The translations under genes were made by a program, and so were the position numbers. Positions 1-59,432 of a stretch of DNA of 59,432 bases are shown here, one piece after another; the stretch's first letter is position 1; every line of letters begins with the position of its first letter. Source of the DNA: a virus. Lineage: Duplodnaviria > Caudoviricetes. The stretch covers positions 1 to 59,432 of IMG/VR virus record IMGVR_UViG_3300014838_001974; one strand, given 5' to 3'. The notes below the pieces were generated by a model. It did no database searches and was not told where the DNA came from. It saw nothing but the letters and a program-made list of their open reading frames with translations.

Positions 1-1056
1 ATGTCACCCCGTCACTACGGTGCTTTGGATTTCTATCGGTTTATCGCCGCGACTGGCGTCGCCGTATTGCATTTCAGCATTTTTGCAAAATATGACGCGT
101 CATACGGATTTGGCGCCGCCGTAGGCAACTTCACGTTTTTCGTCGATTTCTTTTTCATCTTGTCAGGCTTCGTGATCGGATTAACCTATTCCGAATCCGT
201 TTCAGGCGGTGACGGCATCTTCACATACCTGCGGCGGCGCATCGCGCGAATATATCCGCTGCACATCCTCACGCTGAGTTTATTTCTTGTGCCTGGGCTG
301 CTTGGCCTTGGTCATCACCCCGATAAGGCAAACTTATTTCTGATCCTGCAAGAAGTGCTGCTGATGAGGTCATGGCCGCTGCACGCCTCATTGCCCTATA
401 ACTTCCCCTCATGGTCAATCAGCGTCGAATGGTCGATGTATCTGGTCTTCCCGGCAATCATCTTACTGTATCGACGATGCGGATTCCTTGCGCTCGTGGC
501 TTTGATAGTTGCCGACATTGTAATCGTCGGGACCGTTCTCACCGCTGACTACCCGTGGACACTCCTAGACAACCCACTTCGTGCGCTGCCCACCTTCACG
601 ATCGGTGTTCTGATTTCGTGGATACCAATGAAAGCGAGGGTCGCCGGTAGCGAATGGTTGAGCTTCGGCGCCTTCGTATTCTCGGTTGTGCTGATGATCT
701 TTCAAGCGAACACCTTGTTCATCCTCACCGCTTTAGTCACGACCGTCTTTTTTGCTGCGCTGAGCAACAATTCGTTGTTCAACCGGAAGATCTACGCCGA
801 ACTGGGCAACGCGTCATACGCCATCTACATGCTGCATGCGTTCATGCTGACGGTTTTTGTCGACAATGTTTGGCCGCGCTTGTTCGGAGGCCCGGTACCG
901 CTGAGCTATGGCGCAGCAATTATTGCCGTCACGATCGCGGTATCTATTTTTGTGTTTCGATATTTCGAGGTTCCGATGAGGCGCTGGATATCCGGCGGTA
1001 GATTCAAGCTGCCTTCGCCAGCCCCACCGGACTATTATCGTTCGAAGCTGGATTGA
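1..1056 (+). CDS. Acyltransferase-3 family (OafA/Oac-like) membrane O-acyltransferase; probable lysogenic-conversion moron
   Basis: Motifs LDFYRFIAA..V.VLH, VDFFFILSGFVI, RRRIARIYPLH, WSISVEW..Y, LGNASYAIYMLH and YFEVPMRR; about 10 hydrophobic segments; opposite strand to the late genes. Confidence 0.9.
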   Translation: MSPRHYGALDFYRFIAATGVAVLHFSIFAKYDASYGFGAAVGNFTFFVDFFFILSGFVIGLTYSESVSGGDGIFTYLRRRIARIYPLHILTLSLFLVPGLLGLGHHPDKANLFLILQEVLLMRSWPLHASLPYNFPSWSISVEWSMYLVFPAIILLYRRCGFLALVALIVADIVIVGTVLTADYPWTLLDNPLRALPTFTIGVLISWIPMKARVAGSEWLSFGAFVFSVVLMIFQANTLFILTALVTTVFFAALSNNSLFNRKIYAELGNASYAIYMLHAFMLTVFVDNVWPRLFGGPVPLSYGAAIIAVTIAVSIFVFRYFEVPMRRWISGGRFKLPSPAPPDYYRSKLD

Positions 1057-4000
1057 TGTCTCGTTCTAGTAGCCAGTTCTGCTGTGGGCACGCGGGCGGG
1101 ACGATTGGAAGGAATGCCGTCGGACTGCCGCACGGAATAGTTCCGGGCTGGCCGCTGCGCATGTAGTTGTTAGCCGCAGCGGCGATCCATGTCGTGTTCC
1201 AGCCGGATTGCGCGTTCTGCGTCATCGCTTGCGCAATGTAGTGATTGCCCGAGCCGTTCGTCATAGCAACGGGGCCGACATTTGACAGCGTACCGGGAGG
1301 CGCGGAAACCGTGAACGACGTGCCCGAGCCGGACACAACCTGCATGAATTGCGCACAGCCCGTGCAAAATACATAGTCGAAGATCGCAGGAGCGGTCCCG
1401 CTGTTGATCACGAGTGTGCCGCCATCATAGCTGCTACCCGCACCCGGATTGAATGTGCATGGGCTGTTACAGGTCACTGTGCCATTGAAACCGCTGCCGT
1501 TGTTCGCGGCGTCATAGGCTTCGACGTTGGCATTCGGATAAATCGTCGAGCATGGGACGGTTTTGGTGCCGCAATTCATCACCTGCGATGTTGCAAGTGC
1601 CGGGAGATTGGTTCCGGAAAATCCGACATCACTTGTGTTGTTTGAAACGTTCGTCTTGCTCCAATAATAAATATAGTTGCCGCTGCCGTTGTTACCGCTC
1701 GTCTGGGTTTCCCAGATAATGGCGGGAGACCCAGATCCGGAAGTGTTGCTGCCTTGATTAATAAACAGGTTGTTCGGGCCGAACCGGGCAATTGGGGTAT
1801 TGGGATTGTTAGGAAGATTAAACAAGAATGTCTGGCCGCCGTCCCCAACAGGCACCGACCCGCCGATTGCCGCAATAGAAGGATCGCATGTCACAAGCGT
1901 TGTTTTATCCGACGAAATAAATTTTGCTGTTGTTCCGCCCTGTGACCCGCTGATCGTTTGCGGAAAGGCGAAACTCGCACCAACAAACACGTTAGTCCCT
2001 GCCGCGCAGGTAGCGTCCGCCGTGACATACGATGGAATGTTTACCGCAGGCATTGAATTTTCGACAATCGAGAACTTGAACAGAGTGCTTCCGGTTCGGG
2101 CAATGTTAGAGCCGGTTGTTCCTAGATGGGTATCGATGTCGGTCCCGCCCGCACAAAGCCCGCTGCCGTTGGCGGCGTAGACCGGATAGGCGGTCGAGCT
2201 GCCATTAGCGGGATCGGCGCAATACCACGTGTTCAACGAAAGCCCTGCGGGCAACGCGCCGGGTGTCCCTGTGGAATAAATGATGGTAACGCCGGTTCCA
2301 ACGCTGAGACCCGCGCTGGGAGTCCAAGAAGCAATCGACGCACCCGGCTGCGTGGAGCATGTCCCAGCCGTGGTGATACTGTTGATCGTTGTGATGTTGC
2401 CAGCCGAATTTGTCGATGCATTCAACACCGGATTAACCGAACAACCAGCGCCTGCCCATGTGAGGGTCCCGGTGACGGAAGCTCCGTAGCCGCTGCCAGA
2501 ATAATTTACAGCGGGGGCTTGTTTGAACTGGAATGGCTCGTCCTGACTTCTTGCAGAGGCAATGCTTGGCTCCGTCACGATAGCTGGCAAGGCCGCCGAG
2601 ACGGAAGAGACGATGGAGCCAGTAGCAAATTCTCCGGTGACCCCGATGGTCGCGGGACCGTTATCAACAAAAATTCCAGAGATGTTCGCCAGTATGCCGT
2701 AACCGTTTCCAGCCCAAATTTGTATGTTGTCGCCAATCTGAACACCGTTGCCGCGAATGCCAGCAGTAATTGCCGTGCTGAGGTTTACAGAAAATCCATC
2801 TCTTGCGGATGCTATAAAAGCTGTGTTCGGAATCGATCCGGGATTGGAAAGGTTGACAATACCATTACCACTGGCGCTTCCGATAGCCGCCGCTAGAACG
2901 CCGTCTATCGAAAGAACGGTGCCGGAAGTAGCGGCAGCGGTTGCAGTTCTGTTAGCAACAATGTTGTCGTTTGCCTGCTCAACTACATTGTAGGAAATGA
3001 AACAGGGGTTGTCCTGAAGGTTGGCTGCAAGCGCACCTGAATTTTTCCAGAACAAGTTATTTATGGCCGTGCCGCAGTCACGGTACTGGCCATCTGCCGC
3101 ATTATTGAATACCGAGTTTCCGTGAATATAGATCGGAGCCTGCGGGTTGTGCAGATACCATGTGTGATCCAGCGACGTCGCAAAATAAGCCCATACATTT
3201 GGATTCCAAGCGCCAAAGTTCGAAGCATTTTCCTCTATCGTGATCTGGCCGGTGCTGGGGCAAGTCGGGCTGTATGTCGAGAGACAATTTGCAGGTATGA
3301 AGAGATTGGCTGTGTTTTGAGTTGACCCGTTAAATATGCTTCGCCTAAAAAACTGGTTTACGATTGGATAGCCTCCCGCAACAGTGCCGCCGCCAACGGT
3401 GGCAAAAGCCCCATAATCGAATCTATCGTCCTCGATAATTAAAGTGTTGGTCGTGCCGTTCATCGAGACGCCTGCATTTGCATTCCGCGTCTGGATCTGG
3501 ATCTTCATCTGGGTCGCGGTGAATGATGCGTTCGCATTCATCAGAATTGAAGTCTGAGCTGCGGCAATCGTAAAAGCCACGGAACCACCGCTTGAATATG
3601 TTCCAGCAAACGTAGTTCCAGCCAATTCAAGATGAGTGCTATCGTCAACAGCGCTTACCGTCGTCGTGGCGTTACACGCCGTTCCAGTTGCGCCAGCAAT
3701 GCCAGTCACAGCCACTGCCTGACCGATCGCCACGCCGGTCGTGCTGCTGACAGTCAGCTTGCACTGGCCTACGTTGGTCGTTCCGGTGACTGCCCCGGTT
3801 ATAGTCAATGTAAGAGGGGAAAAACTGTTGATGCCGTTTCCGATGATGGAAAAACTTGCGGATGTATAAATCTGCGAAGGTATGCCCGCCCCTGCGTTAA
3901 TATTGCAGATGACATTCGCTGTCCCGCAATTGGCGACGCCCGTATCGGCCGTGAGCGTAGCTCCCTGAAAAAACGGAGAAGCCGGATCATGTACTGCACT

Positions 4001-4639
4001 TTCGCAGTTGAGCCCGACGAAAGCCATGTACTCGCCGTTATGCTGATTTGTTGTCCAGCAAGATATATTGTCAGAAGTGGACTGGCTTATTATCGGACGT
4101 GCTCCGGTCCCACCAGCAATCACCAGCATCAGTTCATTGTTGGAAAGCCCCGACTTTCCCCAATTGTCATTTGACGTCGAGTTAAGACTTCCCGCCCAAG
4201 TATCGCTGCGCTTGAGAACCATCCAGTCTGGCTGGTTATTGCGCATGAGAGCTTGCGCTGCACCCAACGTCGAGCACGAAGTGGTAGCCCAACTACTAAT
4301 GGACGATAATTGGGTGCTGGACGTAATGCCTAACGATGCTGCGGTAACTGCTGTGCAATTCCCCGGAGCACTGCTCGAAACCAGAACTATTTTGGTCCCC
4401 GCCGAAGGCGTGAAAACCGTGTAGCCCGTCACAAGCCCGACGCACCAGTTCTGCCCGACCGGCTGGATGCCGCAGGTGTTGGCGTAAGTCGGAATTGATC
4501 CGTGCATCGCAGCCTGATGCAGCACCGAGACCGAGAACGGCAGCTTGGGTTCACCGATGAAAGGCTTCGCGCTGACGGAACCGAGGCCCGCGCCGATCAA
4601 AACCAGCGATAGAACGAGGAGGCGAACAATGTTCTTCAT
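1004..4639 (-). CDS. Large exported Gly/Ser/Thr/Asn/Cys-rich protein, probably parallel beta-helix (pectin-lyase-like, depolymerase/tailspike-like) with inserted domains
   Basis: Start moved to MKNIVRLLVLSLVLIGAGLGSVSA (signal peptide). VLVSSS...TLGAAQALMRNNQPDWMVLKRSDTW...GTGARPII resembles the cap of beta-helix proteins; Asn-rich repeats follow. Confidence 0.65.
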   Translation of the reverse strand: MKNIVRLLVLSLVLIGAGLGSVSAKPFIGEPKLPFSVSVLHQAAMHGSIPTYANTCGIQPVGQNWCVGLVTGYTVFTPSAGTKIVLVSSSAPGNCTAVTAASLGITSSTQLSSISSWATTSCSTLGAAQALMRNNQPDWMVLKRSDTWAGSLNSTSNDNWGKSGLSNNELMLVIAGGTGARPIISQSTSDNISCWTTNQHNGEYMAFVGLNCESAVHDPASPFFQGATLTADTGVANCGTANVICNINAGAGIPSQIYTSASFSIIGNGINSFSPLTLTITGAVTGTTNVGQCKLTVSSTTGVAIGQAVAVTGIAGATGTACNATTTVSAVDDSTHLELAGTTFAGTYSSGGSVAFTIAAAQTSILMNANASFTATQMKIQIQTRNANAGVSMNGTTNTLIIEDDRFDYGAFATVGGGTVAGGYPIVNQFFRRSIFNGSTQNTANLFIPANCLSTYSPTCPSTGQITIEENASNFGAWNPNVWAYFATSLDHTWYLHNPQAPIYIHGNSVFNNAADGQYRDCGTAINNLFWKNSGALAANLQDNPCFISYNVVEQANDNIVANRTATAAATSGTVLSIDGVLAAAIGSASGNGIVNLSNPGSIPNTAFIASARDGFSVNLSTAITAGIRGNGVQIGDNIQIWAGNGYGILANISGIFVDNGPATIGVTGEFATGSIVSSVSAALPAIVTEPSIASARSQDEPFQFKQAPAVNYSGSGYGASVTGTLTWAGAGCSVNPVLNASTNSAGNITTINSITTAGTCSTQPGASIASWTPSAGLSVGTGVTIIYSTGTPGALPAGLSLNTWYCADPANGSSTAYPVYAANGSGLCAGGTDIDTHLGTTGSNIARTGSTLFKFSIVENSMPAVNIPSYVTADATCAAGTNVFVGASFAFPQTISGSQGGTTAKFISSDKTTLVTCDPSIAAIGGSVPVGDGGQTFLFNLPNNPNTPIARFGPNNLFINQGSNTSGSGSPAIIWETQTSGNNGSGNYIYYWSKTNVSNNTSDVGFSGTNLPALATSQVMNCGTKTVPCSTIYPNANVEAYDAANNGSGFNGTVTCNSPCTFNPGAGSSYDGGTLVINSGTAPAIFDYVFCTGCAQFMQVVSGSGTSFTVSAPPGTLSNVGPVAMTNGSGNHYIAQAMTQNAQSGWNTTWIAAAANNYMRSGQPGTIPCGSPTAFLPIVPPACPQQNWLLERDINPASNDNSPVGLAKAA

Positions 4640-4641
4640 GT

Positions 4642-5784
4642 TCAGCATCCGATACACCGGGACCCGCCGCTGGATGGCGCGCTCACCGTGATCCCGGTGT
4701 TACCACCGAGATCGAATGAGCTCGTCGGCAACAGGGGCCCACCGGTGACCGTGATCTGCTTGAACGCTCCCCATGAGGCCGAAAGCGTGGCTCCGGTCAC
4801 GGCTAACGTTGCCACCGAAGTCGAGTTCGTACTGGAGCCGGACAGCTCGACCAAACCATTTGATGCCCCGGTTATCGTGAGCGCTCCCGTGATTGTATTC
4901 GTCGTGGCGGAAGTCAGCGTGTAACGTCCGGGACCATTGAAAATCAACGTGCCAAATGAATTTGATCCCGTGATCGCGTTTTCTGTGGCATTGGTTCTGC
5001 TGTTGAACTTCACCGTTCCGTAAGTCTTGCCCGCTCCGGCGAAACTCGCGGAGTTTCCAGTAAAGCCGCTGGCATTTATGACAATCGTCCCCGAATTGAA
5101 CGTGGACGACCCGTTGGCGTTCGTCATATCCCACGGTGTAGAACCATTCAAAGTGAGAGTTCCGGAACCCAACGTTATAACAGGAGAGCCCGTGCTGTTG
5201 GCCAAAAGACCGTTGCCGACGGATGAGATATTCAAGTTTTGACCGTTGAAATTCAGGCCACCATTATATGCACCCAACGTTAAAGCTGCGATGGTGGCAT
5301 TGTTCATCGTGGAATCGAGAGCAACGGTTCCGAGCAGCGAATTGGCATCGAACGTAGCCGTATCTGCCGTGCCGGGAGCGGATGATCCCCCGGAACCACA
5401 CGTAGCCGTCGATGACGCCGCCCAGCTGGCTGTATTAGATGCAGTCCATAATCCGCCCGACGCGCAAGCCGGGCCGCCGAATGTGCCCGCACCAAATGTC
5501 GATCCAGCCAGTTCGATGTGCGTGGTGTCGTCCACAGCACTGATCGAAAACGTACCATTACATCCCGTCACCCCGGTGATGCCGACAACAGTCACCGAAG
5601 TTCCGACCAGGAGGCCGCCGCCGACAATGGCAGGCGATATCGTGAGCTTACACTGACCTACGTTGGTCGTTCCGGTGCCCGCTCCCGTCACGGAATATGG
5701 ATTCCAGAAACGTGTCGCCGCCCCCGCCTGCGACGATACCAGCAGCCCCAGCGCGATCAGGGCATATCGGAGATAATTTTTCAT
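4642..5784 (-). CDS. Exported Gly/Thr/Ser-rich beta-solenoid-like protein (virion appendage/adhesin-like)
   Basis: Start moved to MKNYLRYALIALGLLVSSQAGA (signal peptide). TRFW...GGLWTASNTASWA...APGTADTATFDANS followed by autotransporter-like beta repeats. Confidence 0.65.
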   Translation of the reverse strand: MKNYLRYALIALGLLVSSQAGAATRFWNPYSVTGAGTGTTNVGQCKLTISPAIVGGGLLVGTSVTVVGITGVTGCNGTFSISAVDDTTHIELAGSTFGAGTFGGPACASGGLWTASNTASWAASSTATCGSGGSSAPGTADTATFDANSLLGTVALDSTMNNATIAALTLGAYNGGLNFNGQNLNISSVGNGLLANSTGSPVITLGSGTLTLNGSTPWDMTNANGSSTFNSGTIVINASGFTGNSASFAGAGKTYGTVKFNSRTNATENAITGSNSFGTLIFNGPGRYTLTSATTNTITGALTITGASNGLVELSGSSTNSTSVATLAVTGATLSASWGAFKQITVTGGPLLPTSSFDLGGNTGITVSAPSSGGSRCIGC

Positions 5785-5789
5785 TGTGA

Positions 5790-7022
5790 TTAACCCGAGT
5801 AGCCGGATGCCGAGCAGATCACGCTGGCTCCAGTCGTGACGTCCTGCGCATAGAGACCATTGCCCGCCGTGGTCCAGAACAGAGGGTACGCATTGGTGCC
5901 CTGCTCGCCGCCGAAATTGTCTGCAGCGACCAATGTGTCGAGTACAGTCCCGCCGCTGCCGTCTTGAATTTGAACCAGCGTATTGACGGTCGTGCTTGAA
6001 TTGTTGCACTTCACCCGGGTGATGTAGAGCCGCTTGCTCGCGACCGCTGCCACCACCTGGGTGCTCGATGTTCCCGTCATGGCAGCTGAGACGGTGCCGG
6101 AAACAAACGTTTGCCCCAGCGCGAGTGTACCTGGAATTTGCGTTTCGAACGCGGGGTTGGTCGCGCTTAAAGCCGTACCACCCTGCGTCGGTACCACGCC
6201 GTTGCCGTTCACCAGCGATGGCGTCGCATTGAGACCGACACCGCCGATAATGTTCGAGATCGCCTGCGTCGCCAGCGGATTACCCGCCGTCGTGTTGAGC
6301 GTACCGAGAGCGGCATAGACGCCCTTGAGGAGGGCGATGACGGACGCCGAACCCGAACCGCCATAGGCGGCGTCGGCCTTGGCTCCCTGCGTCAGGTCCC
6401 AGCCATCGACGCCGGCGCCGGTCGCGAAAGCCCCTGCGGAAAGCGCACCGGCCGCATAAGATCCGACCGCCGCTGTGATGGCGCCGCCGCCAGTGCCACT
6501 CGACCCGCCGCCAAATCCGGTGCCGTTGCCCGAACCACCCGCCATCAGGATCTGGTTCGATCCTGTGCTTCCGGTCTGATCTATACAGGAGACGTGGTCG
6601 AAACCAGTGACGCCGATATCCTTGACGCTCATCGGCGGCAGGATGACGTTGTTGACGACGCCGGTGGCAGCCCCGCTCGCAAACGTGCACGACACATAGG
6701 CCGAGGTCAGGTTGGCAAATTCAACCGTGCCGGTACTGGTCGGCAGCGCGGTAGATGCCGAGGGCGACGCGGTCGCAGTCAGGGTTCCGAACACGTTGCT
6801 CGGCGTGAACGGGGTCGACGATCCCCCGCTAGATCCTCCACATTGTCCAGCGGTCGTTGCCGGCACCCATTGTCCGCTGCCGTTTTCGCAACCGAACATC
6901 ACCGAACCGACCGAACTCTCTCCGGCTGTCGTTGTCGGCCACTGCGTGGTCGCCAGTGCCGGCGCCGCTGACGCGAGAGCCCAGACACAGCAAGCCGCCG
7001 CCAGATTGCGGATGATCTTCAT
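5790..7022 (-). CDS. Exported structural-type protein (Gly/Thr-rich, two beta-sandwich-like domains)
   Basis: Signal peptide MKIIRNLAAACCVWALASAAPALA; SD-like GGAG upstream; linker QGAKADAAY..SGSASVIALLKG seen in phage structural proteins. Confidence 0.6.
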   Translation of the reverse strand: MKIIRNLAAACCVWALASAAPALATTQWPTTTAGESSVGSVMFGCENGSGQWVPATTAGQCGGSSGGSSTPFTPSNVFGTLTATASPSASTALPTSTGTVEFANLTSAYVSCTFASGAATGVVNNVILPPMSVKDIGVTGFDHVSCIDQTGSTGSNQILMAGGSGNGTGFGGGSSGTGGGAITAAVGSYAAGALSAGAFATGAGVDGWDLTQGAKADAAYGGSGSASVIALLKGVYAALGTLNTTAGNPLATQAISNIIGGVGLNATPSLVNGNGVVPTQGGTALSATNPAFETQIPGTLALGQTFVSGTVSAAMTGTSSTQVVAAVASKRLYITRVKCNNSSTTVNTLVQIQDGSGGTVLDTLVAADNFGGEQGTNAYPLFWTTAGNGLYAQDVTTGASVICSASGYSG

Positions 7023-7056
7023 TTGATTTTCTCCGGTAATTTTTAAGAGAAGGCCG

Positions 7057-7509
7057 TCAGACGCCGCCGGGCGCCACGTAGCAGTAAACGAACCAGGTGC
7101 GGCTCAGGAAGATCACACCATGGCCGCTCGGATTGCGCTGTGGCGTCGGGTCGGTGTCGCCCGCTCCCCATTTGAATTTTTGCGCAGGCACCTCGATCTC
7201 GGTGCCGATCGGGACATGTGGACGCATCCGTGGCGCGTCTGGCCTGTCGTCGGTAATCACGGCATAGACCTTGCCGTTCCTGACGTGAATCTCGTCCGCC
7301 CAATAGGCGTCGGCCTCGCCGCAGCACGATGCGGCCGGTTGATCCGGCTGCCTCAAATTCTGGTACCATTCGCGGATCGCGGGGTCGTTGTTGATGGCCC
7401 CCCATTGCCCGAGATCCCGGGAGTGGCCCAGCTTGACCGTGTAGAGATAACCGCCGATCGCCAGCATCGCGGCGATCGCCAGCAGCAGCCTGCGGTTCTC
7501 GGCGCTCAT
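7057..7509 (-). CDS. Hypothetical phage protein with N-terminal membrane anchor/signal and SCCGEAD motif
   Basis: Hydrophobic N-terminus; translationally coupled (ATGA overlap) to the upstream gene. Confidence 0.7.
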   Translation of the reverse strand: MSAENRRLLLAIAAMLAIGGYLYTVKLGHSRDLGQWGAINNDPAIREWYQNLRQPDQPAASCCGEADAYWADEIHVRNGKVYAVITDDRPDAPRMRPHVPIGTEIEVPAQKFKWGAGDTDPTPQRNPSGHGVIFLSRTWFVYCYVAPGGV

Positions 7510-7838
7510 TGCACGGACACCCGCGCCACGCCGGCACCGACAAAGCCGAGCTCGCGCGCGATGCCGTGGCTGACGTCGATCACGCGGCCGGTCCAGCTCG
7601 CCGGACCGAAATCATTGACGTAGCAGCGCGCGCTGCGCCCGGTCGCCAGCACGGTGACGGTGACCCAGCGCCAATGATGCGTCCGCATCGCACAGGTCGC
7701 GCCCTCGGGGTGAAAGCGCTGCCCGCTCGCGGTCTGGCGGCCGCTCTCGGCGCCGTACCAGGACGCCAGGCCGGATTCGGCCGACGCGGGGATGGCGAGC
7801 GCGCACAGCAACGCCGCCGCGCATGCGGTTTTCAACAT
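7506..7838 (-). CDS. RlpA-like double-psi beta-barrel protein (lytic transglycosylase family), exported
   Basis: GLASWYG..GRQTASGQRF...TCA...VNDFGP...GRVIDVSHGIARELG is the RlpA signature; signal peptide MLKTACAAALLCALAIPASA. Confidence 0.85.
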   Translation of the reverse strand: MLKTACAAALLCALAIPASAESGLASWYGAESGRQTASGQRFHPEGATCAMRTHHWRWVTVTVLATGRSARCYVNDFGPASWTGRVIDVSHGIARELGFVGAGVARVSVQ

Positions 7839-7857
7839 GATGAATGCCTTTCGGTTT

Positions 7858-8208
7858 TCAGTAATGCGGCGGCGGCGTGCCGCCGCCCTTCGACAGCCAG
7901 GTCGCCAGCCAGGTGATGGCCCCGCCGGCGGCCGCCGACAGGAAATGCCCGATCGCGCCCAGCACGCGGCTCTGGCCCAGATGATCGCCGGTGCGGCGAT
8001 TCTCACGCCGCTCCATATCGGTGAGACGATCCCAGAGCCGGCGCTGGTCGTCGCTCAGGCGCTCGTTCTGCTTGCGCAGGTCATTGATCTGGTCGGTCTT
8101 GAGATCGTTGATCTCCTGGCGCAGCAGGTCCTCGATGCGCTTGAATCCGGATTTGATTTCGGACTCGAGCCGGGTGACGCGAGCGTCGACGGCGGCAGCG
8201 TCGGTCAT
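7858..8208 (-). CDS. Coiled-coil protein with C-terminal TM helix (XhlA/holin-like lysis accessory)
   Basis: N-terminal coiled coil (RVTRLESEIK...), one C-terminal hydrophobic helix; located in the lysis region. Confidence 0.55.
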   Translation of the reverse strand: MTDAAAVDARVTRLESEIKSGFKRIEDLLRQEINDLKTDQINDLRKQNERLSDDQRRLWDRLTDMERRENRRTGDHLGQSRVLGAIGHFLSAAAGGAITWLATWLSKGGGTPPPHY

Positions 8209-8212
8209 TGGC

Positions 8213-9211
8213 TTAAAGGCCGACCGCCGAGGCGGCCGCGAGTCCTGCCGCGCCCGTCACGATTCCATTGACGGCCTGCAGCGCGGTGACCTTGAACATT
8301 TGCGCCGTGCCGGCGCAGGCCGTCAGCAGCACACCCTGCGGCGACAGATTGTCGATCAGCTCCGCTATATCCTCGATATCGGTGATCAGCGCGGGGTCGG
8401 GACGTACCAGCGGATTACCGCCGGCGTCCTTCAATCCGTCACCGCTGACCTGATCGGCCGCCGCCGAGATCGCGGTCAAGCACTGCAGCCGGACCTTGCT
8501 GCCGTTGGTGTTGGCGCCCTTTGCCTTGGCGATGGCATAGGTCAGATCGTCCTTGTTGATCTTGGCGATGCGCTTGGACACGCGCTGCACGTCTTCGGAT
8601 ATATTGCCGGTCAACAGTCCGCACAGCCCCAACGGGTCCCATGGCAGCGGGCACGCCTTGGTCGGAGCCGCCGGCGCGGCCGCGTGCGCCTTAGGCTGCG
8701 CGGATGCCGGTGCGGCCGCCATCATGCCGACCACGAACATCGCGAGCAGCACCGCCGCGACCTTGCCGACCTGCACGGTATTGCTCGGCACCGCCGTCGC
8801 CAGCGCCTGGCCGCTCCTGGTGTCGATCGTGGCGACGCCGGCGACCTCCGGCAGCTGATCGGTGATCGCCACCACATTGACCTTCTGGTCGAAGCTGGCG
8901 AGCTTCACCTGGTCGATCATCTTTGGGCTGCCGGCGATGGCGGCCGCCGAGCGGAAGAAGCTCGCGAACGGACCGGACTTGACCGCCGAGTAGGCGATCA
9001 TCGCCAGCGTCGCCAGCGAGGCGATCGAGCCGTAGAGATCCTTCAGGTCGGCGGCGATGTGGTCGACGTCCTGCGTCGCCTCCTTGACCTGGCTGGCGTC
9101 GAGCGCGCCGAAGAACGAGAGCGCCGCGATCGCCGAGCCCGCGCCGACCACCAGATGCGACGCGATCACGGCCGCCTGATGTTTGGTCGGCATCGTCACG
9201 TTGATATTCAT
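8213..9211 (-). CDS. Membrane protein of the lysis region (holin-like N-terminus plus Cys-containing C-terminal domain)
   Basis: Start MNINVTMPTK after an AAGGAG SD; two N-terminal hydrophobic helices and an internal signal-peptide-like helix. Confidence 0.55.
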   Translation of the reverse strand: MNINVTMPTKHQAAVIASHLVVGAGSAIAALSFFGALDASQVKEATQDVDHIAADLKDLYGSIASLATLAMIAYSAVKSGPFASFFRSAAAIAGSPKMIDQVKLASFDQKVNVVAITDQLPEVAGVATIDTRSGQALATAVPSNTVQVGKVAAVLLAMFVVGMMAAAPASAQPKAHAAAPAAPTKACPLPWDPLGLCGLLTGNISEDVQRVSKRIAKINKDDLTYAIAKAKGANTNGSKVRLQCLTAISAAADQVSGDGLKDAGGNPLVRPDPALITDIEDIAELIDNLSPQGVLLTACAGTAQMFKVTALQAVNGIVTGAAGLAAASAVGL

Positions 9212-9246
9212 TTTCCGTCTCCTTGTTTGAAATCGAAAACAGCGGG

Positions 9247-9429
9247 TTACTTCGGCAATTGCACTTCCTTGCATCCGCCGTCGGCCTTGCAATTGTGATA
9301 GGCGGTGATGGCCAGCGCGCCGGCGGAGATGCCGACGCCGGCGACCGCGAGACCGGTGGCGAGGGGAAGCGCCGCGCAGCCGCCCAATGAACAGGCCAGC
9401 ACCAGCGCCAGGACGATCTTCATCTTCAT
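9247..9429 (-). CDS. Small lipoprotein (possible spanin component)
   Basis: MKMKIVLALVLACSLGG-C lipobox; GGGAGAG SD; lysis region. Confidence 0.6.
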   Translation of the reverse strand: MKMKIVLALVLACSLGGCAALPLATGLAVAGVGISAGALAITAYHNCKADGGCKEVQLPK

Positions 9430-9445
9430 CTGAAATCTCTCCCTG

Positions 9446-9949
9446 CTAATGATCAATTCGAACGTGGCTGGACAGGATCAACATCAGGTCGCGCGGCGTG
9501 ACGTGATGGAACGGCACCGTCAGCGGCCACCGGAAGATCTCGCACTTGGGCGCGCGCAGCCCGTCCGTCATCAGCGCCGAACAGATGATGTGGTCGAGCA
9601 GATGCGTATGCAGATCCGGCGCCACGAAGCCGAAGATCGATTGCCAGTCGTAGGGCTCGCCGATCTTCGCCTGCAGAAAAGCGTAGAACGCCGCTTCCTG
9701 CTCCGGCGTGCACGGCAGCGGGACGATGCGTTCTGACAGGGATCCGTCGGGCAATGTCAGCAATTCGCCGGCATCGTATCCGACCGGCCGCGCCAGCACG
9801 CCGCCGTCGAAATGCGCGCCGATATAGAACTTGCCGTCCGGCGTCAGCGCCTCGGCATGGCTCGGCGTGAACGGCATCGAGACGCCGGCCTGCATCCGGA
9901 TCAGTTTCGACGCGAAGTCGTTTCCGGTAACGAAGCGAATACGGATCAT
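9446..9949 (-). CDS. Permuted papain-like NlpC/P60 (YiiX/YebB-like) enzyme
   Basis: Start MIRIRFVTG; His motif PSHAE, then KIGEPYDW, then C-terminal ICSAL, the catalytic order of permuted NlpC/P60 proteins. Confidence 0.7.
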   Translation of the reverse strand: MIRIRFVTGNDFASKLIRMQAGVSMPFTPSHAEALTPDGKFYIGAHFDGGVLARPVGYDAGELLTLPDGSLSERIVPLPCTPEQEAAFYAFLQAKIGEPYDWQSIFGFVAPDLHTHLLDHIICSALMTDGLRAPKCEIFRWPLTVPFHHVTPRDLMLILSSHVRIDH

Positions 9950-10143
9950 GATGCTTCCTTGAACTTGACATTGGCCATGGCGATCGCGCGGGCATGGAAC
10001 GCCTTCACCCGATCGAAGCCGAGCGCGAGCTGCTGGTCTTTTTCCGAGTCCGGCAGATCCGTCGCAAACACGTTGCGAAATTCGGTCTTGACGGTTTCGA
10101 TCGCCTCTTCGTCGATCGCCTTGATGACATCGCCGAGCTTCAC
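9946..10143 (-). CDS. Hypothetical protein
   Basis: Short ORF with a GTG start overlapping the upstream stop; its own stop overlaps the next ATG. Confidence 0.5.
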   Translation of the reverse strand: MKLGDVIKAIDEEAIETVKTEFRNVFATDLPDSEKDQQLALGFDRVKAFHARAIAMANVKFKEAS

Positions 10144-10292
10144 GGAAGCGCCGCCTTCCAGATGCAGCGCACATACATGATGCCGATCGCCTCGCATCGA
10201 TCGTGCGGCGCGCGCGGGCGATGATGCCGCGGATGCGCGAGAGCGCTCCCGGCAAGCAGCACCAGCAGCCCGATCGCGATCAGGCCGCGCAC
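10140..10292 (-). CDS. Small exported protein (50 aa)
   Basis: GTG start: MRGLIAIGLLVLLAGSALA-HPRHHRPR..C..C; fills the gap between coupled genes. Confidence 0.5.
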   Translation of the reverse strand: MRGLIAIGLLVLLAGSALAHPRHHRPRAPHDRCEAIGIMYVRCIWKAALP

Positions 10293-11002
10293 GCGACCCA
10301 GTCCGCCTTCAGCTCGTCGAACGTGCCGGCATAGCTGTTGATGTCGACGCCGCGGGTGATGATTCCGGGCAGCGTGTGCGGCACCGGCCCGATGCCGTCG
10401 CCGGTGAACTGCCACAGCGTCGGCCGGGCCCAGGGCAGCTGGTGCCCGTTGCTGTCGGTCATGCGGGCGCGCGGTCCGTACTGGCATAGCCAGAATTTTC
10501 GTTTCGCAAAGGTCGCGCGCACCTCGGCCGAGGCGTTGCCGATCAATTCCTTGATGCGGTTGCCGCTGTAGAGCCACAGCAGCCGGCCGAGCTTCTCGTC
10601 GGCGAGCTGCAGGAACTGCACCGCTTCCGACAGCGTCATCTGGCTTTGCCGGTTGTCCTCGAAATCCAGCGCGAGCATGGTCTGCGCGTCGGGCTGCGCC
10701 GCGTCGAAGAAATGATTGACCTGACCGGGAATCGTATCGCCGGTGTTGAAGTGATAGCCGGCCGTCAGCAGCCCGGCGGCCCTCGCATTTTTGCTGCGCG
10801 ACGCGTAGGCCGGATCGTGCTCGCCGATGCCTTGCGTGGCCTTGTGGATCAGGCCCCAGATCCCGGCCTGCTTCAGCACGGCGAAATCCGCCACCGGATC
10901 GGTGCGGTGCACGTCGCTGACCATGATGTCGCCGTGGTAGATATCGACCACGCGCGGGGTGACGGGCATGGCGGGAGCGCCCGCGGAAACGGTATCGGTC
11001 AT
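10280..11002 (-). CDS. Endolysin, glycoside hydrolase family 25 lysozyme
   Basis: VDIYHGD, IHKATQG, GYHF, ALDFED (DxE), WLCQY, LWQFT and VDIN motifs. Confidence 0.9.
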   Translation of the reverse strand: MTDTVSAGAPAMPVTPRVVDIYHGDIMVSDVHRTDPVADFAVLKQAGIWGLIHKATQGIGEHDPAYASRSKNARAAGLLTAGYHFNTGDTIPGQVNHFFDAAQPDAQTMLALDFEDNRQSQMTLSEAVQFLQLADEKLGRLLWLYSGNRIKELIGNASAEVRATFAKRKFWLCQYGPRARMTDSNGHQLPWARPTLWQFTGDGIGPVPHTLPGIITRGVDINSYAGTFDELKADWVACAA

Positions 11003-11037
11003 GGGGAAAATCTCCGGAGTATGGTAGGTTGAATGTG

Positions 11038-11114
11038 TCGAGAGTAGCTCAAGGAGTAGAGCACCCGCATCGGTAGCGGGTGATCCACGTGCAAATCGTG
11101 GCCTCTTCCCACCA
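11038..11114 (+). tRNA. Degenerate tRNA-like element with CGG anticodon (Pro), possibly a pseudo-tRNA
   Basis: TA-GCTC-AAGGAGTA-GAGC D arm; CCCGC-ATCGGTA-GCGGG anticodon arm; CCACG-TGCAAAT-CGTGG T arm; 3' ACCA. The acceptor stem pairs only partly (GAGAG/CTCTT). Confidence 0.6.
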
Positions 11115-11119
11115 GCCGG

Positions 11120-12040
11120 TTAATGCGTGTTGAGATACGCTTCGATCTGCGCCTTGGCGATGCCGGCAGCCTGCGTCATGCCGGCGCCGTTGTAATCCGT
11201 TCCCGGCGAGCCGATGCGATTGCCGGCGGGGATCACGTCGAAATTCCCGAGTGAGAAGGTCGTCACGTTGTCCACAAGACCGGCTTGCGCCGCCGTGATG
11301 GCCGAGCACGTTGTTCCGAGCTGATAGGATGCCTGCGCGATGAAGACGATCAGGCCGGAAATGATCGCGCGCCAGGTGGCTATTTCGCTCGCCTTCGTCG
11401 TGGCATAGGCGGACTGCGAAGTCCCGGCCGCACAATCATCTTCGCCTTGATGCGTCAAACCAAAGAGCCGCGTGGGCGAGATCCCCATCGCCAGATAGCG
11501 CCGGGCGGCAACTCCGATGCGATGGTTCAGATATCCACCAGCTGCCCAATCGGCAGACTTGGTGCCTCCGACGCCGATGGTCTCGATAATGACGCGGTCG
11601 GCATAGTTGTCGGTAATCAGGGCGTCCGCGAGCTGTGTCGACCAGGCGCCGCCGCCAACGCCGCAGCCAAGTAGCGGCTCGACGGCTTGATAAACGGCCC
11701 CGTTGTCCACGCTGAGATTTTGGACAACGGTGGGGTGCGCCGGCGTAAAGAGAGACCCCGTTGCCGCGCATTCGCTGTTCGACTGTCCCCACACGAGAAG
11801 CACGATGGTGCGCTGCCCGACCCCGAGAACGGGAGACACCATGGTCCGTCCCGCCGTGTTCGTGAGGTCGTTGGGATTTCCATGCGGCGTCAGATTGTTG
11901 AGGATGTAAGGGTCTACATTGCTGAGACCGAACGAATGGCCGGGAATCTGCGGCAACGCCGGGCTGCTGGCGAAAAGCGCCAGGGCCAGGAAAGCCAGGA
12001 TTGCGCGTTTCACGATCGCGCCGCGGCCAAGCGAGCGCAT
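11120..12040 (-). CDS. SGNH-fold sialate O-acetylesterase (SASA)-like protein, exported
   Basis: WGQSN, GVGGT and HQGEDD blocks; signal-like VKRAILAFLALALFASSPALP (alternative GTG start at 12013). Confidence 0.8.
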   Translation of the reverse strand: MRSLGRGAIVKRAILAFLALALFASSPALPQIPGHSFGLSNVDPYILNNLTPHGNPNDLTNTAGRTMVSPVLGVGQRTIVLLVWGQSNSECAATGSLFTPAHPTVVQNLSVDNGAVYQAVEPLLGCGVGGGAWSTQLADALITDNYADRVIIETIGVGGTKSADWAAGGYLNHRIGVAARRYLAMGISPTRLFGLTHQGEDDCAAGTSQSAYATTKASEIATWRAIISGLIVFIAQASYQLGTTCSAITAAQAGLVDNVTTFSLGNFDVIPAGNRIGSPGTDYNGAGMTQAAGIAKAQIEAYLNTH

Positions 12041-14229
12041 CAGTTCTGCACCACGCCCTGGATACCGGCCTGGGTCATGTGAGTTGTATTGGTGCCGAAC
12101 CAGATCGTCGTACCCGTGGCGGCGGAGTACTCTTTCCAGATCAGGATATGTCGTCCCTGCCCCGGATAACCGGCATATAGAGCGGACAACCCGACGGGAT
12201 CGCCGGCCGGCGATGCGCCGATCGAGCCCAGGCCGACCGTGAGGCCTGTCGTGACGAGGGTATCAAGATCAATGCCGACACCGAACAGGACGGTGCCGGA
12301 AGAATTACTGGCAGAACCGGCGACATTGGCGGATACGAGCCCGCCTGGCAGAGCCTGCAGAAGGTCGAGTTGGTTGGCGCTGTTGGCATGCGCCTGCTCG
12401 AACGCCGCCGTCGTGTAGGTCCATGATACCGCCGGATCGGTGACCTGCATGGTGCGAGGCGTCGCGTTGTAGATATTGGAGACCCAGCGAAACGCCTGGG
12501 TGTCCATCAGCAGCGACGATGCGTTGGACCGAACAGCACCGACAATGATCCCGCGATTTGCCGCCGGGCCGTTGGTGATGGCCCACTTGTTGGTCGGCAG
12601 CGGCGTCGTGTAGTCGACCTCGGCCGTACCCGAGCCGGTGCCTGGCGAGGTGTCTGACGCCCATGCATAAGTTCGTGTGGCGCGGAGCGTGCCTGAATCG
12701 TTCCAGACCACGATGAAATAGACGGAGTTCGCAGCAACCGCTGCCGGGCTCTTGGTGGTGTCCGTCGTCGCCTGCGACAGCTGCGTGAACACCGTCGGGA
12801 TCAGGTTGGTCCCGTCGTAGATCAGGCAGATGTTGCCGACGGCTGGCGTGTAAAAAAGCGTCGCGGCGCCGGCGACGTCCGTCGTCGTAATGGCGACGCC
12901 GCTGGTAAGCGTCAGCCGCCCCTGCGGGGCGGAATACGACGTGAGCGCGCCGGTCTGGCCGTTCAGCGACGTGACGCCGCTGCCGACCGAGCTCGACAAC
13001 GCGCTCGGCGTGCAGCTCTTGATGGTTCCGGTTGTATGATCGACGCACGGAAGCAGGTCGAGTGTCGAACTCGGAGAGGGCAGCGCCGTCAGGCCTGCCA
13101 GCGTGAAATCGGTTCTCGCCGCCGCGGAGCCCGTCGGGTTGCCGGTGAATACCGCGCCGGCGCCGGTGTTGTTGAGCATCGCGAGCGTGACGATGCCCGG
13201 CCCGGTGGTGAACTGTCCGGCCGCAATGGCGCCGGTGAGATCGGAAAAGCCGGGTTGCGCGCAAACCGGAACGCCGAGGATCGAGATCGTATTGAGCCAC
13301 AGGTGGGTGGCGCAGGTGATCGACTCGACGCCGCCGATGACGCTCGCCGACGCCGGCTGCAGATTGAGATTGGCACCGCTGTTCGCAAGTCCGGTGCCGG
13401 CATTCTGGGTCGCGACATTGCCGAGCCCGAGATTGCCGCGCGCGGTGGCAGCGCTTGCGATGTCCGAAAGATTGTTCGGTCCCAGCAGCGCCGTGCCGGT
13501 GTTGTAGGCGCGCCGCCATTGCGTCGCCGCCAGGTCGTACTCGTAGGCGACATCGCGGCCCGGTCCGACGGTGTCGGTCGAGGTGCCCGCCGACATCACC
13601 GTGCCGGCGCCGGCCGTGATGGTCAGGGTCGCGCTGGCATCGACATTGGCGACGACGATGCGCGTCCCGTTGACCATTCCCGTGGCGGACGACGCCGGGA
13701 AGGTGTCCGACATCGCCGAGCCGGAATTGGAGCGGCGGGTTTTCTTGAAAAGGTCCGCGGTCGCAAAGGTCTTGCTGGCGCCGGTGACGGTCTGCGGCGG
13801 CAGCACTTGCTCGAGCGTGCCGGTGCCGGGATTGAGCACGCTGATGCCGGGCGAGAGCAGCGCGCCGCCCGAATACGACGTCCAGGCGAAGGTGGACGTG
13901 TTCAGCGTCCCGAACTCGCTCCAGTGCACGCCGTCCGCGGTATAGGAAAACACCCACGGATTGCTGGAGGTGTTGATCCAGCACTCGCCGGGGAAGGCAG
14001 CCCCTCCGGTCCCGTTGGTCGGCGCGCTGTTGCCGCCGTTGCAGGATCCGACCGAGAGGAAGGCTGAATTGAGGAACGCCGCCAGCCCCGTCATCGGCAA
14101 GGGCGGCCCCGGCGTCACCAGCGTCGCCTGCGTGGCGAGTACGGGCGACACCAGCGCCAGCCAAAGCGCCGCGATCCGGAACAGCCGGCGCGCCACGGCG
14201 AAGCCTCTTGGCGAAGCCTGGTTGATCAT
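12040..14229 (-). CDS. Tail fibre protein with N-terminal signal peptide
   Basis: NNLSDIASAATARGNLGLGNVATQN fibre motif, VTSLNGQTGA and PQGRLTLTSG motifs; position after the tail tip; leader RRLFRIAALWLALVSPVLA. Confidence 0.8.
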   Translation of the reverse strand: MINQASPRGFAVARRLFRIAALWLALVSPVLATQATLVTPGPPLPMTGLAAFLNSAFLSVGSCNGGNSAPTNGTGGAAFPGECWINTSSNPWVFSYTADGVHWSEFGTLNTSTFAWTSYSGGALLSPGISVLNPGTGTLEQVLPPQTVTGASKTFATADLFKKTRRSNSGSAMSDTFPASSATGMVNGTRIVVANVDASATLTITAGAGTVMSAGTSTDTVGPGRDVAYEYDLAATQWRRAYNTGTALLGPNNLSDIASAATARGNLGLGNVATQNAGTGLANSGANLNLQPASASVIGGVESITCATHLWLNTISILGVPVCAQPGFSDLTGAIAAGQFTTGPGIVTLAMLNNTGAGAVFTGNPTGSAAARTDFTLAGLTALPSPSSTLDLLPCVDHTTGTIKSCTPSALSSSVGSGVTSLNGQTGALTSYSAPQGRLTLTSGVAITTTDVAGAATLFYTPAVGNICLIYDGTNLIPTVFTQLSQATTDTTKSPAAVAANSVYFIVVWNDSGTLRATRTYAWASDTSPGTGSGTAEVDYTTPLPTNKWAITNGPAANRGIIVGAVRSNASSLLMDTQAFRWVSNIYNATPRTMQVTDPAVSWTYTTAAFEQAHANSANQLDLLQALPGGLVSANVAGSASNSSGTVLFGVGIDLDTLVTTGLTVGLGSIGASPAGDPVGLSALYAGYPGQGRHILIWKEYSAATGTTIWFGTNTTHMTQAGIQGVVQN

Positions 14230-14250
14230 GGTGGACGTTTCCAAGGAGCT

Positions 14251-15792
14251 TCAGGCGGCCTGACGCCGGCGATCGGCGACGGGCGCGGCGAAATCGTCAT
14301 TCGCCGCCAAGGACGACGACGGATACGAAGGCGCCTCATTCATCGCCAGCACCCGGATCATGCAGTTGGCGGTCAAGGTCGGCTGTGTCGTCCTTACCGG
14401 CGTCGGCGACGCGGCCGTGTTGTTCGATGTGACGGCGATCGGATTGGACCCGGTGAACGACGACGTGTAGCCGACCGAAGCGGACGAATTCGAAATCGGA
14501 GCGACGTTGCCGCCGGTGCCGGTGCCGACGCCGCCCCATCCCGTCGTGTTGAAGGGCACGTATTGGGCCGCGCTGCCGCCGGGATTGACCGAGATATTGT
14601 TGGCTCCGTTCGACGTGATCGACGGAATGTTGCCGCTGGAACCGGCCACGAGTTGCGTGCTCTGACTGCCGCCGCTGGCGCCGAGCGCGTTCGGATTGGT
14701 CCCGAAATAGGTCGATGTCAGATTGCCGGCCGGCGTGCCGCTCATGTTGGGACGGCCTGCCAGCACCACGCCCTGGCACTGCGGCAGATTGAACGTGGTC
14801 GAGCCGTCGCCGTTGCCGTTCGGAAAGATCGTCACGTTCGCCGTGCCGCTCGAGGTGGCGTTGATCGCCATCGTGCAGGTGGTCGGGGTGCAGGAGAGGA
14901 TCGTGTCGGACGCCGGAACGCCGGAGCCCTCGATCGCCGCGCCGGTCGGGATTTGGGTCGTATCGGTGAAACCGGTCAGTGTCGGCGAACCGGTCGTTCG
15001 CGTGACGGATTGCGTGATCGTGGTGCCGGTCAGGAGCGCGGCATAGGTCGTCCGCGAGACCGCCTGCCCGTAGGAAAACAGATATTTCGCCGAAGGCGGC
15101 GCGGTCAGGCTCGTCATGATGTAGTCGCCGACGTCGATCGACGGATTGATCAGCGCGCCGCCCGAGGCCGGCGTGTAGCTCGCGACCTGCCAGTTGCCGC
15201 TTCCCAGCGAAACCAGCGTCGCCTGGTCACCGGGCACCGTCGGGGAGATATTGTTGGCGCCGGGAATGATCAGGCTGGTCGCATTGTAGGTCAGGATCAG
15301 CGCGCCCGAAAACGTCACCAGCTTGACCACGCCGGCGGGACAGGTCGCACCAAAACTGGTGATGGTGGTGGTGCCGGAAATGGTCAGGTAATTGCGCGGG
15401 GTCGAGCAGAGATCGACCGTCGAGGCGCTGGCAAGCGTGGCGGCGCCGCCACCGATCTGCACGTTCCAGGCGTGCGCCGTGGGATCGAGCCAACCGATCG
15501 CGGGCCAGTTCGAGCTGCCGTCGTTCATTCCCAGCGGATAAGGCGCCGAGGTCAGGTTGAGCCACCAGTTGCCGAGCGACGCCGAGCCGGAAAGCTGGTT
15601 GGTGGGCGCGGTCGCGCCGGAGTTGGCGGTATTGAGTGAATCCAGCGCGGAATTGTAATTGTTGGTGAGCTGCAGGCCGCTGACCGTGCCGGTGGTCGGC
15701 GACAGCAGCGCATTCTGCGACGCCCAGGATGGCGCGATCTGCGCCAGCACCAGGACGGCCGAAAGCAACAGCGCGTTCAGACGATCGAGCAT
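14251..15792 (-). CDS. Tail fibre protein with phage tail-collar domain, signal peptide and SsrA-like C-terminal extension
   Basis: Collar motif YGQAVSRTTYAALL...GNGDGSTTFNLP and terminal QPTLTANCMIRV; start MLDRLNALLLSAVLVLAQIAPSWA. Confidence 0.85.
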   Translation of the reverse strand: MLDRLNALLLSAVLVLAQIAPSWASQNALLSPTTGTVSGLQLTNNYNSALDSLNTANSGATAPTNQLSGSASLGNWWLNLTSAPYPLGMNDGSSNWPAIGWLDPTAHAWNVQIGGGAATLASASTVDLCSTPRNYLTISGTTTITSFGATCPAGVVKLVTFSGALILTYNATSLIIPGANNISPTVPGDQATLVSLGSGNWQVASYTPASGGALINPSIDVGDYIMTSLTAPPSAKYLFSYGQAVSRTTYAALLTGTTITQSVTRTTGSPTLTGFTDTTQIPTGAAIEGSGVPASDTILSCTPTTCTMAINATSSGTANVTIFPNGNGDGSTTFNLPQCQGVVLAGRPNMSGTPAGNLTSTYFGTNPNALGASGGSQSTQLVAGSSGNIPSITSNGANNISVNPGGSAAQYVPFNTTGWGGVGTGTGGNVAPISNSSASVGYTSSFTGSNPIAVTSNNTAASPTPVRTTQPTLTANCMIRVLAMNEAPSYPSSSLAANDDFAAPVADRRRQAA

Positions 15793-15823
15793 CGTTGGTG
15801 GTCCTGTTGATGAATGGATGGTT

Positions 15824-16354
15824 TCAGCGGGCTTGCGGCGGATGCTTGCCGATGATGATCGAGACATAGCCCGGTGGGCTTGCCCCGTTGACGATCTCGG
15901 GTGCCAGCCGGCCGTTCGTCGCTTTTTTCAGCATCGCGATCGCCTGCTCCGCCGCCGGGCGGTCGAACGGGTTGACCGTGATGCCGATGCCATAGCCGAG
16001 CGGCCCGACCGCATGATCGAGGCCGCTGGAGATTCCAGCCCCTTCAAGCGCGTCGTCGATATCGGAGGCGAGTTCGCTGCAACTGGCATCGTTGCAGACG
16101 ATGTCGAATTTGACGCCTTTGGGCAGCGTCTTGCCGACGTCGGTGATCGCGGATTTTTCTTCCTCGCTCAAGGATGGCCAGGCGTGTTTCAGGAACGCCG
16201 GCGAATCCGACATTTTAGCCGCCATGCGCAATTCAAAGACCATCTCCTGCAGGATGCGGATGCGCTGGTGATCCGTCATCGGATGCTTGTGCCGGGCCAG
16301 CGCCGGCGAGACGGCCAGCGCCAGCGCCATCGCGGCCATGATGCAGCGTTTCAT
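15824..16354 (-). CDS. Exported hypothetical protein
   Basis: Signal peptide MKRCIMAAMALALAVSPALA; contains a CxxxxC pair. Confidence 0.7.
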   Translation of the reverse strand: MKRCIMAAMALALAVSPALARHKHPMTDHQRIRILQEMVFELRMAAKMSDSPAFLKHAWPSLSEEEKSAITDVGKTLPKGVKFDIVCNDASCSELASDIDDALEGAGISSGLDHAVGPLGYGIGITVNPFDRPAAEQAIAMLKKATNGRLAPEIVNGASPPGYVSIIIGKHPPQAR

Positions 16355-16357
16355 TTT

Positions 16358-19300
16358 CTAATATCCTTCCACGGTCATGCTCAGGCTTCGCACCACCCGC
16401 ACCCCGCTGTTGACGACTTCGAAGGTGATCGACGACAGCGACAGCGACGAGATCAGGAGATCGTCGCCGGCCTGGGCGTTGACGATGCCCCATTGCACCA
16501 CCGGCAGGCCGGACGGGCCGGCCCCGCCATTGAAGGGCGCGGTGGCGGAAGCGCCAGTCGGCTCGAAAGTGATGGTGGTGTTGGCCGACGAAGAGGTCGT
16601 CACCGCGTAGGTATCGATCCGCGGCGGGATGGTGATGGTGATGACGAATTCGAGGTTGTAGGCGATGGTCAGCGGATCGACGGTCTCCAGCAGCATCGCG
16701 AAGTTGATGGCGCGCGCCTGATAGGTGCCCGGCGAGAAGCGCTGGAAGCCATTCCAGTTGTAATCGGCCGACGTGTAGAGATCCGGATACTGGTAGAGGT
16801 CTCCGAGCGAATAGAGATCGCCGCCGGTCGCGGTCGCGGTGTTGATCAGCGGATAGACCGTGATGTATTGCGTCGACGCCGAGCCGAGAATGTCCGGCGT
16901 GTTGAGAAAATCTCCGATCGCGAGGATGTTCTGTCCGACCGGAACGCCGGTCGGCTGGTACTGGATCGAGATCGACGCGTTGGCGACATAGCCGATGTCG
17001 AGGAACGCCGCGTCGCTCGGAAAATACTCGCCCGAAATGCCGCCGCCATATTCCAGGATATCCGTGGTGCCGAGGATGCTGGAATCGGTCAGGATGTTGC
17101 CGCCGCCGGTGCGGATGGCGTTGATGGCGTTGTCGACGCCGGCGCCGCCGCTGAAGGCGCCGGGCCAGTTGTCGGCCTTGAGGTCGACGGTCAGCACCAC
17201 GTTTTGCGTGATCACCGCGCCGGCGACCGCGATATCCTCCCAGGCTTCCGAATAGACCGTCAGGCCCGGAACCGGTGTTGCGACCGCGGCGACCCAATAG
17301 GTGCCGTTGCCCGGCACCCGGAACGGCGGATGCGCCACCTGCCCCAATGAAAGCGCCGAGGCGAACGACGTTCCGGTGCGCACCTCGTATTTGAAGGCGC
17401 GGAAGTCCGTAATGTCGTCCCAGTCGAGTTCGGTGAAGCCGGCATTGACGTCGAACACGGTGCGCAGATTGGTGATGCTGGGCAGCGGCGAGGCCAGCGC
17501 CGAGCCGGTGATCGCGTAGGTGTAGGGCGTGCAGTCCGCGAGGCTTTGCTGACCTCCCTGATAGATGTTGAAGGACTGGAATTTAAGATAAAGCGTCGCC
17601 CCGATCCGGCCCTGGTCGTAGGCGAAGGCGAAGATGTTGCCGTCGAGCCGCGCGAACGGCGTGCCGACCGGATGGCTGGCGATCTCGGATTCGGTGCCAT
17701 AGGCGCCGCGCACCAGATAGGTCAGGTTGTAGGCCTTGGCTCCCGTCAGGGTGGCTGTGGCGTAGGAAAGAATCTCGCCGCCGAGATAGAAGGCGGTGTT
17801 CAGCGCCAGCGCGTCGCCCTGCGTTCCGGACGACAAGGTCGCTCCGCTTTCCGCGACGTTGACCGAAACGGCGTTCTGCGTGTCGATGGTCTGCTGGCCG
17901 GTCGGATTCGCCGCAACCGCCGGCGTGACCGCTGACGTGACACCCATCCGTGACGGGCCGATGATCTCGCCGACGCGCTGATAGTTCTCCCCGTCATAGC
18001 TGGCCCAGACGAAGCAGCCGCCCCAGGTCTGCAGATCCTGCCCCGAAACCGCGCCCCAGATCTGCAAACCGCCCAGCGCGTTGGTCTGGTTCAGTTCGTC
18101 CGTGGGCTCGAAGATGATCGGCGCGTTAACCGGCCCCGGCGCCACGTTGTAGTTGATCACGGCGCCGGCGGTCGGCTGCGTCCCGTAGGTCGGCGCCGAC
18201 ACCGTGCCGAGATATTCCTCGGCCGTGACGGTGATCGAGAAGTCGGAATTCTCCTGGATCTCGATGATGCGGGCGGGCTGTTCGAAGAACCCCTGCCCCT
18301 CATCGGTCACCGTGACCAGCGCCATCAGCTCGAGGATGAGCATGAAGTGCCGGCCGCAGGTGAACTGGAACGTTCGCGCGATCTGCTGGCGCACCAGCTG
18401 CAGCATCGCCGATTGCTGCGCGGCGCCGGCGAGGCAGAAGAAGTGGTACTGCTTGATGTCGCTCGGCCGGGTGCGGCCGAAGGCGATGATCGAGGCCTCA
18501 TCCTTGACCTCGATATCGACCGGATTATAGGAGTTCGGGCGATCGAGATATTCGACCTTGACGACGTTGTTCATCTGATCGCGCGAGGTGCGCACGCAGA
18601 TCAGCGGCGAATTGTTGACGGCCAGCCCCGAGCCGATGGTGCCCTGGTTCGCAAGAAAATCGTCGAGCGTGAAATCGTACAGCGGCGTGGTGTTCGGATA
18701 ATACGATGCCGCCGCGGCGTAGTCGTAGCTGATCAGGACTTCCTGGTTGATGTCCCCCGGATTGAAATAATAGACCCCGCCCTGCTCGTAGTACTGGCCC
18801 TGCGCCGGGCTTCCGCTGGTGGCGTAGCCCGTCGGCTCATAGGTCGTGACTTTGGTCAGCGGCGCTCCGCTCGAATAGGTGACCCCGCCGTCACCCGCGA
18901 ACAGCGCATAGAAGCTGACTTCGATCAGCGGCCAGTAAAGCGGATTCCCTTGCGAATCGACGCCGTTCTGATCGGCCGGGACGTCATGCGTTTCCGTGAT
19001 CGACCGCACCTGGCCCGCGGTCACCGCGGCGTCCCCATAGGGAACCACGGTGAATTGCCCGTCCTGCCAGCACGGCGCCGAATTGGTGGCGTCGGTCAAG
19101 TCGTTGACGAACGAGGACGCCGCCACGCTCGAGGCGATCACCGGCGAAACCACCAGGCCGAGCGCGAGGCAGTAGCTCTGCCATTGTGCGAACGAGCCGA
19201 GCCGGGACACCGGGAATCCCAGGCCGTAATACGGATTGGTCAGGAACGAGGTCAGCGCGACCGAAGCGTCCCCGTCCGGCTGGCCGGCGATGGCGGTCGC

Positions 19301-19852
19301 GTTCGGCGACACCACTTCGAAGGTGATGTTCGGAATCGCGGGCGACGATCCCAGCGGAAAATTGGCGAACGCGGCATAGCAGATGCCGCGATAGGCCTGC
19401 GCATGCGAGACGTCGTAGGCTTCGGTGTTGCTCCACGGCTGTTGGGCATAGTCGCCGAGAAAGTTTTCCTGCTCGTAATAGAAGCCGTTGAGATAGAACT
19501 GCCCGTTCTCGTCCGGCGTTCCCGGAAAGCTGGCGGGCGTGCCGCCGATCCACATGTTCGAGATGTTGTAGACCGGGCCCTCGCAGATGCCGATGATGAA
19601 CGAGGTGAAGTAATCGTAGTTGCCGCTGCTGCCCTTGCCGCCGCCCGAGACCGCGCCGCCCTTGCCGCCGCCGGATGATGGCGCGTTCTGGTAGTTGAAG
19701 CCGTAATTGTCCAGCAGATTGCCGGCTACGCGATTCTGACCTCCGAGCACCAGCGCGATCGGCACGCCCTGCAGCGAGGTGTTGACGCGCAGTGACGTCG
19801 CCGGCGGCGATGTCTGCTGGGCGCCGAAGATACCGGTAAGGAACCGAGCCAC
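16358..19852 (-). CDS. Tail tip / host-specificity protein (tip attachment J / GTA megatron-like)
   Basis: SLQGVPIALVLG..RVAGN, IGICEGPV, AYRGICY, PNITFEV and RGAYGT motifs; position after the NlpC/P60 gene. Confidence 0.88.
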   Translation of the reverse strand: MARFLTGIFGAQQTSPPATSLRVNTSLQGVPIALVLGGQNRVAGNLLDNYGFNYQNAPSSGGGKGGAVSGGGKGSSGNYDYFTSFIIGICEGPVYNISNMWIGGTPASFPGTPDENGQFYLNGFYYEQENFLGDYAQQPWSNTEAYDVSHAQAYRGICYAAFANFPLGSSPAIPNITFEVVSPNATAIAGQPDGDASVALTSFLTNPYYGLGFPVSRLGSFAQWQSYCLALGLVVSPVIASSVAASSFVNDLTDATNSAPCWQDGQFTVVPYGDAAVTAGQVRSITETHDVPADQNGVDSQGNPLYWPLIEVSFYALFAGDGGVTYSSGAPLTKVTTYEPTGYATSGSPAQGQYYEQGGVYYFNPGDINQEVLISYDYAAAASYYPNTTPLYDFTLDDFLANQGTIGSGLAVNNSPLICVRTSRDQMNNVVKVEYLDRPNSYNPVDIEVKDEASIIAFGRTRPSDIKQYHFFCLAGAAQQSAMLQLVRQQIARTFQFTCGRHFMLILELMALVTVTDEGQGFFEQPARIIEIQENSDFSITVTAEEYLGTVSAPTYGTQPTAGAVINYNVAPGPVNAPIIFEPTDELNQTNALGGLQIWGAVSGQDLQTWGGCFVWASYDGENYQRVGEIIGPSRMGVTSAVTPAVAANPTGQQTIDTQNAVSVNVAESGATLSSGTQGDALALNTAFYLGGEILSYATATLTGAKAYNLTYLVRGAYGTESEIASHPVGTPFARLDGNIFAFAYDQGRIGATLYLKFQSFNIYQGGQQSLADCTPYTYAITGSALASPLPSITNLRTVFDVNAGFTELDWDDITDFRAFKYEVRTGTSFASALSLGQVAHPPFRVPGNGTYWVAAVATPVPGLTVYSEAWEDIAVAGAVITQNVVLTVDLKADNWPGAFSGGAGVDNAINAIRTGGGNILTDSSILGTTDILEYGGGISGEYFPSDAAFLDIGYVANASISIQYQPTGVPVGQNILAIGDFLNTPDILGSASTQYITVYPLINTATATGGDLYSLGDLYQYPDLYTSADYNWNGFQRFSPGTYQARAINFAMLLETVDPLTIAYNLEFVITITIPPRIDTYAVTTSSSANTTITFEPTGASATAPFNGGAGPSGLPVVQWGIVNAQAGDDLLISSLSLSSITFEVVNSGVRVVRSLSMTVEGY

Positions 19853-19855
19853 ATT

Positions 19856-20371
19856 CTAAACCTGATCTGATTGCCGCAGCCCGTCGCCCTGCGGCCGGCG
19901 CGGGGCGAACAGGCTGAAGAATTTCATGTCGAGAATTTCTGTCCCAAGCCTCGGCCGCAGCCCGTTATCCCGGCGAACACATTTCGACGCGAAATGGGCG
20001 TGGATGATGCTGGGCCAGCCCGGCTCGATGATCAGCGCGCCATGGGCAAAACAAAGGCCGATCTTGTAGAGCACGATGTCGCCGGTCCGCGCTTCATCCT
20101 GCGGGATCTCGCGTCCACCGACCTTGAGTATCCAGCCGATGTACCGCTCTTCCTTGCCGTGCAGAAAGAACTGCGGCGAATAGTGATCCAGCTGGAATGG
20201 TTCGACCATGCCGGCTTCCTGAAACGTGCATTTCAAAAACGTCGCGCAATCGACGCCGGCGCCCTTGACTTCGCCATGGTCATGAAACGGCGTCGAGATA
20301 TAGCTGCGCGCGATGGCGTCGATGCGATCGCGAGCCGCACGCTCTGAATCGGTCACGTCTTGGTCCGTCAC
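19856..20371 (-). CDS. Tail-associated NlpC/P60 peptidase
   Basis: ARSYISTPFHDHGEVKGAGVDC and GDIVLY..CFAHGA..IIHA; GTG start overlaps the upstream stop. Confidence 0.88.
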   Translation of the reverse strand: MTDQDVTDSERAARDRIDAIARSYISTPFHDHGEVKGAGVDCATFLKCTFQEAGMVEPFQLDHYSPQFFLHGKEERYIGWILKVGGREIPQDEARTGDIVLYKIGLCFAHGALIIEPGWPSIIHAHFASKCVRRDNGLRPRLGTEILDMKFFSLFAPRRPQGDGLRQSDQV

Positions 20372-20649
20372 GTCTTGCCGATTTCCGCGAGCGCGTCCGC
20401 CATCGCCGCCTGCACGATCCGCGCCGACGCGGCCTGGATCTTCTGCGCGTTGGCGAGCTGGACCTTTGGGGCCAGATCGACCACCGATTTGCCGTTGGCG
20501 GCGACCTGATCGCTGATGCGCGCGATCGCGGCCTGGCGCTGATCGGACGGCAGCGCCTTCAGATAGGGCACCAGCAATTCCGACACCACGGCGTCGATCA
20601 CCAGCACCATGCCGACGAGGCTTTGATTTTCGAGATCGATGATCTTCAT
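20368..20649 (-). CDS. Hypothetical helical protein inserted in the tail-tip module
   Basis: 93-aa ORF abutting or overlapping both neighbours. Confidence 0.6.
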   Translation of the reverse strand: MKIIDLENQSLVGMVLVIDAVVSELLVPYLKALPSDQRQAAIARISDQVAANGKSVVDLAPKVQLANAQKIQAASARIVQAAMADALAEIGKT

Positions 20650-21609
20650 TTACCCACCTTGGGTTTCGGGCGGCGGAATGAAGGGCTGGCCGCCGTAGTT
20701 GAGCTGGTTGCCGAACTGTCCGCAGGTCGAAAACAGCTTGTTGCAGCCGGGATAGGCCAGGAAGGTATCGCCCGGTGCGACCGGAAACGGCAGCGGATTG
20801 AGCAGTCCGATGGTGAACGAGCCGTCCCAGGTCTTGATGGTGCGCTGGAATGTCTTGTTCATCCCGCCGGTCATGACGATGCGGCCGAGCTGATAGGTGC
20901 CGGAGCCCTGCGGAATGGCCAGACCGTTGCCGCGGATGGTCGATTGCGTCGAGCCGCTCGCGACGTTGCAGGCAACGGCGTAGCTCGCGGCGTTCAGCGT
21001 GCAGCCATTGTCGAACAGGGCGTGCCGGCACTGCGCCTGGTAGAAGTGCAGCGGCATCTGGATGGTGAACAGCGACCGGTAGTCATTGACGGTCAGCACC
21101 GCGACCGCGTTGGTGGTATCGACCTCGGCCACGGTGCCGGCGAAGATGGTGCGGCACCCCACCGGCACGGCGCCGGCCGGCGGGATCGGCCAGGTCGGCA
21201 CCGCCGAGAAATAGGCCTCGTCGACCTGAAAGTCCGCGGCATCGAGCGCGCCGCCCTGCGCCGCCTGCAGCCAGGGCACCTCCCCGATCATGTCCGGGAA
21301 GGCCGCGCCAGTGACCAGATCGAACGGCCGCGGCATCAGCACCACCACCCAGGTGTCGGTGTCGGTGCCGATCTTCATATGTGCCTGGGTCTTGGATTCC
21401 TTCTGATCGACCCGGATGCCGCCGGATGAATAGGTAAAGCCGTTGACCCGCGTGCTGGTGCTTTTGGCCTTGATATCGAAGTCGGCATCGGTGAAGCGAA
21501 TCACGCCGCCGCCGAACAGCGTAATGGTGTAGAGCCTGGCGACGTGAAGGCCGCCAAGCCCGGCGAGGAAATTGTTGAACAGCGTCACCAGCGCGGGCGT
21601 CGGCGCCAC
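20650..21609 (-). CDS. Baseplate hub / DUF2163 (BR0599-like) tail protein
   Basis: RFTDADFDI, YQAQCRHALFDNGC and PGCNKLFSTC..FGNQLNYGGQPFIP conserved Cys motifs. Confidence 0.88.
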   Translation of the reverse strand: MAPTPALVTLFNNFLAGLGGLHVARLYTITLFGGGVIRFTDADFDIKAKSTSTRVNGFTYSSGGIRVDQKESKTQAHMKIGTDTDTWVVVLMPRPFDLVTGAAFPDMIGEVPWLQAAQGGALDAADFQVDEAYFSAVPTWPIPPAGAVPVGCRTIFAGTVAEVDTTNAVAVLTVNDYRSLFTIQMPLHFYQAQCRHALFDNGCTLNAASYAVACNVASGSTQSTIRGNGLAIPQGSGTYQLGRIVMTGGMNKTFQRTIKTWDGSFTIGLLNPLPFPVAPGDTFLAYPGCNKLFSTCGQFGNQLNYGGQPFIPPPETQGG

Positions 21610-21610
21610 G

Positions 21611-22219
21611 TTACGGCAACTTCTCGCTGGAAAACTTCAGCGCCTTGTTCTCCCAGATCGTCGCCAGGAATTTGCTGAAGTCGCTGCTGTCGTCATCGAA
21701 GCGGCACGGAATATAATAGGATCCCGACCAGGTCAGCGAAGCGTCGGCGGCCGGCGCGTTGCCGGTCGTGAAGGTTACTCTTCCATAGGAATCGACGGTC
21801 CAGTTCGTGTTCGGCGTTGCCGCGACCTCGATGGTCGGGTTGCCGTTGAGCAGGAACACCGGCTCGGCAAACCCGCCCAGCGCGCGCACCAGCTGGAACG
21901 GGCCGAGCGTCGTGCCGTCGCCGATCCCGAAATCCTGGTTGACGACCGTATTGTCGTCGGGATCGGTGTAGCCGAACAGCTGGACCGGACCGTTCACCGA
22001 ATTGATGAAGCCGACCAGCGTCTGCCACTCCGCGTTGACGTTATCGGACCGCAGGTACGAAAACGGCAGCTCGTAACTGTGCGTCGGATAGGAAAACAGC
22101 GTGTAGCGCGTGCGCTTGCCACTGAGCGCATCCTGCTTCACGCTCGACCAATTGAGGCCGAGCTTCCTCGGATAGGTTTCGCCCGGCAGCGTCGGGAAAA
22201 CCGGCCCTGTCCACCCCAT
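21611..22219 (-). CDS. Distal tail protein, DUF2460 (TIGR02217-like)
   Basis: SGKRTR, GYTDPDD, FGIGDGTT..FQL and IPCRFDDD; follows the tape measure gene. Confidence 0.85.
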   Translation of the reverse strand: MGWTGPVFPTLPGETYPRKLGLNWSSVKQDALSGKRTRYTLFSYPTHSYELPFSYLRSDNVNAEWQTLVGFINSVNGPVQLFGYTDPDDNTVVNQDFGIGDGTTLGPFQLVRALGGFAEPVFLLNGNPTIEVAATPNTNWTVDSYGRVTFTTGNAPAADASLTWSGSYYIPCRFDDDSSDFSKFLATIWENKALKFSSEKLP

Positions 22220-22232
22220 GACTGATCCCTGG

Positions 22233-24446
22233 CTACGCGACCGACGGATTGAGGTTTTGATAGCTGGACAGCGCCCGCGCGAATTGCGGCATCATCCGGT
22301 TGATCATGGCCTGCAGGCCGGTCGTGTCGAAGGCGCTCATCTGCGGGGCGAACACCACCTGGCCGCCGTTCTGCCCGCCACCGCCGCCGGCCGCCGCGGC
22401 GCTCCGGAAGCCCGACGCGAAATTCGCCGGCATCACCATTTCCCCCGGATGCAGCAGCGCCGGCATGGTCGATGGGATATTCCAGGCGCCGACATCGAGC
22501 TTGGGAAGCCCGATCGCCATCACCTGCGCATAGGCCGCCGCGGCAGGGGCAGCCGCTGCCGGCCCCAACAGCGGCGCCTGATTGGCAAACACGCCCGCAT
22601 AGGCAACACCCGCATCGACCGTCACCTTGGCTGACGCCGCCGCGGCATCCGCCGTAGAGGCCGTCAGCGCATTGGCGGCTGCCTGCGTTTTGCTGGTGGC
22701 GGCATCCGCAACCAGTTGAGCGGCGTGCGTCACCACCCAGTTCTCGCCGAGCTGGATCAACTTCATGAACAGATCGGTGCCGATGTTCTTGGCCGCCTGC
22801 GCCCAGGACGTCGTTCCCGCCAACAGCCCGCGCAGCTGCGAATTGAATGCGCCGGTGAAGGCCTGCAGGTATTGCGTGACGGACGCCTGCATTTCCTTCT
22901 GCGAATCCTGCACGGTTTTTAGCATATCCTTCTGGTACTGCTGGGTCAGCTTCGCCTTTTCCTTTTCGACCTCGGCATATTTGGCGCCGTCGCCCTTGTA
23001 GAGCGCTTCCTTCTGCGCGATGAACGCCATCTCGGCCTGATAGGCCTGCTCGATCGCGGTCTCGGTATTAAGAGCTTTTTGCTGCTGGGTGATCTTGTGG
23101 GCGGTGGCCTCTTCGTTGAAGATCGCCTTGATCCGCTCCAGCTTGGATTTCTCCGCGGCAATCTCTTCCTCGATCTCGGTCGCCCGCGCGGTGAGGCGAT
23201 TCTTGGCGCCGTTATCGGCGGCGGCGGCGTTCAGCTTGGTGAAGCTCTCGGCCGCTCCCAGCACTTCGGTATTGAGTTTGGCGACGTCCTGGCCGAGCGC
23301 CTGCCAGGTGCCGGACACCGGGATCGCGCCGTTAACGGCGTCGTGTGCCCGCTTGGCGGTTTCCGCGATTTCATCCAACTGCCTGGGAACGCTGGAGAGG
23401 GCGTCGCCCTTCCCGCTGCTTTCGCCGTTGAAGTTGAGGCTGATCGGCCTCGATAGCGTATCTTTTAGCCGATCGTAGTTTCCGCTGATCTTGGCCATCC
23501 AGCCGATGAAGCTTTCAGCGGGGCCGTCGATCTCTCCGAAATTCAAATCGGGGCGAAAGCTCGAAAATTTGGCCTTGAGATTGTCGATCTGGACGCCGGC
23601 CTTCACCGCGAAGGACGCGACAGCAGCGGCGATGTCGATCAGATAATTCGCGATCTTGTTAGCGGCATCGCGGATATCGTCCGCCGAGATGCTGCCGGTC
23701 AGACTCGAGAACGCGTCGATCGCCGCATCGATCGCAGGCTTCAGGACCGTGAACACCTGCGCGGCAAAAGCCCTTGAGCGCAGGCCCAGCAGGTTGAGTT
23801 TCTCCTCGGTCTCGGAGATGCCCGGCAGGGTCGCGGAAAGCCCCTCCTGCGCTTTCTGCACGGCTTCGCGGAGCTCATCGAAATGATCCGAGCCCTGGAT
23901 CAACAGCGGCAGCAATTCCGCAAACCGGCTTCCAAACGCTTGCTGGACGTTGCTGGTCAGCGTGATCGATGGATTAAAGCGGGAGACTGCGTCGGAGACC
24001 TTCGAAAACCACTGGTCGACAGGAAGTCCTGTCAGCTCCTTAGCCGAAAGCCCGAGAGCCTTCAGTCCCTGCGCGGCCGGCCCATAGGCGTCGGAGGTTG
24101 ATTTCTGCACCTGAAGGTTGGCGCGGGCGACTTCCTCCGAAAGCGAATTGAACGATACCCCCGCTAACGTCGCCACGCCCGACAGCGTCGTGATCGACTC
24201 CAGCGACCCGCCCATGCGGGCCTGGACGTTCTGGATCTGGTCGGCAAACCGGGAAAGGGAATCAAAACCCGCCTTCAGGCCCTCGAACGACAGCGCGACG
24301 CCGGCGAGTTCGGCGAGCGACGTCAGGCCGCCCGACACACCCTCGACATGGCTCTTGATGCTGTCGAGCGATGAATTGACTTCGTCGATCGCGGATTTCA
24401 GTTCGCCGGTCGACGCGCCAAACTCGACGCTTACCCTGTTGGCCAT
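22233..24446 (-). CDS. Tail tape measure protein
   Basis: Long Ala-rich helical protein after the chaperones; C-terminal LDVGAWNIP..ALLHPGEMVMP motif. Confidence 0.88.
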   Translation of the reverse strand: MANRVSVEFGASTGELKSAIDEVNSSLDSIKSHVEGVSGGLTSLAELAGVALSFEGLKAGFDSLSRFADQIQNVQARMGGSLESITTLSGVATLAGVSFNSLSEEVARANLQVQKSTSDAYGPAAQGLKALGLSAKELTGLPVDQWFSKVSDAVSRFNPSITLTSNVQQAFGSRFAELLPLLIQGSDHFDELREAVQKAQEGLSATLPGISETEEKLNLLGLRSRAFAAQVFTVLKPAIDAAIDAFSSLTGSISADDIRDAANKIANYLIDIAAAVASFAVKAGVQIDNLKAKFSSFRPDLNFGEIDGPAESFIGWMAKISGNYDRLKDTLSRPISLNFNGESSGKGDALSSVPRQLDEIAETAKRAHDAVNGAIPVSGTWQALGQDVAKLNTEVLGAAESFTKLNAAAADNGAKNRLTARATEIEEEIAAEKSKLERIKAIFNEEATAHKITQQQKALNTETAIEQAYQAEMAFIAQKEALYKGDGAKYAEVEKEKAKLTQQYQKDMLKTVQDSQKEMQASVTQYLQAFTGAFNSQLRGLLAGTTSWAQAAKNIGTDLFMKLIQLGENWVVTHAAQLVADAATSKTQAAANALTASTADAAAASAKVTVDAGVAYAGVFANQAPLLGPAAAAPAAAAYAQVMAIGLPKLDVGAWNIPSTMPALLHPGEMVMPANFASGFRSAAAAGGGGGQNGGQVVFAPQMSAFDTTGLQAMINRMMPQFARALSSYQNLNPSVA

Positions 24447-24449
24447 TGG

Positions 24450-24761
24450 TCAGCCCATTCCCGGAATGCGGCCGCCCGTCAGGGCGAACATGCGCTTGAA
24501 TTCTTCGGCCGTCATGTATTTCTGCTGTTCGGGATCGTCTTTTGGAATCTCGAAGCCGATGAAGGCGGCCACGAGATCGCGCAGTGGCGGATATTTGCCC
24601 CAGTAGGTCAGCAGGCGATTGACATCGTCCAGCGTCATGTCGCGGATTTCGGAAGGCGTATATCCTCCGTCGGTCTGCAGCCTGCCGAACAGCTCGGTCC
24701 AGTAGGACTTGTCTAGCTTGCGTCCAGCCCCGGATTCCGATCCGGGGCCTGGAGGTTTTTT
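24450..24761 (-). CDS. Tail assembly chaperone, frameshifted (gpT-like) part
   Basis: The -1 frame from the slippery site is open: KPPGPGSESGAGRKLDKSYWTELFGRLQTDGGYTPSEIRDMTLDDV..., continuing into ORF 24450-24638. Confidence 0.8.
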   Translation of the reverse strand, partial: KKPPGPGSESGAGRKLDKSYWTELFGRLQTDGGYTPSEIRDMTLDDVNRLLTYWGKYPPLRDLVAAFIGFEIPKDDPEQQKYMTAEEFKRMFALTGGRIPGMG

Positions 24762-25009
24762 GAGTCAGGGAGATTATATCCCGAACCGCGCATGATCTTC
24801 TCGATGGCCTCGCGCAGGTGACCGGGCTCGGCCTCGATGTCCCGGATGTCCCCGATCGGAGGATTGGCCCGGCGCATCAGAATCGTCAATGCGAGGAAAG
24901 TCCATTTGGCGGCGGAGGCATCGAGCTCCGTCATATCCTCGATCTGCCCGATGTTCATCTTCGGAACATCGTACTCCTTGTCGCCCAGCGTAACCTTGAT
25001 CGAAGACAT
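24713..25009 (-). CDS. Tail assembly chaperone (gpG-like)
   Basis: Lies between the tail tube and tape measure genes; contains the slippery site near its 3' end. Confidence 0.8.
   Translation of the reverse strand: MSSIKVTLGDKEYDVPKMNIGQIEDMTELDASAAKWTFLALTILMRRANPPIGDIRDIEAEPGHLREAIEKIMRGSGYNLPDSKNLQAPDRNPGLDAS
24728..24761 (-). promoter_or_regulatory. Programmed -1 ribosomal frameshift signal
   Basis: A-AAA-AAC heptamer (24761-24755), 7-nt spacer, then perfect hairpin CCCCGGAT-CGGA-ATCCGGGG (24747-24728). Confidence 0.85.
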
Positions 25010-25057
25010 TCAACTTTCCCCTTGAGAAAATCGGACTAAACCCAGGACTCGACTCGA

Positions 25058-25825
25058 CTATGCGAGGTTCGGCCAGACCGCCTCGAACAGGTTGCCGGCG
25101 GGGTTGCAGTACATGCTGAAATCGATTTCCGGCATCGCGTAATCCTCCAGCTTGAACTGCAACCCGAAGCTGTCCGAGACGCATTGGAAGGCGCGAACCG
25201 CAAAGGGAGACGCGCTCGGCTGGACGACGTTGTTCCAGTAGTCGAGCTGAAACACCGGCGTGGTGCCGATCGGCTGGTTGGCAAACAGCATGTTTTGGCC
25301 GGTTCCGGAGACGGTCGAGGTATAGGTGATCAGAACGGCGACGCCTTCGTCCGCCGCGGCGAACGTATAAACACCGGCCGAGACCGAATATTGGCCCACG
25401 GTCGGCCCCGATGCCACCAGCACGAACGGCTGTCCCGTCGCGGCATAGGTGACGCCCAGATCCTGATCGAAGGTCGCGCTGTTGGTGACCGTGATGGTGT
25501 AGGTACTCACAGCCGGAATGTTGTGCGCTTCGTTGACATTCCACTGATAGCCGCCGGAATTCAACGTCTGGCCGAAGAATGCCGCGTTCATGGCCAGCGC
25601 CGACAACCGCGCCGCCTTGATCTTGCCCGACGCCTTGATGGTGCCGCGCGCCACCAGATCGGGCAGCTGGTTCTGGCCGTAGAGTTCCTTGCTCGACGCC
25701 TTCAGGTTGATCGAGAACTCCTGGGCCTTCCCGATGTTGATCGAGCCCTGGTTGGCGATATCGATGCGTCGCACGCACAGGATACCAGGACCAAACAAGG
25801 CAATAGGTTGCGCAGTGGCCGTCAT
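25058..25825 (-). CDS. Major tail (tube) protein
   Basis: FGPG.L, KELYGQNQLP..VARG and KLEDYAMPEIDF motifs; position before the chaperones. Confidence 0.8.
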   Translation of the reverse strand: MTATAQPIALFGPGILCVRRIDIANQGSINIGKAQEFSINLKASSKELYGQNQLPDLVARGTIKASGKIKAARLSALAMNAAFFGQTLNSGGYQWNVNEAHNIPAVSTYTITVTNSATFDQDLGVTYAATGQPFVLVASGPTVGQYSVSAGVYTFAAADEGVAVLITYTSTVSGTGQNMLFANQPIGTTPVFQLDYWNNVVQPSASPFAVRAFQCVSDSFGLQFKLEDYAMPEIDFSMYCNPAGNLFEAVWPNLA

Positions 25826-25853
25826 CGTTCAGTCCTCCGTCAGGAAGTGATTG

Positions 25854-26291
25854 TCAGGGAAACAGGATGCGGATCGGAACCACCGCGAGCGCCTTGCCCG
25901 TGGTGTCGCCGCTGGAGCGCTGGGATTCGCCGTCGATGGTGCAGCTCTGCACCAGGCGGCCGATCGTAAAAACGCCGTTGACGATATCGTCGGGCACCAT
26001 CGCGGCCTCGATCGCGTCGAGCGCGTTATTGATGGCCGTGTTCGGAACGGCGCCATCGTTGGTGCCGACATCGTTATAGACGATGGCGTAGAGCTTCAGC
26101 TCGCGCTTGGCTAATTCGTTATAGCCCGCGGTTCGATCCCACTTGTCGACGCCCTCGACCAGAAACAGCGCCGGCGTCTGCGTCGGGCCGAGATTTTCCG
26201 GGTTGGTATTTCTGCGCCCCGTGGTGACAAATTCCGAGCTAGCGCTCAGGATTGTGAACAGCGCTGCGACGACCTGCTCGCGGGTGACCAT
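25854..26291 (-). CDS. Tail terminator / tail completion protein
   Basis: Size, position and TREQVVAALF...PALF...LDAIEAA pattern. Confidence 0.7.
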   Translation of the reverse strand: MVTREQVVAALFTILSASSEFVTTGRRNTNPENLGPTQTPALFLVEGVDKWDRTAGYNELAKRELKLYAIVYNDVGTNDGAVPNTAINNALDAIEAAMVPDDIVNGVFTIGRLVQSCTIDGESQRSSGDTTGKALAVVPIRILFP

Positions 26292-26294
26292 CGT

Positions 26295-26858
26295 TCACTC
26301 GGCCTTGTATTCAGCGGAACTGGCGCCGGATTCGATTTGCTTACCAAGACCGGCGCGATCGAGGCCGGTGACCAGCGCGTCGCCGATCTGTGTTTCGACC
26401 GCATTGATGGACTCGTCGAACGCCGCGTGAATGATCGGTTTCGGCTGATAGACAACCGAGGGCCGATGCACAACGGAAGCGAACACTTCGCCGGCGGACC
26501 CCATGAAACGAAGCACCTGCGCCACGTTCGGAAGAATCTCTCGCGGCGCTTGGGTACCACCGAATTCGAACACGGCCGCCAGACCCGGATCGCTCGACCA
26601 GACATAGCCGAACACGCCTTTATCCGAGGACCTGACGCGCGACTCGATGCTGCGGAGATATGCCCCCGTCCTGACCTGGATGACATCGTCGGACGCCAGC
26701 TGCTGGGCCCGACCGAGGATCTGATCGGCGCTGCTCTTGATGACGGTTTCCAGCGCTGCCCGCACCTCCGGCAGCAGCGTCTGCATCTGCAGGATGACTT
26801 TGTCAGGGCCAGTGACCTTGACGTCGAAGCCCATCTCAAAGTCGGAAACACCAGCCAT
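26295..26858 (-). CDS. Neck / tail-completion protein (HK97 gp10-like)
   Basis: VRTGAYLRSI, AVFEFGG and PIIHAAF motifs; position. Confidence 0.7.
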   Translation of the reverse strand: MAGVSDFEMGFDVKVTGPDKVILQMQTLLPEVRAALETVIKSSADQILGRAQQLASDDVIQVRTGAYLRSIESRVRSSDKGVFGYVWSSDPGLAAVFEFGGTQAPREILPNVAQVLRFMGSAGEVFASVVHRPSVVYQPKPIIHAAFDESINAVETQIGDALVTGLDRAGLGKQIESGASSAEYKAE

Positions 26859-26873
26859 CGCGAATGCTCCAGC

Positions 26874-27272
26874 CTACGCGACACCGGCCGCCTTGAGTTC
26901 AATCGCGCCGGCAACGGCGCGCTTGAACCCGTCGACATCGACGACGTTCAATTCGTCGCCGGTGTCGACGATGATGATCCTGTCGTTCTTCCGGACCGGC
27001 AGCGGAAACCGCGCATTCGCCAGATCCGTCGCCATCAGAATGACCAGGCGATCGCCTTCCGTGATCGCGCCGATCTTGGTCGCGGCGTAGCCGGTCTGCG
27101 CCGGCTGCGTGGTATCCGGCTGATAGTCCGTCACCATCGCGACCACCCAGGCGCTGAAACTCGCGGTCGGATTCGGCGCGAAGCCCGTGACGCGCTTGAG
27201 GATGATCTGGGTGCCGCGCTTGAGCAGCGCCCGATCATAGGCCGCGACCATTCCGGGGTTCGGTGTCGTCAC
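26874..27272 (-). CDS. Head closure / head-tail joining protein
   Basis: GTG start overlapping the upstream stop; small beta-rich protein between adaptor and neck genes. Confidence 0.6.
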   Translation of the reverse strand: MTTPNPGMVAAYDRALLKRGTQIILKRVTGFAPNPTASFSAWVVAMVTDYQPDTTQPAQTGYAATKIGAITEGDRLVILMATDLANARFPLPVRKNDRIIIVDTGDELNVVDVDGFKRAVAGAIELKAAGVA

Positions 27273-27742
27273 CGCGCCTCGCAATTCACGCTGAGAAGCG
27301 ACCCGCCGCCATAGGTCCCGGTCGAGACCACGGTCGCTTGCAGTCGATCGCCGAGCGGGCCATTGAGCACGGTGTTGTTCGCCAGCGCCAGATTGGTCAG
27401 CGCCGCCGGCGTGGTAACCGAATTCAGGCCGGACAGGTTGATGGCATCGACGCCGCTCGAGGTGGTGAATTCGATATTGGCGATGTCGAACCAGCTCTGG
27501 CCCTGGTCGAGCGAGCTTTGGATGTAGACATTCACTTGCGTGCCGCCGGAGCCATAGGCGAAGCGAGCCTGGCACGACAGCGCGGTCATGCCCTGCAGGC
27601 CGGTCTGCGGCGTTCCGACCTGCGTCCCAGCCGGACCCACCTGGAAATTGCCGAGCGGGATGACGCCGGAAGAGGTGAACTGCGCGGCCGCGGGAGCGGC
27701 AAGCAGCCAGAGCAGCGCGACCGATGTAAGAAGGCGTTTCAT
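27269..27742 (-). CDS. Exported beta-sandwich protein inside the head-tail joining module
   Basis: Signal peptide MKRLLTSVALLWLLAAPAAA; VYIQSSLDQGQSWFDIA jelly-roll-like motif. Confidence 0.7.
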   Translation of the reverse strand: MKRLLTSVALLWLLAAPAAAQFTSSGVIPLGNFQVGPAGTQVGTPQTGLQGMTALSCQARFAYGSGGTQVNVYIQSSLDQGQSWFDIANIEFTTSSGVDAINLSGLNSVTTPAALTNLALANNTVLNGPLGDRLQATVVSTGTYGGGSLLSVNCEAR

Positions 27743-27746
27743 CCTG

Positions 27747-28796
27747 TCACCCAATGACCGGCACCCGGTAGTCGTCGATCAGTCCCTGGATATCCGGCGG
27801 GAAACCGGCGCCGCCGGGCCCGTTGGCAAACCAGTACAGGGCCGAATACACGCCCTCGATATTTTCCGACCGCAGGTTCGGATCGCGCGTCGCGGCGAAA
27901 TAGGCGCCGCGCACCAGGCGAATGCAGGCATCCTGCAGCGACGCGATGTCCGGATCGCCCTTGGCGTAGCCCGCCTGATAGACGATCTGGATCGGCAGCA
28001 TTTCCCATTTGCAGGGGTAGCCGTCGTTGAAGAGGCGGGAGAGCTGGGCCTTCCTGTAGTCCGCGTCGAAGTCCTGGCCCTCGATCAAATTCTGCGGGAT
28101 CAGGCTGATGTTCGAATTGTTGACGTTGGCGTTCAAGGTCACCGAGATGAATGTCGGCAGAGCAGGCCCAGGTTGAACTCCGGTCGCACTCATGGTCCAC
28201 GATACGTTCAGCGCCAGCGGCACGGCGTTCTGCCTGGTCTCGGCACCGGAAGCCGTGCCGACATAGACATTCCAGCCGGTCGCCAGCGCGTTCGGATCCG
28301 CCGGCGGCGCTGCGACCTGCAGCAAATTGTCGGCCGCAATCACCAGATTCGCCTCCGGCGACATCGGCGTCTCGCCGGTCGGCGTGGTGTAGCTAATGCG
28401 AACGAAGTAGTTCTGGGCCGCCAATGTGCCTCCGGCGACCGCCGCGAGCGCCCCGGGCGCGGTCGGCGCGGCGTCGAGGGCGATGCACGGCGAGCCAGCG
28501 ATCGGCCATTCCTGCAACTGCAGCGGCTTGAAGCCGGAGGGCAGCTGCCATGGGTAGGGATCGCGCTGCGACCACAGCCATTCGAGATAAGTCTGGATCT
28601 GGAACGTGCGGTTGCAATACTTCCGGATCGCGCTCGATGCCTGCGTGATGAAGAGCGAAAGATTCTTGTCCGAGTTGGTGTTGGTGATGCCGAGGATCGA
28701 CTTCACCGTCGCCAGATCAATAAGATCGTAGGGCTTCTGGTTCGCGTACCAGCCGGGCGTCGGAGCCAGCACGCGTTTGATGATGGTGGGCGCCAT
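27747..28796 (-). CDS. Head-tail adaptor (HK97 gp6-like) with inserted domain
   Basis: LIDLATVKSILGI, ITQASSAIRKYCNRTF, YQAGY..LQDACIRLV and LIDDYR motifs. Confidence 0.75.
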   Translation of the reverse strand: MAPTIIKRVLAPTPGWYANQKPYDLIDLATVKSILGITNTNSDKNLSLFITQASSAIRKYCNRTFQIQTYLEWLWSQRDPYPWQLPSGFKPLQLQEWPIAGSPCIALDAAPTAPGALAAVAGGTLAAQNYFVRISYTTPTGETPMSPEANLVIAADNLLQVAAPPADPNALATGWNVYVGTASGAETRQNAVPLALNVSWTMSATGVQPGPALPTFISVTLNANVNNSNISLIPQNLIEGQDFDADYRKAQLSRLFNDGYPCKWEMLPIQIVYQAGYAKGDPDIASLQDACIRLVRGAYFAATRDPNLRSENIEGVYSALYWFANGPGGAGFPPDIQGLIDDYRVPVIG

Positions 28797-28797
28797 C

Positions 28798-29016
28798 TTA
28801 CTTCGTCAGATAGCTCTGCGGGCGCCGCGCAGGCACAGACAGCCGCGGTTTCATCCCGGGGCGCGATGACTCCGGCTCGGCTTGCGCGGCCGGCCAATCG
28901 ACGGCGCTGGAAACAGAGCCCTCGGCCTCGAGGCTAGCTGCGATTTCATCGGATACCAGCTTGGTCTCGCCGGCACCGTAGGGCGCCATGGCGCGATTGA
29001 ATGTCACGAGCTTCAT
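28798..29016 (-). CDS. Small head-associated hypothetical protein
   Basis: MKLVTFNRAMAPYGAGET...AASLEAEG, a pattern often seen after capsid genes; coupled to the upstream gene. Confidence 0.65.
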   Translation of the reverse strand: MKLVTFNRAMAPYGAGETKLVSDEIAASLEAEGSVSSAVDWPAAQAEPESSRPGMKPRLSVPARRPQSYLTK

Positions 29017-29777
29017 TCCGCGGCCTCCATCAGTTTCGGCGTCGAGCGCAGCATCTCGGAAATGCAGCCCGAATAGGCCCGGTTGCCGATGTGCGAGAGC
29101 CAGATGGTCGGGTCGATCCAGACTTCGCCGCCAAGGGCCCGCCAGCGGCGGCAAAACACAAAGTCCTCGCCCATCTCGCTGGTGTCGTCGGGATCGAAGC
29201 GGAAAAACTGAAAGTAATTCGCCTTGACGGCGGCGCTCATGCCCTCGTGGCCGTCGCGCTTCCATTCCGGATGCGCGGACTTAAGCTGCTCGAGGGCGGA
29301 GCGTGAAATCTTCAGGAGTCCAGTACCGACCGCTAGCACCTTGACCGCGCCCATGGCGTCCTGGTCGAGATGGCCTTCGGCGCCGGCTTCAAAATGCACG
29401 CACCAAACATTCGGATCGCTGTTCGGCTTGTCGACCCGCTTGCGCCCCACGCCCCCGATCACTTCCTTGTCGGAGGCCAATAGGCGCACGATCGCTTCCG
29501 GCTTCCAACCCATATCGTCATCGATGAAGATCAGGTCGTCGCAGTCGGAGGCAAGGAAGCGCGCCACGAGCTCGTTGCGCGCGCGGGGAAGATTCGACGA
29601 TCCGACCACGAACTGGCTGCATTGCCGGATTCCGGTCTGCAGCAGATGCACGGAGGTTTCCGCAAACGCCAGGGTATATTCCAGGCAAGGCGAGCGGGCG
29701 ACTGGCGTGCAGATCATCACCGCACGCGATCGGGCGCGTTCCAGCCTGGCCAACGCTACCGGGTCGAGATCGGACAT
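29013..29777 (-). CDS. GT-A fold glycosyltransferase-like protein
   Basis: VMICTP, PRARNELVARFL, LIFIDDDMGW (DxD), VGTGLLKISR and GEDFVFCRRW..GGEVWIDP..L.HIG. Confidence 0.8.
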   Translation of the reverse strand: MSDLDPVALARLERARSRAVMICTPVARSPCLEYTLAFAETSVHLLQTGIRQCSQFVVGSSNLPRARNELVARFLASDCDDLIFIDDDMGWKPEAIVRLLASDKEVIGGVGRKRVDKPNSDPNVWCVHFEAGAEGHLDQDAMGAVKVLAVGTGLLKISRSALEQLKSAHPEWKRDGHEGMSAAVKANYFQFFRFDPDDTSEMGEDFVFCRRWRALGGEVWIDPTIWLSHIGNRAYSGCISEMLRSTPKLMEAAE

Positions 29778-29855
29778 ACTCGCTCCTGACAGAACTTGAT
29801 GGAGCGCTGCGGGACGGACGCCCCGCAGCGATATCTCTCGAAGAGTAACCAGCGA

Positions 29856-30377
29856 TCAGGTCGCCGGCGCGACCAGCTGGTCGAAGCCGCCGAAGGTGAT
29901 GCCGATCGCCTGAATGACCGCGGTGTCAGTGCCGGTCCGCGACATGTGCGGAATGCCCGCCACACGAAGGTATCGATTGGCACCGGCGAGGCTGATGCCG
30001 GGGGTGTTGCCGGGGTTGTTCGAGGACGGAACGACCAACCTGGCGACGCCGCTGACAAGGCCACCTCCGGAAGGTCCGGTGACGACGACGGTCGACGCTT
30101 CGGTCGCATAGTCGGTCCATGTCGAGTTGTCCGGACCGGTCTGCACGTCGAGGGAAAAGGACAGCGTCTGCCCCGACCCAAGCGTCGCCGAATAGAAGAC
30201 CTCAATGTCGCACGACAGCGGCATCGAGCCGGTTGCAAGGCCCTCGCGATCGACCGAAGACGAGGTGAAGGAAATCGAGTCGGATCCACCGCCGGCGGTC
30301 CAGGAATACGGAGCGCTAAGCAGCGACTTGGTGTCGATCAAGGCACCAAGATTTTTCTGAAGTACGATATCGCTCAT
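29856..30377 (-). CDS. Probable capsid decoration/cement protein
   Basis: Immediately downstream of the major capsid gene; strong AAGGA SD; beta-rich, ending ANRYLRV. Confidence 0.6.
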   Translation of the reverse strand: MSDIVLQKNLGALIDTKSLLSAPYSWTAGGGSDSISFTSSSVDREGLATGSMPLSCDIEVFYSATLGSGQTLSFSLDVQTGPDNSTWTDYATEASTVVVTGPSGGGLVSGVARLVVPSSNNPGNTPGISLAGANRYLRVAGIPHMSRTGTDTAVIQAIGITFGGFDQLVAPAT

Positions 30378-30464
30378 GAGCGTGATGTCCTTGAGAAAGA
30401 GGGAAAGGGGAAAAGCGTCCGCCTCTGTTTTACGAGAGGCGGTTGCCGGTCGGATTCAGAGCGA

Positions 30465-31946
30465 TCAGCTAATCGCGGGCGCCCAACGAACGAACTGGTC
30501 GACCGCAATCGATGCGGGATGCCGCATCTGGAAGTCGTGCTCCTGGATCGCGCGGATGATGGTCTGATCCTTCTGGAAGGCCGAGACCGTCGCACCGGTG
30601 GAGTCGATGTACATGCCCTCGCGGGACACCGCGAGCTCCATGGTCATCGCATCCAGGATCATGGCGTCGGTCATCTCCACCAGGAAGATGAACGAGCAGT
30701 CCTTGTTGGTGCCGGTCGTGTCCCAGATATTGATTGGGATCTGGGTCGACTTCTTGAACGGATAACCCAGCAGCGTGCCGCGCGACAGTTCGTCCCGGTA
30801 GACATAGACGCCGAGCGAATTCTGCACGTTGTTGAGGTAGTTGAAGATGCGGGGATGGAAGAACCACACCCGGCGCATATCGGGGACATTGGCGGTATCG
30901 AGCTTGTTGACCAGGCCGCCGAGCTCGGCTGCCGCGGTTGCCAGCGTATAGGCCAACGTCGAGGTGATGAAGTTGCCGCCGACGGCCGCGGTCGAATTCG
31001 CGGTCGCCGACCAAAGGCCCTGGGTGCCGGCATTCTGCAAGGCCCACATGTTCGCGAACGAAATGAACCCGCGCGGCGTATCCAGGGTGCCGTCGCCGAG
31101 CATGAACGCGAGATCTTCGCGCAGCGCCATCACCTTCACTAGGTCGTCGCGCACGAAGGCGTCGGCGGCCGGATCGGAATAGCGCATCAGATCGTTGGTG
31201 ACCGGCACCAATGCCGTCAGTTTCTTGTAGGTGGCGACAATCTGGCCGAGCTGCTGCTGGGAAGCCGTGATGGTCGCGGTTTCGCCGGAATAGGTCGCGG
31301 TCGCGGCCTGAGTCTGGGCGGGCAAGGTCATGGTGCCGCGCGGCATCGGCATGGTTCGCGGATTGGAGGCGCGAACGACCGCCAAAGGCCGCAACAGTTC
31401 GATGATCTCGTTGATGTACTCCGGAGGCACCATGAAGCCACCCGAGGCGCCGACGCCGGCGAGCAATGCCTTGGTAATGGGGTGGTTCTCGCCGTAGATC
31501 TCCTTGGCGTGCTGGCGCGCTTCGTAGAACGAGCCGTGGCCAAGGCCGATCATCTTGGCGATGCCGCCCATCACCAGACCCTTGTTGGTGACAAGACCGC
31601 GGGCCTTGGCAGCGGATTCCGACGTCCAGGGATCGTCATTGGCGGTCGCGGGAACGAGCGGGCGGTCCTGGCCGTTCACCGGTACCAGCGACTTGCGCTC
31701 CAGGTCCTGCATCGCCTGCAGGCGATCGATCTCGGCGTCGAATTCGGTTTCGGTCGCCTTGATCTTGAGGTCGATGTCCTCGATCGACTTCTTCAATCGG
31801 GCGAACTCGACGTCGTCGGTGCCGATCTTGAAATCCTTCTTCGGCTTTTCGCCGACGGTCTTCATCTTGGTGTAGTCGGCGAGACGAAGAGCGTTCAGCT
31901 CCTCGAGCGCCTTGGCGCGCGCGGCGCGCACGGCTGCGATCGTCAT
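30465..31946 (-). CDS. Major capsid protein, HK97 family
   Basis: N-terminal coiled-coil delta domain; GGFMVPPEYINEIIELLR, KKLTALVPVTNDLM, GTLLGYP and SAFQKDQTIIRA..HDF..RHP. Confidence 0.95.
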   Translation of the reverse strand: MTIAAVRAARAKALEELNALRLADYTKMKTVGEKPKKDFKIGTDDVEFARLKKSIEDIDLKIKATETEFDAEIDRLQAMQDLERKSLVPVNGQDRPLVPATANDDPWTSESAAKARGLVTNKGLVMGGIAKMIGLGHGSFYEARQHAKEIYGENHPITKALLAGVGASGGFMVPPEYINEIIELLRPLAVVRASNPRTMPMPRGTMTLPAQTQAATATYSGETATITASQQQLGQIVATYKKLTALVPVTNDLMRYSDPAADAFVRDDLVKVMALREDLAFMLGDGTLDTPRGFISFANMWALQNAGTQGLWSATANSTAAVGGNFITSTLAYTLATAAAELGGLVNKLDTANVPDMRRVWFFHPRIFNYLNNVQNSLGVYVYRDELSRGTLLGYPFKKSTQIPINIWDTTGTNKDCSFIFLVEMTDAMILDAMTMELAVSREGMYIDSTGATVSAFQKDQTIIRAIQEHDFQMRHPASIAVDQFVRWAPAIS

Positions 31947-32076
31947 GATGCGTATCCTTGAAAAGGGTGAAAGGGGTTTCGTCCACGCGCCATGTCGGCA
32001 GCGGTCGTCATCACCATGTCGGCGATGCGGGCGTGTCGCCCTTCAACTTGGTCCGGCGTGTCGCCGGGAAATTTCG

Positions 32077-33690
32077 TCAGGCCTTGGCGGGCAGCTCCAG
32101 CACCCGCTTGCGACCATCGACATCCGCGGCGAGCTCTCCATCGTCGTTGCCGTCGTCGTCATCGTCGGTTTCATCGGCGTCGGGCTTTTTCTTGCCGTCG
32201 TCGTCGCCCTGCATGGCCTTGACGTGCTCGCCGGTCTCCTCGATGTGCTGCTGCAGCTCTTCCATGTGGTCGTGGAGATAATCGTGCAGGTGGGCGGCCT
32301 TGGCACAGCAGGTTTCCATCTTGTCGGTGCACTTCGACATTTCGTCGAGATGATCGGTATTGTCAGCGGCCTTCGAGCCCGTCATCGCTTTGAGATGTCC
32401 CTTCATCTCGTCGATGTGGCCCTTCAGTTCCTCCGTGTGGCCGCCTGCCTCGTCGTGAAGATCGGCCATCTTCTCGCGGCACGCGTCCATCGCCTTGGTG
32501 CACTTGTCGATGGCGTCGAGATGGGCTTGGTTCGCCTGGCTGAAGCGCCGGCCGGCCTTTTGTGCCTTCGGCAAAAGAGACTTCAGAACCTTGGCGCGCG
32601 CAGCCTTGTCACCGTCGGGTGAAACATTGGCGAGCAATTCTGCGACTTCTTCCTGCGACATCGCCACGAAGGCGTCGGCCAGGACACGAAGCCCTTCCGC
32701 CAGCATGGCCGGGACCTTGCTGCCGTCGCCCTCCATCTCCGCTTCCCAGGCGGAAGACATCACCGCCCAGCCCAGATCCTCAAGCATCGATGCTAGCTGC
32801 GCGCAGCCATACATGCCCTTGGTGACGATGGTGGCGGACTTGATCTTCATGGCGGAAGCTCCCTTGCCATCGTCGCTGAATTTGGCTTCGTAATGATCGA
32901 TGACGGCGCGCGCCTTTTTTGCCGCAGCGTCCGGAATGTCGGTCTGCGGCGGGCGCGAAGCCGCGGCGCGAATGCCGCTCTTGAGCGCGACCAAGCGGCC
33001 ATCCTTCACCTTGGCGAACGGCAGCTTGTACGAGCCCTTCAGGGCCGGTGCCGAGGCGTCGTAGACCAGAAAGCCCTTGCGGGCGAAATTGGTGTCGGGC
33101 TTGTCTCCGTCGAAGCCGCAATGCGCGAAGATCGAGGCTTCGGCATCCGGGCCATCCCAGCTTGAATCCTCGTCGATGGTGAGATTGCGCGATGCCCCGA
33201 CCTTCCATTCGGAATCGGCCTTGGTCTTCGACGGCAACGAGCGGGCGATTGTCACGGCCTCGAAGTTGCAAGCCACGACGACACAGGAGAGCTCCAGTAA
33301 TTCCCATTGCAGATATTTGAAGCCACCTGTCTTGCCAATTGGTTCGAATTCGATCGGGTCGAAGCCAACCGAAACATCTGTCGCAACACCCGCCTTGTAT
33401 TTTGCGCAAACCTCATCGGCGAGAGCCGAAATGCCCTTGTCGAGAAATGTAATGAGGCCATCCACCTCGGTCTCCGAGATGGTGATGGCTGCGCTGCCTA
33501 CGAGGGAATGGATCTTCGCATCATGGTCCGCCAGAACCGGGAAGACTTTCTTGCGAAGGAAACAGCCCTTGGGAACGAGGATATCCCCAGCGCGATCGAC
33601 AACGCCGCTCGAGGCGCGGACGCGGATCTGCCGATCCGAGAGACCGTCGCCAATCGCTACGACGGAAAGCGGCATATCCTTTCGGATCAT
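32077..33690 (-). CDS. Prohead protease (HK97/S78 type) with long C-terminal extensions
   Basis: VDRAGDI, VLADHD, VSVGF and ELLELSCVVVACN in the N-terminal ~150 aa; position between portal and capsid genes. Confidence 0.88.
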   Translation of the reverse strand: MIRKDMPLSVVAIGDGLSDRQIRVRASSGVVDRAGDILVPKGCFLRKKVFPVLADHDAKIHSLVGSAAITISETEVDGLITFLDKGISALADEVCAKYKAGVATDVSVGFDPIEFEPIGKTGGFKYLQWELLELSCVVVACNFEAVTIARSLPSKTKADSEWKVGASRNLTIDEDSSWDGPDAEASIFAHCGFDGDKPDTNFARKGFLVYDASAPALKGSYKLPFAKVKDGRLVALKSGIRAAASRPPQTDIPDAAAKKARAVIDHYEAKFSDDGKGASAMKIKSATIVTKGMYGCAQLASMLEDLGWAVMSSAWEAEMEGDGSKVPAMLAEGLRVLADAFVAMSQEEVAELLANVSPDGDKAARAKVLKSLLPKAQKAGRRFSQANQAHLDAIDKCTKAMDACREKMADLHDEAGGHTEELKGHIDEMKGHLKAMTGSKAADNTDHLDEMSKCTDKMETCCAKAAHLHDYLHDHMEELQQHIEETGEHVKAMQGDDDGKKKPDADETDDDDDGNDDGELAADVDGRKRVLELPAKA

Positions 33691-33702
33691 CTCGTCAAAC
33701 CC

Positions 33703-35178
33703 CTAGTTGACCGGCTGGTCGAGACCGACCGTTTCGCCGCGAAGCGTTGCGATGAAATTCGCGTTCGCGTCCTCGCCGATCGTCTTTCGCTTGCGAAAGC
33801 CGCCCAGCAACTGCTGCAGTTCCGCTACGGTCTTCGAAACGCGGCGCATCTTTTCTTCGTCGTCGCTATCGGCGTTGTTGCCGCCAGGCTCCGCAACCGG
33901 ATCCGGCAGATTGCCGGCGGCCGGCCGTCCATTGTTGTCCGGCGCCGTTCCGGTCGCGTCGCTGCCAAGCGAGGCGAGATTGACCGGCGCGCGAACCTCA
34001 TCGCCACCCGGCACCGGCGGCAAGCGCTCGCCGGCGCGGAACTCGTTGGTTGCGATCAGGCCCGACAACGTACCCATCCGGCCGATGTTGTAGCGGGTCA
34101 GGATATCGGTGCGCAGCAGGCGGCTCTCGTCCAGTCCGATTTCGAGACCTTCGTCCGAAAGCCCGAGCTCATAGTCCAGCTTCTGTTCCCAGCGATCGAG
34201 ATCCGGCGCGATGGTGTCGTTGACGTATTCCTGGTTGACCTGAACCAGGTTGACGCCGCGGAGCTGCTCGAGGCCAAGCTTGAACGGCGGGATCCGATAG
34301 AAGCGGGCGATATCGCCGAGCTGAAACTGGCGCTGCTCGATGAAGGCGAGATCGGAGGAGGTCAGCTGCAACGCGGTCGCCTTCATGCCCTCCTCGAGGA
34401 CGACGGTGTTGCCGGTGTTCTGCAGACCGGCCTTCAATTCGTCCCACTGCTGCTTCAGGCGCTTTGCGGCCGCTTCCGAAACCGTCTTGCTCGATTCCAG
34501 CACGATGCTGGGCCGCGAACCGTTCGCCATCCAGCGCGCGGCCTGCTGCTCCAGCCCCATCGCGACGCCGATCGCATCGCGGGCCATGCCGATGGTCGAG
34601 ATCGCCACCAGCGCGTTGAACGACAACCCGCGCAGGTGAACGATGTCTTCCTGCGCGATGGTCGGCGGAAAATCCCGCAGCATCGCGATCTGCCAGAGCC
34701 CGATGCGGTTGACGTTGTAGAAAATCTCTCCGTTGACCGATTCCATCACCAGGACGGCGTCCGGGTTGATCGGGATCAGTTCGGTGATCTGGCCTTTGCT
34801 GTTGCGTATCTTCGCGGCGTAGGCGTTGCCGCGCAAGAGATAGGCGGCATTCATCTGCTCGGAAAATTCAAACCAGGTCTGCTGCCGGTTCGGCCGCTTC
34901 AGCAGCTTCGCCATCGGATGATTGGTGACGATCTGGCGGCTGCCATCATCTTTTGGCTTGTAGATTCGGGGCGTACAGCGCGCCATGTCCTGTGATCGAA
35001 TGGTCACGCAGGCATACAGCGCGCCCACCGACATCGCGGTGCCCTGGCTGATCAGCAGCCCGGTCGCCGAGGGCGTCGAACCCAGTGTCGGCAGGTAGCC
35101 CTGTGAGGGGAATGACGCCCCGCCGAGTGCCTTGAACACCGTGCCGATGCCGGCGCCGATTGACTTGGCAATGCCCAT
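33703..35178 (-). CDS. Portal protein, HK97 family
   Basis: ALYACVTIRS, LLKRPN, LLRGNAYA, IVHLRG, VLEEGM, IARFYRIPP and TNEFRAGE.LPPVPGGD. Confidence 0.95.
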   Translation of the reverse strand: MGIAKSIGAGIGTVFKALGGASFPSQGYLPTLGSTPSATGLLISQGTAMSVGALYACVTIRSQDMARCTPRIYKPKDDGSRQIVTNHPMAKLLKRPNRQQTWFEFSEQMNAAYLLRGNAYAAKIRNSKGQITELIPINPDAVLVMESVNGEIFYNVNRIGLWQIAMLRDFPPTIAQEDIVHLRGLSFNALVAISTIGMARDAIGVAMGLEQQAARWMANGSRPSIVLESSKTVSEAAAKRLKQQWDELKAGLQNTGNTVVLEEGMKATALQLTSSDLAFIEQRQFQLGDIARFYRIPPFKLGLEQLRGVNLVQVNQEYVNDTIAPDLDRWEQKLDYELGLSDEGLEIGLDESRLLRTDILTRYNIGRMGTLSGLIATNEFRAGERLPPVPGGDEVRAPVNLASLGSDATGTAPDNNGRPAAGNLPDPVAEPGGNNADSDDEEKMRRVSKTVAELQQLLGGFRKRKTIGEDANANFIATLRGETVGLDQPVN

Positions 35179-36953
35179 CAGACCACCAGGAAGCCGCGCT
35201 TCTCATAGACGGACGGTCCGCCATTCGACGGTTCCGGATTCAGCGACATCAGATGCGCGGCGTTGAACAGCGCCACCAAGGGGTCGATCTTTCCGAACCC
35301 GGCTTCCTCGCGCGCGATGCGCGAAGCGGTCGAGGTTAAGACCACTTGCGCATTGCCGACGCACCAGTTGAGCAGCTCGGAGCCGCAGTGAAGGAACGTC
35401 CGGTCGCCGAGCTTGCGCTCAAGGGTCTTGAAGGCCCCCATCAGGCCGATGCCCTGCCGGACCGCGTCGAGCGTCTCGGCGTCCTGCGTAATATCGATCT
35501 TCGCCAGCGCATCGACGATGCCGCCAATGCCGGCGGCGTCGACGCCAACCTGGGCGAGTAGTCCAAAGTCCCTTACCTTCACCACAAGATCGACGATGTA
35601 CTGGATATCATCGGGCAGCGGCGGATCGTAACCGTCCGGCAGCTTCGTCATATCCACGCCGGCGAACCCGTCGACGAAGCAGAATTCCGTCAGCGTGCCT
35701 TCCTTCTTGAAGCGATTGTAGTCCTCGGTGTTGGCCTTGCGCCGTTCGGCACCGATGTCCGAGATGAAGGCGTGCGCCCAGCCCAGCCAGCGTTTGGTCT
35801 TCTTCTCGCGCCCGATCACGCCGATGCCGAGCAGGTCGTCATTGCCGCCGCCGTCGAGGCCGATCGTGACGACTTCGCTGCGCTCCAGCAGCGTCTCCAG
35901 TGTCAACGTCGGGTCGATGCCGCGGTCCCAGACTTCGGCGCCGGCCCAGCCGTCGGCGCGCTGCGACATGCCGGCCTGGACGTTGAGAAACTTCGCATCC
36001 CAGTCGATGACAGAAGCTTTGCCGGCGCGCAGCGCCTCGGCGCGCTTACCCTTGAGAAAGACCGGATCGACCGACTTGCTCCAGTTCGGATTAGGGATGT
36101 ACCAGTTATCGAAGTTCTCATAGGCCTTCGACTTGATCATCTCCTCCGGAAATTCGTAGATGATCGGCAGACTCTGCGGGTCGACCAGCTTGCCGTCGCG
36201 GATATCGCGAAAATCCTTCAGCTTCTGGTCGAAGATACCGGATGGTGGCTTCGGCGACTGCGTCGTCAGATAAATCACGAAGCCTTCGGGTCGCGAATTC
36301 AGTCCTCCCTCCGCTTCGCGGATCATCGATTCCGCGTTGGCGCGCATGCCGAACAGCCAGAGTTCGTCGATCAAGAGGCCAATCGTCTTCTTGCCCGACA
36401 CCGTCTCGCTGTCGGCCGCGGCGACCTTGAGGAAAGCTCCCGTAGTGCGATGGGTGATCAGCCGCTGGCTGTCCTGGACGTGCAGCAGGCTGGTCAGCTT
36501 CTCGTCGGCGCGGATCATGTCGCGCGCCGGGAAAAACGAATTGTCCGCGACCTCCTTGGTCGGCGCCAGGATGTAGAACTCGCCGCTCTCGCGCCAATTG
36601 CGCATCAAGGCGGTCACCATGATGCCGGCGGCCAAGGTCGACTTGGTATTTTTCTTGCCAACGCAAAGGAAGAAATATCGGATCAGTCTGCGACCGAGAT
36701 TGGCCGCGCCGGATATACCCTCTGCGTCATAGGAACCGAACAGCGCGCGCGGTAGGTCATAAACCCACGGCAGGCAGCACTCTTCGATGGTGGGGCGTCC
36801 AGGCACATCGACGATGTGCAGGTCTCGGAAAATCGATAGCGCAGCTTCTGCCTCATCGGGAAAAAGCGCATCGAACGTCACCAGCGATTGCCGATTGACG
36901 ATGCGTTCTTTCCAGTCGGGGCATGCTGTCGACCAGCTCGGCACAAAATTCAT
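35178..36953 (-). CDS. terL: Terminase large subunit
   Basis: Walker A-like VGKKNTKST, Walker B LLIDELW, nuclease motifs GLDGG.NDDL and KIDPLVALFNA. Confidence 0.93.
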   Translation of the reverse strand: MNFVPSWSTACPDWKERIVNRQSLVTFDALFPDEAEAALSIFRDLHIVDVPGRPTIEECCLPWVYDLPRALFGSYDAEGISGAANLGRRLIRYFFLCVGKKNTKSTLAAGIMVTALMRNWRESGEFYILAPTKEVADNSFFPARDMIRADEKLTSLLHVQDSQRLITHRTTGAFLKVAAADSETVSGKKTIGLLIDELWLFGMRANAESMIREAEGGLNSRPEGFVIYLTTQSPKPPSGIFDQKLKDFRDIRDGKLVDPQSLPIIYEFPEEMIKSKAYENFDNWYIPNPNWSKSVDPVFLKGKRAEALRAGKASVIDWDAKFLNVQAGMSQRADGWAGAEVWDRGIDPTLTLETLLERSEVVTIGLDGGGNDDLLGIGVIGREKKTKRWLGWAHAFISDIGAERRKANTEDYNRFKKEGTLTEFCFVDGFAGVDMTKLPDGYDPPLPDDIQYIVDLVVKVRDFGLLAQVGVDAAGIGGIVDALAKIDITQDAETLDAVRQGIGLMGAFKTLERKLGDRTFLHCGSELLNWCVGNAQVVLTSTASRIAREEAGFGKIDPLVALFNAAHLMSLNPEPSNGGPSVYEKRGFLVV

Positions 36954-37582
36954 TGCACCGTTCCGGTTCGCATCGAGCCGGGCGGCGGCGGCGGCGCATA
37001 TTTGCCGGCGGCAGCGTTCCGGGCGACGACGGCGGCCTCTTCCTTCTTGCCGAGTGCCTTCGGCTGCAGGCCTTCCGGCACCTTAGCGACCTGGACGGTC
37101 CCCACTCCCCGATCGAGCAGCGACTTCGCCGCCGAAACCCTCGCGCCCTCTGTTTCGCCGCGCGTGGCGATCGAGCCAAGTACCTCGATCGCCAGGTTGG
37201 CGTACTTCCTCGCCTCGACGCGGATCTCATCGCCGACGACAGCTGCTGGCCGGATGCCTCCGAACAGTGAGAGCTGCGAGAGGCCGCCGACGTCGACGGA
37301 CGGCTTGCCATAGCCGCGGTCGAGGATGGCGTTCGCGGCGTTCACCTTCGCGGTCTCGCTCTTGCCGTGGCAGAGCTGCTTCACCAGCGAGGCGATCGCG
37401 CCGCGCGAATACGCCTGAGCCGTCGACTCGATGTCGTCGGGCGCTGGAGCCGCCAGCGCCGCTTCCAGGTCGAGCGCCGGCAGTGCCGACGTGGCCTTGT
37501 GACCTTTCGGCTTCCGGCCGGCGCCAGGGCGGCTGCCGCCACGCTTCGACTTGGCCGGCGCCGCACTGGCGCTCTTGCTCAT
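36950..37582 (-). CDS. terS: Terminase small subunit
   Basis: RGGSRPGAGRKPK N-terminus and GKKEEA..A..AAAGKYAPPPPP C-terminus; coupled to terL. Confidence 0.75.
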   Translation of the reverse strand: MSKSASAAPAKSKRGGSRPGAGRKPKGHKATSALPALDLEAALAAPAPDDIESTAQAYSRGAIASLVKQLCHGKSETAKVNAANAILDRGYGKPSVDVGGLSQLSLFGGIRPAAVVGDEIRVEARKYANLAIEVLGSIATRGETEGARVSAAKSLLDRGVGTVQVAKVPEGLQPKALGKKEEAAVVARNAAAGKYAPPPPPGSMRTGTVQ

Positions 37583-37710
37583 GGGGCCGTTTGATTTCTT
37601 TGATTGTGCTTTGAATAATCAAAGCTCTGGGCTCAGAAAAAAGTTTTGCGCGTGACTATGTGGCGGGTTGCAGGGCGGGTTATTGTAAGGAAATAAACCC
37701 CCTACCCCCT
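37583..37710. promoter_or_regulatory. Probable cos/packaging region
   Basis: Intergenic region between HNH and terS; G-runs after HNH (GGGGGTAGGGGG on -), repeated TTTGATT/TTTGAAT (37590-37616) and inverted AATCAAA (37617-37623). Confidence 0.55.
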
Positions 37711-38028
37711 TGCGCGGTCGAATGCTGCGGACGCTGTCTTCCTGGCATGGCAGAAGGAGCAACGAAGCATGATGTTCACGGGGTCGAGCAGCGCGCCACC
37801 ATCCTTGATCTCTTGGACATGGTCGCCAAAGATGCGGACACCGTCCCGTGGTTTTGAGGGATCGTGCTCAGTATCCTCGCAGCGCCGCCCCCGTTGCCTG
37901 ATGAGCTTTGCTATCAGGGCCTTCCATTCCTTCGACAGATAGAACGGATCGGCTCGCTTCTCGCGAACGACGACCGGGCCGCAATGTGTGGACGGTCGCA
38001 GCTTGCGACCGATGGTACGTAGTTTCAC
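37702..38028 (-). CDS. HNH endonuclease (terminase-associated)
   Basis: FYLSKEWK, GDHVQEIKDGG..LDPVNIMLRCSFCHARKT; upstream of terS. Confidence 0.9.
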   Translation of the reverse strand: MKLRTIGRKLRPSTHCGPVVVREKRADPFYLSKEWKALIAKLIRQRGRRCEDTEHDPSKPRDGVRIFGDHVQEIKDGGALLDPVNIMLRCSFCHARKTASAAFDRARG

Positions 38029-38143
38029 CGGACGCCTTCGGGAAAGATCGGCTCGCCTGCATTGCCGCAGGCGAGCCAGTCTGGGGAGGAAACGCCCAAG
38101 ATGGGCAGCGGCTATTCAAAACGTTTGCCGCACACCCTACGCC

Positions 38144-38182
38144 AAACGAAAACGCCGCCCGCAGCGTGAACTGCGGACGGCG
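38144..38182 (-). terminator. Intrinsic terminator in the late leader (second)
   Basis: CGCCG-T-CCGCAG / CTGCGG-G-CGGCG stem followed by TTTTCGTTT on the - strand. Confidence 0.55.
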
Positions 38183-38216
38183 CGGTATTGCCCTCGGGAA
38201 GATGCTGGTAACCTAT

Positions 38217-38249
38217 CAAAGCAAAAGCCCCGCGCGACGGCGGGGCTTT
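38217..38249 (-). terminator. Intrinsic terminator downstream of the nusG-like gene
   Basis: AAAGCCCCGC-(6 nt)-GCGGGGCTTT stem followed by TGCTTTG on the - strand. Confidence 0.65.
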
Positions 38250-38301
38250 GTGTTCCAATGCAGCAGCAGCCCGGGTGGTTAGGGGGTGGCTGCAGGGGTG
38301 G

Positions 38302-38979
38302 CTAGATCTTTTCGATGTCGGAAAGAGAAAGCACAACCCGTGTCGATCGTCCGAACAGATCGACCAGTAGATGAACGCGAACTGAGTCGTCAAGATCTTC
38401 CAGCGCTGCGTTTACCATTTGCTGGGAATTGAGCACCGGCAATTCCTCGATCGTGCCGGGAAACGAGGCAAACGGCCCGTTGGCGACGCGAACGCGCTCG
38501 CCTAGGATGTAGGGCATTTCGAACAGCCTGGTGACCGCTGGCACCGCGCCGGCGACCTCGAGGCCCTGAATTTCGGCAATCATCTTCCACGGCACTTCGA
38601 CCGGCAGGTTGTTGGCACAGACCAGCCCGCGAATGTGGGTCATCTTGAAGATCTCGCGCCAGCGCTCGCCGGCTTGCGAATAGTCGATGAAGGCATAGCC
38701 GGGAAAAAACGGTTCGATCTTTTCCCGCATCGGTTTGATCGGCGACTTGCGCTGCGCCTTCGAAAGCGTATTGCGCGGCACCGGCTTCAGGCTCCTGATC
38801 AGCGGCCGGTACAACTCGATCTGCAGCCGGCGCAGAAAATCGACGCCCGCGCCGTCAAGACCATCGCTGATCTGCACAAGATGCCAGATTTTCGCGGCTG
38901 GCGACGTCGAGGCACTTTTGGCTGTTTCGACATAACCGACCACCTGGCCTTTTTGGTAACTCTGGTCCCGCACGTTCAT
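38302..38979 (-). CDS. NusG-family (NGN+KOW) transcription antiterminator, probable late-gene regulator
   Basis: EPFFPGYAFI, GERVRVANGPFASFPG and VDLFGRST.V.L motifs; occupies the Q position before the packaging genes. Confidence 0.88.
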   Translation of the reverse strand: MNVRDQSYQKGQVVGYVETAKSASTSPAAKIWHLVQISDGLDGAGVDFLRRLQIELYRPLIRSLKPVPRNTLSKAQRKSPIKPMREKIEPFFPGYAFIDYSQAGERWREIFKMTHIRGLVCANNLPVEVPWKMIAEIQGLEVAGAVPAVTRLFEMPYILGERVRVANGPFASFPGTIEELPVLNSQQMVNAALEDLDDSVRVHLLVDLFGRSTRVVLSLSDIEKI

Positions 38980-39106
38980 GATCAATCTCCAACATCTCGA
39001 TTTCCCCTCGATTTGCTGGCCTTCCGGCAACTGCCGGTCTCACTCACTTCGAAACGGTTCCTGCCGAGAACCGTTTTTGGTTGTTCCAGATCAGAACAAC
39101 CAAACT

Positions 39107-39370
39107 TGGGAGGGTTTGGGAGGGTCACTGACAATCATTTTAGAAACCCTCCCGGTTAGAAACCCTTGGTACACAGGCCGTTCTAAGATCATTTTATCAA
39201 AATGGGTGGATCGGGTGGATTATTGCAGTTCATGTTCCGTGTGCGCCTGCGCCCGCGCGCATGTACATAGAGAAAAATCCACCCAATCCGCCCAACCCTC
39301 CCGAACGCAATCAATTCAACGGCTTATTTTCCAGTTTCCCTCCCGATTTTGGGAGGGTCGGGCGGATCGA
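39107..39370. repeat. Cluster of direct and inverted GGGAGGGT / GGGTGGAT repeats; probable replication-origin iterons
   Basis: TTGGGAGGGT twice at ~39107-39126, AACCCTCCC at ~39145 and ~39294, GGGTGGAT twice at ~39203-39220, inverted ATCCACCC/ATCCGCCC at ~39277-39293, TTGGGAGGGTCGGGCGGAT at ~39349; downstream of the helicase gene. Confidence 0.55.
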
Positions 39371-39776
39371 TCGGAGGTGGAAGCGTGCGATCCAACTTTT
39401 GCCGTGCACATTGCTGGTTGAAAACAATGGCCGGATCGACGTCCGGGTCATCGTCGCTGCAAAAATGAGAAGTCATTTCGAGGATGATGATGTCGCGCAC
39501 CCGCGTCGCATAGTGAAACCATTCTCCGTGCGAGTGGTGCTGCTCTATGCGCTTGTGAATGGCTCTTTCCCTCCGCTCGTTGCCGTCCAGCTCTGCTATC
39601 AGCTCCAGCCGCGTAGGCGAGCCGACCTGAAGGGTCGCCAGGCGTTTCTGCGGCCGGAGCGCCACCCCGCATTTTACCAGGCCAGTGGTCTTGCAGAGGA
39701 TGAAATAGACTTTGACGCGAAGCTCTCGCCCGTCGGGCTTGAGCACTTGAACGCGTCGTTTTTCAGAACTCGACAT
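39324..39776 (-). CDS. GIY-YIG / T5orf172-like protein
   Basis: VYFI...VKCGVA..PQKRLATLQVGSP..LELI...ERAIH...GEWF. Confidence 0.8.
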   Translation of the reverse strand: MSSSEKRRVQVLKPDGRELRVKVYFILCKTTGLVKCGVALRPQKRLATLQVGSPTRLELIAELDGNERRERAIHKRIEQHHSHGEWFHYATRVRDIIILEMTSHFCSDDDPDVDPAIVFNQQCARQKLDRTLPPPIDPPDPPKIGRETGK

Positions 39777-41997
39777 CGCCCACATCCTTCTCTGCAGCCT
39801 TCTTGCCGTTCTGGTCGATCTTCACCGGTTGACCGTCGCTGTCGACGAAGTCATGCACATACCGAATCAGCTTGATGTCAACGAACCACGTGACATCGGA
39901 ATGCTTGCGTTTATAACCGCGCTCTTCCATCGCGAGCGAGAAGCCTTTTTGCTTCCATGCCGTTTCGCCGGACGATTTGCACCAGGCTTCGAACACCTGA
40001 TAGAGCACGCTCGACTGCACGCGCTCGCCGGGACTGTCTTCGACGCACATCGACAGAAAGCGACCGAGCGGATCGGACGACGAGCGGTATTCGGCGGTCG
40101 CCTGCGTCACCGCTTCCGGCTCGATCAGCCCCTTGTCGCACCATAGGCGCAGGCCATCGAGCAGCCGGTTGAGAATACCGCTCGCCTCGGCGCGTAGCTT
40201 TTCCGGCAGGTGGATGTCGCGCTCTTCCTTGGGGATGGTGACATTGAACGGCACCTGCCGCAGCCGGCGCCAGATCCCTTCATCGGCGCCGGAAATGCCG
40301 GGGCGGTAATTGCCGGAGATCGTCATCTTGAACTGCGGATAGAACTTGAAGAAATCGCGGTTGAGGTGCCGCGCCTGGATCGGTTCGCCGCCAGTGATCA
40401 GCTTGAGCATGGCTTCCGCGAGCCGCGAATTCTTTTCCGGCTCCGAGGTCCGCAACATCCGAACGCCGGGCAGGATGGCGAGATCCGGCGTCGCTTGGCC
40501 GGCGTTGCGCGATTTACCGTGGTCGAGGAAGGTCTCGATCGGCACCGTCTCGCCATAGTCGCCGGCGACGTAGGACACCACGTCGACCAGCACCGATTTG
40601 CCGTTGGCACCCTTGCCGTAGAGAAACATCAGTTTCTGCTCGGTGACGTCGCCGGTCAGCGACAGGCCGAACCATTGATGCAGGAAAACCCGCATCGGCT
40701 CCAGCGGTTGCACGCGCCCGATGAACTTGTCGTAAAGCGGGCATTCGGCTTTCGGATCGTAATCGACCGGCGAAATCTTGGTGATGAGATCGCCCGGATC
40801 GTGCGTCTGGAAGCTGACGTAATCGCCATCGCTCTTCCGCGCCACCACCAGCGTGCCGTTATTAACGTTGATCTTCATCTTGTCGGCATCGAGCTTTTCG
40901 ACGCCGATCGCGAAATACGGCGCGCCGCGCTTGGACAGCGCGCCGAGCTTGTTGAGCGCTTCCGAGGCGCGGCCCCAGCTCGCGATCTTGTCGGAATACA
41001 TCGTCTTGTTGCCGTCGCGATCGGTCTTGAACACAAAATCGCGCGCGCCGGTCGGGTGTGAGATCGCATCCTTGTCGCCGCTTTCGCGAACCTCGTCCGC
41101 CTCGTCCTGAATCGCGCGCACCGTGTCATGTTCGGCGATCTTGACCAGATCGTCGGCGCCGTCGCGGCTCCAGCGCTTGCCGTCCCAGGCGAGCCAGCCC
41201 AGCGCCGGGCACCACAGCAACTTATCGAGATAGCGCTCACGAAACCGTTCGGCATTGCCGAGGTCGGTGAGCGGGAAAAAAGCCAGCCGCATGTTGCGAC
41301 GTCGTTCGGTTTCCACAGCGCGTGGCGGCTTGCCTTTTCCATTGGCGCCATTTGCTGACGACGTCGCGCTCGCTCCGTCGGCTCGGGCGCTCCCCCCTGC
41401 ACCCCCCGCAGCAGAAGCATCCGGCGACAATGCTCCCGTTTGGGAGGGTATGTCCGATTCGCCTCCCTCGTTGGGGGGCGCGGGGGCGGCGACAAAAAAG
41501 GACGACGACAATGGCGCCGAAACATCCGCGGCCTGGTCGACAACGGAGGAAGGAACATGGTCGGCCGCTTCACGCGGCCGCCTTTCTGAATGAGGTGCAC
41601 GAAGCGTCGCAAGAGCGACGCCGCGCACCTCCGATAGATCGCGAGGCTGTTTCTTGCCGAGCTTCACGCCGTCCGCGATCGTCTTTTTGACCGCCTTCAA
41701 ACCGTCGTCGCGGATCAGGCCGCACGCGCCGGCGCCCTCCACCAGCATCTCCCTGGCAAAGCCCTCGTTCAGCGCGCCGGCGGCCGCGAGCTGGCCCAGG
41801 CGCTGCGCGGCGCCCGACAGCACCAGGCCCCTCGCCTCATCGGTGGCCTCGCGCACAGCTAAGATCGCCGCGTCGAGCTCGGCGAGGCCGAGCCGGCGGA
41901 TCGCCTCGGCGCGAGCTGCCGGATCCTCCGGCGGAGCGTCGACGAAGATTGGCGCCGCGTCGACGATCGCTAGGATGGCATTGGCGCCGGCGTTCAT
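39763..41997 (-). CDS. P4-family phage/plasmid primase-helicase (D5-like SF3 helicase)
   Basis: TDLGNAERF, INVNNG, Walker A YGKGANGKS, KLITGGEPIQARHL and DEGIWRR. Confidence 0.92.
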   Translation of the reverse strand: MNAGANAILAIVDAAPIFVDAPPEDPAARAEAIRRLGLAELDAAILAVREATDEARGLVLSGAAQRLGQLAAAGALNEGFAREMLVEGAGACGLIRDDGLKAVKKTIADGVKLGKKQPRDLSEVRGVALATLRAPHSERRPREAADHVPSSVVDQAADVSAPLSSSFFVAAPAPPNEGGESDIPSQTGALSPDASAAGGAGGSARADGASATSSANGANGKGKPPRAVETERRRNMRLAFFPLTDLGNAERFRERYLDKLLWCPALGWLAWDGKRWSRDGADDLVKIAEHDTVRAIQDEADEVRESGDKDAISHPTGARDFVFKTDRDGNKTMYSDKIASWGRASEALNKLGALSKRGAPYFAIGVEKLDADKMKINVNNGTLVVARKSDGDYVSFQTHDPGDLITKISPVDYDPKAECPLYDKFIGRVQPLEPMRVFLHQWFGLSLTGDVTEQKLMFLYGKGANGKSVLVDVVSYVAGDYGETVPIETFLDHGKSRNAGQATPDLAILPGVRMLRTSEPEKNSRLAEAMLKLITGGEPIQARHLNRDFFKFYPQFKMTISGNYRPGISGADEGIWRRLRQVPFNVTIPKEERDIHLPEKLRAEASGILNRLLDGLRLWCDKGLIEPEAVTQATAEYRSSSDPLGRFLSMCVEDSPGERVQSSVLYQVFEAWCKSSGETAWKQKGFSLAMEERGYKRKHSDVTWFVDIKLIRYVHDFVDSDGQPVKIDQNGKKAAEKDVGDVEF

Positions 41998-42767
41998 GCG
42001 GCGACCCACTGATCGCGGCCGACGCTCTTGCCGGCTCCGCGTTGAAGCGTCTGTCTTAGCTTGGCCTGCCAGTTGGGATTCGATTTGGTGCGAGGATGAT
42101 CTCGAAACGCTCGATAGAGTTCCGAAACCGCGACAGGACCGTCGTGCGCAGCCAATATGTCCGCGACGAGTTCCCGCCAGGTCGCGTCGCTAAACGCATC
42201 GATCAAAACGAACCGCTGAAATAGCAGCGGATCGAAACGGCCGAACAAGCCTTTGCCGAGTTCGGCTCCCTCGAATGGCGCTGGCAGAGCGGAAAGCGCG
42301 TCGCTGTCCTCAAAGCCGAAAGCCGCCAGCACAACTGGCGCGCCTGAATTCGCGCTTTTGCCGAAATATTTTGATGTCGGTTTAGTAATGATCTGCGGCG
42401 ACCCGTCCCGCCGGCAGAAAATCACCCGGCCGGCGATCCAAAACAGCGCTGTTGCGCTGTCGCGCATGATATTGAACCAATCGGTCTCAGTCCGCGCGTG
42501 CACCAGGATGATGCCGCGATTGTGAGCCGCCATTCGACGAATCCACGCGGCAATCTGGAAACGATGAAACGGCGGGTTTAGCCAAACTCGATCGAACCAG
42601 GGCAGTTTCAAACCATCGTCGGCTTCCGTATAGGTCACGCTCGCCGTGTCCCAAGGCCGGGGATCGTTGCCACAGGGATCGAGATCGAATTTACCCAACG
42701 GGTCAAGAATGCGCCGCGGCGTCAGATGAACCTGGCTCTTTCCAATGGGCGTCTGATGCATACTCAC
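41994..42767 (-). CDS. Phage DNA N6-adenine methyltransferase (Dam-like)
   Basis: TP..I, FDLDPC, DGL..PW..RVWLNPPF and ARTETDWF motifs. Confidence 0.85.
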   Translation of the reverse strand: MSMHQTPIGKSQVHLTPRRILDPLGKFDLDPCGNDPRPWDTASVTYTEADDGLKLPWFDRVWLNPPFHRFQIAAWIRRMAAHNRGIILVHARTETDWFNIMRDSATALFWIAGRVIFCRRDGSPQIITKPTSKYFGKSANSGAPVVLAAFGFEDSDALSALPAPFEGAELGKGLFGRFDPLLFQRFVLIDAFSDATWRELVADILAAHDGPVAVSELYRAFRDHPRTKSNPNWQAKLRQTLQRGAGKSVGRDQWVAA

Positions 42768-43984
42768 GCCGCCTCGCCCCGCAGCACATCGTTAAAATCC
42801 CGCCCCGCCGGCGCGAACGCGATCCGAATGCTGCGGCCGAGCTTTGCGTAGCGGCGCGCCGCCCGCTCCATCGCGCATTCGGTCAACAGCGGCTCGCTGT
42901 CGCCGTCGCCGAGCAGGATCAGTTCCTCGACGCTGTCAGGAATCGACAAACCAATGTCGTCCGGATCCGGATAGCGATCGGGCACCGTCATGGCGCGCCC
43001 GTTCGGCCGCTTCAGGGTCGGGTGCGGAATGGCGCGGATCGCCCGGCCGGCGAGATTGCCAAGGTCGCCGGCGGCCCAGAATTCGGTGTCGGTCGTGGCG
43101 CGGCCGGCAATCTTGAAGGCCGTCCATACCGCCAGCACGGTCTCGATCCCTTCGCCGATGATCAGCGCTCGCGGCGAGGGATTCAGCGACGTCACCGTGA
43201 TATGGGCGCCGCTTTTAGAACCGCGCATCTTTTTCGAATTCAGCACCTCGCCGGTCGCGGGATCCGCAAGTTCGATCTTGCGGAACAGCCGCAAGGTCTG
43301 CTGCTCGGCCTCGACGAATTCAAGCTGGGCGCCGTAATCTTCCAGCCAGGTCGTATGCAGGCCGCCGAAGGTGCCGTCGGCGCGGATGAAGGCGCCGAGC
43401 ATCGCGGGGCCGGCATGGATCTGCCGCGGCGACGTGTGGCCCCTCGAATCGATCACCTCGCCATGCCAGTACGGCGCCGCGGGCAGATAGCGCAGGCCTG
43501 GGCATGATGCCGGCAGCTGCAGGCCGCGGCCTCTGAGATAGCCCTCGACCGGCGTTCCGGCGAGATCCTTGACGGCCGACTTCCACATCCGGTTGAGGCG
43601 CTTGCGCTCGGCCTCGCGATACCCCGCGGCGGTTTTTTCGCGCTGCAGGCGCTTGCGCTCCCGCTCCTCGAACAGCTTCTGGGCGGCCGCCGGATCCGGC
43701 GTAGCGCGACCGCCGAGCCGCTCGATGCTGCCGAGGAAATCGCAACCCTCGACCAGCTGCACCAGGCGGATGACGTCGCCGCCGTCCTGACAGACCGCGC
43801 AGACCCAGCTCTCGCCATTGTCGAGGATCTCGAAGCGCTGCGACGTCACCCGGCCGCCGCAGATCGGGCACGGGCCGACCAGGCGGCCGCCGACGCGGCG
43901 CAGCTTGACATAGCCGCCGGCGATGTCGGCCAGCGGATTGCGCGCCTTGATGTCGTCGAGGTCCTGCGGGGTGAAGCGGCTCAC
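42764..43984 (-). CDS. DNA primase (CHC2-like zinc finger + Toprim)
   Basis: GPCPICGG...WVCAVC.DGGDVI; YLRGRG; IIGEGIET; LLGDGD. Confidence 0.88.
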   Translation of the reverse strand: MSRFTPQDLDDIKARNPLADIAGGYVKLRRVGGRLVGPCPICGGRVTSQRFEILDNGESWVCAVCQDGGDVIRLVQLVEGCDFLGSIERLGGRATPDPAAAQKLFEERERKRLQREKTAAGYREAERKRLNRMWKSAVKDLAGTPVEGYLRGRGLQLPASCPGLRYLPAAPYWHGEVIDSRGHTSPRQIHAGPAMLGAFIRADGTFGGLHTTWLEDYGAQLEFVEAEQQTLRLFRKIELADPATGEVLNSKKMRGSKSGAHITVTSLNPSPRALIIGEGIETVLAVWTAFKIAGRATTDTEFWAAGDLGNLAGRAIRAIPHPTLKRPNGRAMTVPDRYPDPDDIGLSIPDSVEELILLGDGDSEPLLTECAMERAARRYAKLGRSIRIAFAPAGRDFNDVLRGEAA

Positions 43985-44172
43985 GACAGTGGCCCTTCGT
44001 TGAATTCGTGGACGATCCGTTCGGCTTCTTCCCGGAGCGCGTGCAGAGACACGATCGTGGCGACCAAGCCGTCGCCCTCGCGCGCGGTGATATCAACGCT
44101 CAAGACAGCGAACGGCTCGGGCGAGGGATTCCGAAGTTCGCAAAGCACATACCAAATCGTGCGCGCAGTCAT
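43981..44172 (-). CDS. Hypothetical protein
   Basis: 4-nt overlaps with both neighbours. Confidence 0.6.
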   Translation of the reverse strand: MTARTIWYVLCELRNPSPEPFAVLSVDITAREGDGLVATIVSLHALREEAERIVHEFNEGPLS

Positions 44173-44474
44173 GACGCAGCCGCCTCCGCGTCGACGGCGA
44201 CATCCTTGTCGGGATCGAGCGGACGAACCTCCGGGATCGGCGATGTCCGGCGCAACGCCGCCAGCACGCGCTCGTATAGGACGTCATCGCTATGGATCAC
44301 GTCGATCAGACGCACCATGCCTATAAAGTCGTCGCGCAGCTCGACCTGGTTCGGCATCGGTTCTTTCAGCATGCCGCAGCGGACGCGGCCGTCCTGGCTG
44401 ATCTCGATCCGTTCGGCCTCGAGCATCGCGGTGCGCTGCATCCGGGCGAGCGATGTTTTGCCGGGCGGCTTCAT
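44169..44474 (-). CDS. Hypothetical protein
   Basis: ATGA-coupled chain. Confidence 0.6.
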   Translation of the reverse strand: MKPPGKTSLARMQRTAMLEAERIEISQDGRVRCGMLKEPMPNQVELRDDFIGMVRLIDVIHSDDVLYERVLAALRRTSPIPEVRPLDPDKDVAVDAEAAAS

Positions 44475-44992
44475 GGTGTCTCCGAACCAACGTCAATGGA
44501 GAGCTCCGCTTCAACTGCCTGAAATTCGGCTGACAGAATCTCAATCAGAATATCGCGCTGATACTCGAACAGCGGAGCAACGATCTGGCCGGCATTTTCG
44601 CGAAGCGAGCCGAGATCGGTCACCAAATCGCGGCAAGCCAGCGCGTGCACCCAGGTCCCACGTGCCAGTTCCCGCGGCGACACCGCTGGTGGCGCGACGC
44701 GTTCCGGAACGACAGGCGCTGGTTCGGCGAAGAGATCCTGCTGCGGCGAGACTTTTTCCAGAACAAGCTGGGTTCGGTAATGCTCAAAATTCTCATGGAT
44801 CGAGCGCTCGATCTCGAGGGATGCCTCATTTTTCAGGTCCAGCGCATCGTCCGCATGATCGACCGCGCCGCAGAGGCTCGCGCAAAGCAGTTCGCGCAGC
44901 GCGACAATCGAATGAACGAACAGCTCGCCCTTGATCAAGAGGGCGACGGAATCGAAGATACGCTGAACTTCGGGGTCTGTTATATCGGTCAT
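44471..44992 (-). CDS. Hypothetical protein
   Basis: Start MTDITDPEV overlapping the upstream stop (ATGA). Confidence 0.55.
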   Translation of the reverse strand: MTDITDPEVQRIFDSVALLIKGELFVHSIVALRELLCASLCGAVDHADDALDLKNEASLEIERSIHENFEHYRTQLVLEKVSPQQDLFAEPAPVVPERVAPPAVSPRELARGTWVHALACRDLVTDLGSLRENAGQIVAPLFEYQRDILIEILSAEFQAVEAELSIDVGSETP

Positions 44993-45327
44993 GTCGCTCC
45001 ACCCCTCCCTGTTGCCCGCGCCGGCGACGACGAAGCCGTCGCGCCGGTCGCGTCGGGCATGACGCCAAGGGGCGTCAGCCCGGCCGCATTGAGCCAGTCG
45101 TTGATTTTCTCGATCGCCTGGTGCCGGGCGTCCTCGATGCTGCGCGCCGGCATCCAGGCGCTCGAGGACGCGTAGGGAAGGCTGATCCGGAAGCACACCG
45201 GATATTGCGAGCGCGGATCGTGCACCGGTCCGACCTCGCCGACCGGAATCCGGCCCAGCACGATCTGTTCACGCCCGGGCGATAGCGGCCGGAACGCCAC
45301 TATGCCGTCGTGTAACTCCCCTGCCAT
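44989..45327 (-). CDS. Hypothetical protein
   Basis: ORF in the coupled early operon. Confidence 0.55.
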   Translation of the reverse strand: MAGELHDGIVAFRPLSPGREQIVLGRIPVGEVGPVHDPRSQYPVCFRISLPYASSSAWMPARSIEDARHQAIEKINDWLNAAGLTPLGVMPDATGATASSSPARATGRGGAT

Positions 45328-45418
45328 GTGATGCGTCCGGTTGGAGCTGCTGCCGATCAGGCCGCTTTCTTTTTCGCGGCGGTCTTTTTCGCGGGCTTCT
45401 CGATCGCGGCCGCCTGCT

Positions 45419-47278
45419 TCACCGGCGGCTTGGACCTGGATGGCGTTTCGCGGCCGATTGCGCCGGCGTTGGCACTTTCATCAATTTGTCGGCCGCATCG
45501 ATCGCCGCCCGCGCTGCGCTGGGCTTGTAATGCTCCGAGCCGGGCCCGGCGTAATGCACAGTGCGCAATTCCTTCGGCAACCAGCCGGTCGGGCCGAGGT
45601 TGGCGAGCGCGAACTTCCAGATCTCGGCCTTGGTCTTACCGGCGACCTTGCGGGCTTCGTCCGGGTTGATTGCTTCCGCGATCGCCTTCAGCACGATGCC
45701 CTTCGGCACCGAGGAAAAATAATTCTCGGCATCGAAGCGTTTGGCCAGCGCCGTGTTGAACACGCCGGCATTGAGCGCCTGCCGGATGCTCGGCAGTTTG
45801 GTTCGCACCGCGTCGGGCATGTGAAACGGCCGATCGGGAATGATCTGCGCGCAAATGGTCCTGGCCAGCGTCTCGAACAGTACGGAACGGGCGAGCTCGG
45901 GCTCGCCCGCGATCGCATCGCGGGTTGCCGCCGCCAGCTGCGCCTCCAAACGGTCCCTCAGCGCGTTGGAAAGCGTGGTCGACTCGGGTGCCGGCTTGCC
46001 GGAAGCCGCGGCGGCTTTCTTGACCGCCTTCGCGGTCTCGCGCTTCACCGCTTTCGTTTCCTCCACAGCGGCCTGTTTCTGCGCCGGCTTGACGCGGCCA
46101 TATTCGACATCAAGAAATCCGTCGCCGTCGATGCTGACGAAGCAGCCGGCCTTCGCCATCAACTTCGGTGGATAGCTGCGCAGTTCGATCGCCTCAACGA
46201 GATCCCAATAAGCCAGATAGGCCGCCTGTTGCGCGGTCGTCAGTTCGGCGAACGAATCAGCACCATAATGGCCGTCGCCCCGATGGGTACCGACGTTGAA
46301 GACGGCGTTGAGTTCGGCCAGCTTCCGTTGCTCTTCCTCCGTGGCGGGCGGTTCGACCTTCAATCTGCCGTAGTCGTACTGATTGCGGACGCTGTCGTGA
46401 ATTGAAGCAAAGCTCCAGCCCTGCTCTTTCAGGCGTTTGCACTCGGCCTCCAGCCGTTCGATAGCCAGCTTCTTGGCAAGCTTGGCATCGGATACCTTGT
46501 GATCGGTCCCGAACAGATCAAGCGTCACCTTGCCACCGGCATTGACATAAACCTCGATCCCGACGAATTCGACCAGCGTACCGGAATTGTCCTGGCCGAT
46601 CTTGAGGGCTTCCTTGACTTCGTCACCGTCGACGTCGATCAGATCGCAGCCGCGGCCCGTCTCGGCGTCATTCCGGAGATCGTCGAGCACCTTGTCCTGG
46701 GTCTTGTGGTCCGGCGCCAGGGTGAAGGCCTTGGCGGCTTCCGTCTTGATCTCGCCCTTGCGCCAGGCATCGCGTATATTCGCCGACAGATGCCCGAGCG
46801 CCAGCGCCTGCTCGACTTCGCGCTCGCTCATGCCATACTGCCGCGCGATCTCTTCCACCGTCTTGTCGTGGCGATCGCGCAGCCGTGCGAACGCCTCATA
46901 CTGGTCGACCGGATGCAACTGCCGCGCGGTGACCGCCGTGGTCAGCGAATCCTCAAACGCGCCGGCCTCGTCGACGTCGCGCAGCGTGCAGCGGATCGGC
47001 TGCGGACTGCTCTCGCCGTAGATCAGATGGAAGGCGGCCAGGCGCCGGTTGCCGTTGCTCACCGAATAGACGTCGCAAGTACCTGTCCAGTCCTCCGGCA
47101 GCGGCAATCCATTGTCCTCGCCGAAATACTTGATCACGAGGTTTTCGATCTGGCCGCGGGCGTGAAGATTCGCCGCCAGTTCGGGGATGCTTTCCTGCCG
47201 GCCGGTGACGCGGGCGTTGATGCCGGCGCCGTCTTCCTGGCCAAACTTCAGTCGATTGAGCGGAACTTCAAAATCCAT
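45419..47278 (-). CDS. ParB/RepB/Spo0J-family protein
   Basis: Start MDFEVPLNRL after a GGAG SD; LAANLHARGQIENLV, GNRRLAA, RQLHPVDQYEAF and HTH TVEEIARQYG. Confidence 0.85.
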   Translation of the reverse strand: MDFEVPLNRLKFGQEDGAGINARVTGRQESIPELAANLHARGQIENLVIKYFGEDNGLPLPEDWTGTCDVYSVSNGNRRLAAFHLIYGESSPQPIRCTLRDVDEAGAFEDSLTTAVTARQLHPVDQYEAFARLRDRHDKTVEEIARQYGMSEREVEQALALGHLSANIRDAWRKGEIKTEAAKAFTLAPDHKTQDKVLDDLRNDAETGRGCDLIDVDGDEVKEALKIGQDNSGTLVEFVGIEVYVNAGGKVTLDLFGTDHKVSDAKLAKKLAIERLEAECKRLKEQGWSFASIHDSVRNQYDYGRLKVEPPATEEEQRKLAELNAVFNVGTHRGDGHYGADSFAELTTAQQAAYLAYWDLVEAIELRSYPPKLMAKAGCFVSIDGDGFLDVEYGRVKPAQKQAAVEETKAVKRETAKAVKKAAAASGKPAPESTTLSNALRDRLEAQLAAATRDAIAGEPELARSVLFETLARTICAQIIPDRPFHMPDAVRTKLPSIRQALNAGVFNTALAKRFDAENYFSSVPKGIVLKAIAEAINPDEARKVAGKTKAEIWKFALANLGPTGWLPKELRTVHYAGPGSEHYKPSAARAAIDAADKLMKVPTPAQSAAKRHPGPSRR

Positions 47279-47308
47279 TGTGGGTCTCCATCGTTGAAAA
47301 AAGCAAGG

Positions 47309-47522
47309 GCCGTCGCTGTCGCGCCGGCTAGTCAAGCTGCAGGTGGTCACTGCGGCCGCGCGCCCCGATGTTCTCGCTCGAGTTGTCGGGCCAGATGCCG
47401 AGGTTCGCGAAGCGCGAGCCCGCGCCCTCGCCGCTCCACCACGAACCACCGAAGATGGACGCGCGCGGCGTGTCGGGATCGCCGTCATGGCCCCATACCC
47501 AGAGATTGCCGGTGGCCTGCAT
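47309..47522 (-). repeat. DGR variable repeat VR2 with IMH-like tail and downstream hairpin
   Basis: 214-bp ungapped copy of 52981-53194 with 17 mismatches, 15 of them in the VR and all 15 involving A on the coding strand. Confidence 0.9.
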
Positions 47523-48242
47523 CGCGCCGTCCTGGCTGGTGCGCGCGGCATCGAGGCCGGTTATCCGCGGATCGCCAGCGCGAGAGGTTTTTTCGGTGAC
47601 GCCGAAGGCAAAGGCCCGGAATTCGTCCGAGCTCATCGGCTGCTTGCCGTGATGCGCCAGCACGGCGACGGCGGTCGGATAATCCAGCTTCCGGTACTTC
47701 TTGCCGGTTGCGGGATTGACCGGCGGCGCGTCGCCGTCCGCGATCGTCGCGCCGAATTGGCTGGTGCCATTGATGTGGTGGTCGACGCCAAGCAGGTAGA
47801 TGTCGCCCCAGAATTTAAGGCCGAATCGTTCGCACAGCGCCATGCCGCGCGGATCCGCCGCGGGGCGATACTCCAGATCCCACAACGATCGGGGATTGAT
47901 CGCCGGAATTTCGTCGCCGCCGACGCGCGCCGGTGCATTGCTGCCCGGCGCAAAATGGAAACCGGCAAAATAGATGTCGTGGGCCAGAACCGGACCGAGC
48001 AGTTTAACGGCTTGAGGCGCGCGGTCGAAAGTGCACATTACGCCGTAGTCGCAACCGGTTTCGAGGCCGACGTCGGGCATGATGATGGCGGTATCGGCGC
48101 CGAAGGACACGCCGTCGAAGATCGTGCCGGCCTTGACGGCCGCAGTTTTGGGACCGGTTAGCTTGATCGCGGGCGAATGCGGATCCAGCTTGGTCAGCAA
48201 TTTTGGCGAGATATCGGTTGTGGCATGCTTGTTCATGGTCAT
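47328..48242 (-). CDS. Mtd-like (major tropism determinant, C-type lectin fold) DGR target protein 2
   Basis: GFHFAPGSNA..GG..PAINPRSLWDL.YRP..DPRGM, FWGDIYLLGV, GTSQFGATIADG, QATGNLWVWG and GGSW..GSR..IGARGRSDHL parallel Bordetella phage BPP-1 Mtd. Confidence 0.9.
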   Translation of the reverse strand: MTMNKHATTDISPKLLTKLDPHSPAIKLTGPKTAAVKAGTIFDGVSFGADTAIIMPDVGLETGCDYGVMCTFDRAPQAVKLLGPVLAHDIYFAGFHFAPGSNAPARVGGDEIPAINPRSLWDLEYRPAADPRGMALCERFGLKFWGDIYLLGVDHHINGTSQFGATIADGDAPPVNPATGKKYRKLDYPTAVAVLAHHGKQPMSSDEFRAFAFGVTEKTSRAGDPRITGLDAARTSQDGAMQATGNLWVWGHDGDPDTPRASIFGGSWWSGEGAGSRFANLGIWPDNSSENIGARGRSDHLQLD

Positions 48243-48661
48243 TCTCCAGGTTGAGGTTGTGTCCCGTTAAGTTCCTTGACGCGCAAAATCAGATATTCCC
48301 GCACCGCCGCCGGCGGAAAATCCGGATGGCCCCACGCCTTGCAGCGAATGCCGTATTCGAGAAAAAGCGTCCGGCCTTCCTCGTAACGGTACTGCGCGAG
48401 CTCGAACGATCGCGCATCGCCCACCGTGCTGCTCTCGATCAGATCGGGCCCGTCGAACAACGCCGGCATCGACCAGCCCAGCCGCTTCAGGGCGCCTGCC
48501 GGCGTCTCCGCAAAGATCCGCTGCATGATGTGGTCGTGGTTCATCGGCAGGCCGGCGCGCGCATCGAGGAAGCCGAGCCGAAACGCCGGATGCATGACGC
48601 ATTGCCAGAGATCGCCGAGCGTCATGGCTTTCTGGCTGACGGGGCGGTCGATAATCGGCAT
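48239..48661 (-). CDS. Hypothetical protein
   Basis: ORF coupled to the Mtd-like gene; GAGG SD. Confidence 0.6.
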   Translation of the reverse strand: MPIIDRPVSQKAMTLGDLWQCVMHPAFRLGFLDARAGLPMNHDHIMQRIFAETPAGALKRLGWSMPALFDGPDLIESSTVGDARSFELAQYRYEEGRTLFLEYGIRCKAWGHPDFPPAAVREYLILRVKELNGTQPQPGE

Positions 48662-48667
48662 GGCGCC

Positions 48668-49000
48668 TCACCTCGGCTCCTCGATCAGAAACGCCGCGGC
48701 GCGCCCGAGCGGCGAAGCCGGCGACCCGTCGGAATTTCGCTTCATCGATTTGGCGATTTCGGTCGGTGGGCAGCCATATTGCAGCAGCATCGACATCAGG
48801 ATGGCGCCGTCGTTCGCCAGCAGGTCCGCGCCGCTGTCGACCTTCTGCGCGTTGAGAAACACCTCGGCGATCGGCCCGAGGATACCGCGCTCGATGCAGA
48901 CCACCTCGCGGCCGAGCCCGATCTTGTAGCGCATGCCCTCGTGCTCGATCGCGACGGTCTCGTGGGCGCGGCGATTGGCGAGGCGCTTGCGATGGGTCAT
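48668..49000 (-). CDS. Stand-alone TSCPD-like domain (resembles the NrdJ C-terminus)
   Basis: RKRLANRR...IAEVFL...D.AILMSMLLQYGCP..EI...SPLG. Confidence 0.65.
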   Translation of the reverse strand: MTHRKRLANRRAHETVAIEHEGMRYKIGLGREVVCIERGILGPIAEVFLNAQKVDSGADLLANDGAILMSMLLQYGCPPTEIAKSMKRNSDGSPASPLGRAAAFLIEEPR

Positions 49001-49311
49001 GCCGACGACCCCGGAATGGTTTCGAACAGGTCGGCGGGCTCGGCGCGCAATTCCTTTCCCGCATAGCCCATTGCAACCAGGGCGCGGGCGACCAGGTGCC
49101 AGACATGGATGGCCTGGCGCGGATAGTCGTTCACGTCGCCCTCGCGCGTGACGACGGCTCGATCGAGCTGCTCGCGCGATCGACCCCGCAGCGTGGCGAC
49201 GTAATAATCGCCGCGTTCGACCGACCCGCCGGTATTGCAGATTTTCATCCGCGCGATCTCGGTGACTTTTCGGGTGATCGCGGAATGCAGCTCTACGCGA
49301 ACAATGATCAT
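48997..49311 (-). CDS. Hypothetical phage protein
   Basis: MIIVRVELHSA..GDY..YPR..VWHLVARAL; coupled. Confidence 0.65.
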   Translation of the reverse strand: MIIVRVELHSAITRKVTEIARMKICNTGGSVERGDYYVATLRGRSREQLDRAVVTREGDVNDYPRQAIHVWHLVARALVAMGYAGKELRAEPADLFETIPGSSA

Positions 49312-49607
49312 CGCTCGCCCTCATCGGAAGCGGTCATACTGATCGCCTCCGGCTTTGGCAGCGCTTCAAGGTAGGTATTCAGCTCGACCGCCCAGCTGTC
49401 GTGGTCGATCGAGCCATCCTCGGAAGTGATGATAATGTGGCCGCAGGAATAGCCGCCGGAAATCGAAGACGGCGTGAGTTTGCCATGCCGTCCGATCTCG
49501 CGCGCCAGATGTTCCAGTTCACGGGATAGCGTCGGCCAATCGTCGGCCTCGATCTTGGCGAGCAATACAACGCGCCGGCGCGGCTTGCGGTCGAGTTCGT
49601 CGGTCAT
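49308..49607 (-). CDS. Hypothetical protein
   Basis: Start MTDELDRK; ATGA overlaps. Confidence 0.55.
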   Translation of the reverse strand: MTDELDRKPRRRVVLLAKIEADDWPTLSRELEHLAREIGRHGKLTPSSISGGYSCGHIIITSEDGSIDHDSWAVELNTYLEALPKPEAISMTASDEGER

Positions 49608-49858
49608 GCCGATATCCCCCGCTTGGCTTCCCGCGGAAACGCGCCGATCGGATGCCGCCGGATCCATTTGCCATTTCGCGCGCGGAACAACGGCGGCGGC
49701 GCCGGCACGGCGCGGGCGATCACAAAGCCCTCGCCGGCATATTTGGTCGTGATCCGTCCGGCATCGCGCAGCGCGACGATTTCGGCATCGAGCGGCACCA
49801 GGTAGCCATCAAAGCGCTGCGCCAGTTCGAGCGTGAAGGCCGCCGCGTCATTCATCAT
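49604..49858 (-). CDS. Hypothetical protein
   Basis: Start MMNDAAAF; ATGA overlaps. Confidence 0.5.
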   Translation of the reverse strand: MMNDAAAFTLELAQRFDGYLVPLDAEIVALRDAGRITTKYAGEGFVIARAVPAPPPLFRARNGKWIRRHPIGAFPREAKRGISA

Positions 49859-50106
49859 GATTTCAGCCGCCCTGTTATTGCCCCGGCCAGTTCGCGCCTT
49901 CCGGAGGCCGTGATGCGCGCGATGCGTTTCAGGCCCGTGCCGACGATCGTGCAATGGCGGCGCACCTCGAGCGACAAGATGGTCGCGCTGCTCCAGTACT
50001 GGCCTGGTCTGAGATCGCTGCAGAAGCCGGCGACGCTGTAGCCGAGCGCCTTCTTCGACATCCAATGCAGCGCGTCATGCTGGTGCGGGGAAAGTCGTTT
50101 CGTCAT
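49855..50106 (-). CDS. Hypothetical protein (winged-helix-like)
   Basis: Start MTKRLSP; TILSLE.R...ARITASGR pattern; ATGA overlaps. Confidence 0.55.
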   Translation of the reverse strand: MTKRLSPHQHDALHWMSKKALGYSVAGFCSDLRPGQYWSSATILSLEVRRHCTIVGTGLKRIARITASGRRELAGAITGRLKS

Positions 50107-51221
50107 GCCACAGCTCCCGTCCATTCCAGCTCGTCACCCCATGACGTCCATCCCGCGCGCGGCCGCCGCGCCTGCAGCTCGATGTAGGGCCCCTCGCCGA
50201 GCCGCTCGGCGCGCGCCAGCCATTCATCCGGCTTGCGGGAGTGCTCCATGACAGGCGCGATGATCAGCTGTCGCACGTCGGCGTGCAGGCGTTTCGGATT
50301 GCCCTTGGTGGCAAGCCAGCAGTCTTCCGGATTGGCGCGGGTCCAGAACCCCTGCCCCATATGCCAGGTCGAGGGGCTCCAGATGTCGAGCGCGGCGCCG
50401 TTTTTCCCCGCGATGCCATTGGTCTTGATCCAGGTCCAGGCGGTGGTGATGTGCCTGAATCCGTAATGGGCGATCAGGTCGAGCGCGTCCTGCGGGCACC
50501 AGTCCACCATCCACATGCAGAGGATCGAATCCTCATGTGCGAGCTCGCCGACCGGCAGCGCCTTGATCCTGTCGACCTCTTCGGTCTTGTAATGGACGTT
50601 GGCCGATCGGCCGTCGCCGGCGGCCGAGCGGGTCAGGAATTTCCACTGCGGATCGGAGCCGATCAGTTTGGCGCGATATCCGGACAGCGCCAGGCGTCCG
50701 AGATCCTCGACGCAGCCGCCGCTCCTGGTGCGCGCGGCGTGGTCGGCACGGCGCCTGTCGAGATCGGCGGCTTTTTCGGCTTCGCGCACCGGATTGACCG
50801 GGATGGCTTTTCCGGACGCCGCTCTCGCCAACGTGCTGGCGACCACGGCTTCGAATTCGTCGTCATCGAGCGCCGCCGAGGCTTTTGCGCGCATCGACAG
50901 CTTGCGATCGACGCCGATTTCGTCGAGCGTCGCCGGCGTCGGCGCGTCGCCATGTTCTTTCGCGAACTTCTCGCGGTTGACCGTTTTGGAAAGCAGCTGC
51001 CCGGCTTCCGTCGCCCGCTGCAACAACACCCCGAGCCAGCGCTCGATCCGCATCTGGTATTCGAGCGCCTTGTGCAGCAGCTCTTGGTCGCGCACCCGCT
51101 TCGCATGCAGCTTGACATGGTCGAGCTCGTCCCGACCCTTCAGCACCACGTCGATCTGGGTCGACTCCAGTGCCACGGTCAGGGCCGTCATCGCGCGATC
51201 GTAATGGGCGAGCACGGTCAT
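50103..51221 (-). CDS. MT-A70-family adenine methyltransferase with N-terminal helical domain
   Basis: SDPQW (DPPW-like), IKALPVGELA, LCMW, GF..ITTAWTWIK, MGQGFWTRANPE, EHSRKPDE and IELQARR..GWTSWGDE. Confidence 0.88.
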   Translation of the reverse strand: MTVLAHYDRAMTALTVALESTQIDVVLKGRDELDHVKLHAKRVRDQELLHKALEYQMRIERWLGVLLQRATEAGQLLSKTVNREKFAKEHGDAPTPATLDEIGVDRKLSMRAKASAALDDDEFEAVVASTLARAASGKAIPVNPVREAEKAADLDRRRADHAARTRSGGCVEDLGRLALSGYRAKLIGSDPQWKFLTRSAAGDGRSANVHYKTEEVDRIKALPVGELAHEDSILCMWMVDWCPQDALDLIAHYGFRHITTAWTWIKTNGIAGKNGAALDIWSPSTWHMGQGFWTRANPEDCWLATKGNPKRLHADVRQLIIAPVMEHSRKPDEWLARAERLGEGPYIELQARRPRAGWTSWGDELEWTGAVA

Positions 51222-51436
51222 GCGATATTCTCGATCCGTCGCCGCTCGCGGCTGACCTGCAGCGCCGCCCAGGCCGCGCTTTCGGGCACCACCAGCCTGA
51301 TGGATATTTCCTTGGTGTCGAAACCGGCGGCGAACATGTCGCCGGCGATGATGATCAAGGCCTCGTCGCACCGCGCCTCGCTGATGCTCATGCGCGCGGC
51401 ACGCTTCGGAGGTCCGAATGTGCTGTCCGGTCTCAC
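51218..51436 (-). CDS. Small hypothetical HTH-like protein
   Basis: GFDTKEISIRLVVPESAAW; coupled. Confidence 0.55.
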   Translation of the reverse strand: MRPDSTFGPPKRAARMSISEARCDEALIIIAGDMFAAGFDTKEISIRLVVPESAAWAALQVSRERRRIENIA

Positions 51437-52620
51437 GGTGCGATCTCCACGATCTGCCGTCCGATGCCCTTGAGGCTTCGGACCTCGAGTCCGATCTTCT
51501 TGAGCGATGCGAGCTCGTGCACCAGTCCGTCGAGATACTCGCCTGCATTCGACGGCCGCGCGTTCCAGAGCTTTGCGATCAGGAAGTCATCGCCGATCGG
51601 ATTCGGTTTTGCCTTGGAAAGCAGCCCGACCAGCAGCGCGGCGCGGGGCGTCACGCGGACCTGCCGTCCATTGAAGGTGACCACGTCGCGGCCGATGGAG
51701 AAGATGCCGGGGCCGGCTGCTGGCGCGGAGGCCGCCGGCGGCTGCCTGGTCGAAGCCGTCTTTAACGGGGCCGCGGGTCTCTCCTCTGGCGGCAGCGGCG
51801 CCTGCGATAAATGCGCGGCAACGAGACCGCCCAGGATCGCTGCCACCTTTGCTCCGGTATCGATCGACCTGGCGCGCGCGGCGTTGAACTGCGCGCTGAA
51901 GTCGAAACTCTGCATCTGGAAAAGCAACAGCTTTCGATCGGCGCGGGTTTGGCGCGCGTCTTTCAGCGCCAGGCACAGTCCCTCCACGATCGCGGCCCGG
52001 ATCATGCCGACATTGCCCTTGCGGGTCATGGTGATGCAGGCAAGTGCCGCGATCAGCACGTCACGGCCGAATCTTTCGAGCGCGCCCTGCAGCATCGCAA
52101 CCGCGAGCGTCTCGCCCGGCTTCATCTTGTTGGCCGGTACCGGATAGCGGCAGATCGTCACCCCGGCCTCGAGGCAGACCTCGGTCAGGGCGACGGCCGT
52201 CTTGTTGCCGGCAGCCAGGCGCGCGGCGTGAAGCTGCAGCGGCGACATCGCGGTGACGTTGGCGTTGATCGCAACGAACGCGTCGGCCTGCTCGGCATCG
52301 TCGGCCGCGATGATCACGCACGGCACGGACTCGAAGCCGCGGAGCGCGGCCGCGGTGGCGCGGTGCTGGCCGTCGACGATCGCGAACAGGCCCTCGCCGA
52401 TCGGCGCGACGATCAAAGGGCCGAACTTGGCCCAGCGGAACGCCGGCGCGATCGCCAGGATGTTATCAGCGCCGCGGCGGCCGATGTCCCGCTGGTATCG
52501 CGGATCGATGCGAAGCCGCGATATCTTGAGCCATTGCAATTCGGGCCGCTCGCCGGGCTCTGAGGCCGCTCCGGCATAGCGCGGCCTAAGCGGAGCCGGA
52601 TCGATGGCGCGCAGGGTCAT
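51433..52620 (-). CDS. ParB N-terminal-domain protein with C-terminal winged helix
   Basis: LRIDPRYQR, IVDGQHRATAA and ADAFVAIN; OmpR-like C-terminal pattern RVTPRAALLV..L...GIGRQI. Confidence 0.8.
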   Translation of the reverse strand: MTLRAIDPAPLRPRYAGAASEPGERPELQWLKISRLRIDPRYQRDIGRRGADNILAIAPAFRWAKFGPLIVAPIGEGLFAIVDGQHRATAAALRGFESVPCVIIAADDAEQADAFVAINANVTAMSPLQLHAARLAAGNKTAVALTEVCLEAGVTICRYPVPANKMKPGETLAVAMLQGALERFGRDVLIAALACITMTRKGNVGMIRAAIVEGLCLALKDARQTRADRKLLLFQMQSFDFSAQFNAARARSIDTGAKVAAILGGLVAAHLSQAPLPPEERPAAPLKTASTRQPPAASAPAAGPGIFSIGRDVVTFNGRQVRVTPRAALLVGLLSKAKPNPIGDDFLIAKLWNARPSNAGEYLDGLVHELASLKKIGLEVRSLKGIGRQIVEIAP

Positions 52621-52712
52621 CGCGCTGCCCCCACTGGAAATCCATTATGCACGCGCGCGCGGATCGGATTCCAGGTCGCATCCGTCCACTCGATCGCGGA
52701 GTTGTCGGCCAT
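52617..52712 (-). pseudogene. Internally deleted phage Gp37/Gp68 (DUF5131)-family gene
   Basis: MADNSAIEWTDATWNPI (family N-terminus) joined directly to HNGFP (family C-terminus); only 31 codons remain. Confidence 0.75.
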
Positions 52713-52795
52713 CAGTTTTTCCCCGCGCGGTTGACAGGACCAAGGCCAAGGCTGCGGATCAGGTTGGCGCTGTCGGCCCAACGCGCGTGGCCGAG
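52712..52795 (-). pseudogene. C-terminal remnant of a DGR reverse transcriptase
   Basis: An alternative frame reads LGHARWADSANLIRSLGLGPVNRAGKN*, matching the (SW)LGHA.xADS C-terminal motif of DGR RTs; its TGA overlaps the next ATG (TGATG). Confidence 0.75.
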
Positions 52796-52970
52796 CCTGG
52801 TAGAGATCGCCGATCGGCACGAACAGCGCGGCCAGCACGGCATCACGAAGGACGCCGTGCCGGCGCGGACTGTTCTGCAGGATCGGATAGAGATAGCTCA
52901 CAAAGGCCTCGTATTTTTCCACGATCGCCAGGGCATCGGTCGCTGACGTTTCATCCCGGACGATCATCAC
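52794..52970 (-). pseudogene. avd: Truncated Avd (accessory variability determinant)
   Basis: LAIVEKYEAFVSYLYPILQNSPRRHGVLRD...LYQA matches the first two helices of bAvd-like proteins; directly downstream of the target gene and hairpin. Confidence 0.8.
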
Positions 52971-52980
52971 GGACTCAACC

Positions 52981-53194
52981 GCCGTCGCTGTCGCGCCGGC
53001 TATTCAGGCTGCAGGTGGTCACTGCGGCCGCGCGCCCCGATGCACCCGCTCGAGACGCCGGGCCAGTAGCCGAGGTCCGCGTAGCGCGAGCCCGCGTTCC
53101 CGCCGTTCCACCACGAACCACCGAAGAAGGACGCGCGCGGCGTGTCGGGATCGCCGTCATGGCCCCATACCCAGAGATTGCCGGTGGCCTGCAT
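52981..53194 (-). repeat. DGR variable repeat VR1 with IMH-like tail and hairpin GCCGGCGC-GACA-GCGACGGC
   Basis: Paired with 47309-47522; adenine-specific mismatches at codon positions 1 and 2. Confidence 0.9.
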
Positions 53195-53908
53195 AAGGCC
53201 GAATTTGCTGGTGCGCGGCGCATCGAGGCCGATGGTTTCCGGATCGTCCTTGGCCGAGCTGCGCTCAGTGACGCCGAATGCCGCGGCAAAGAATTCCTCG
53301 GCGCCGAGCAGCCCTTTGCCGTGGGCGGCCAGCGCGGCGACGGCGGTCTCGTAATCGAATCGCTTGTATTTCTTGCCCGAAGCATCGAGCGGCCGATTGT
53401 CGCCGTCGGCGATGGCGACGCCGAATTGGCTGGTGCCGTCCTTGGCGCAGTTGGCGCCGGTCAGATAGATGTCGCACCAGAATTTCGAGCCGAACAGCTC
53501 GACCAGCGCCATGCCGCGCGGATCCGGACAGGCCGGGCGGAAATTCAGGTCCCAGCACGAAAACGGATTGATCGTCGGAGTATCATCGCCGCCGGCGCGC
53601 GCGGCGGCGTTGCCGCCCGGCGCGAAATGAAAGCCGCCGATCTGAAGGTCGAGCGGCGTTGCGGTGATCAGCTTGATCGCCTGCGGCACGAACTCATGGC
53701 CCAGCATAACGCCGTAATCGGAGCCCGGCTCGAGTCCGGCCGCCGGCAGCCGCACGTCGACGTCGGCCGTAAAGCGATGCTCGCCGAGCCGGGTGCCGGC
53801 CTTCACGATCACGGTGCCGCGGCCGGTCACCTTCAGCGCCGGCGAGCCGGGATCCGTCTTCACCAGGAGCGAATTCGCTCCCTTGATCTTCGTGGCATGC
53901 TTGTTCAT
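53000..53908 (-). CDS. Mtd-like DGR target protein 1
   Basis: Paralogue of 47328-48242; GGFHFAPGGNAAARAGG, DPRGMALV, FWCDIYL and TSKFGLMQATGNLWVWG; VR at the C-terminus. Confidence 0.9.
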   Translation of the reverse strand: MNKHATKIKGANSLLVKTDPGSPALKVTGRGTVIVKAGTRLGEHRFTADVDVRLPAAGLEPGSDYGVMLGHEFVPQAIKLITATPLDLQIGGFHFAPGGNAAARAGGDDTPTINPFSCWDLNFRPACPDPRGMALVELFGSKFWCDIYLTGANCAKDGTSQFGVAIADGDNRPLDASGKKYKRFDYETAVAALAAHGKGLLGAEEFFAAAFGVTERSSAKDDPETIGLDAPRTSKFGLMQATGNLWVWGHDGDPDTPRASFFGGSWWNGGNAGSRYADLGYWPGVSSGCIGARGRSDHLQPE

Positions 53909-53982
53909 GGGTCAGGTCTCCAGGGTTGACCGGCCGTCCCGCCGGCGGGGTTGAAGAATCGGCGATGGAAATTTTCCGGACA

Positions 53983-54324
53983 TCAGTCGCAGCTCCGGCA
54001 TTCGAAGCAGTCGCAGGCGTGCTCGTAGCCTTCCGGATGATCATTCAGCGGCGATGACACCGCGATCAGCAGGTGCTCAAATGCCGTCGCGGTCAGGTTC
54101 GGATTCTTGCCGAGACCGATCGCCCATGTGTCCATGAGATCGGCGCAGCGGAATGCCTCGGATACCTTGGCGGTATCTTCCCCTTCGCGCGCCCGCAGCA
54201 GCGCCCAGATCCGCACCAGCGTCGGCGCGTGACGATCGCGGCCGAGCAATACGAACATCGGCTCATCGGACTTTGCCGCGGCATAACAATCGAACTGTCC
54301 GGGATTGTTCTTGCTGGCCATCAC
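53983..54324 (-). CDS. Conserved phage hypothetical protein
   Basis: SKNNPGQFDCY..A..DEPMFVLLGRD..AP.LV..WA pattern; Cys-rich tail. Confidence 0.65.
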   Translation of the reverse strand: MMASKNNPGQFDCYAAAKSDEPMFVLLGRDRHAPTLVRIWALLRAREGEDTAKVSEAFRCADLMDTWAIGLGKNPNLTATAFEHLLIAVSSPLNDHPEGYEHACDCFECRSCD

Positions 54325-54644
54325 GACCCCCTCGCCTCTTTCTCGTTGCGGTGTGCGATCCAGACTTCACAGCGCAGCCAGGGCAGTGCGGCGCCGGCCA
54401 GCATCAACAGCCGCGAAGTGGCGTCGCGATCGCTGGCGAAGAATTCCTCCAGCAGGATCACCGTGACCAGCGCCGCGCGCGTGGTGCGGACGCCCTCGGC
54501 CGGCAGCGCATCGGCGCGGCGGACCTCGGCGGCAAGATCCGTGAAGCTTTGGTCGACGGCAAAACCGTAATGCTTCGCCGGCCGCGTGATGGTGAGCTCG
54601 GTAAAGCCGATCAGGTCGGTGAGGATTTCGGATAGCGGTCTCAT
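54321..54644 (-). CDS. Hypothetical protein
   Basis: Coupled ORF. Confidence 0.6.
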   Translation of the reverse strand: MRPLSEILTDLIGFTELTITRPAKHYGFAVDQSFTDLAAEVRRADALPAEGVRTTRAALVTVILLEEFFASDRDATSRLLMLAGAALPWLRCEVWIAHRNEKEARGS

Positions 54645-54976
54645 TGGCGCTGCGCTCCGGTGCGGGCGAGTTCGGCGGACTCTTCACGCAACAGGGGAAC
54701 GAAGGCGGCCATGATCGCCGCCCAGCGCTCGGCGCGGACGCCGGTCGCGATCGCGGTGCGCATCATCGCCACCACCAGGAGGCGCGTCGGATCGGCGACC
54801 GCGTTGCAGCGCGGATCGTGGCCGATCAGCTGCAGCTCGAGGAAAACCCGGTCGGCCTCAGTTGCGAGCCGGGCGCCGTCGCTGCGGCGCTCGAGATAGC
54901 TGGTCGCGGCGGCCACCGCCTGGGCGGCGAGGAAATTGGCCAGCTCGGGCGTGGTGAAGTTTTGATGCAGCGACAT
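54641..54976 (-). CDS. Hypothetical protein
   Basis: Coupled ORF. Confidence 0.6.
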   Translation of the reverse strand: MSLHQNFTTPELANFLAAQAVAAATSYLERRSDGARLATEADRVFLELQLIGHDPRCNAVADPTRLLVVAMMRTAIATGVRAERWAAIMAAFVPLLREESAELARTGAQRQ

Positions 54977-55440
54977 CAGGGTTTCCCCCGCCAGAATTTC
55001 GACGATCCGAAGGGATCGCGCAGGAAGTTGCGGGCAGCGGCGAGACCCGAGGGGAAGAAATGCCTGCCGCCGCCCGCGTCCGGCCGAAGGGCAGGACCGG
55101 ATTCGGAAATGGAAATCGACCGCGGCGCGAACGAGCGCCGCAGCGGATCGCGGGTGACGACCGGCGGCGCGATCCTGCGCAGCTGCTCGGCGGTGAAGCC
55201 GGTTCGCGACGCCGGGGCGAAACCGCAGGGCTCGTAGACATCTTCTGAATAATCAGGATCGGCCGGCGCGGAGTTGGCCCGTTTCACCTGCGACGAGGGA
55301 CCACCGAAATGGCCGGACTGCCGAGGCGCGCGCCAGCCGATCTTCGGCTGGCGCCGGAGCGCGAGCCGCACCGCGCACGCCAGACTGAGCGCGGTGAAAA
55401 CGAGGGCGATGCAGAGGATGATCCTGGCGATGATCATCAT
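54976..55440 (-). CDS. Hypothetical protein with N-terminal TM helix
   Basis: Start MMIIARIILCIALVFTALSLACAV overlapping the upstream stop. Confidence 0.5.
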   Translation of the reverse strand: MMIIARIILCIALVFTALSLACAVRLALRRQPKIGWRAPRQSGHFGGPSSQVKRANSAPADPDYSEDVYEPCGFAPASRTGFTAEQLRRIAPPVVTRDPLRRSFAPRSISISESGPALRPDAGGGRHFFPSGLAAARNFLRDPFGSSKFWRGKP

Positions 55441-55835
55441 AACGCGAACTCGCGCTGCATCGCCTCGATCGAGGCCTGCGTCCGCGCCTGGTTGCGCACC
55501 AGCTCGGCAAGCCGCAGATGCCGGCGGAAGCCGACCCACCATTTTGGGCGAGCGTCGCCCATCAGCACGATCAGGATCTCGCGGCCGACATCGGACTGCA
55601 GCAGCCTTTGCTGAAAGCCGGCGCCGAGCTCGCGGCGGCCGGCCAGGCAGCGTTCGCAATGGCTGACGTCGGCGCCGGTGCGCAGTGCCAGTTCAAGCGC
55701 GGTCTTCTGTGGAAAAAGGCGCTTGAATTCCAGCATCGCGTGAGAAATCGACCCGCGCTTTGGCGGGTGTTTACCCGCCAGCTGGCGGGAATGCTTTTTT
55801 GACGCGGCGCGCGCAGCTTTTACCTTGCGGGTCAT
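55437..55835 (-). CDS. Probable transcriptional regulator (CII position)
   Basis: Directly after cro; HTH-like KTALELALRTGADVSHCERCLAG. Confidence 0.6.
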   Translation of the reverse strand: MTRKVKAARAASKKHSRQLAGKHPPKRGSISHAMLEFKRLFPQKTALELALRTGADVSHCERCLAGRRELGAGFQQRLLQSDVGREILIVLMGDARPKWWVGFRRHLRLAELVRNQARTQASIEAMQREFAL

Positions 55836-56023
55836 GGGGTACGTCCTGCCGTTTCGATCGAGAAAATCTCGCGCTCAAGCGCCTTGCGGGCCGGCCCGTG
55901 CCTGGGTGGCCCCTGGGTTTCCCAGCGATGGACGGTGCTCTGGTCGACGCCGAACCTCTCGCCGAAAGCCGCCTGGCTCTCGCCGACCTTTTCCCTCGCC
56001 TCGCGAATCACTTGTGCATCCAT
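55832..56023 (-). CDS. cro: Cro-like XRE HTH protein
   Basis: IREAREKVGESQAAFGERFGVDQSTVHRWE; divergent from cI. Confidence 0.85.
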   Translation of the reverse strand: MDAQVIREAREKVGESQAAFGERFGVDQSTVHRWETQGPPRHGPARKALEREIFSIETAGRTP

Positions 56024-56031
56024 GACGCAAC

Positions 56032-56092
56032 AATGCGATTTGCATTATTTTCGTCAATGCCTTTTGCATGATGATCCAATGCAAATTGCATT
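56032..56092. promoter_or_regulatory. O_R-like operator triad and divergent promoters
   Basis: AATGCGATTTGCATT (56032-46), AATGCCTTTTGCATG (56056-70), AATGCAAATTGCATT (56078-92); -35-like TTGACG on the - strand at 56057-56052. Confidence 0.8.
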
Positions 56093-56094
56093 TT

Positions 56095-56715
56095 ATGTCT
56101 GAGATGCACGAAAGGTTAACGACCGCGCGCAAGGAAGCCGGCTATCCGACGGCAAGGGCCGCCGCCGAGGCACTGGGCGTCAAGGAGCCGACCTATATCG
56201 GGCACGAAAACGGGCAGCGCGGCTTCAAGCGCGATTCAGCCGATCGCTACGCCCGCAAATTCGGTATCTCCCTGGAATGGCTGCTGACCGGCAAGGGCGC
56301 CAAGGAACGGCGCCCGGAACGCATCGATCGGGAGGCCGCCAAATATGTCGACCTGGTCGGCTATGTCGGCGCCGGTGCCGAGACCCACTTCTTCAACAAT
56401 GACGGCCCGCTCGACGAGGTCCCCGCGCCGGCCGGATCGACCGACACGACGGTCGCGGTGGAGATCCGTGGCGACAGCCTCGGATCGTTCTTCGATCGCT
56501 GGCTGGTGTTTTATGACGATGTGCGCCGGCCGGTGGCAACCGAATTGATCAACAAGCTTTGCGTGGTCGGCCTCGAGGACGGCCGCATCCTGATCAAGAA
56601 AATCCAGCGCAGCAAGGCGCGTGGCCTTTTTCATCTGCTGTCACAGACTGAAGATCCGATCCTGGATGTTCAAATTGCCTGGGCGGCGCGGGTCAAGAAC
56701 ATGGTGCCGCGATGA
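56095..56715 (+). CDS. cI: CI-like repressor (HTH + S24 autopeptidase)
   Basis: HTH RLTTARKEAG...TYIGHENG; Ala-Gly site VGAG; catalytic-type GDSL and IKK. Confidence 0.9.
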   Translation: MSEMHERLTTARKEAGYPTARAAAEALGVKEPTYIGHENGQRGFKRDSADRYARKFGISLEWLLTGKGAKERRPERIDREAAKYVDLVGYVGAGAETHFFNNDGPLDEVPAPAGSTDTTVAVEIRGDSLGSFFDRWLVFYDDVRRPVATELINKLCVVGLEDGRILIKKIQRSKARGLFHLLSQTEDPILDVQIAWAARVKNMVPR

Positions 56716-57209
56716 TGCAACGGCTGCTGCTCGGATTTTGCGTCGTAGCCCTATTGATCTATCTCGTGGGCAGTCGGGAAACACCTCCTCCGGCGCCGAT
56801 GAAGGCTACAATCCCTCTGACCAAGATTGAGACTGTCGCCGAAATACCCGCGCCGACACCCGCCTATCCCGCTCCCTTGACGGAAACCGAAAAACGTCAG
56901 CAGGCGATTCTCAGCATGATCGATCATGTACGGCTGACATCGCTGAGCTGGCACAAAGACGGATTCGGCTCCGTTGCCATCATCTCCGTCACCGTGCAGA
57001 ACGACAACAGCTTTGCGGTAAAGGATATCGTGCTGGCCTGTGATTTCCGCGCCAAAAGCGGGACCAAACTGCAGTCCAAGGAACACACGATCTACGACGT
57101 GGTGAAGGCCAGGTCGAAGCGCTCATTCCCGGACGTCAATACCGGATTCATTCACAGTCAGTCGGCCAATATCGGCTGTTCCGTGGGGTCGGTGACTCCG
57201 ATCGGATAA
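56712..57209 (+). CDS. Membrane-anchored periplasmic protein co-transcribed with cI (superinfection-exclusion candidate)
   Basis: N-terminal TM helix, Pro-rich linker, Ig-like VTVQNDN.F.VKDI...C domain; ATGA overlap with cI. Confidence 0.65.
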   Translation: MMQRLLLGFCVVALLIYLVGSRETPPPAPMKATIPLTKIETVAEIPAPTPAYPAPLTETEKRQQAILSMIDHVRLTSLSWHKDGFGSVAIISVTVQNDNSFAVKDIVLACDFRAKSGTKLQSKEHTIYDVVKARSKRSFPDVNTGFIHSQSANIGCSVGSVTPIG

Positions 57210-57210
57210 T

Positions 57211-57253
57211 CATGCAAATAGCATTGACATAATAATTCATTTTGCATTACCGT
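57211..57253 (+). promoter_or_regulatory. O_L/P_L-like promoter with two operators
   Basis: CATGCAAATAGCATT (57211-25) and AATTCATTTTGCATT (57234-48) flank TTGACA (57224-29); -10-like TACCGT at 57248-53. Confidence 0.75.
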
Positions 57254-57282
57254 TCTCCCGCTCACCCCACGGGAGACCCCTC

Positions 57283-57573
57283 ATGCCTCGCACGTCCCGC
57301 CACTGCAACCGCCTGACCGCGCGGCCGCGCTTTCTGCCGTCGCAGCCCCTCATTCCCGCCTTCATCGACAGCGCTTTCGTCCCGCCCCGCGCCGCCCTGG
57401 TCGGCTCGGCCGCGGTGCGTCAGCTCGCCGAGGATTTCCGCCATGCCTCGCAGCGCGAGGGCGGCGCCTGCCGCGACGACCTGAAGACGCTGGGCTGGAC
57501 CGGCGCCCAGCTCGACGAGCACGGGCCGGCCGCCAACATCCGGGCGCAGCAGCTGGCGGGAGCGTCGCTGTGA
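57283..57573 (+). CDS. Hypothetical protein
   Basis: GGGAG SD; first gene after the promoter. Confidence 0.6.
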   Translation: MPRTSRHCNRLTARPRFLPSQPLIPAFIDSAFVPPRAALVGSAAVRQLAEDFRHASQREGGACRDDLKTLGWTGAQLDEHGPAANIRAQQLAGASL

Positions 57574-57767
57574 GCACCGACCGCGACATCGTCCGCGCCA
57601 TGGCCGCGCAGCTGCGCATCTACAAGGCCACCGCCAGCGAGCGCGACGCCATTCGCTGCCTGACGGATCGCGGCTTTCGTTTCGGCGACGTGGTGGCGTT
57701 GGCGGGAGATGCCCTGTTCGAGGCGCGCCATGGCGCCGTCGCCGCCGTCATGATGAGCTCGCGATGA
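57570..57767 (+). CDS. Hypothetical protein
   Basis: GTGA/ATGA coupled. Confidence 0.55.
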   Translation: MSTDRDIVRAMAAQLRIYKATASERDAIRCLTDRGFRFGDVVALAGDALFEARHGAVAAVMMSSR

Positions 57768-58174
57768 CCACCCGCGATCTCTGCGCCGAACGCCGCGCCC
57801 TGTCCTTCCTGCTGCGCGGTTCGCTGGTGCGCCGTTCGGCCGGCTGGCGCTTCGGCACCGCGCGGGTGCCTGACATCGTCGTCGAGCGCCTGGTCGCGGA
57901 CGGAAAGGCCGTGATCAACCATTCCGAGGTCGTGCTGGCCGAGCGCAGCCGCAGCGAGGCGCTGATCCGGCGCGACCTCGCCGCCGCCGAGGCCGCCGCG
58001 CGGCGCGAGCTGAAATGGGCGCAGGCATGCACCGAGCCGAAAAACATCCGCGGCCGCCGTATCAATGCCGACAACCACCGCGAACGCGCCGGCGAGCTGC
58101 GCACCGCGCTGGCCCGGCATCTCCGGCGCGATCGGCCCGAGGCCGCGGCGCCGGCGCCGGGAATGCCGGGATGA
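57764..58174 (+). CDS. Hypothetical protein
   Basis: Coupled ORF. Confidence 0.55.
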   Translation: MTTRDLCAERRALSFLLRGSLVRRSAGWRFGTARVPDIVVERLVADGKAVINHSEVVLAERSRSEALIRRDLAAAEAAARRELKWAQACTEPKNIRGRRINADNHRERAGELRTALARHLRRDRPEAAAPAPGMPG

Positions 58175-58572
58175 ACCGCCTGACCCTGGAAGAGGCCGCC
58201 GCCGAGCTGCGCAAGACCCCGCGCTGGCTGCGGGACTGGATCCGCGCCCATCCCGCGGACAAGGCCGGGGAGCCCTATTATACGCCGGCGGGACGGGATA
58301 AGCTTTTTCATCAGACCGACCTTGTCCGCATCGAAAGCGCCCTACGGAAGGAAGTCCGGTGCCGCTCCAGCTCAGGCCGCCCCGTCCCGGCAAAACGCCG
58401 AACTTCGAAATCCGGGGCACCCACCTCGGATTCCGCGTGGAAACTAGCAGCGGAACTCACAAACGATCCCTCGCTCTCAAGCAACGCCGAAAGATCGAGG
58501 ACTGCATCGAAGAGCACGGCGCCTGGCCGGCGCCCGAAGCTGAGCCTCGTTCAGGGCAACCGACCTTCCTGA
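58171..58572 (+). CDS. Excisionase-like HTH protein overlapping int
   Basis: MNRLTLEEAAAELRKTPRWLRDWI...GRDKLF...DL (MerR/Xis-like); 3' part overlaps the integrase ORF. Confidence 0.7.
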   Translation: MNRLTLEEAAAELRKTPRWLRDWIRAHPADKAGEPYYTPAGRDKLFHQTDLVRIESALRKEVRCRSSSGRPVPAKRRTSKSGAPTSDSAWKLAAELTNDPSLSSNAERSRTASKSTAPGRRPKLSLVQGNRPS

Positions 58573-59432
58573 GCGCCGCCGTCGCCTACATGCAGGCCGG
58601 CGGCCGCCGCAAATATCTTGCGGCCTTGATCAGGCGGTTCGGCGAAACGCCGCTGGCCGCGATGGACCAGGCGGCGATCGACGACGCGGCGACAGCACTT
58701 TACCCGCAGGTCTCGCCCGCCACGCGGAACTGCTACGTCTACACGCCGGTTTCAGCCGTGCTGCACCATGCGCTGGGCGACAAGTGCCCCGTCATCCACC
58801 GTCCCAAGGGCGCCAAGGGCAACGAAAAAACCGACTTCATGTGGCCGGCCGATGCGTTTGCCGTCATCGACGAGGCCGACAAGATCGACCCGGAATTCGG
58901 GTTGTATCTGCTCACTTTGCTCTCTACCGGCATCCGCAAGAGCGAGGGCCTGAAGCTCCTGCCCGAGGATACCCAGCCGGACGAGAGCGCGGCCTGGCTG
59001 CGCAATTCCAAGAACGGCGAGCCGCGCATGCTCAAGCTGCGGCAGGACATCCTGGAGCGCCTGCGGGCGCATCTGGAGGGCCATGCCGGAGAGCGGCTAT
59101 TCCGCTTCAAGGACGGCGGCCATTTCAAGCATCTGCTGCTACGCGCCACCATGGCGGTCTGCGGCGTGCCGTGTCCGGTGCGGCGCCCGACCGGATGGAA
59201 GAAGCCGCCGTTCCGGCTCGGCTTCGTCGGCTTCCACACCTTCCGCCACACCTGGGCGACGTGGATGCGCCGCTACGGCGGCGCCGACGTCCAGGGCCTG
59301 GCGGCGACCAAGAACTGGCGCGATCCGCGCAGCGCGCAGCGCTATGCGCATGTGGTGTCGCGCGACGAGTGGGACCGTGTGGACAGCCTGCCCGGCATGG
59401 GGAACAGACGGGGGAAAACAGTCAATGAATGA
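58359..59432 (+). CDS. int: Tyrosine recombinase (phage integrase)
   Basis: TGIRKSE (R), SKNG (K), HTFRHTWATW (HxxR), KNW and RYAH (Y). Confidence 0.93.
   Translation: MPLQLRPPRPGKTPNFEIRGTHLGFRVETSSGTHKRSLALKQRRKIEDCIEEHGAWPAPEAEPRSGQPTFLSAAVAYMQAGGRRKYLAALIRRFGETPLAAMDQAAIDDAATALYPQVSPATRNCYVYTPVSAVLHHALGDKCPVIHRPKGAKGNEKTDFMWPADAFAVIDEADKIDPEFGLYLLTLLSTGIRKSEGLKLLPEDTQPDESAAWLRNSKNGEPRMLKLRQDILERLRAHLEGHAGERLFRFKDGGHFKHLLLRATMAVCGVPCPVRRPTGWKKPPFRLGFVGFHTFRHTWATWMRRYGGADVQGLAATKNWRDPRSAQRYAHVVSRDEWDRVDSLPGMGNRRGKTVNE

Follow-up and report, generated by a model that had tools for sequence, protein, structure and literature searches.

The question raised by this locus is why a giant, exported-type phage protein should end in a peptide that resembles an alphaproteobacterial tmRNA tag, and what such a tail might do. 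The window, meaning the whole 59,432-nucleotide stretch of DNA that was analyzed, is an IMG/VR provirus record, and host tags were therefore read from a related lineage rather than from the host's own genome. The first-pass annotation had described the C-terminus of the giant protein as a genome-encoded mimic of the SsrA tag, and a tag-like end is present in the translation of the ORF at 1004..4639(-), which closes with ...NWLLERDINPASNDNSPVGLAKAA and a stop. Translation of positions 1004-4657(-) gives a protein ending in ...ACPQQNWLLERDINPASNDNSPVGLAKAA, again followed by a stop. The feature itself had been placed at 1004-1075, which corresponds to the stop and 23 residues, whereas the 24 residues quoted for it plus the stop occupy 1004-1078. 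The probable start is the ATG at 4639, 2 nt past the stop of the upstream gene, giving 1211 amino acids that begin with MKNIVRLLVLSLVLIGAGLGSVSA followed by KP. Note that the signal peptide is a call made with a hydropathy heuristic, with a putative cleavage site. The tail is hydrophilic and acidic, and is devoid of any hydrophobic stretch, transmembrane helix or basic anchor.

Features of the giant gene, its tail and the neighboring genes (window coordinates)
Feature	Position	Strand	Description
Gene for 1211-aa exported-type protein	1004..4639	-	From translation; identical to database protein P0003
Stop codon of giant gene	1004..1006	-	TGA
Tag-like tail half	1007..1048	-	ASNDNSPVGLAKAA, last 14 residues, including NDN and C-terminal Ala-Ala; from translation
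Upstream tail half	1049..1078	-	NWLLERDINP; best-conserved part, not tag-like; family consensus N[FW]LLKRD[IL]DP
Signal-peptide-like N-terminus	4568..4639	-	MKNIVRLLVLSLVLIGAGLGSVSA; hydropathy heuristic 2.94; basic residues before hydrophobic stretch
Convergent Acyl_transf_3 acyltransferase gene	1..1056	+	Pfam E 8.7e-28; last 53 bp antisense to tail
Upstream gene, 380-aa protein	4642..5784	-	Signal-peptide-like start MKNYLRYALIALGLLVSSQAGA...; no tail; no Pfam match
First gene of three-gene cargo block, 410-aa protein	5790..7022	-	Signal-peptide-like start; no tail

Scans of the whole giant protein against Pfam, PHROGs and NCBIfam returned no family, and neither did its last 99 residues searched against NCBIfam at E values up to 1; a PDB sequence profile gave no matches at E ≤ 1. 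A fold search with the last 332 residues yielded weak tailspike rows, none of them at E ≤ 0.001, and the Atlas language-model leads for the bodies were beta-helix or depolymerase-like, all with scores below 0.9. The body of the giant protein may possibly be a beta-helix. No relatives of this protein were found in 185,579 species genomes, using either single-sequence or alignment queries. The gene is placed after the lysis genes and is the last of a low-GC three-gene cargo block, which the tail closes at the far end of the prophage from the integrase. The 380-residue protein encoded just upstream has a module of about 60 residues in common with the giant protein, and the 410-residue protein gave no match in Pfam, PHROG or NCBIfam. 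The antisense overlap of 53 bp between the tail and the acyltransferase gene (1004-1056) is as the first-pass annotation gave it. It looks incidental, since among the other loci examined only L002 has such an overlap, and there the partner gene is unrelated.

The tail had been presented as a feature of one giant protein. It is instead a portable, discrete module of 22-24 residues, LLKRD(I/L)DPASNDNxPxWLxKAA, that was found on 41 mostly phage-borne proteins with unrelated bodies, some of which have carbohydrate- or ester-hydrolase-type domains. By the hydropathy heuristic, 32 of the 41 have signal-peptide-like starts; the other nine are either short or have V or L as first residue, and some of these may be fragments. 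A second motif, [FWL]x[HR]G, occurs after many of the signal peptides. When a 45-residue tail fragment was used as the query, all 31 matches (31/31) carried the tail on unrelated bodies, and it is present in 6 of 17 body matches that extend into the C-terminal domain. The first-pass annotation had made its claim depend on conservation among homologues, and the tail is found on five of the seven close ones. Tail-less relatives also exist, and these stop exactly at the tail junction. The divergent tails of P0025 and P0051, which were found through likeness of body and not of tail, have kept exactly PANDN...AA, and the ANDN-type tail of P0025 matched only itself when used as a query.

Conservation was scored over 47 distinct tails. 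A at position -14, S at -13 and P at -8 never vary, and this is not imposed by the pattern used in the search; S directly precedes NDN in 47/47, and NDN is followed by D, S, T, N or A and then by the invariant P. AA ends 43 of the tails (the other four end AG, VA, AS or TG), and position -3 is K in 36. The degenerate DNA pattern used for KRD.DPASNDN.P recovered 2 genome stretches, 13 viral loci and 20 metagenome loci, but it demands K and NDN, thereby missing the E-type tail of the window and biasing conservation counts at those positions. In eight phage records with 672 ORFs, the pattern NDN.{6,8}AA$ matched only the six AA-ending tail proteins, compared with 0.002 matches expected from composition, and the tag-like match of the tail is thus more than chance.

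The tail occurs once per record in eight phage records of different types. Carriage by one common phage lineage was ruled out, because the terminase of the window was unmatched in eight other virus records and in the G002 genome, which holds the L002 phage contig (L030 was left out of this comparison). A dedicated partner gene was likewise rejected: no gene family recurs around the tail genes, and none is common to all eight records, the widest (five of eight) being the tail-protein body itself. Given the lack of a family common to all eight, whatever reads the tail is probably a general factor of the host. The GC content of tail-bearing loci spans 43% to 62%, which suggests several host groups; phage-borne tRNA or tmRNA provided no useful host clue. 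A tblastn search of cultured phages and plasmids with the tail fragment gave spurious partial matches only, Pfam, PHROGs and NCBIfam gave no match, and a literature search by tail motif strings returned no paper with the motif.

Comparison with tmRNA tags was made using 33 alpha-type tmRNA genes identified with ARAGORN, whose tags were tallied by eye from the output. The tag form given in the first-pass annotation, AANDN…AA, agrees with these genes, 33/33 of which encode ANDN...AA. The terminase of the window is 85-86% identical to those of prophages in a Pseudolabrys MAG and in an alphaproteobacterial MAG, with the tags ANDNYAPVAQAA and ANDNFAPVAQAA (form ANDN[YF]APVAQAA). In this likely host lineage sspB adjoins ssrA and SspB is present; the NDN of alphaproteobacterial tags is the part bound by SspB. 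Set beside the lineage's tag, the window tail agrees in NDN and in the Ala-Ala end, and it departs from the tag in its upstream half, in the flanks of NDN and at position -3. The spacing between NDN and AA is 6 residues in 28 of the 33 tags, 7 in four and 8 in one; the window tail, with 7, has the spacing of 13-residue tags. Tails and tags both have an invariant NDN and a variable linker and then AA (43/47 tails, 33/33 tags), and the tail is also like a tag in its approximate length and its flexibility, in lying at the C-terminus, in having NDN close to the beginning and in its free Ala-Ala. The full tag head, A-N-D-N-[Y/F/N/V]-[A/E], is absent from the window tail, which reads A-S-N-D-N-S-P. 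Tags have A before NDN, Y, F, N or V after it, and Q, V, L, I or M at -3, whereas the tail has S before NDN, no aromatic residue after it and K at -3. Neither the conserved 10-residue LLKRD.DP segment, the invariant P-A-S before NDN nor the P at the second residue beyond it has a counterpart in the 33 tags. Unlike tags, the tail is confined to exported-type proteins and is encoded in frame in its gene, not added from a tmRNA reading frame by trans-translation; because it is gene-encoded and no tmRNA gene (nor any tRNA gene) lies within the window, it can only be a tag mimic and not a member of the tag class. One complete 61-kb tail-bearing phage contig was binned in a Bryobacteraceae (acidobacterial) MAG that has the tag ANNQQFAYAA and gave no match for SspB, although phage-contig binning is unreliable and this contig is without host flanks.

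In the AlphaFold2 model, the tail has pLDDT values of 34-64 against a model mean of 71, including a short low-confidence helix in the upstream half (pLDDT 55-64); it is modelled as flexible and not packed against the body. Complex prediction for a 32-residue tail and the substrate-binding domain of SspB, for which the protein of the related MAG G004 served as a stand-in, gave a score of 0.42 versus 0.02 for the best control, with contact agreement between runs of at least 67% and a partner pLDDT of at least 47. In the calibration of this method, 58 of 80 solved complexes attained the mark, as did 2 of 110 mismatched pairs; those attaining it with a score of 0.60 or lower were only seven of the 80 solved complexes and both of the passing mismatches. 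Because SspB structures are present in the PDB (2qaz, 2qas and 2nys), passing may be due to nothing more than resemblance to a complex already solved. The prediction points weakly to binding of the tail by SspB.

Since its last 14 residues resemble the host tmRNA tag, the tail, common to many unrelated exported-type proteins of uncultured soil phages, probably serves as a signal by which a protein is recognized for degradation, trimming or sorting. The reading that we tentatively favor, at somewhat short of even chances, is that of a portable flexible C-terminal peptide (LLKRD-x-DPASNDN-x-P-xxx-x-K-AA) on Sec-exported accessory proteins, read by host C-terminal-tag machinery. We infer binding, degradation and clipping of the tail along the following lines. 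Soil phages would attach it to Sec-exported accessory proteins, and its last 14 residues would imitate the alphaproteobacterial tmRNA tag, presenting NDN at the place where tags have theirs and offering its free Ala-Ala to ClpX or to a C-terminal protease of the PDZ type. Any precursor left in the cytoplasm would then be passed to ClpXP, and the loose tail of exported protein would be clipped by a Prc/CtpA-type protease, with the LLKRD.DP half offering a further, second contact. Prc/CtpA-type proteases act on exported proteins, from which they remove a C-terminal tail that is accessible and mostly non-polar; the giant protein looks exported and its tail is modelled as flexible, but its K-A-A end is non-polar only in part.

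There are precedents for parts of this scheme. Gene-encoded ssrA-like degrons (xxx-Ala-Ala) on anti-sigma factors of M. tuberculosis likewise provide a hard-wired C-terminal Ala-Ala for ClpX (10.1101/491043), but they lie on cytoplasm-facing regulators, with no portable 24-residue module, NDN element, signal peptide or phage carriage. ClpXP controls cell-wall hydrolases (autolysins) in S. aureus, where for Sle1 and CxcA a cytoplasmic protease limits a dangerous envelope-acting enzyme (10.1101/2025.04.01.646552); that organism is Gram-positive, and the abstract names no common C-terminal module, making this a parallel in logic and not a relative. A degron is a plausible reading of the tail. Several observations count against it, namely that the best-conserved half, LLKRD.DP, is not tag-like, that the NDN flanks and position -3 differ from those of tags, that 4/47 tails do not end in AA, that the loci are spread in GC content, and that one tail-bearing contig was binned with a MAG whose tag is ANNQQFAYAA and in which SspB found no match. 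It would also be costly to have a constitutive degron on a protein of 1211 residues, and the link to exported proteins fits sorting after export equally well.

Sorting is the rival that we consider nearly as likely as a degron, and a real possibility although below even odds. The tail would be an address label for an undescribed envelope pathway (outer-membrane translocation, attachment to the surface or to peptidoglycan/LPS, or vesicle loading), its reader a host periplasmic or outer-membrane factor, and the likeness to tags either coincidental or confined to a preference, common to both, for a free Ala-Ala end. Protein-sorting families are typified by a signal peptide followed by a variable body and a short C-terminal motif, and the tail proteins have this layout with a short invariant motif. 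The tail's confinement to exported-type proteins (32/41, apart from the nine short or V/L-start cases, some of them perhaps fragments) argues in the same direction, as does the lack of likeness to tags in its most conserved half. The occurrence of [FWL]x[HR]G behind many of the signal peptides suggests that both ends of the protein are handled, the exact end of tail-less relatives at the junction is that expected of an optional module, and the hosts may include bacteria other than alphaproteobacteria. PEP-CTERM/exosortase, GlyGly-CTERM/rhombosortase, LPXTG/sortase and the T9SS CTD all involve a short conserved C-terminal motif on many unrelated proteins that also have a signal peptide and a variable body. 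Unlike these, the tail is hydrophilic and acidic, lacks a transmembrane or hydrophobic segment or a basic anchor, matches no sorting-domain model in NCBIfam or Pfam, and has no candidate sorting or processing enzyme nearby or common to the eight phage genomes; sorting also leaves unexplained why NDN persists in P0025 and P0051, whose tails diverge the most. A type 1 secretion signal was ruled out by the signal-peptide-like N-terminus and by the lack of an RTX or other Pfam repeat match, as proteins of that system (RTX-type) have no N-terminal signal peptide and carry Ca-binding nonapeptide repeats before an uncleaved C-terminal signal.

We think a structural or assembly role for the tail improbable, whether as a Ca2+-binding acidic loop (D.DP..NDN.P), as an oligomerization clasp or as a virion docking peptide for receptor-destroying side fibres. 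Such a role would accord with the richness of the tail in Asp, Asn and Pro, with the beta-helix and depolymerase-like leads and weak tailspike rows obtained for the bodies, and with the position of the tail gene beside or after tail-fibre genes in several phage records (L019 has PHROG tail fibre and sheath matches near it; G006 and G008 have relatives of the window's tail-region gene). However, the tail is modelled as flexible instead of packed on the body, and tail proteins have Sec-type signal peptides, which are unexpected on virion parts assembled in the cytoplasm. The giant gene also belongs to a low-GC cargo block located after the lysis genes, and the eight phages have no common structural partner. 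A tail fibre or tailspike would be expected to have homology to such families, a place in the tail module and no export signal. On this score the signs for the giant protein point both ways: it has no PHROG or Pfam match, no fold match at E ≤ 0.001 and a signal-peptide-like start, and it has beta-helix leads scoring below 0.9 and counterparts in other phages whose tail gene is next to tail-fibre genes. Inspection of the sequence revealed no canonical EF-hand pattern in the acidic loop, and an EF-hand interpretation was dropped. It is very improbable that what is conserved is a nucleic-acid feature (a cassette-swap recombination site, a terminator or the antisense end of a neighbor) encoding a peptide without function. 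Tail remnants fused to unrelated or decayed upstream sequence (L013, L030, L031, L046 and P0059) do indicate a recombining junction, and both the window and L002 have a convergent gene that runs into the tail, but these partners are unrelated, most loci are without overlap, and a terminator scan found no terminator-like site within the tail. Among 29 distinct tail DNAs with a mean nucleotide identity of only 71%, entropies at codon positions 1, 2 and 3 are 0.46, 0.29 and 1.35 bits, and codon differences comprise 3876 synonymous versus 1804 non-synonymous. Third positions are free to vary while the peptide stays constant; selection on the tail acts at the protein and not at the DNA level, and this codon analysis largely refutes a nucleic-acid explanation.

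The low-GC block of exported-protein genes at the prophage end beside an acyltransferase recalls, in its gene layout, the O-antigen acyltransferases of phages and the 'moron' genes of prophages. Morons that encode exported proteins lie beside tail or lysis genes, and we know of no common C-terminal tail reported for them. The tail has no family model, was not found in the cultured phages and plasmids searched, and has motif strings that none of the papers searched contains; it is nearly invariant across phages that have no terminase match to the window. Short C-terminal peptides that recur on unrelated exported proteins have repeatedly been the way in to new machinery for sorting or processing. 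Two fuller pictures follow, which we regard as less likely than not. The tail and [FWL]x[HR]G could be the cargo mark of an undescribed envelope pathway, which several phage types in uncultured soil bacteria load with large carbohydrate- or ester-hydrolase-type enzymes; or the host tmRNA tag could have been copied onto exported enzymes, with export and maturation policed by SspB/ClpXP inside and a PDZ protease outside. If the tail is a true sorting label, it would reveal a so far unrecognized pathway in the envelope of soil bacteria that are abundant. If it is a true tag copy, phages would be controlling exported enzymes by means of a degradation signal that the host uses in ribosome rescue, and the tail would be a ready-made, naturally tuned degron for alphaproteobacteria.

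Translation of the minus-strand open reading frame that faces the acyltransferase gene ended in ...ACPQQNWLLERDINPASNDNSPVGLAKAA*. The tag-like C-terminal end described in the first-pass annotation was therefore seen directly, and the ORF coordinates gave the 53-bp antisense overlap with the acyltransferase that it had reported. Its interval for this tail, 1004-1075, marked the right site but was one codon short, as the stop and the 24 residues together span 1004-1078. The gene likely starts at ATG 4639, 2 bases past the stop of the upstream gene, which yields a giant protein of 1211 aa, identical to database protein P0003 and with an N-terminus (MKNIVRLLVLSLVLIGAGLGSVSA) that is signal-peptide-like by a hydropathy heuristic. 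This protein matched no family in Pfam, PHROG or NCBIfam and had no PDB relative in a sequence search, and a fold search with a predicted model of its last 332 aa gave no significant match. Language-model neighbours pointed to right-handed beta-helix proteins, but should be considered leads only because all scores were below 0.9. Note that the GH25 endolysin likewise ends in Ala-Ala (...DWVACAA), as do 5 further window ORFs of 66, the giant protein among those 5; of these ends, only that of the giant protein has NDN upstream.

The window, an IMG/VR provirus record, is a real temperate tailed phage. In addition to the genes listed in the table, it encodes a primase, an MT-A70 methylase and an HTH regulator. 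Three tightly packed genes, the last of them encoding the giant protein, lie downstream of the lysis genes and are followed by the convergent acyltransferase; together these four look like a lysogenic-conversion cargo block. GC content is 53-57% at this left end versus 60-67% across the rest of the prophage, which is what acquired cargo would show. The block occupies the prophage end opposite the integrase. The giant protein has a module of ~60 residues (GTGTTNVGQCKLT...AVDD.TH.ELAG.TF) in common with the 380-aa product of the gene upstream, and a comparable region of P0076, a tail-bearing relative, matches Pfam E1_FCCH.

Coordinates of window features (strand and remarks where assigned)
Feature	Position	Strand	Remark
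Acyl_transf_3 acyltransferase	1-1056	+	E 8.7e-28; convergent on giant gene
Giant-protein ORF	1004-4657	-	translated
Giant-protein gene (candidate cargo)	1004-4639	-	signal-peptide-like start
Candidate cargo gene	4642-5784	-	380 aa; signal-peptide-like start
Candidate cargo gene	5790-7022	-	signal-peptide-like start
RlpA-like protein	7506-8006		grouped with lysis genes
GH25 endolysin	10280-11002	-	lysis
Tail-collar-like protein	14251-15867		
Rcc01698-like tail protein	16358-19852		
Tape measure	22233-24446		
Protease and major head protein	30465-33690		
Portal	33703-35178		
Terminase large subunit	35178-36953		
Integrase	58359-59432		right edge of window

The motif is conserved among homologues: five of seven whole-protein homologues end in the same tail; the other two end at the junction or a few residues from it. 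When the last 499 aa of the giant protein were searched against 1.84 billion representatives, 52 matches were obtained, 17 of which extend into the C-terminal domain (the 45-aa tail fragment P0059 was set aside), 6 with the tail and 11 without. Four of the 11 tail-less proteins (P0019, P0021, P0027 and P0032) end exactly in ...CP.Q, the point where the tail would start. Two of the matches, P0025 and P0051, share only an internal domain with the query, and their divergent tails (...YLLKRDLGGPANDNTPAFLGAAA and ...YLLEDDLHRSPANDNGFVPAFLARAA, respectively) still read PANDN...AA. With P0059 as query among longer proteins, all 31 matches had an end of the type N[FW]LLKRD[IL]DPASNDNxPMWLEKAA on unrelated bodies. 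When 10 tail-bearing proteins, including P0051 and P0025, were scanned against Pfam, three matched a family (GDSL/SGNH acylhydrolase, BNR sialidase-like domain and E1_FCCH-like barrel) and seven matched none. Signal-peptide-like starts were present in 32 of 41 tail-bearing database proteins; the other nine are short or start with V/L, and some may be fragments. In many of the tail-bearing proteins the signal peptide is directly followed by another common motif, [FWL]x[HR]G, so that both ends are conserved in otherwise unrelated proteins. Examples of this motif are found in proteins P0005-P0086 and at loci L002:2785-6072 and L015:952-4398.

At L013, on the chromosome of an alphaproteobacterial MAG, a body homologue has its TAA stop right at the junction (...QCNG*), with no tail past the stop in any frame. 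A decayed tail (...FVWLLKRDVDPASNDNDPMWIRNSLG*; L013:5732-6055) lies ~2.5 kb downstream, next to a Wzx-type flippase (Pfam), a glycosyltransferase and a methyltransferase. This fragment and another at L030:8131-8409 adjoin genes homologous to each other.

To map its distribution, the tail was searched as a degenerate DNA pattern in genomes of 185,579 species, IMG/VR and metagenomes. The species genomes gave two stretches, the decayed copy at L013 and one intact gene (1095 aa) on a 61-kb contig (L002) binned in a Bryobacteraceae MAG; IMG/VR gave 13 loci and the metagenomes 20. By tblastn, the tail fragment had no genuine match among 50,697 cultured-phage records or 72,556 plasmids. Each of eight phage records examined whole has exactly one tail-bearing gene. 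Three of the eight have direct terminal repeats and were rated complete, and one is myovirus-like, with genes for tail fibre and sheath located downstream of the tail-bearing gene. A search of 8 other virus records and of G002, the genome with the L002 contig, gave no match to the window terminase. Since there is no gene family present in every one of the eight records, nor one that recurs in the neighbourhood of the tail genes, any factor that reads the tail probably belongs to the general machinery of the host. On the 61-kb contig, the gene for a protein with a PEP-CTERM-like anchor end (VPEPSTWAMLLIGFAGIAF...RRLRK; L002:6031-6672, minus strand) is convergent with the 1095-aa gene and overlaps its tail by 42 bp. 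In another tail-bearing phage (G007), ARAGORN called a tRNA of unassigned identity with a four-base anticodon (aggt; L119:484-561, minus strand) adjoining a tRNA-Thr. The call may be an artefact of prediction or may represent a tRNA of frameshift-suppressor type.

For comparison with host tags, we used MAGs whose prophages match the window terminase at 85% (Pseudolabrys) and 86% (an uncultured alphaproteobacterium, match on a 5.47-Mb contig) identity. Their ARAGORN tags are ANDNYAPVAQAA and ANDNFAPVAQAA, and sspB adjoins ssrA in both. In 3/3 alphaproteobacterial MAGs examined, sspB lies at most about 1 kb from the tmRNA gene (L068:1474-2007, minus strand; G003:C4; G001:C5). Alpha-type tmRNA was present in 59 of 61 sampled genomes of the same order, with an ANDN...AA tag in all 29 of those loci fetched and read. 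The tag form given in the first-pass annotation thus held in 33/33 alpha-type tags read, which comprise 28 12-mers, four 13-mers and one 14-mer (counted by eye). One 10.2-Mb alphaproteobacterial MAG (G001) has two alpha-type tmRNA genes (L003 and L004; tags ANDNYAPVAQAA and ANDNVALNEVRLAA); either the bin may be mixed or ssrA may have an additional copy there, possibly a mobile one.

The likeness to these tags of related MAGs is partial. NDN and the terminal AA are in common, the spacing of 7 residues is that of 13-mer tags, and the variable positions (-9 and -7 to -3) coincide with those where tags vary. The flanking residues differ: in the tail, NDN is preceded by S instead of A and is not followed by an aromatic residue, P is invariant at NDN+2, and position -3 is mostly K. 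Nothing in tags corresponds to N[FW]LLKRD[IL]DP, the half of the tail that is best conserved. Chance likeness was ruled out, as NDN.{6,8}AA$ matched only the six tail proteins among 672 ORFs of eight phages versus 0.002 expected.

Complex prediction was performed with SspB residues 1-125 from a related alphaproteobacterial MAG (G004), a stand-in for that of the true host, and the tail (32 residues, given as an alignment of 12 rows). The score was 0.42 versus 0.02 for the best control, at least 67% of contacts agreed between runs, and partner pLDDT was at least 47. In calibration, 58/80 solved complexes and 2/110 mismatched pairs reached the mark; with a score no higher than 0.60, only 7 of the 80 solved complexes did so, as did both passing mismatches. 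The prediction lends weak support to pairing of the stand-in with the tail, and the score may merely echo likeness to a solved complex due to related SspB structures in the PDB (2qaz, 2qas and 2nys).

SspB and ClpX recognise tag determinants, and Prc acts on tagged periplasmic proteins. The first-pass annotation proposed a hard-wired degron or periplasmic processing signal; our leading, still tentative, reading is that exported enzymes borne by phages carry a portable recognition peptide at the C-terminus, one that makes use of the host factors reading C-terminal tags. Precursor remaining in the cytoplasm would be a target of ClpXP with SspB, a Prc/CtpA-type protease would trim the exported form, and a further contact would explain the LLKRD.DP half. 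Several observations were counted against strict mimicry: the GC content of tail-bearing loci spans 43-62%, the tag of the Bryobacteraceae MAG is ANNQQFAYAA, an SspB search of that MAG gave no match, and the tail is tied exclusively to exported proteins. The contig binned in that MAG is a whole phage genome without host flanks, and its GC resembles that of the MAG, which is a possible host. Two studies offer precedents, on ssrA-like degrons encoded in genes (10.1101/491043) and on S. aureus cell-wall hydrolases (autolysins) under ClpXP control (10.1101/2025.04.01.646552).

The main rival, a serious possibility, is that the tail addresses its proteins to an envelope pathway that has yet to be described; its exclusive tie to exported proteins suits post-export sorting as well as an export-policing degron. 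A structural or virion-docking element is unlikely. AlphaFold2 modelling of the last 332 aa (22-row alignment; mean pLDDT 71) gave the tail 34-64, with residues 327-332 below 50, and predicts a flexible appendage. An explanation at the DNA or RNA level, very improbable, was rejected on codon statistics and a terminator scan that found no terminator-like site in the tail. Among 29 distinct tail DNAs (mean nucleotide identity 71%), entropy at codon positions 1, 2 and 3 was 0.46, 0.29 and 1.35 bits, and codon differences were 3876 synonymous versus 1804 non-synonymous, a pattern indicating selection at the peptide level. Three residues, A(-14), S(-13) and P(-8), never vary among 47 distinct tails of 22 residues, and AA closes 43 of these tails; the search patterns imposed none of this. 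Invariance at the K/R/D and NDN positions is overstated because these were partly imposed.

Degrons and sorting signals at the C-terminus are both established types of element. Tail motif strings did not occur in the literature searched, and the module, its phage carriage and its tag-like half were absent from that literature and from Pfam, PHROG and NCBIfam. There is a fair chance that the tail module marks something new.

Follow-up and report, generated by a model that had tools for sequence, protein, structure and literature searches.

The question raised by this locus is why proteins of virion type, among them two tail fibres, begin with Sec-type signal peptides. The window, i.e. the whole stretch of 59,432 nucleotides that was analysed, is a Bradyrhizobium-type siphovirus prophage, and the host is a soil bacterium. 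A preliminary description had named ten leader-bearing ORFs and suggested that fibres and decorations are exported and later attached to the particle, or that they build a separate secreted appendage. All ten ORFs are present on the minus strand:

1004..4639, minus strand: 1211-aa exported-type protein, predicted leader, 28 Cys
4642..5784, minus strand: 380-aa exported-type protein, predicted leader, 6 Cys, lower GC
5790..7022, minus strand: 410-aa Gly/Ser/Thr-rich exported-type protein (cargo), predicted leader, 6 Cys
7506..7838, minus strand: RlpA-like DPBB lytic transglycosylase with leader (Pfam DPBB_1, E 2.2e-14)
10140..10292, minus strand: small leader-bearing lysis-cassette protein, 50 aa (weak DUF6732 match)
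11120..12013, minus strand: SASA/SGNH-type carbohydrate acetylesterase with leader, 4 Cys (Pfam SASA and Atlas cluster)
12040..14229, minus strand: fibre 2, 729 aa, 32-residue leader (VLA/TQA), 7 Cys
14251..15792, minus strand: fibre 1, 513 aa, 24-residue leader (SWA/SQN), N-terminal docking domain, tail-collar region, 6 Cys
15824..16354, minus strand: 176-aa protein, leader or N-terminal anchor, between central tail gene and fibre 1
27269..27742, minus strand: 157-aa jelly-roll protein of the head-tail module, 20-residue leader (AAA/QF), Cys57/Cys154 pair

Further features referred to below are:

1..1056, plus strand: acyltransferase (Pfam Acyl_transf_3, E 8.7e-28), convergent with the late operon
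7057..7509, minus strand: 150-aa protein, N-terminal membrane anchor by sequence, 3 Cys
8213..9211, minus strand: 332-aa membrane protein, lysis region
9247..9429, minus strand: 60-aa lipoprotein (Cys after L-G-G), lysis region
10280..11002, minus strand: GH25 muramidase, the endolysin (Pfam Glyco_hydro_25, E 1.4e-19)
16358..19852, minus strand: central tail (host-specificity) protein, 1164 aa, no leader (Pfam Phage-tail_3, Rcc01698_C)
17048..17155, minus strand: central tail segment, residues ~900-935, contacted by the fibre N-terminus in the complex model

All ten indeed open with an n-region, a hydrophobic core and a small-residue site, i.e. with a leader of the n/h/c type. For counting, our own strict rules were applied rather than SignalP: an uncharged run of at least 13 residues, a Kyte-Doolittle mean of at least 2.1 over nine residues, a net positive n-region and a small-residue site at -3/-1. 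Nine of the ten are flagged; the 513-aa ORF at 14251-15792 is missed because the net charge of its n-region is 0, the sole criterion on which it fails. Throughout the window 13 of 52 genes were flagged, 11 of the 14 below coordinate 16358 and two of the 38 above it, namely the 157-aa ORF and a weak match from residue 29 of the central tail protein. Counted with the 513-aa ORF as leader-bearing and with the cytosolic gene at 9446-9949, leaders occur in 12 of the 15 genes distal to the central tail gene versus two of 38 elsewhere (Fisher p 1.3e-7). No leader is present on the capsid, portal, tape measure, tube, hub or central tail protein; the preliminary description had said as much of core capsid, tube and tip proteins. 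The leader genes directly adjoin the tail genes (gaps of 3-31 nt), and their promoter- and terminator-like sites are not above chance.

That homologues keep the leaders was borne out in two families. For fibre 1, 1647 homologues were found at E<=0.001, and leaders were counted in the 120 listed. A hydrophobic leader with its site before a conserved S-Q is present in 100 of these 120; three are leaderless and 17 lie outside our anchor pattern. Among the homologues listed, the leaders vary in sequence and are conserved as a feature, and the mature start is conserved. Residue -1 is Ala in 94 of the 100 leader-bearing sequences from this list, residue -3 is Ala, Ser, Val, Thr or Gly in 87, and no lipobox was found on leader-bearing fibres. 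On related viral contigs, 12 of 13 leaderless fibres start with M-S-Q, exactly at the aligned predicted mature end. A homologue of the central tail C-terminus is encoded upstream of the fibre in 33 of 35 leader-bearing and 9 of 11 leaderless cases, which points to a common slot. In a tree of the N-domain (49 rows) the leader state switches seven times, at least three of them on well-supported branches, and both forms occur as sisters; therefore, the same fibre should work either way. The isolated siphophage ppBdUSDA122-1, confirmed by TEM according to the accessible part of its description (PMC10127595), has leaders on both fibre genes.

The second family is that of the 157-aa protein, whose ORF is a real gene (GC3 0.81). 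The leader is kept in 64 of 82 homologues, 16 are leaderless and two are fragments; within IMG/VR, a hydrophobic leader is found in only 3-4 of 80 family members. The covarying pair Cys57/Cys154 is present in 44 of the 64 leader forms versus none of the 16 leaderless ones. An AF2 model (pLDDT 91.4) consists of a helix at residues 2-15 followed by a beta sandwich and weakly matches the C-terminal domain of Bd2133 (8ok3, TMq 0.46). In 42 of 73 loci a connector homologue ends at most 400 nt upstream.

When the 513-aa model is compared by fold with the PDB, every one of the best matches is a fibre, spike or baseplate protein of a phage (CBA120 TSP4 residues 1-250, E 3.9e-5; T4 gp10 and gp12; the fibre of cyanophage A-1(L)), with low TM-scores of 0.11-0.18 on the query. 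The N-domain of fibre 2 is related to that of fibre 1 (31% identity, E 2e-7). Over residues 14-119, fibre 2 matches a protein annotated as 'tail fiber protein' in Bradyrhizobium phage ppBdUSDA122-1, and over residues 425-628 it matches the Pam5 tail spike (a Pseudanabaena phage); the C-terminal part is spike-like and the family is mosaic. Position, fold matches and the common N-terminal docking domain mark both fibres and the 157-aa protein as virion-type.

This docking domain, common to leader-bearing and leaderless fibres, is the best-conserved part of the former; its motif is nearly invariant and starts 7 residues past the cleavage site. We propose the central tail protein as the docking platform. 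Three fibre N-domains modelled together with the C-terminus of the central tail protein gave a median ipSAE of 0.66 (best control 0.24). In the calibration set, which unlike our model did not use our own alignments or three copies, this mark was attained by 58 solved complexes out of 80 and by 2 of 110 mismatched pairs. The runs have at least 82% of their contacts in common, and the partner pLDDT is at least 75. Resemblance to fibre-tail complexes already solved may also contribute to the score. The modelled interface comprises fibre residues 32-43 and residues 111, 116-119 and 127-146 of a 375-aa central tail fragment, and three copies of the motif are wrapped around the partner. By alignment, this part of the protein has two short repeats that resemble each other, and the contacted segment at 17048..17155 is the first of them. 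The model thereby suggests that the fibres dock on the central tail protein.

Mature cysteine counts are even in nine of the ten proteins (28, 6, 6, 2, 2, 4, 6, 2, 2), fibre 2 with seven being the exception; of 12 virion or lysis proteins in the window that have no leader, taken for comparison, six have odd counts. All 35 unique leader-bearing fibres of the loci have even counts (2-12), whereas cysteines are few in the leaderless ones and their parity is random (0-6; 5 of 13 odd), and the C129/C151 pair occurs in 19 of 35 versus none of 13. With related sequences taken as independent, as in all these parity counts and Fisher tests, the count is even in 92 of the 100 leader-bearing fibre 1 homologues listed (p 3e-19) and, in the mosaic family of the 729-aa fibre, in 57 of 65 leader forms (mean 8.0 Cys) versus 22 of 55 forms without leader (mean 2.7 Cys; Fisher p 3.5e-8). 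With relatedness allowed for, the link between leader and cysteines is not significant: only three independent pairs lie on supported branches, the traits going the same way in 1.3-1.5 and the other way in 0 (median p 1). In Agrobacterium phage Milano, parts that are built in the cytoplasm are joined by an extensive network of disulfides, according to the accessible part of its description (PMC10811340); therefore, Cys pairs alone do not require export.

Export of the leader-bearing proteins, as predicted from sequence, is strongly supported, since the leaders are kept but variable, leaderless forms begin where the mature protein is predicted to begin, and cysteines are paired and even in number only with a leader. 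We infer that the proteins are actually exported and their leaders cleaved. It is highly improbable that the leaders are annotation artefacts, i.e. untranslated or chance ORF extensions upstream of the true starts, and nothing was found in favour of this. Their 156 pooled codons look coding (GC of 0.69/0.53/0.85 at codon positions 1/2/3 in these GC-rich genes), fibre 1 has no alternative in-frame start in codons 15-80, the next start of the 157-aa gene is codon 35, past a conserved motif at 28-33, and the two families that keep the leaders are unrelated. Somewhat less remote, but still unlikely, are N-termini that stay uncleaved as inner-membrane anchors or serve another role (e.g. as an assembly plug), in which case no soluble periplasmic fibre would exist. 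Such anchors would fit the 176-aa protein, of which 58 of 68 representative relatives have an N-terminal hydrophobic segment, anchor-like and with no clear site; its predicted periplasmic domain with two Cys is conserved, and it has no match in Pfam, PHROG, PADLOC or NCBIfam. They would also fit the 150-aa protein at 7057-7509, which looks anchored, and the 513-aa leader, whose n-region without net positive charge also counts against cleavage and export. The Ala at -1, the mostly small residue at -3, their fixed distance from the conserved start and the exact start of leaderless homologues argue against anchoring, and a retained helix would hinder the modelled wrapping of three docking motifs.

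The preliminary reading of exported virion parts thus stands with respect to export, by comparative evidence, but not for the lysis-cassette and lower-GC cargo proteins that it included; the separate appendage found no support. The leaders of the RlpA-like enzyme (7506-7838), also annotated in ppBdUSDA122-1, and of the 50-aa protein (10140-10292) are those of ordinary exported lysis-cassette proteins. The GH25 endolysin has neither leader nor SAR segment at its N-terminus; therefore, a hole-forming holin is needed. The 60-aa lipoprotein is a possible outer-membrane spanin, and the 332-aa membrane protein has no family match. For the three cargo proteins at 1004-7022 no evidence of a virion role was found; GC is 0.53-0.57 over positions 1-6000 versus ~0.63 elsewhere in the window. 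The 380-aa and 1211-aa proteins have a 74-residue domain in common (59% identity). The latter has no Pfam, PHROG or PDB match; its Atlas matches score below 0.9, some with Beta_helix, and as a lead it is possibly a beta-helix depolymerase. The acetylesterase lies under the Pfam SASA cut-off (16.8 versus 24.8 bits), and its best Atlas-feature cluster (score 0.94, SASA in 83% of members) has many viral members. The acyltransferase, which likewise follows the fibres in ppBdUSDA122-1, is likely a conversion gene for O-acetylation of surface polysaccharide.

Our best reading, to which we assign a probability of about one half, is that accessory parts of the virion leave the cytoplasm through Sec, become oxidised in the periplasm and join the particle at lysis. 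A weaker but serious competitor accepts export and disulfide bonding as real but has the proteins act, outside any virion, on the envelope of the producing cell from its periplasm or surface. Esterase, depolymerase-like proteins and fibre-like binders might mask or destroy a polysaccharide receptor; an acetylated one is implied by the pairing of the acyltransferase with a leader-bearing acetylesterase. Contigs L018 and L041 each retain a leaderless fibre next to leader-bearing fibre-like genes, gene sets that would fit another role for the exported copies, and the three lower-GC proteins without virion link point the same way, as do known exported exclusion proteins beside tail genes (T5 Llp, lambda Lom, Cor). 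These, however, are small lipoproteins, not fibres of 500-700 aa. Moreover, a near-invariant motif in the best-conserved domain would be unexpected if docking were lost, no leaderless fibre was found in the window or in ppBdUSDA122-1, the genes abut tail genes with no sign of a promoter or terminator of their own, and a PADLOC search gave no matches.

In the literature, we found no published description of such leader-bearing fibres. They resemble side tail fibres such as lambda Stf on J in that the gene directly follows the central tail gene, and Stf, CBA120 TSP4 and T4 gp10 in a conserved N-terminal attachment domain with a variable distal part. The fold matches recall branched spikes with gp10-like N-domains (CBA120 TSP4, T4 gp10), and a model supports docking here. 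Stf- and gp10-type fibres are not known to have a signal peptide and assemble in the cytoplasm, whereas most members here have a cleavable-type leader and paired cysteines. Signal-peptide or SAR endolysins and spanin lipoproteins are late-operon products that likewise use host Sec, and the window has such ordinary cases too (RlpA-like enzyme, lipoprotein), but these are lysis proteins rather than virion parts, and the endolysin here is leaderless. In Ff phages, which belong to a different realm, the virion proteins pIII and pVIII have signal peptides and mature outside the cytoplasm; their particles are extruded through the envelope without lysis, with no pre-built cytoplasmic particle. T5 Llp, lambda Lom and Bor, and Cor are encoded by leader-bearing genes in or beside the tail-fibre region, but they are small outer-membrane proteins or lipoproteins that have neither a docking domain nor the architecture of a fibre and whose expression is early or from the prophage, whereas the fibres here lack a lipobox. 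Bdellovibrio Bd2133-type proteins are phage-tail-fibre-like and deployed outside the cytoplasm, but Bd2133 is a cellular gene of a predator, outside any phage tail module, and is not known to dock on a phage tail protein. The particle of Milano, likewise a phage of an alphaproteobacterium, depends on many disulfides, but these are in sheath and baseplate; in the accessible text of the paper, 'signal' occurs only in the image-processing sense, and 'periplasm' and 'cytoplasm' are absent (PMC10811340).

According to the export-and-attachment reading, capsid, connector, tube, tape measure, hub and central tail protein would follow the usual course, with synthesis and assembly in the cytoplasm. The two side fibres, the small jelly-roll protein and probably the acetylesterase would cross the membrane unfolded by means of cleavable Sec-type signal peptides, and signal peptidase I would cut just before the conserved S/T-Q start. 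Folding, fibre trimerisation and disulfide formation would take place in the oxidising periplasm, and the free mature N-terminus could dock with residues 32-43 on the short repeat near central tail residues 900-935. Since the two compartments would meet only once a holin opens the inner membrane for the leaderless endolysin, the fibres would presumably be added during or just after lysis. If instead the proteins act on the envelope of the producing cell, progeny may not be lost on debris, or superinfecting phage may be excluded.

With a GC content of about 63%, the 59.4-kb viral contig carries all of its late genes on the minus strand. Their order is terminase, portal, capsid (Phage_capsid), connector (Phage_connect_1), tail completion and terminator proteins and tape measure, followed by a DUF2460 protein, a BR0599-type hub, a small gene together with an NlpC/P60 gene, and a central tail protein of 1164 amino acids with Phage-tail_3 and Rcc01698_C domains. 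The tail tip is of the type found in GTA-like and phiJL001-like siphoviruses. The features relevant here are as follows.

1-1056, plus strand: left-end acyltransferase (Acyl_transf_3), transcribed convergently to the late operon
1004-5784, minus strand: genes of two large exported proteins (1211 and 380 amino acids)
9446-9949, minus strand: gene of a 167-aa cytosolic protein, GC3 good, flanked by the 50-aa ORF and the lipoprotein gene
11120-12013, minus strand: leader-bearing ORF next to the fibres
12040-14229, minus strand: fibre 2 (729 amino acids)
14251-15792, minus strand: fibre 1 (513 amino acids)
between fibre 1 and the central tail gene: 176-aa protein, with 68 representatives in its family
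16358-19852, minus strand: central tail protein
about 19856-20360, minus strand: NlpC/P60 peptidase
20368-20649, minus strand: 93-aa gene, in a different frame from the adjoining peptidase
27269-27742, minus strand: 157-aa protein of the head-tail module
27747-28796, minus strand: connector-type protein (349 amino acids)
38302-39030, minus strand: NusG-domain protein (E 3.7e-5), upstream of the terminase region
right end: integrase fragment

A frameshift within an apparent 263-aa NlpC/P60 ORF (19856-20649, minus strand) was considered and rejected, since the stretch holds two genes in different frames. In the connector-type protein the Phage_connect_1 match spans residues 26-90 only. The NusG-domain protein may be a phage-encoded antiterminator of late transcription. 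The product of 9446-9949 matches phrog_1128 (E 4.3e-9), whose enoyl-CoA hydratase-like label is unlikely in this context. Besides the probable source run, several metagenome runs on peat and permafrost, belonging to different studies, contain DNA nearly identical to positions 11000-20000, with word shares of 0.36-0.81.

The preliminary description had assigned Sec-type leaders to ten ORFs. All ten are real and lie on the minus strand, and each starts with an n-region that is followed by a hydrophobic core and a site of small residues, far from what chance would give. The net charge of the n-region is +1 to +4 in nine of them and 0 in fibre 1, and the 9-residue Kyte-Doolittle mean of the core lies between 2.1 and 3.5 in all ten. 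Leaders were called with a custom rule rather than a trained predictor; its laxer first form selected 23 of the 52 genes, the strict form 13. Distal to the central tail gene these are 11 of 14 genes; elsewhere they number 2 of 38, the 157-aa ORF and a weak match deep within the central tail protein. Fibre 1 fails the strict rule on net n-region charge only. If fibre 1 and the gene at 9446-9949 are included, leaders are found in 12 of 15 distal genes versus 2 of 38 others (Fisher p 1.3e-7). That the leaders result from mis-called starts is highly improbable and fits the data poorly, because the leaders have a pooled GC3 of 0.85, as expected of translated sequence, and no other start would retain the conserved mature N-termini.

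The sequences show the hallmarks of Sec/SPI signals, with a short n-region that is positively charged in all but fibre 1, an uncharged hydrophobic core, small amino acids at positions -3 and -1, and a residue other than proline at +1. A Tat signal was rejected. Fibre 2 of the window has R-R-L-F-R-I, its close homologues having H-R, N-R or K-R instead, and the leaders of fibre 1 and the 157-aa protein contain no R-R. A lipoprotein signal (SPII) was likewise rejected for the fibres and the 157-aa protein, since their mature chains begin with S/T-Q and Q-F and have no lipobox cysteine; a lipobox with Cys at +1 is present only in the 60-aa ORF 9247-9429.

Retention of the leaders by homologues had been proposed as a check, and it holds, with a hydrophobic core in 100 of the 120 listed members of the fibre 1 family and in 64 of 82 members of the 157-aa family. 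Fibre 1 has 1647 relatives at E<=0.001; among the 120 listed, 100 have a leader, 3 are leaderless and 17 fall outside the anchor pattern. The leaders in this family vary in sequence, have a median length of 24.5 residues and end just before a conserved S-Q, after which the motif P-T-T-G-T-V-S-G-L is nearly invariant. In the 100 leader-bearing homologues residue -1 is Ala in 94, Gly in 5 and Ser in 1, and residue -3 is Ala in 63, Ser in 11, Val in 7, Thr in 3 and Gly in 3, together 87. Across 80 IMG/VR and 10 genome loci we found 48 unique ORFs with the N-terminal docking domain (N-domain), 35 with a leader and 13 leaderless. Twelve of these 13 start with M-S-Q exactly at the predicted cut of the leader-bearing forms. 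Judging from the small second residue, we infer that the initiator Met is removed from the leaderless fibres, which would give both forms the same N-terminus. A cleaved signal peptide predicts just this combination: a hydrophobic leader of variable sequence, a -3/-1 site of canonical type, and a predicted mature end that coincides with the natural leaderless start. The view that the leaders are instead uncleaved anchors accords poorly with these data, and we regard it as improbable.

On the N-domain tree (49 rows) the leader state requires 7 changes, at least 3 of them on well-supported branches, and leader-bearing and leaderless forms occur as sisters (locus L037 with L041, L019 with L026). 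Thus, the same fibre, docking domain and slot exist with and without a leader. At L018:5856-11044 and L041:4142-9018 a leaderless fibre directly follows the central tail gene, and fibre-like genes with leaders come next; two of the copies in L018, the leaderless one and one with a leader, share the N-domain type. For the leader-bearing relative P0211, which has another N-domain type, isolated phages were matched in the distal part only.

Cysteine content tends to follow the leaders. Of the ten named proteins, several of which had been described as rich in spaced Cys pairs, 9 have an even count in the mature chain, compared with odd counts in 6 of 12 window proteins that lack a leader. In the loci all 35 leader-bearing fibres have even counts (2 to 12), while the 13 leaderless fibres have 0 to 6 cysteines with 5 odd counts, some locus ORFs ending at contig edges. 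A C129/C151 pair is present in 19 of the 35 leader-bearing versus none of the 13 leaderless fibres, and 92 of 100 proteins in the database set of the fibre 1 family have even counts. In the mosaic family of fibre 2, forms with a leader by rule (n=65) have 57 even counts and a mean of 8.0 cysteines (1.18 per 100 residues), compared with 22 even counts and a mean of 2.7 (0.41 per 100) in the 55 forms without one; the rule overlooked some leaders (e.g. in P0208 and P0297), so this difference is, if anything, understated. These parity tests count related sequences as independent. An independent-pairs test of leader against cysteine on the tree was not significant, being underpowered with 3 usable pairs, none of them in the opposite direction. 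The leaderless starts and the even cysteine counts are indirect support for the predicted translocation and cleavage. As a counterpoint, phage Milano shows that a virion can be rich in disulfides, with no sign of export in the accessible part of its description (PMC10811340).

The fibres have the genomic setting of virion genes. Among fibres with enough upstream sequence, 33 of 35 that bear a leader and 9 of 11 that lack one are preceded by a homologue of the central tail protein's C-terminus, which often abuts them. As a query on its own, the central tail protein found no relative in the genome-contig scan. Relatives of the fibre gene come from Bradyrhizobium, Bradyrhizobiaceae, Bosea and other alphaproteobacterial assemblies. 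Gaps in the fibre region of the window measure 3 to 31 nt, and no promoter- or terminator-like sites above chance were found between its genes. An identity of the fibres as morons or lysogenic-conversion genes was rejected, given these gaps, the lack of such sites and a GC3 of 0.83-0.85 like that of the neighbours.

Many loci match fibre 1 in residues 25-215 only and differ in the distal parts. This N-domain is common to fibres 1 and 2 (31% identity, E 2e-7). Distally, fibre 2 matches a protein of Pseudanabaena phage Pam5 that is annotated as its tail spike. Fibre 1 matches a PHROG termed "tail protein" (E 1.1e-7), and its Pfam Collar match lies exactly at the cut-off (24.0 bits), with no stretch passing. 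No PDB sequence was matched at E<=0.1 by A2, the profile of the fibre 1 family, and fibre 2 gave one chance-level match (a plant PR-1 protein, E 0.082). The AF2 model of fibre 1 (pLDDT 77.7, pTM 0.52) has phage fibre, spike or baseplate chains as all of its top PDB matches, although with TMq values of only 0.11-0.18; these include CBA120 TSP4 residues 1-250, the fibre of cyanophage A-1(L), and T4 gp10 and gp12.

Three copies of fibre 1 residues 25-215 were modelled in complex with the C-terminal 375 residues of the central tail protein. The median score of this model was 0.66 versus 0.24 for the best control. In the calibration 58 of 80 solved complexes attained that mark, as did 2 of 110 mismatched pairs, although the model differs from this calibration in its custom alignments and three copies, and likeness to solved complexes may contribute. 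At least 82% of the contacts agree between runs, and the partner pLDDT is at least 75. The predicted interface comprises fibre residues 32-43, an invariant motif 7 residues past the predicted cut, and, in the central tail protein, a short repeat at residues ~900-935. The model supports binding of the fibre to the tail tip but does not prove it. The central tail protein contains two similar repeats about 57 residues apart (residues ~916-937 and 973-993), each of the type N-I-L, four residues, I/F-L and then T/P-D-I-L, the first being the one used by the model. In L018, L031, L036, L085 and L086 the first repeat is missing and the second is kept. The two repeats may be separate docking sites for fibres 1 and 2.

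An isolated phage also has leaders on its fibres. ppBdUSDA122-1 is a siphophage produced spontaneously by B. diazoefficiens USDA 122, a harmless host that can be cultured, with siphophage particles seen by TEM (PMC10127595). Both of its fibre genes, whose products are WAX24264 and WAX24263, encode leaders and the C-terminus of its central protein is the same as that of the window, but its tail tip is lambda-like, unlike that of the window. The accessible main text of PMC10127595 does not mention signal peptides, tail fibres, proteomics or mass spectrometry.

The 157-aa protein is the product of a real gene, flanked by the connector gene and the next gene of the head-tail module. Leaders are present in 64 of its 82 relatives in the databases; another 16 are leaderless, starting within ~10 residues of a conserved L-G-D-F motif, and 2 are fragments. 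A covarying Cys57/Cys154 pair is present in 44 of the 64 relatives with a leader and in none of the 16 without. IMG/VR relatives are mostly leaderless, a hydrophobic leader being present in only 3-4 of 80, and a connector homologue ends less than 400 nt upstream in 42 of 73 loci. Consequently, the protein is an ordinary member of the head-tail module; it gained its leader within the Bradyrhizobium-type lineage. Its model (pLDDT 91.4) shows an N-terminal helix followed by a jelly-roll sandwich, matching generic jelly rolls, small uncharacterised phage proteins and carbohydrate-binding modules, and we infer that it is a surface decoration. A tblastn search against 50,697 phage records gave no match. 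Six presumed same-source pairs of 157-aa and fibre relatives (e.g. P0010/P0122 and P0016/P0126) have leaders in both families, as does the IMG/VR contig covered by L037 and L092. In five whole records with leaderless 157-aa homologues, the fibre profile found one partial match, restricted to positions 117-216.

The remaining leader-bearing genes are of several kinds. In the family of the 176-aa protein 58 of 68 representatives have an N-terminal hydrophobic segment, often anchor-like, ahead of a periplasmic domain that is conserved and contains two cysteines; the protein may serve assembly in the periplasm or, alternatively, exclusion. ORF 11120-12013 scores 16.8 bits against Pfam SASA, below the cut-off of 24.8, and its best cluster by Atlas features (0.94) has SASA in 83% of its members. 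It is probably a SASA-type acetylesterase of the SASA/SGNH group. An exported SASA-type acetylesterase and an acyltransferase in one phage indicate an acetylated polysaccharide as receptor, and the two enzymes may form an acetylation/de-acetylation pair that marks it. In ppBdUSDA122-1 an acyltransferase also follows the fibres. The lysis region contains an RlpA-like enzyme, a 50-aa protein, a lipoprotein and membrane proteins, a set shared with ppBdUSDA122-1; leaders on such proteins are ordinary. The GH25 endolysin has no leader.

The large exported proteins at 1004-7022 contain 28 (1211-aa), 6 (380-aa) and 6 (410-aa) cysteines, and no family match was found for any of the three. The 1211-aa and 380-aa proteins have a 74-residue domain in common (59% identity). 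A stretch of lower GC at 1-6000 (0.53-0.57) covers their genes, suggesting that those at 1004-5784 are recently acquired cargo, and the 410-aa gene is mostly of normal GC. Some features of morons are seen in this low-GC segment and in the plus-strand acyltransferase. The exported proteins matched nothing in PADLOC or NCBIfam, the 1211-aa protein had no PDB sequence match at E<=0.1, and its Atlas matches, all below 0.9, serve as a lead only.

The best-supported chain of events, to which we assign a probability of about 0.5, is Sec export, oxidative folding in the periplasm and docking on particles built in the cytoplasm after opening by the holin. Export and cleavage would leave a free S/T-Q end on the fibre, which would fold oxidatively in the periplasm. 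Its residues 32-43 would then dock on the central tail protein of the cytoplasm-built particle, as would be possible once the inner membrane has been opened by a holin to let the leaderless endolysin through. Canonical holins form holes large enough for such passage. For the holin of the window there is no confident candidate.

A different fate of the exported proteins would be the cell envelope, where they might mask or destroy receptors or act in exclusion. Two loci favour such a role: L018 and L041 keep a leaderless fibre beside leader-bearing ones. However, the docking domain is strongly conserved, and the window and ppBdUSDA122-1 have no leaderless fibre at all. We consider an envelope function, the main rival, less likely than docking after export, but clearly more likely than uncleaved anchors. 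Returning to docking after export, its extension to a widespread group is a tentative proposal, held at slightly under even odds. Temperate siphophages of soil Alphaproteobacteria (Bradyrhizobium and others) would form a two-compartment virion, in which a DNA-filled cytoplasmic particle is joined by disulfide-bonded fibres and a capsid- or neck-side decoration from the periplasm, during the short time after the holin opens the inner membrane or just after lysis, and the leader would have been gained or lost several times on otherwise equivalent fibres.

Assembly of tailed phages is taught as wholly cytoplasmic. The parts described here are of known kinds; the proposed assembly route appears to be of a new kind. 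In the full-text literature, largely that outside subscription journals and supplements, we found no account of tailed-phage fibres or decorations bearing signal peptides, and the accessible parts of PMC12656738 and PMC3556154 do not mention them.

If the proteins act in the envelope, a large exported fibre-like family within tail modules would represent a new kind of phage-encoded envelope factor. If the two-compartment route is true, a signal peptide would no longer be a ground for excluding a gene from the virion set in phage annotation, and Sec, signal peptidase and DsbA/DsbB would become host factors that help to determine how infective a phage is and how wide its host range. The timing of the holin would gain a role in assembly, and receptor-binding proteins stabilised by disulfides and suited to soil would have a simple origin. 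Repeated gain or loss of the leader on otherwise equivalent fibres would make the assembly route an evolvable trait of single virion parts.
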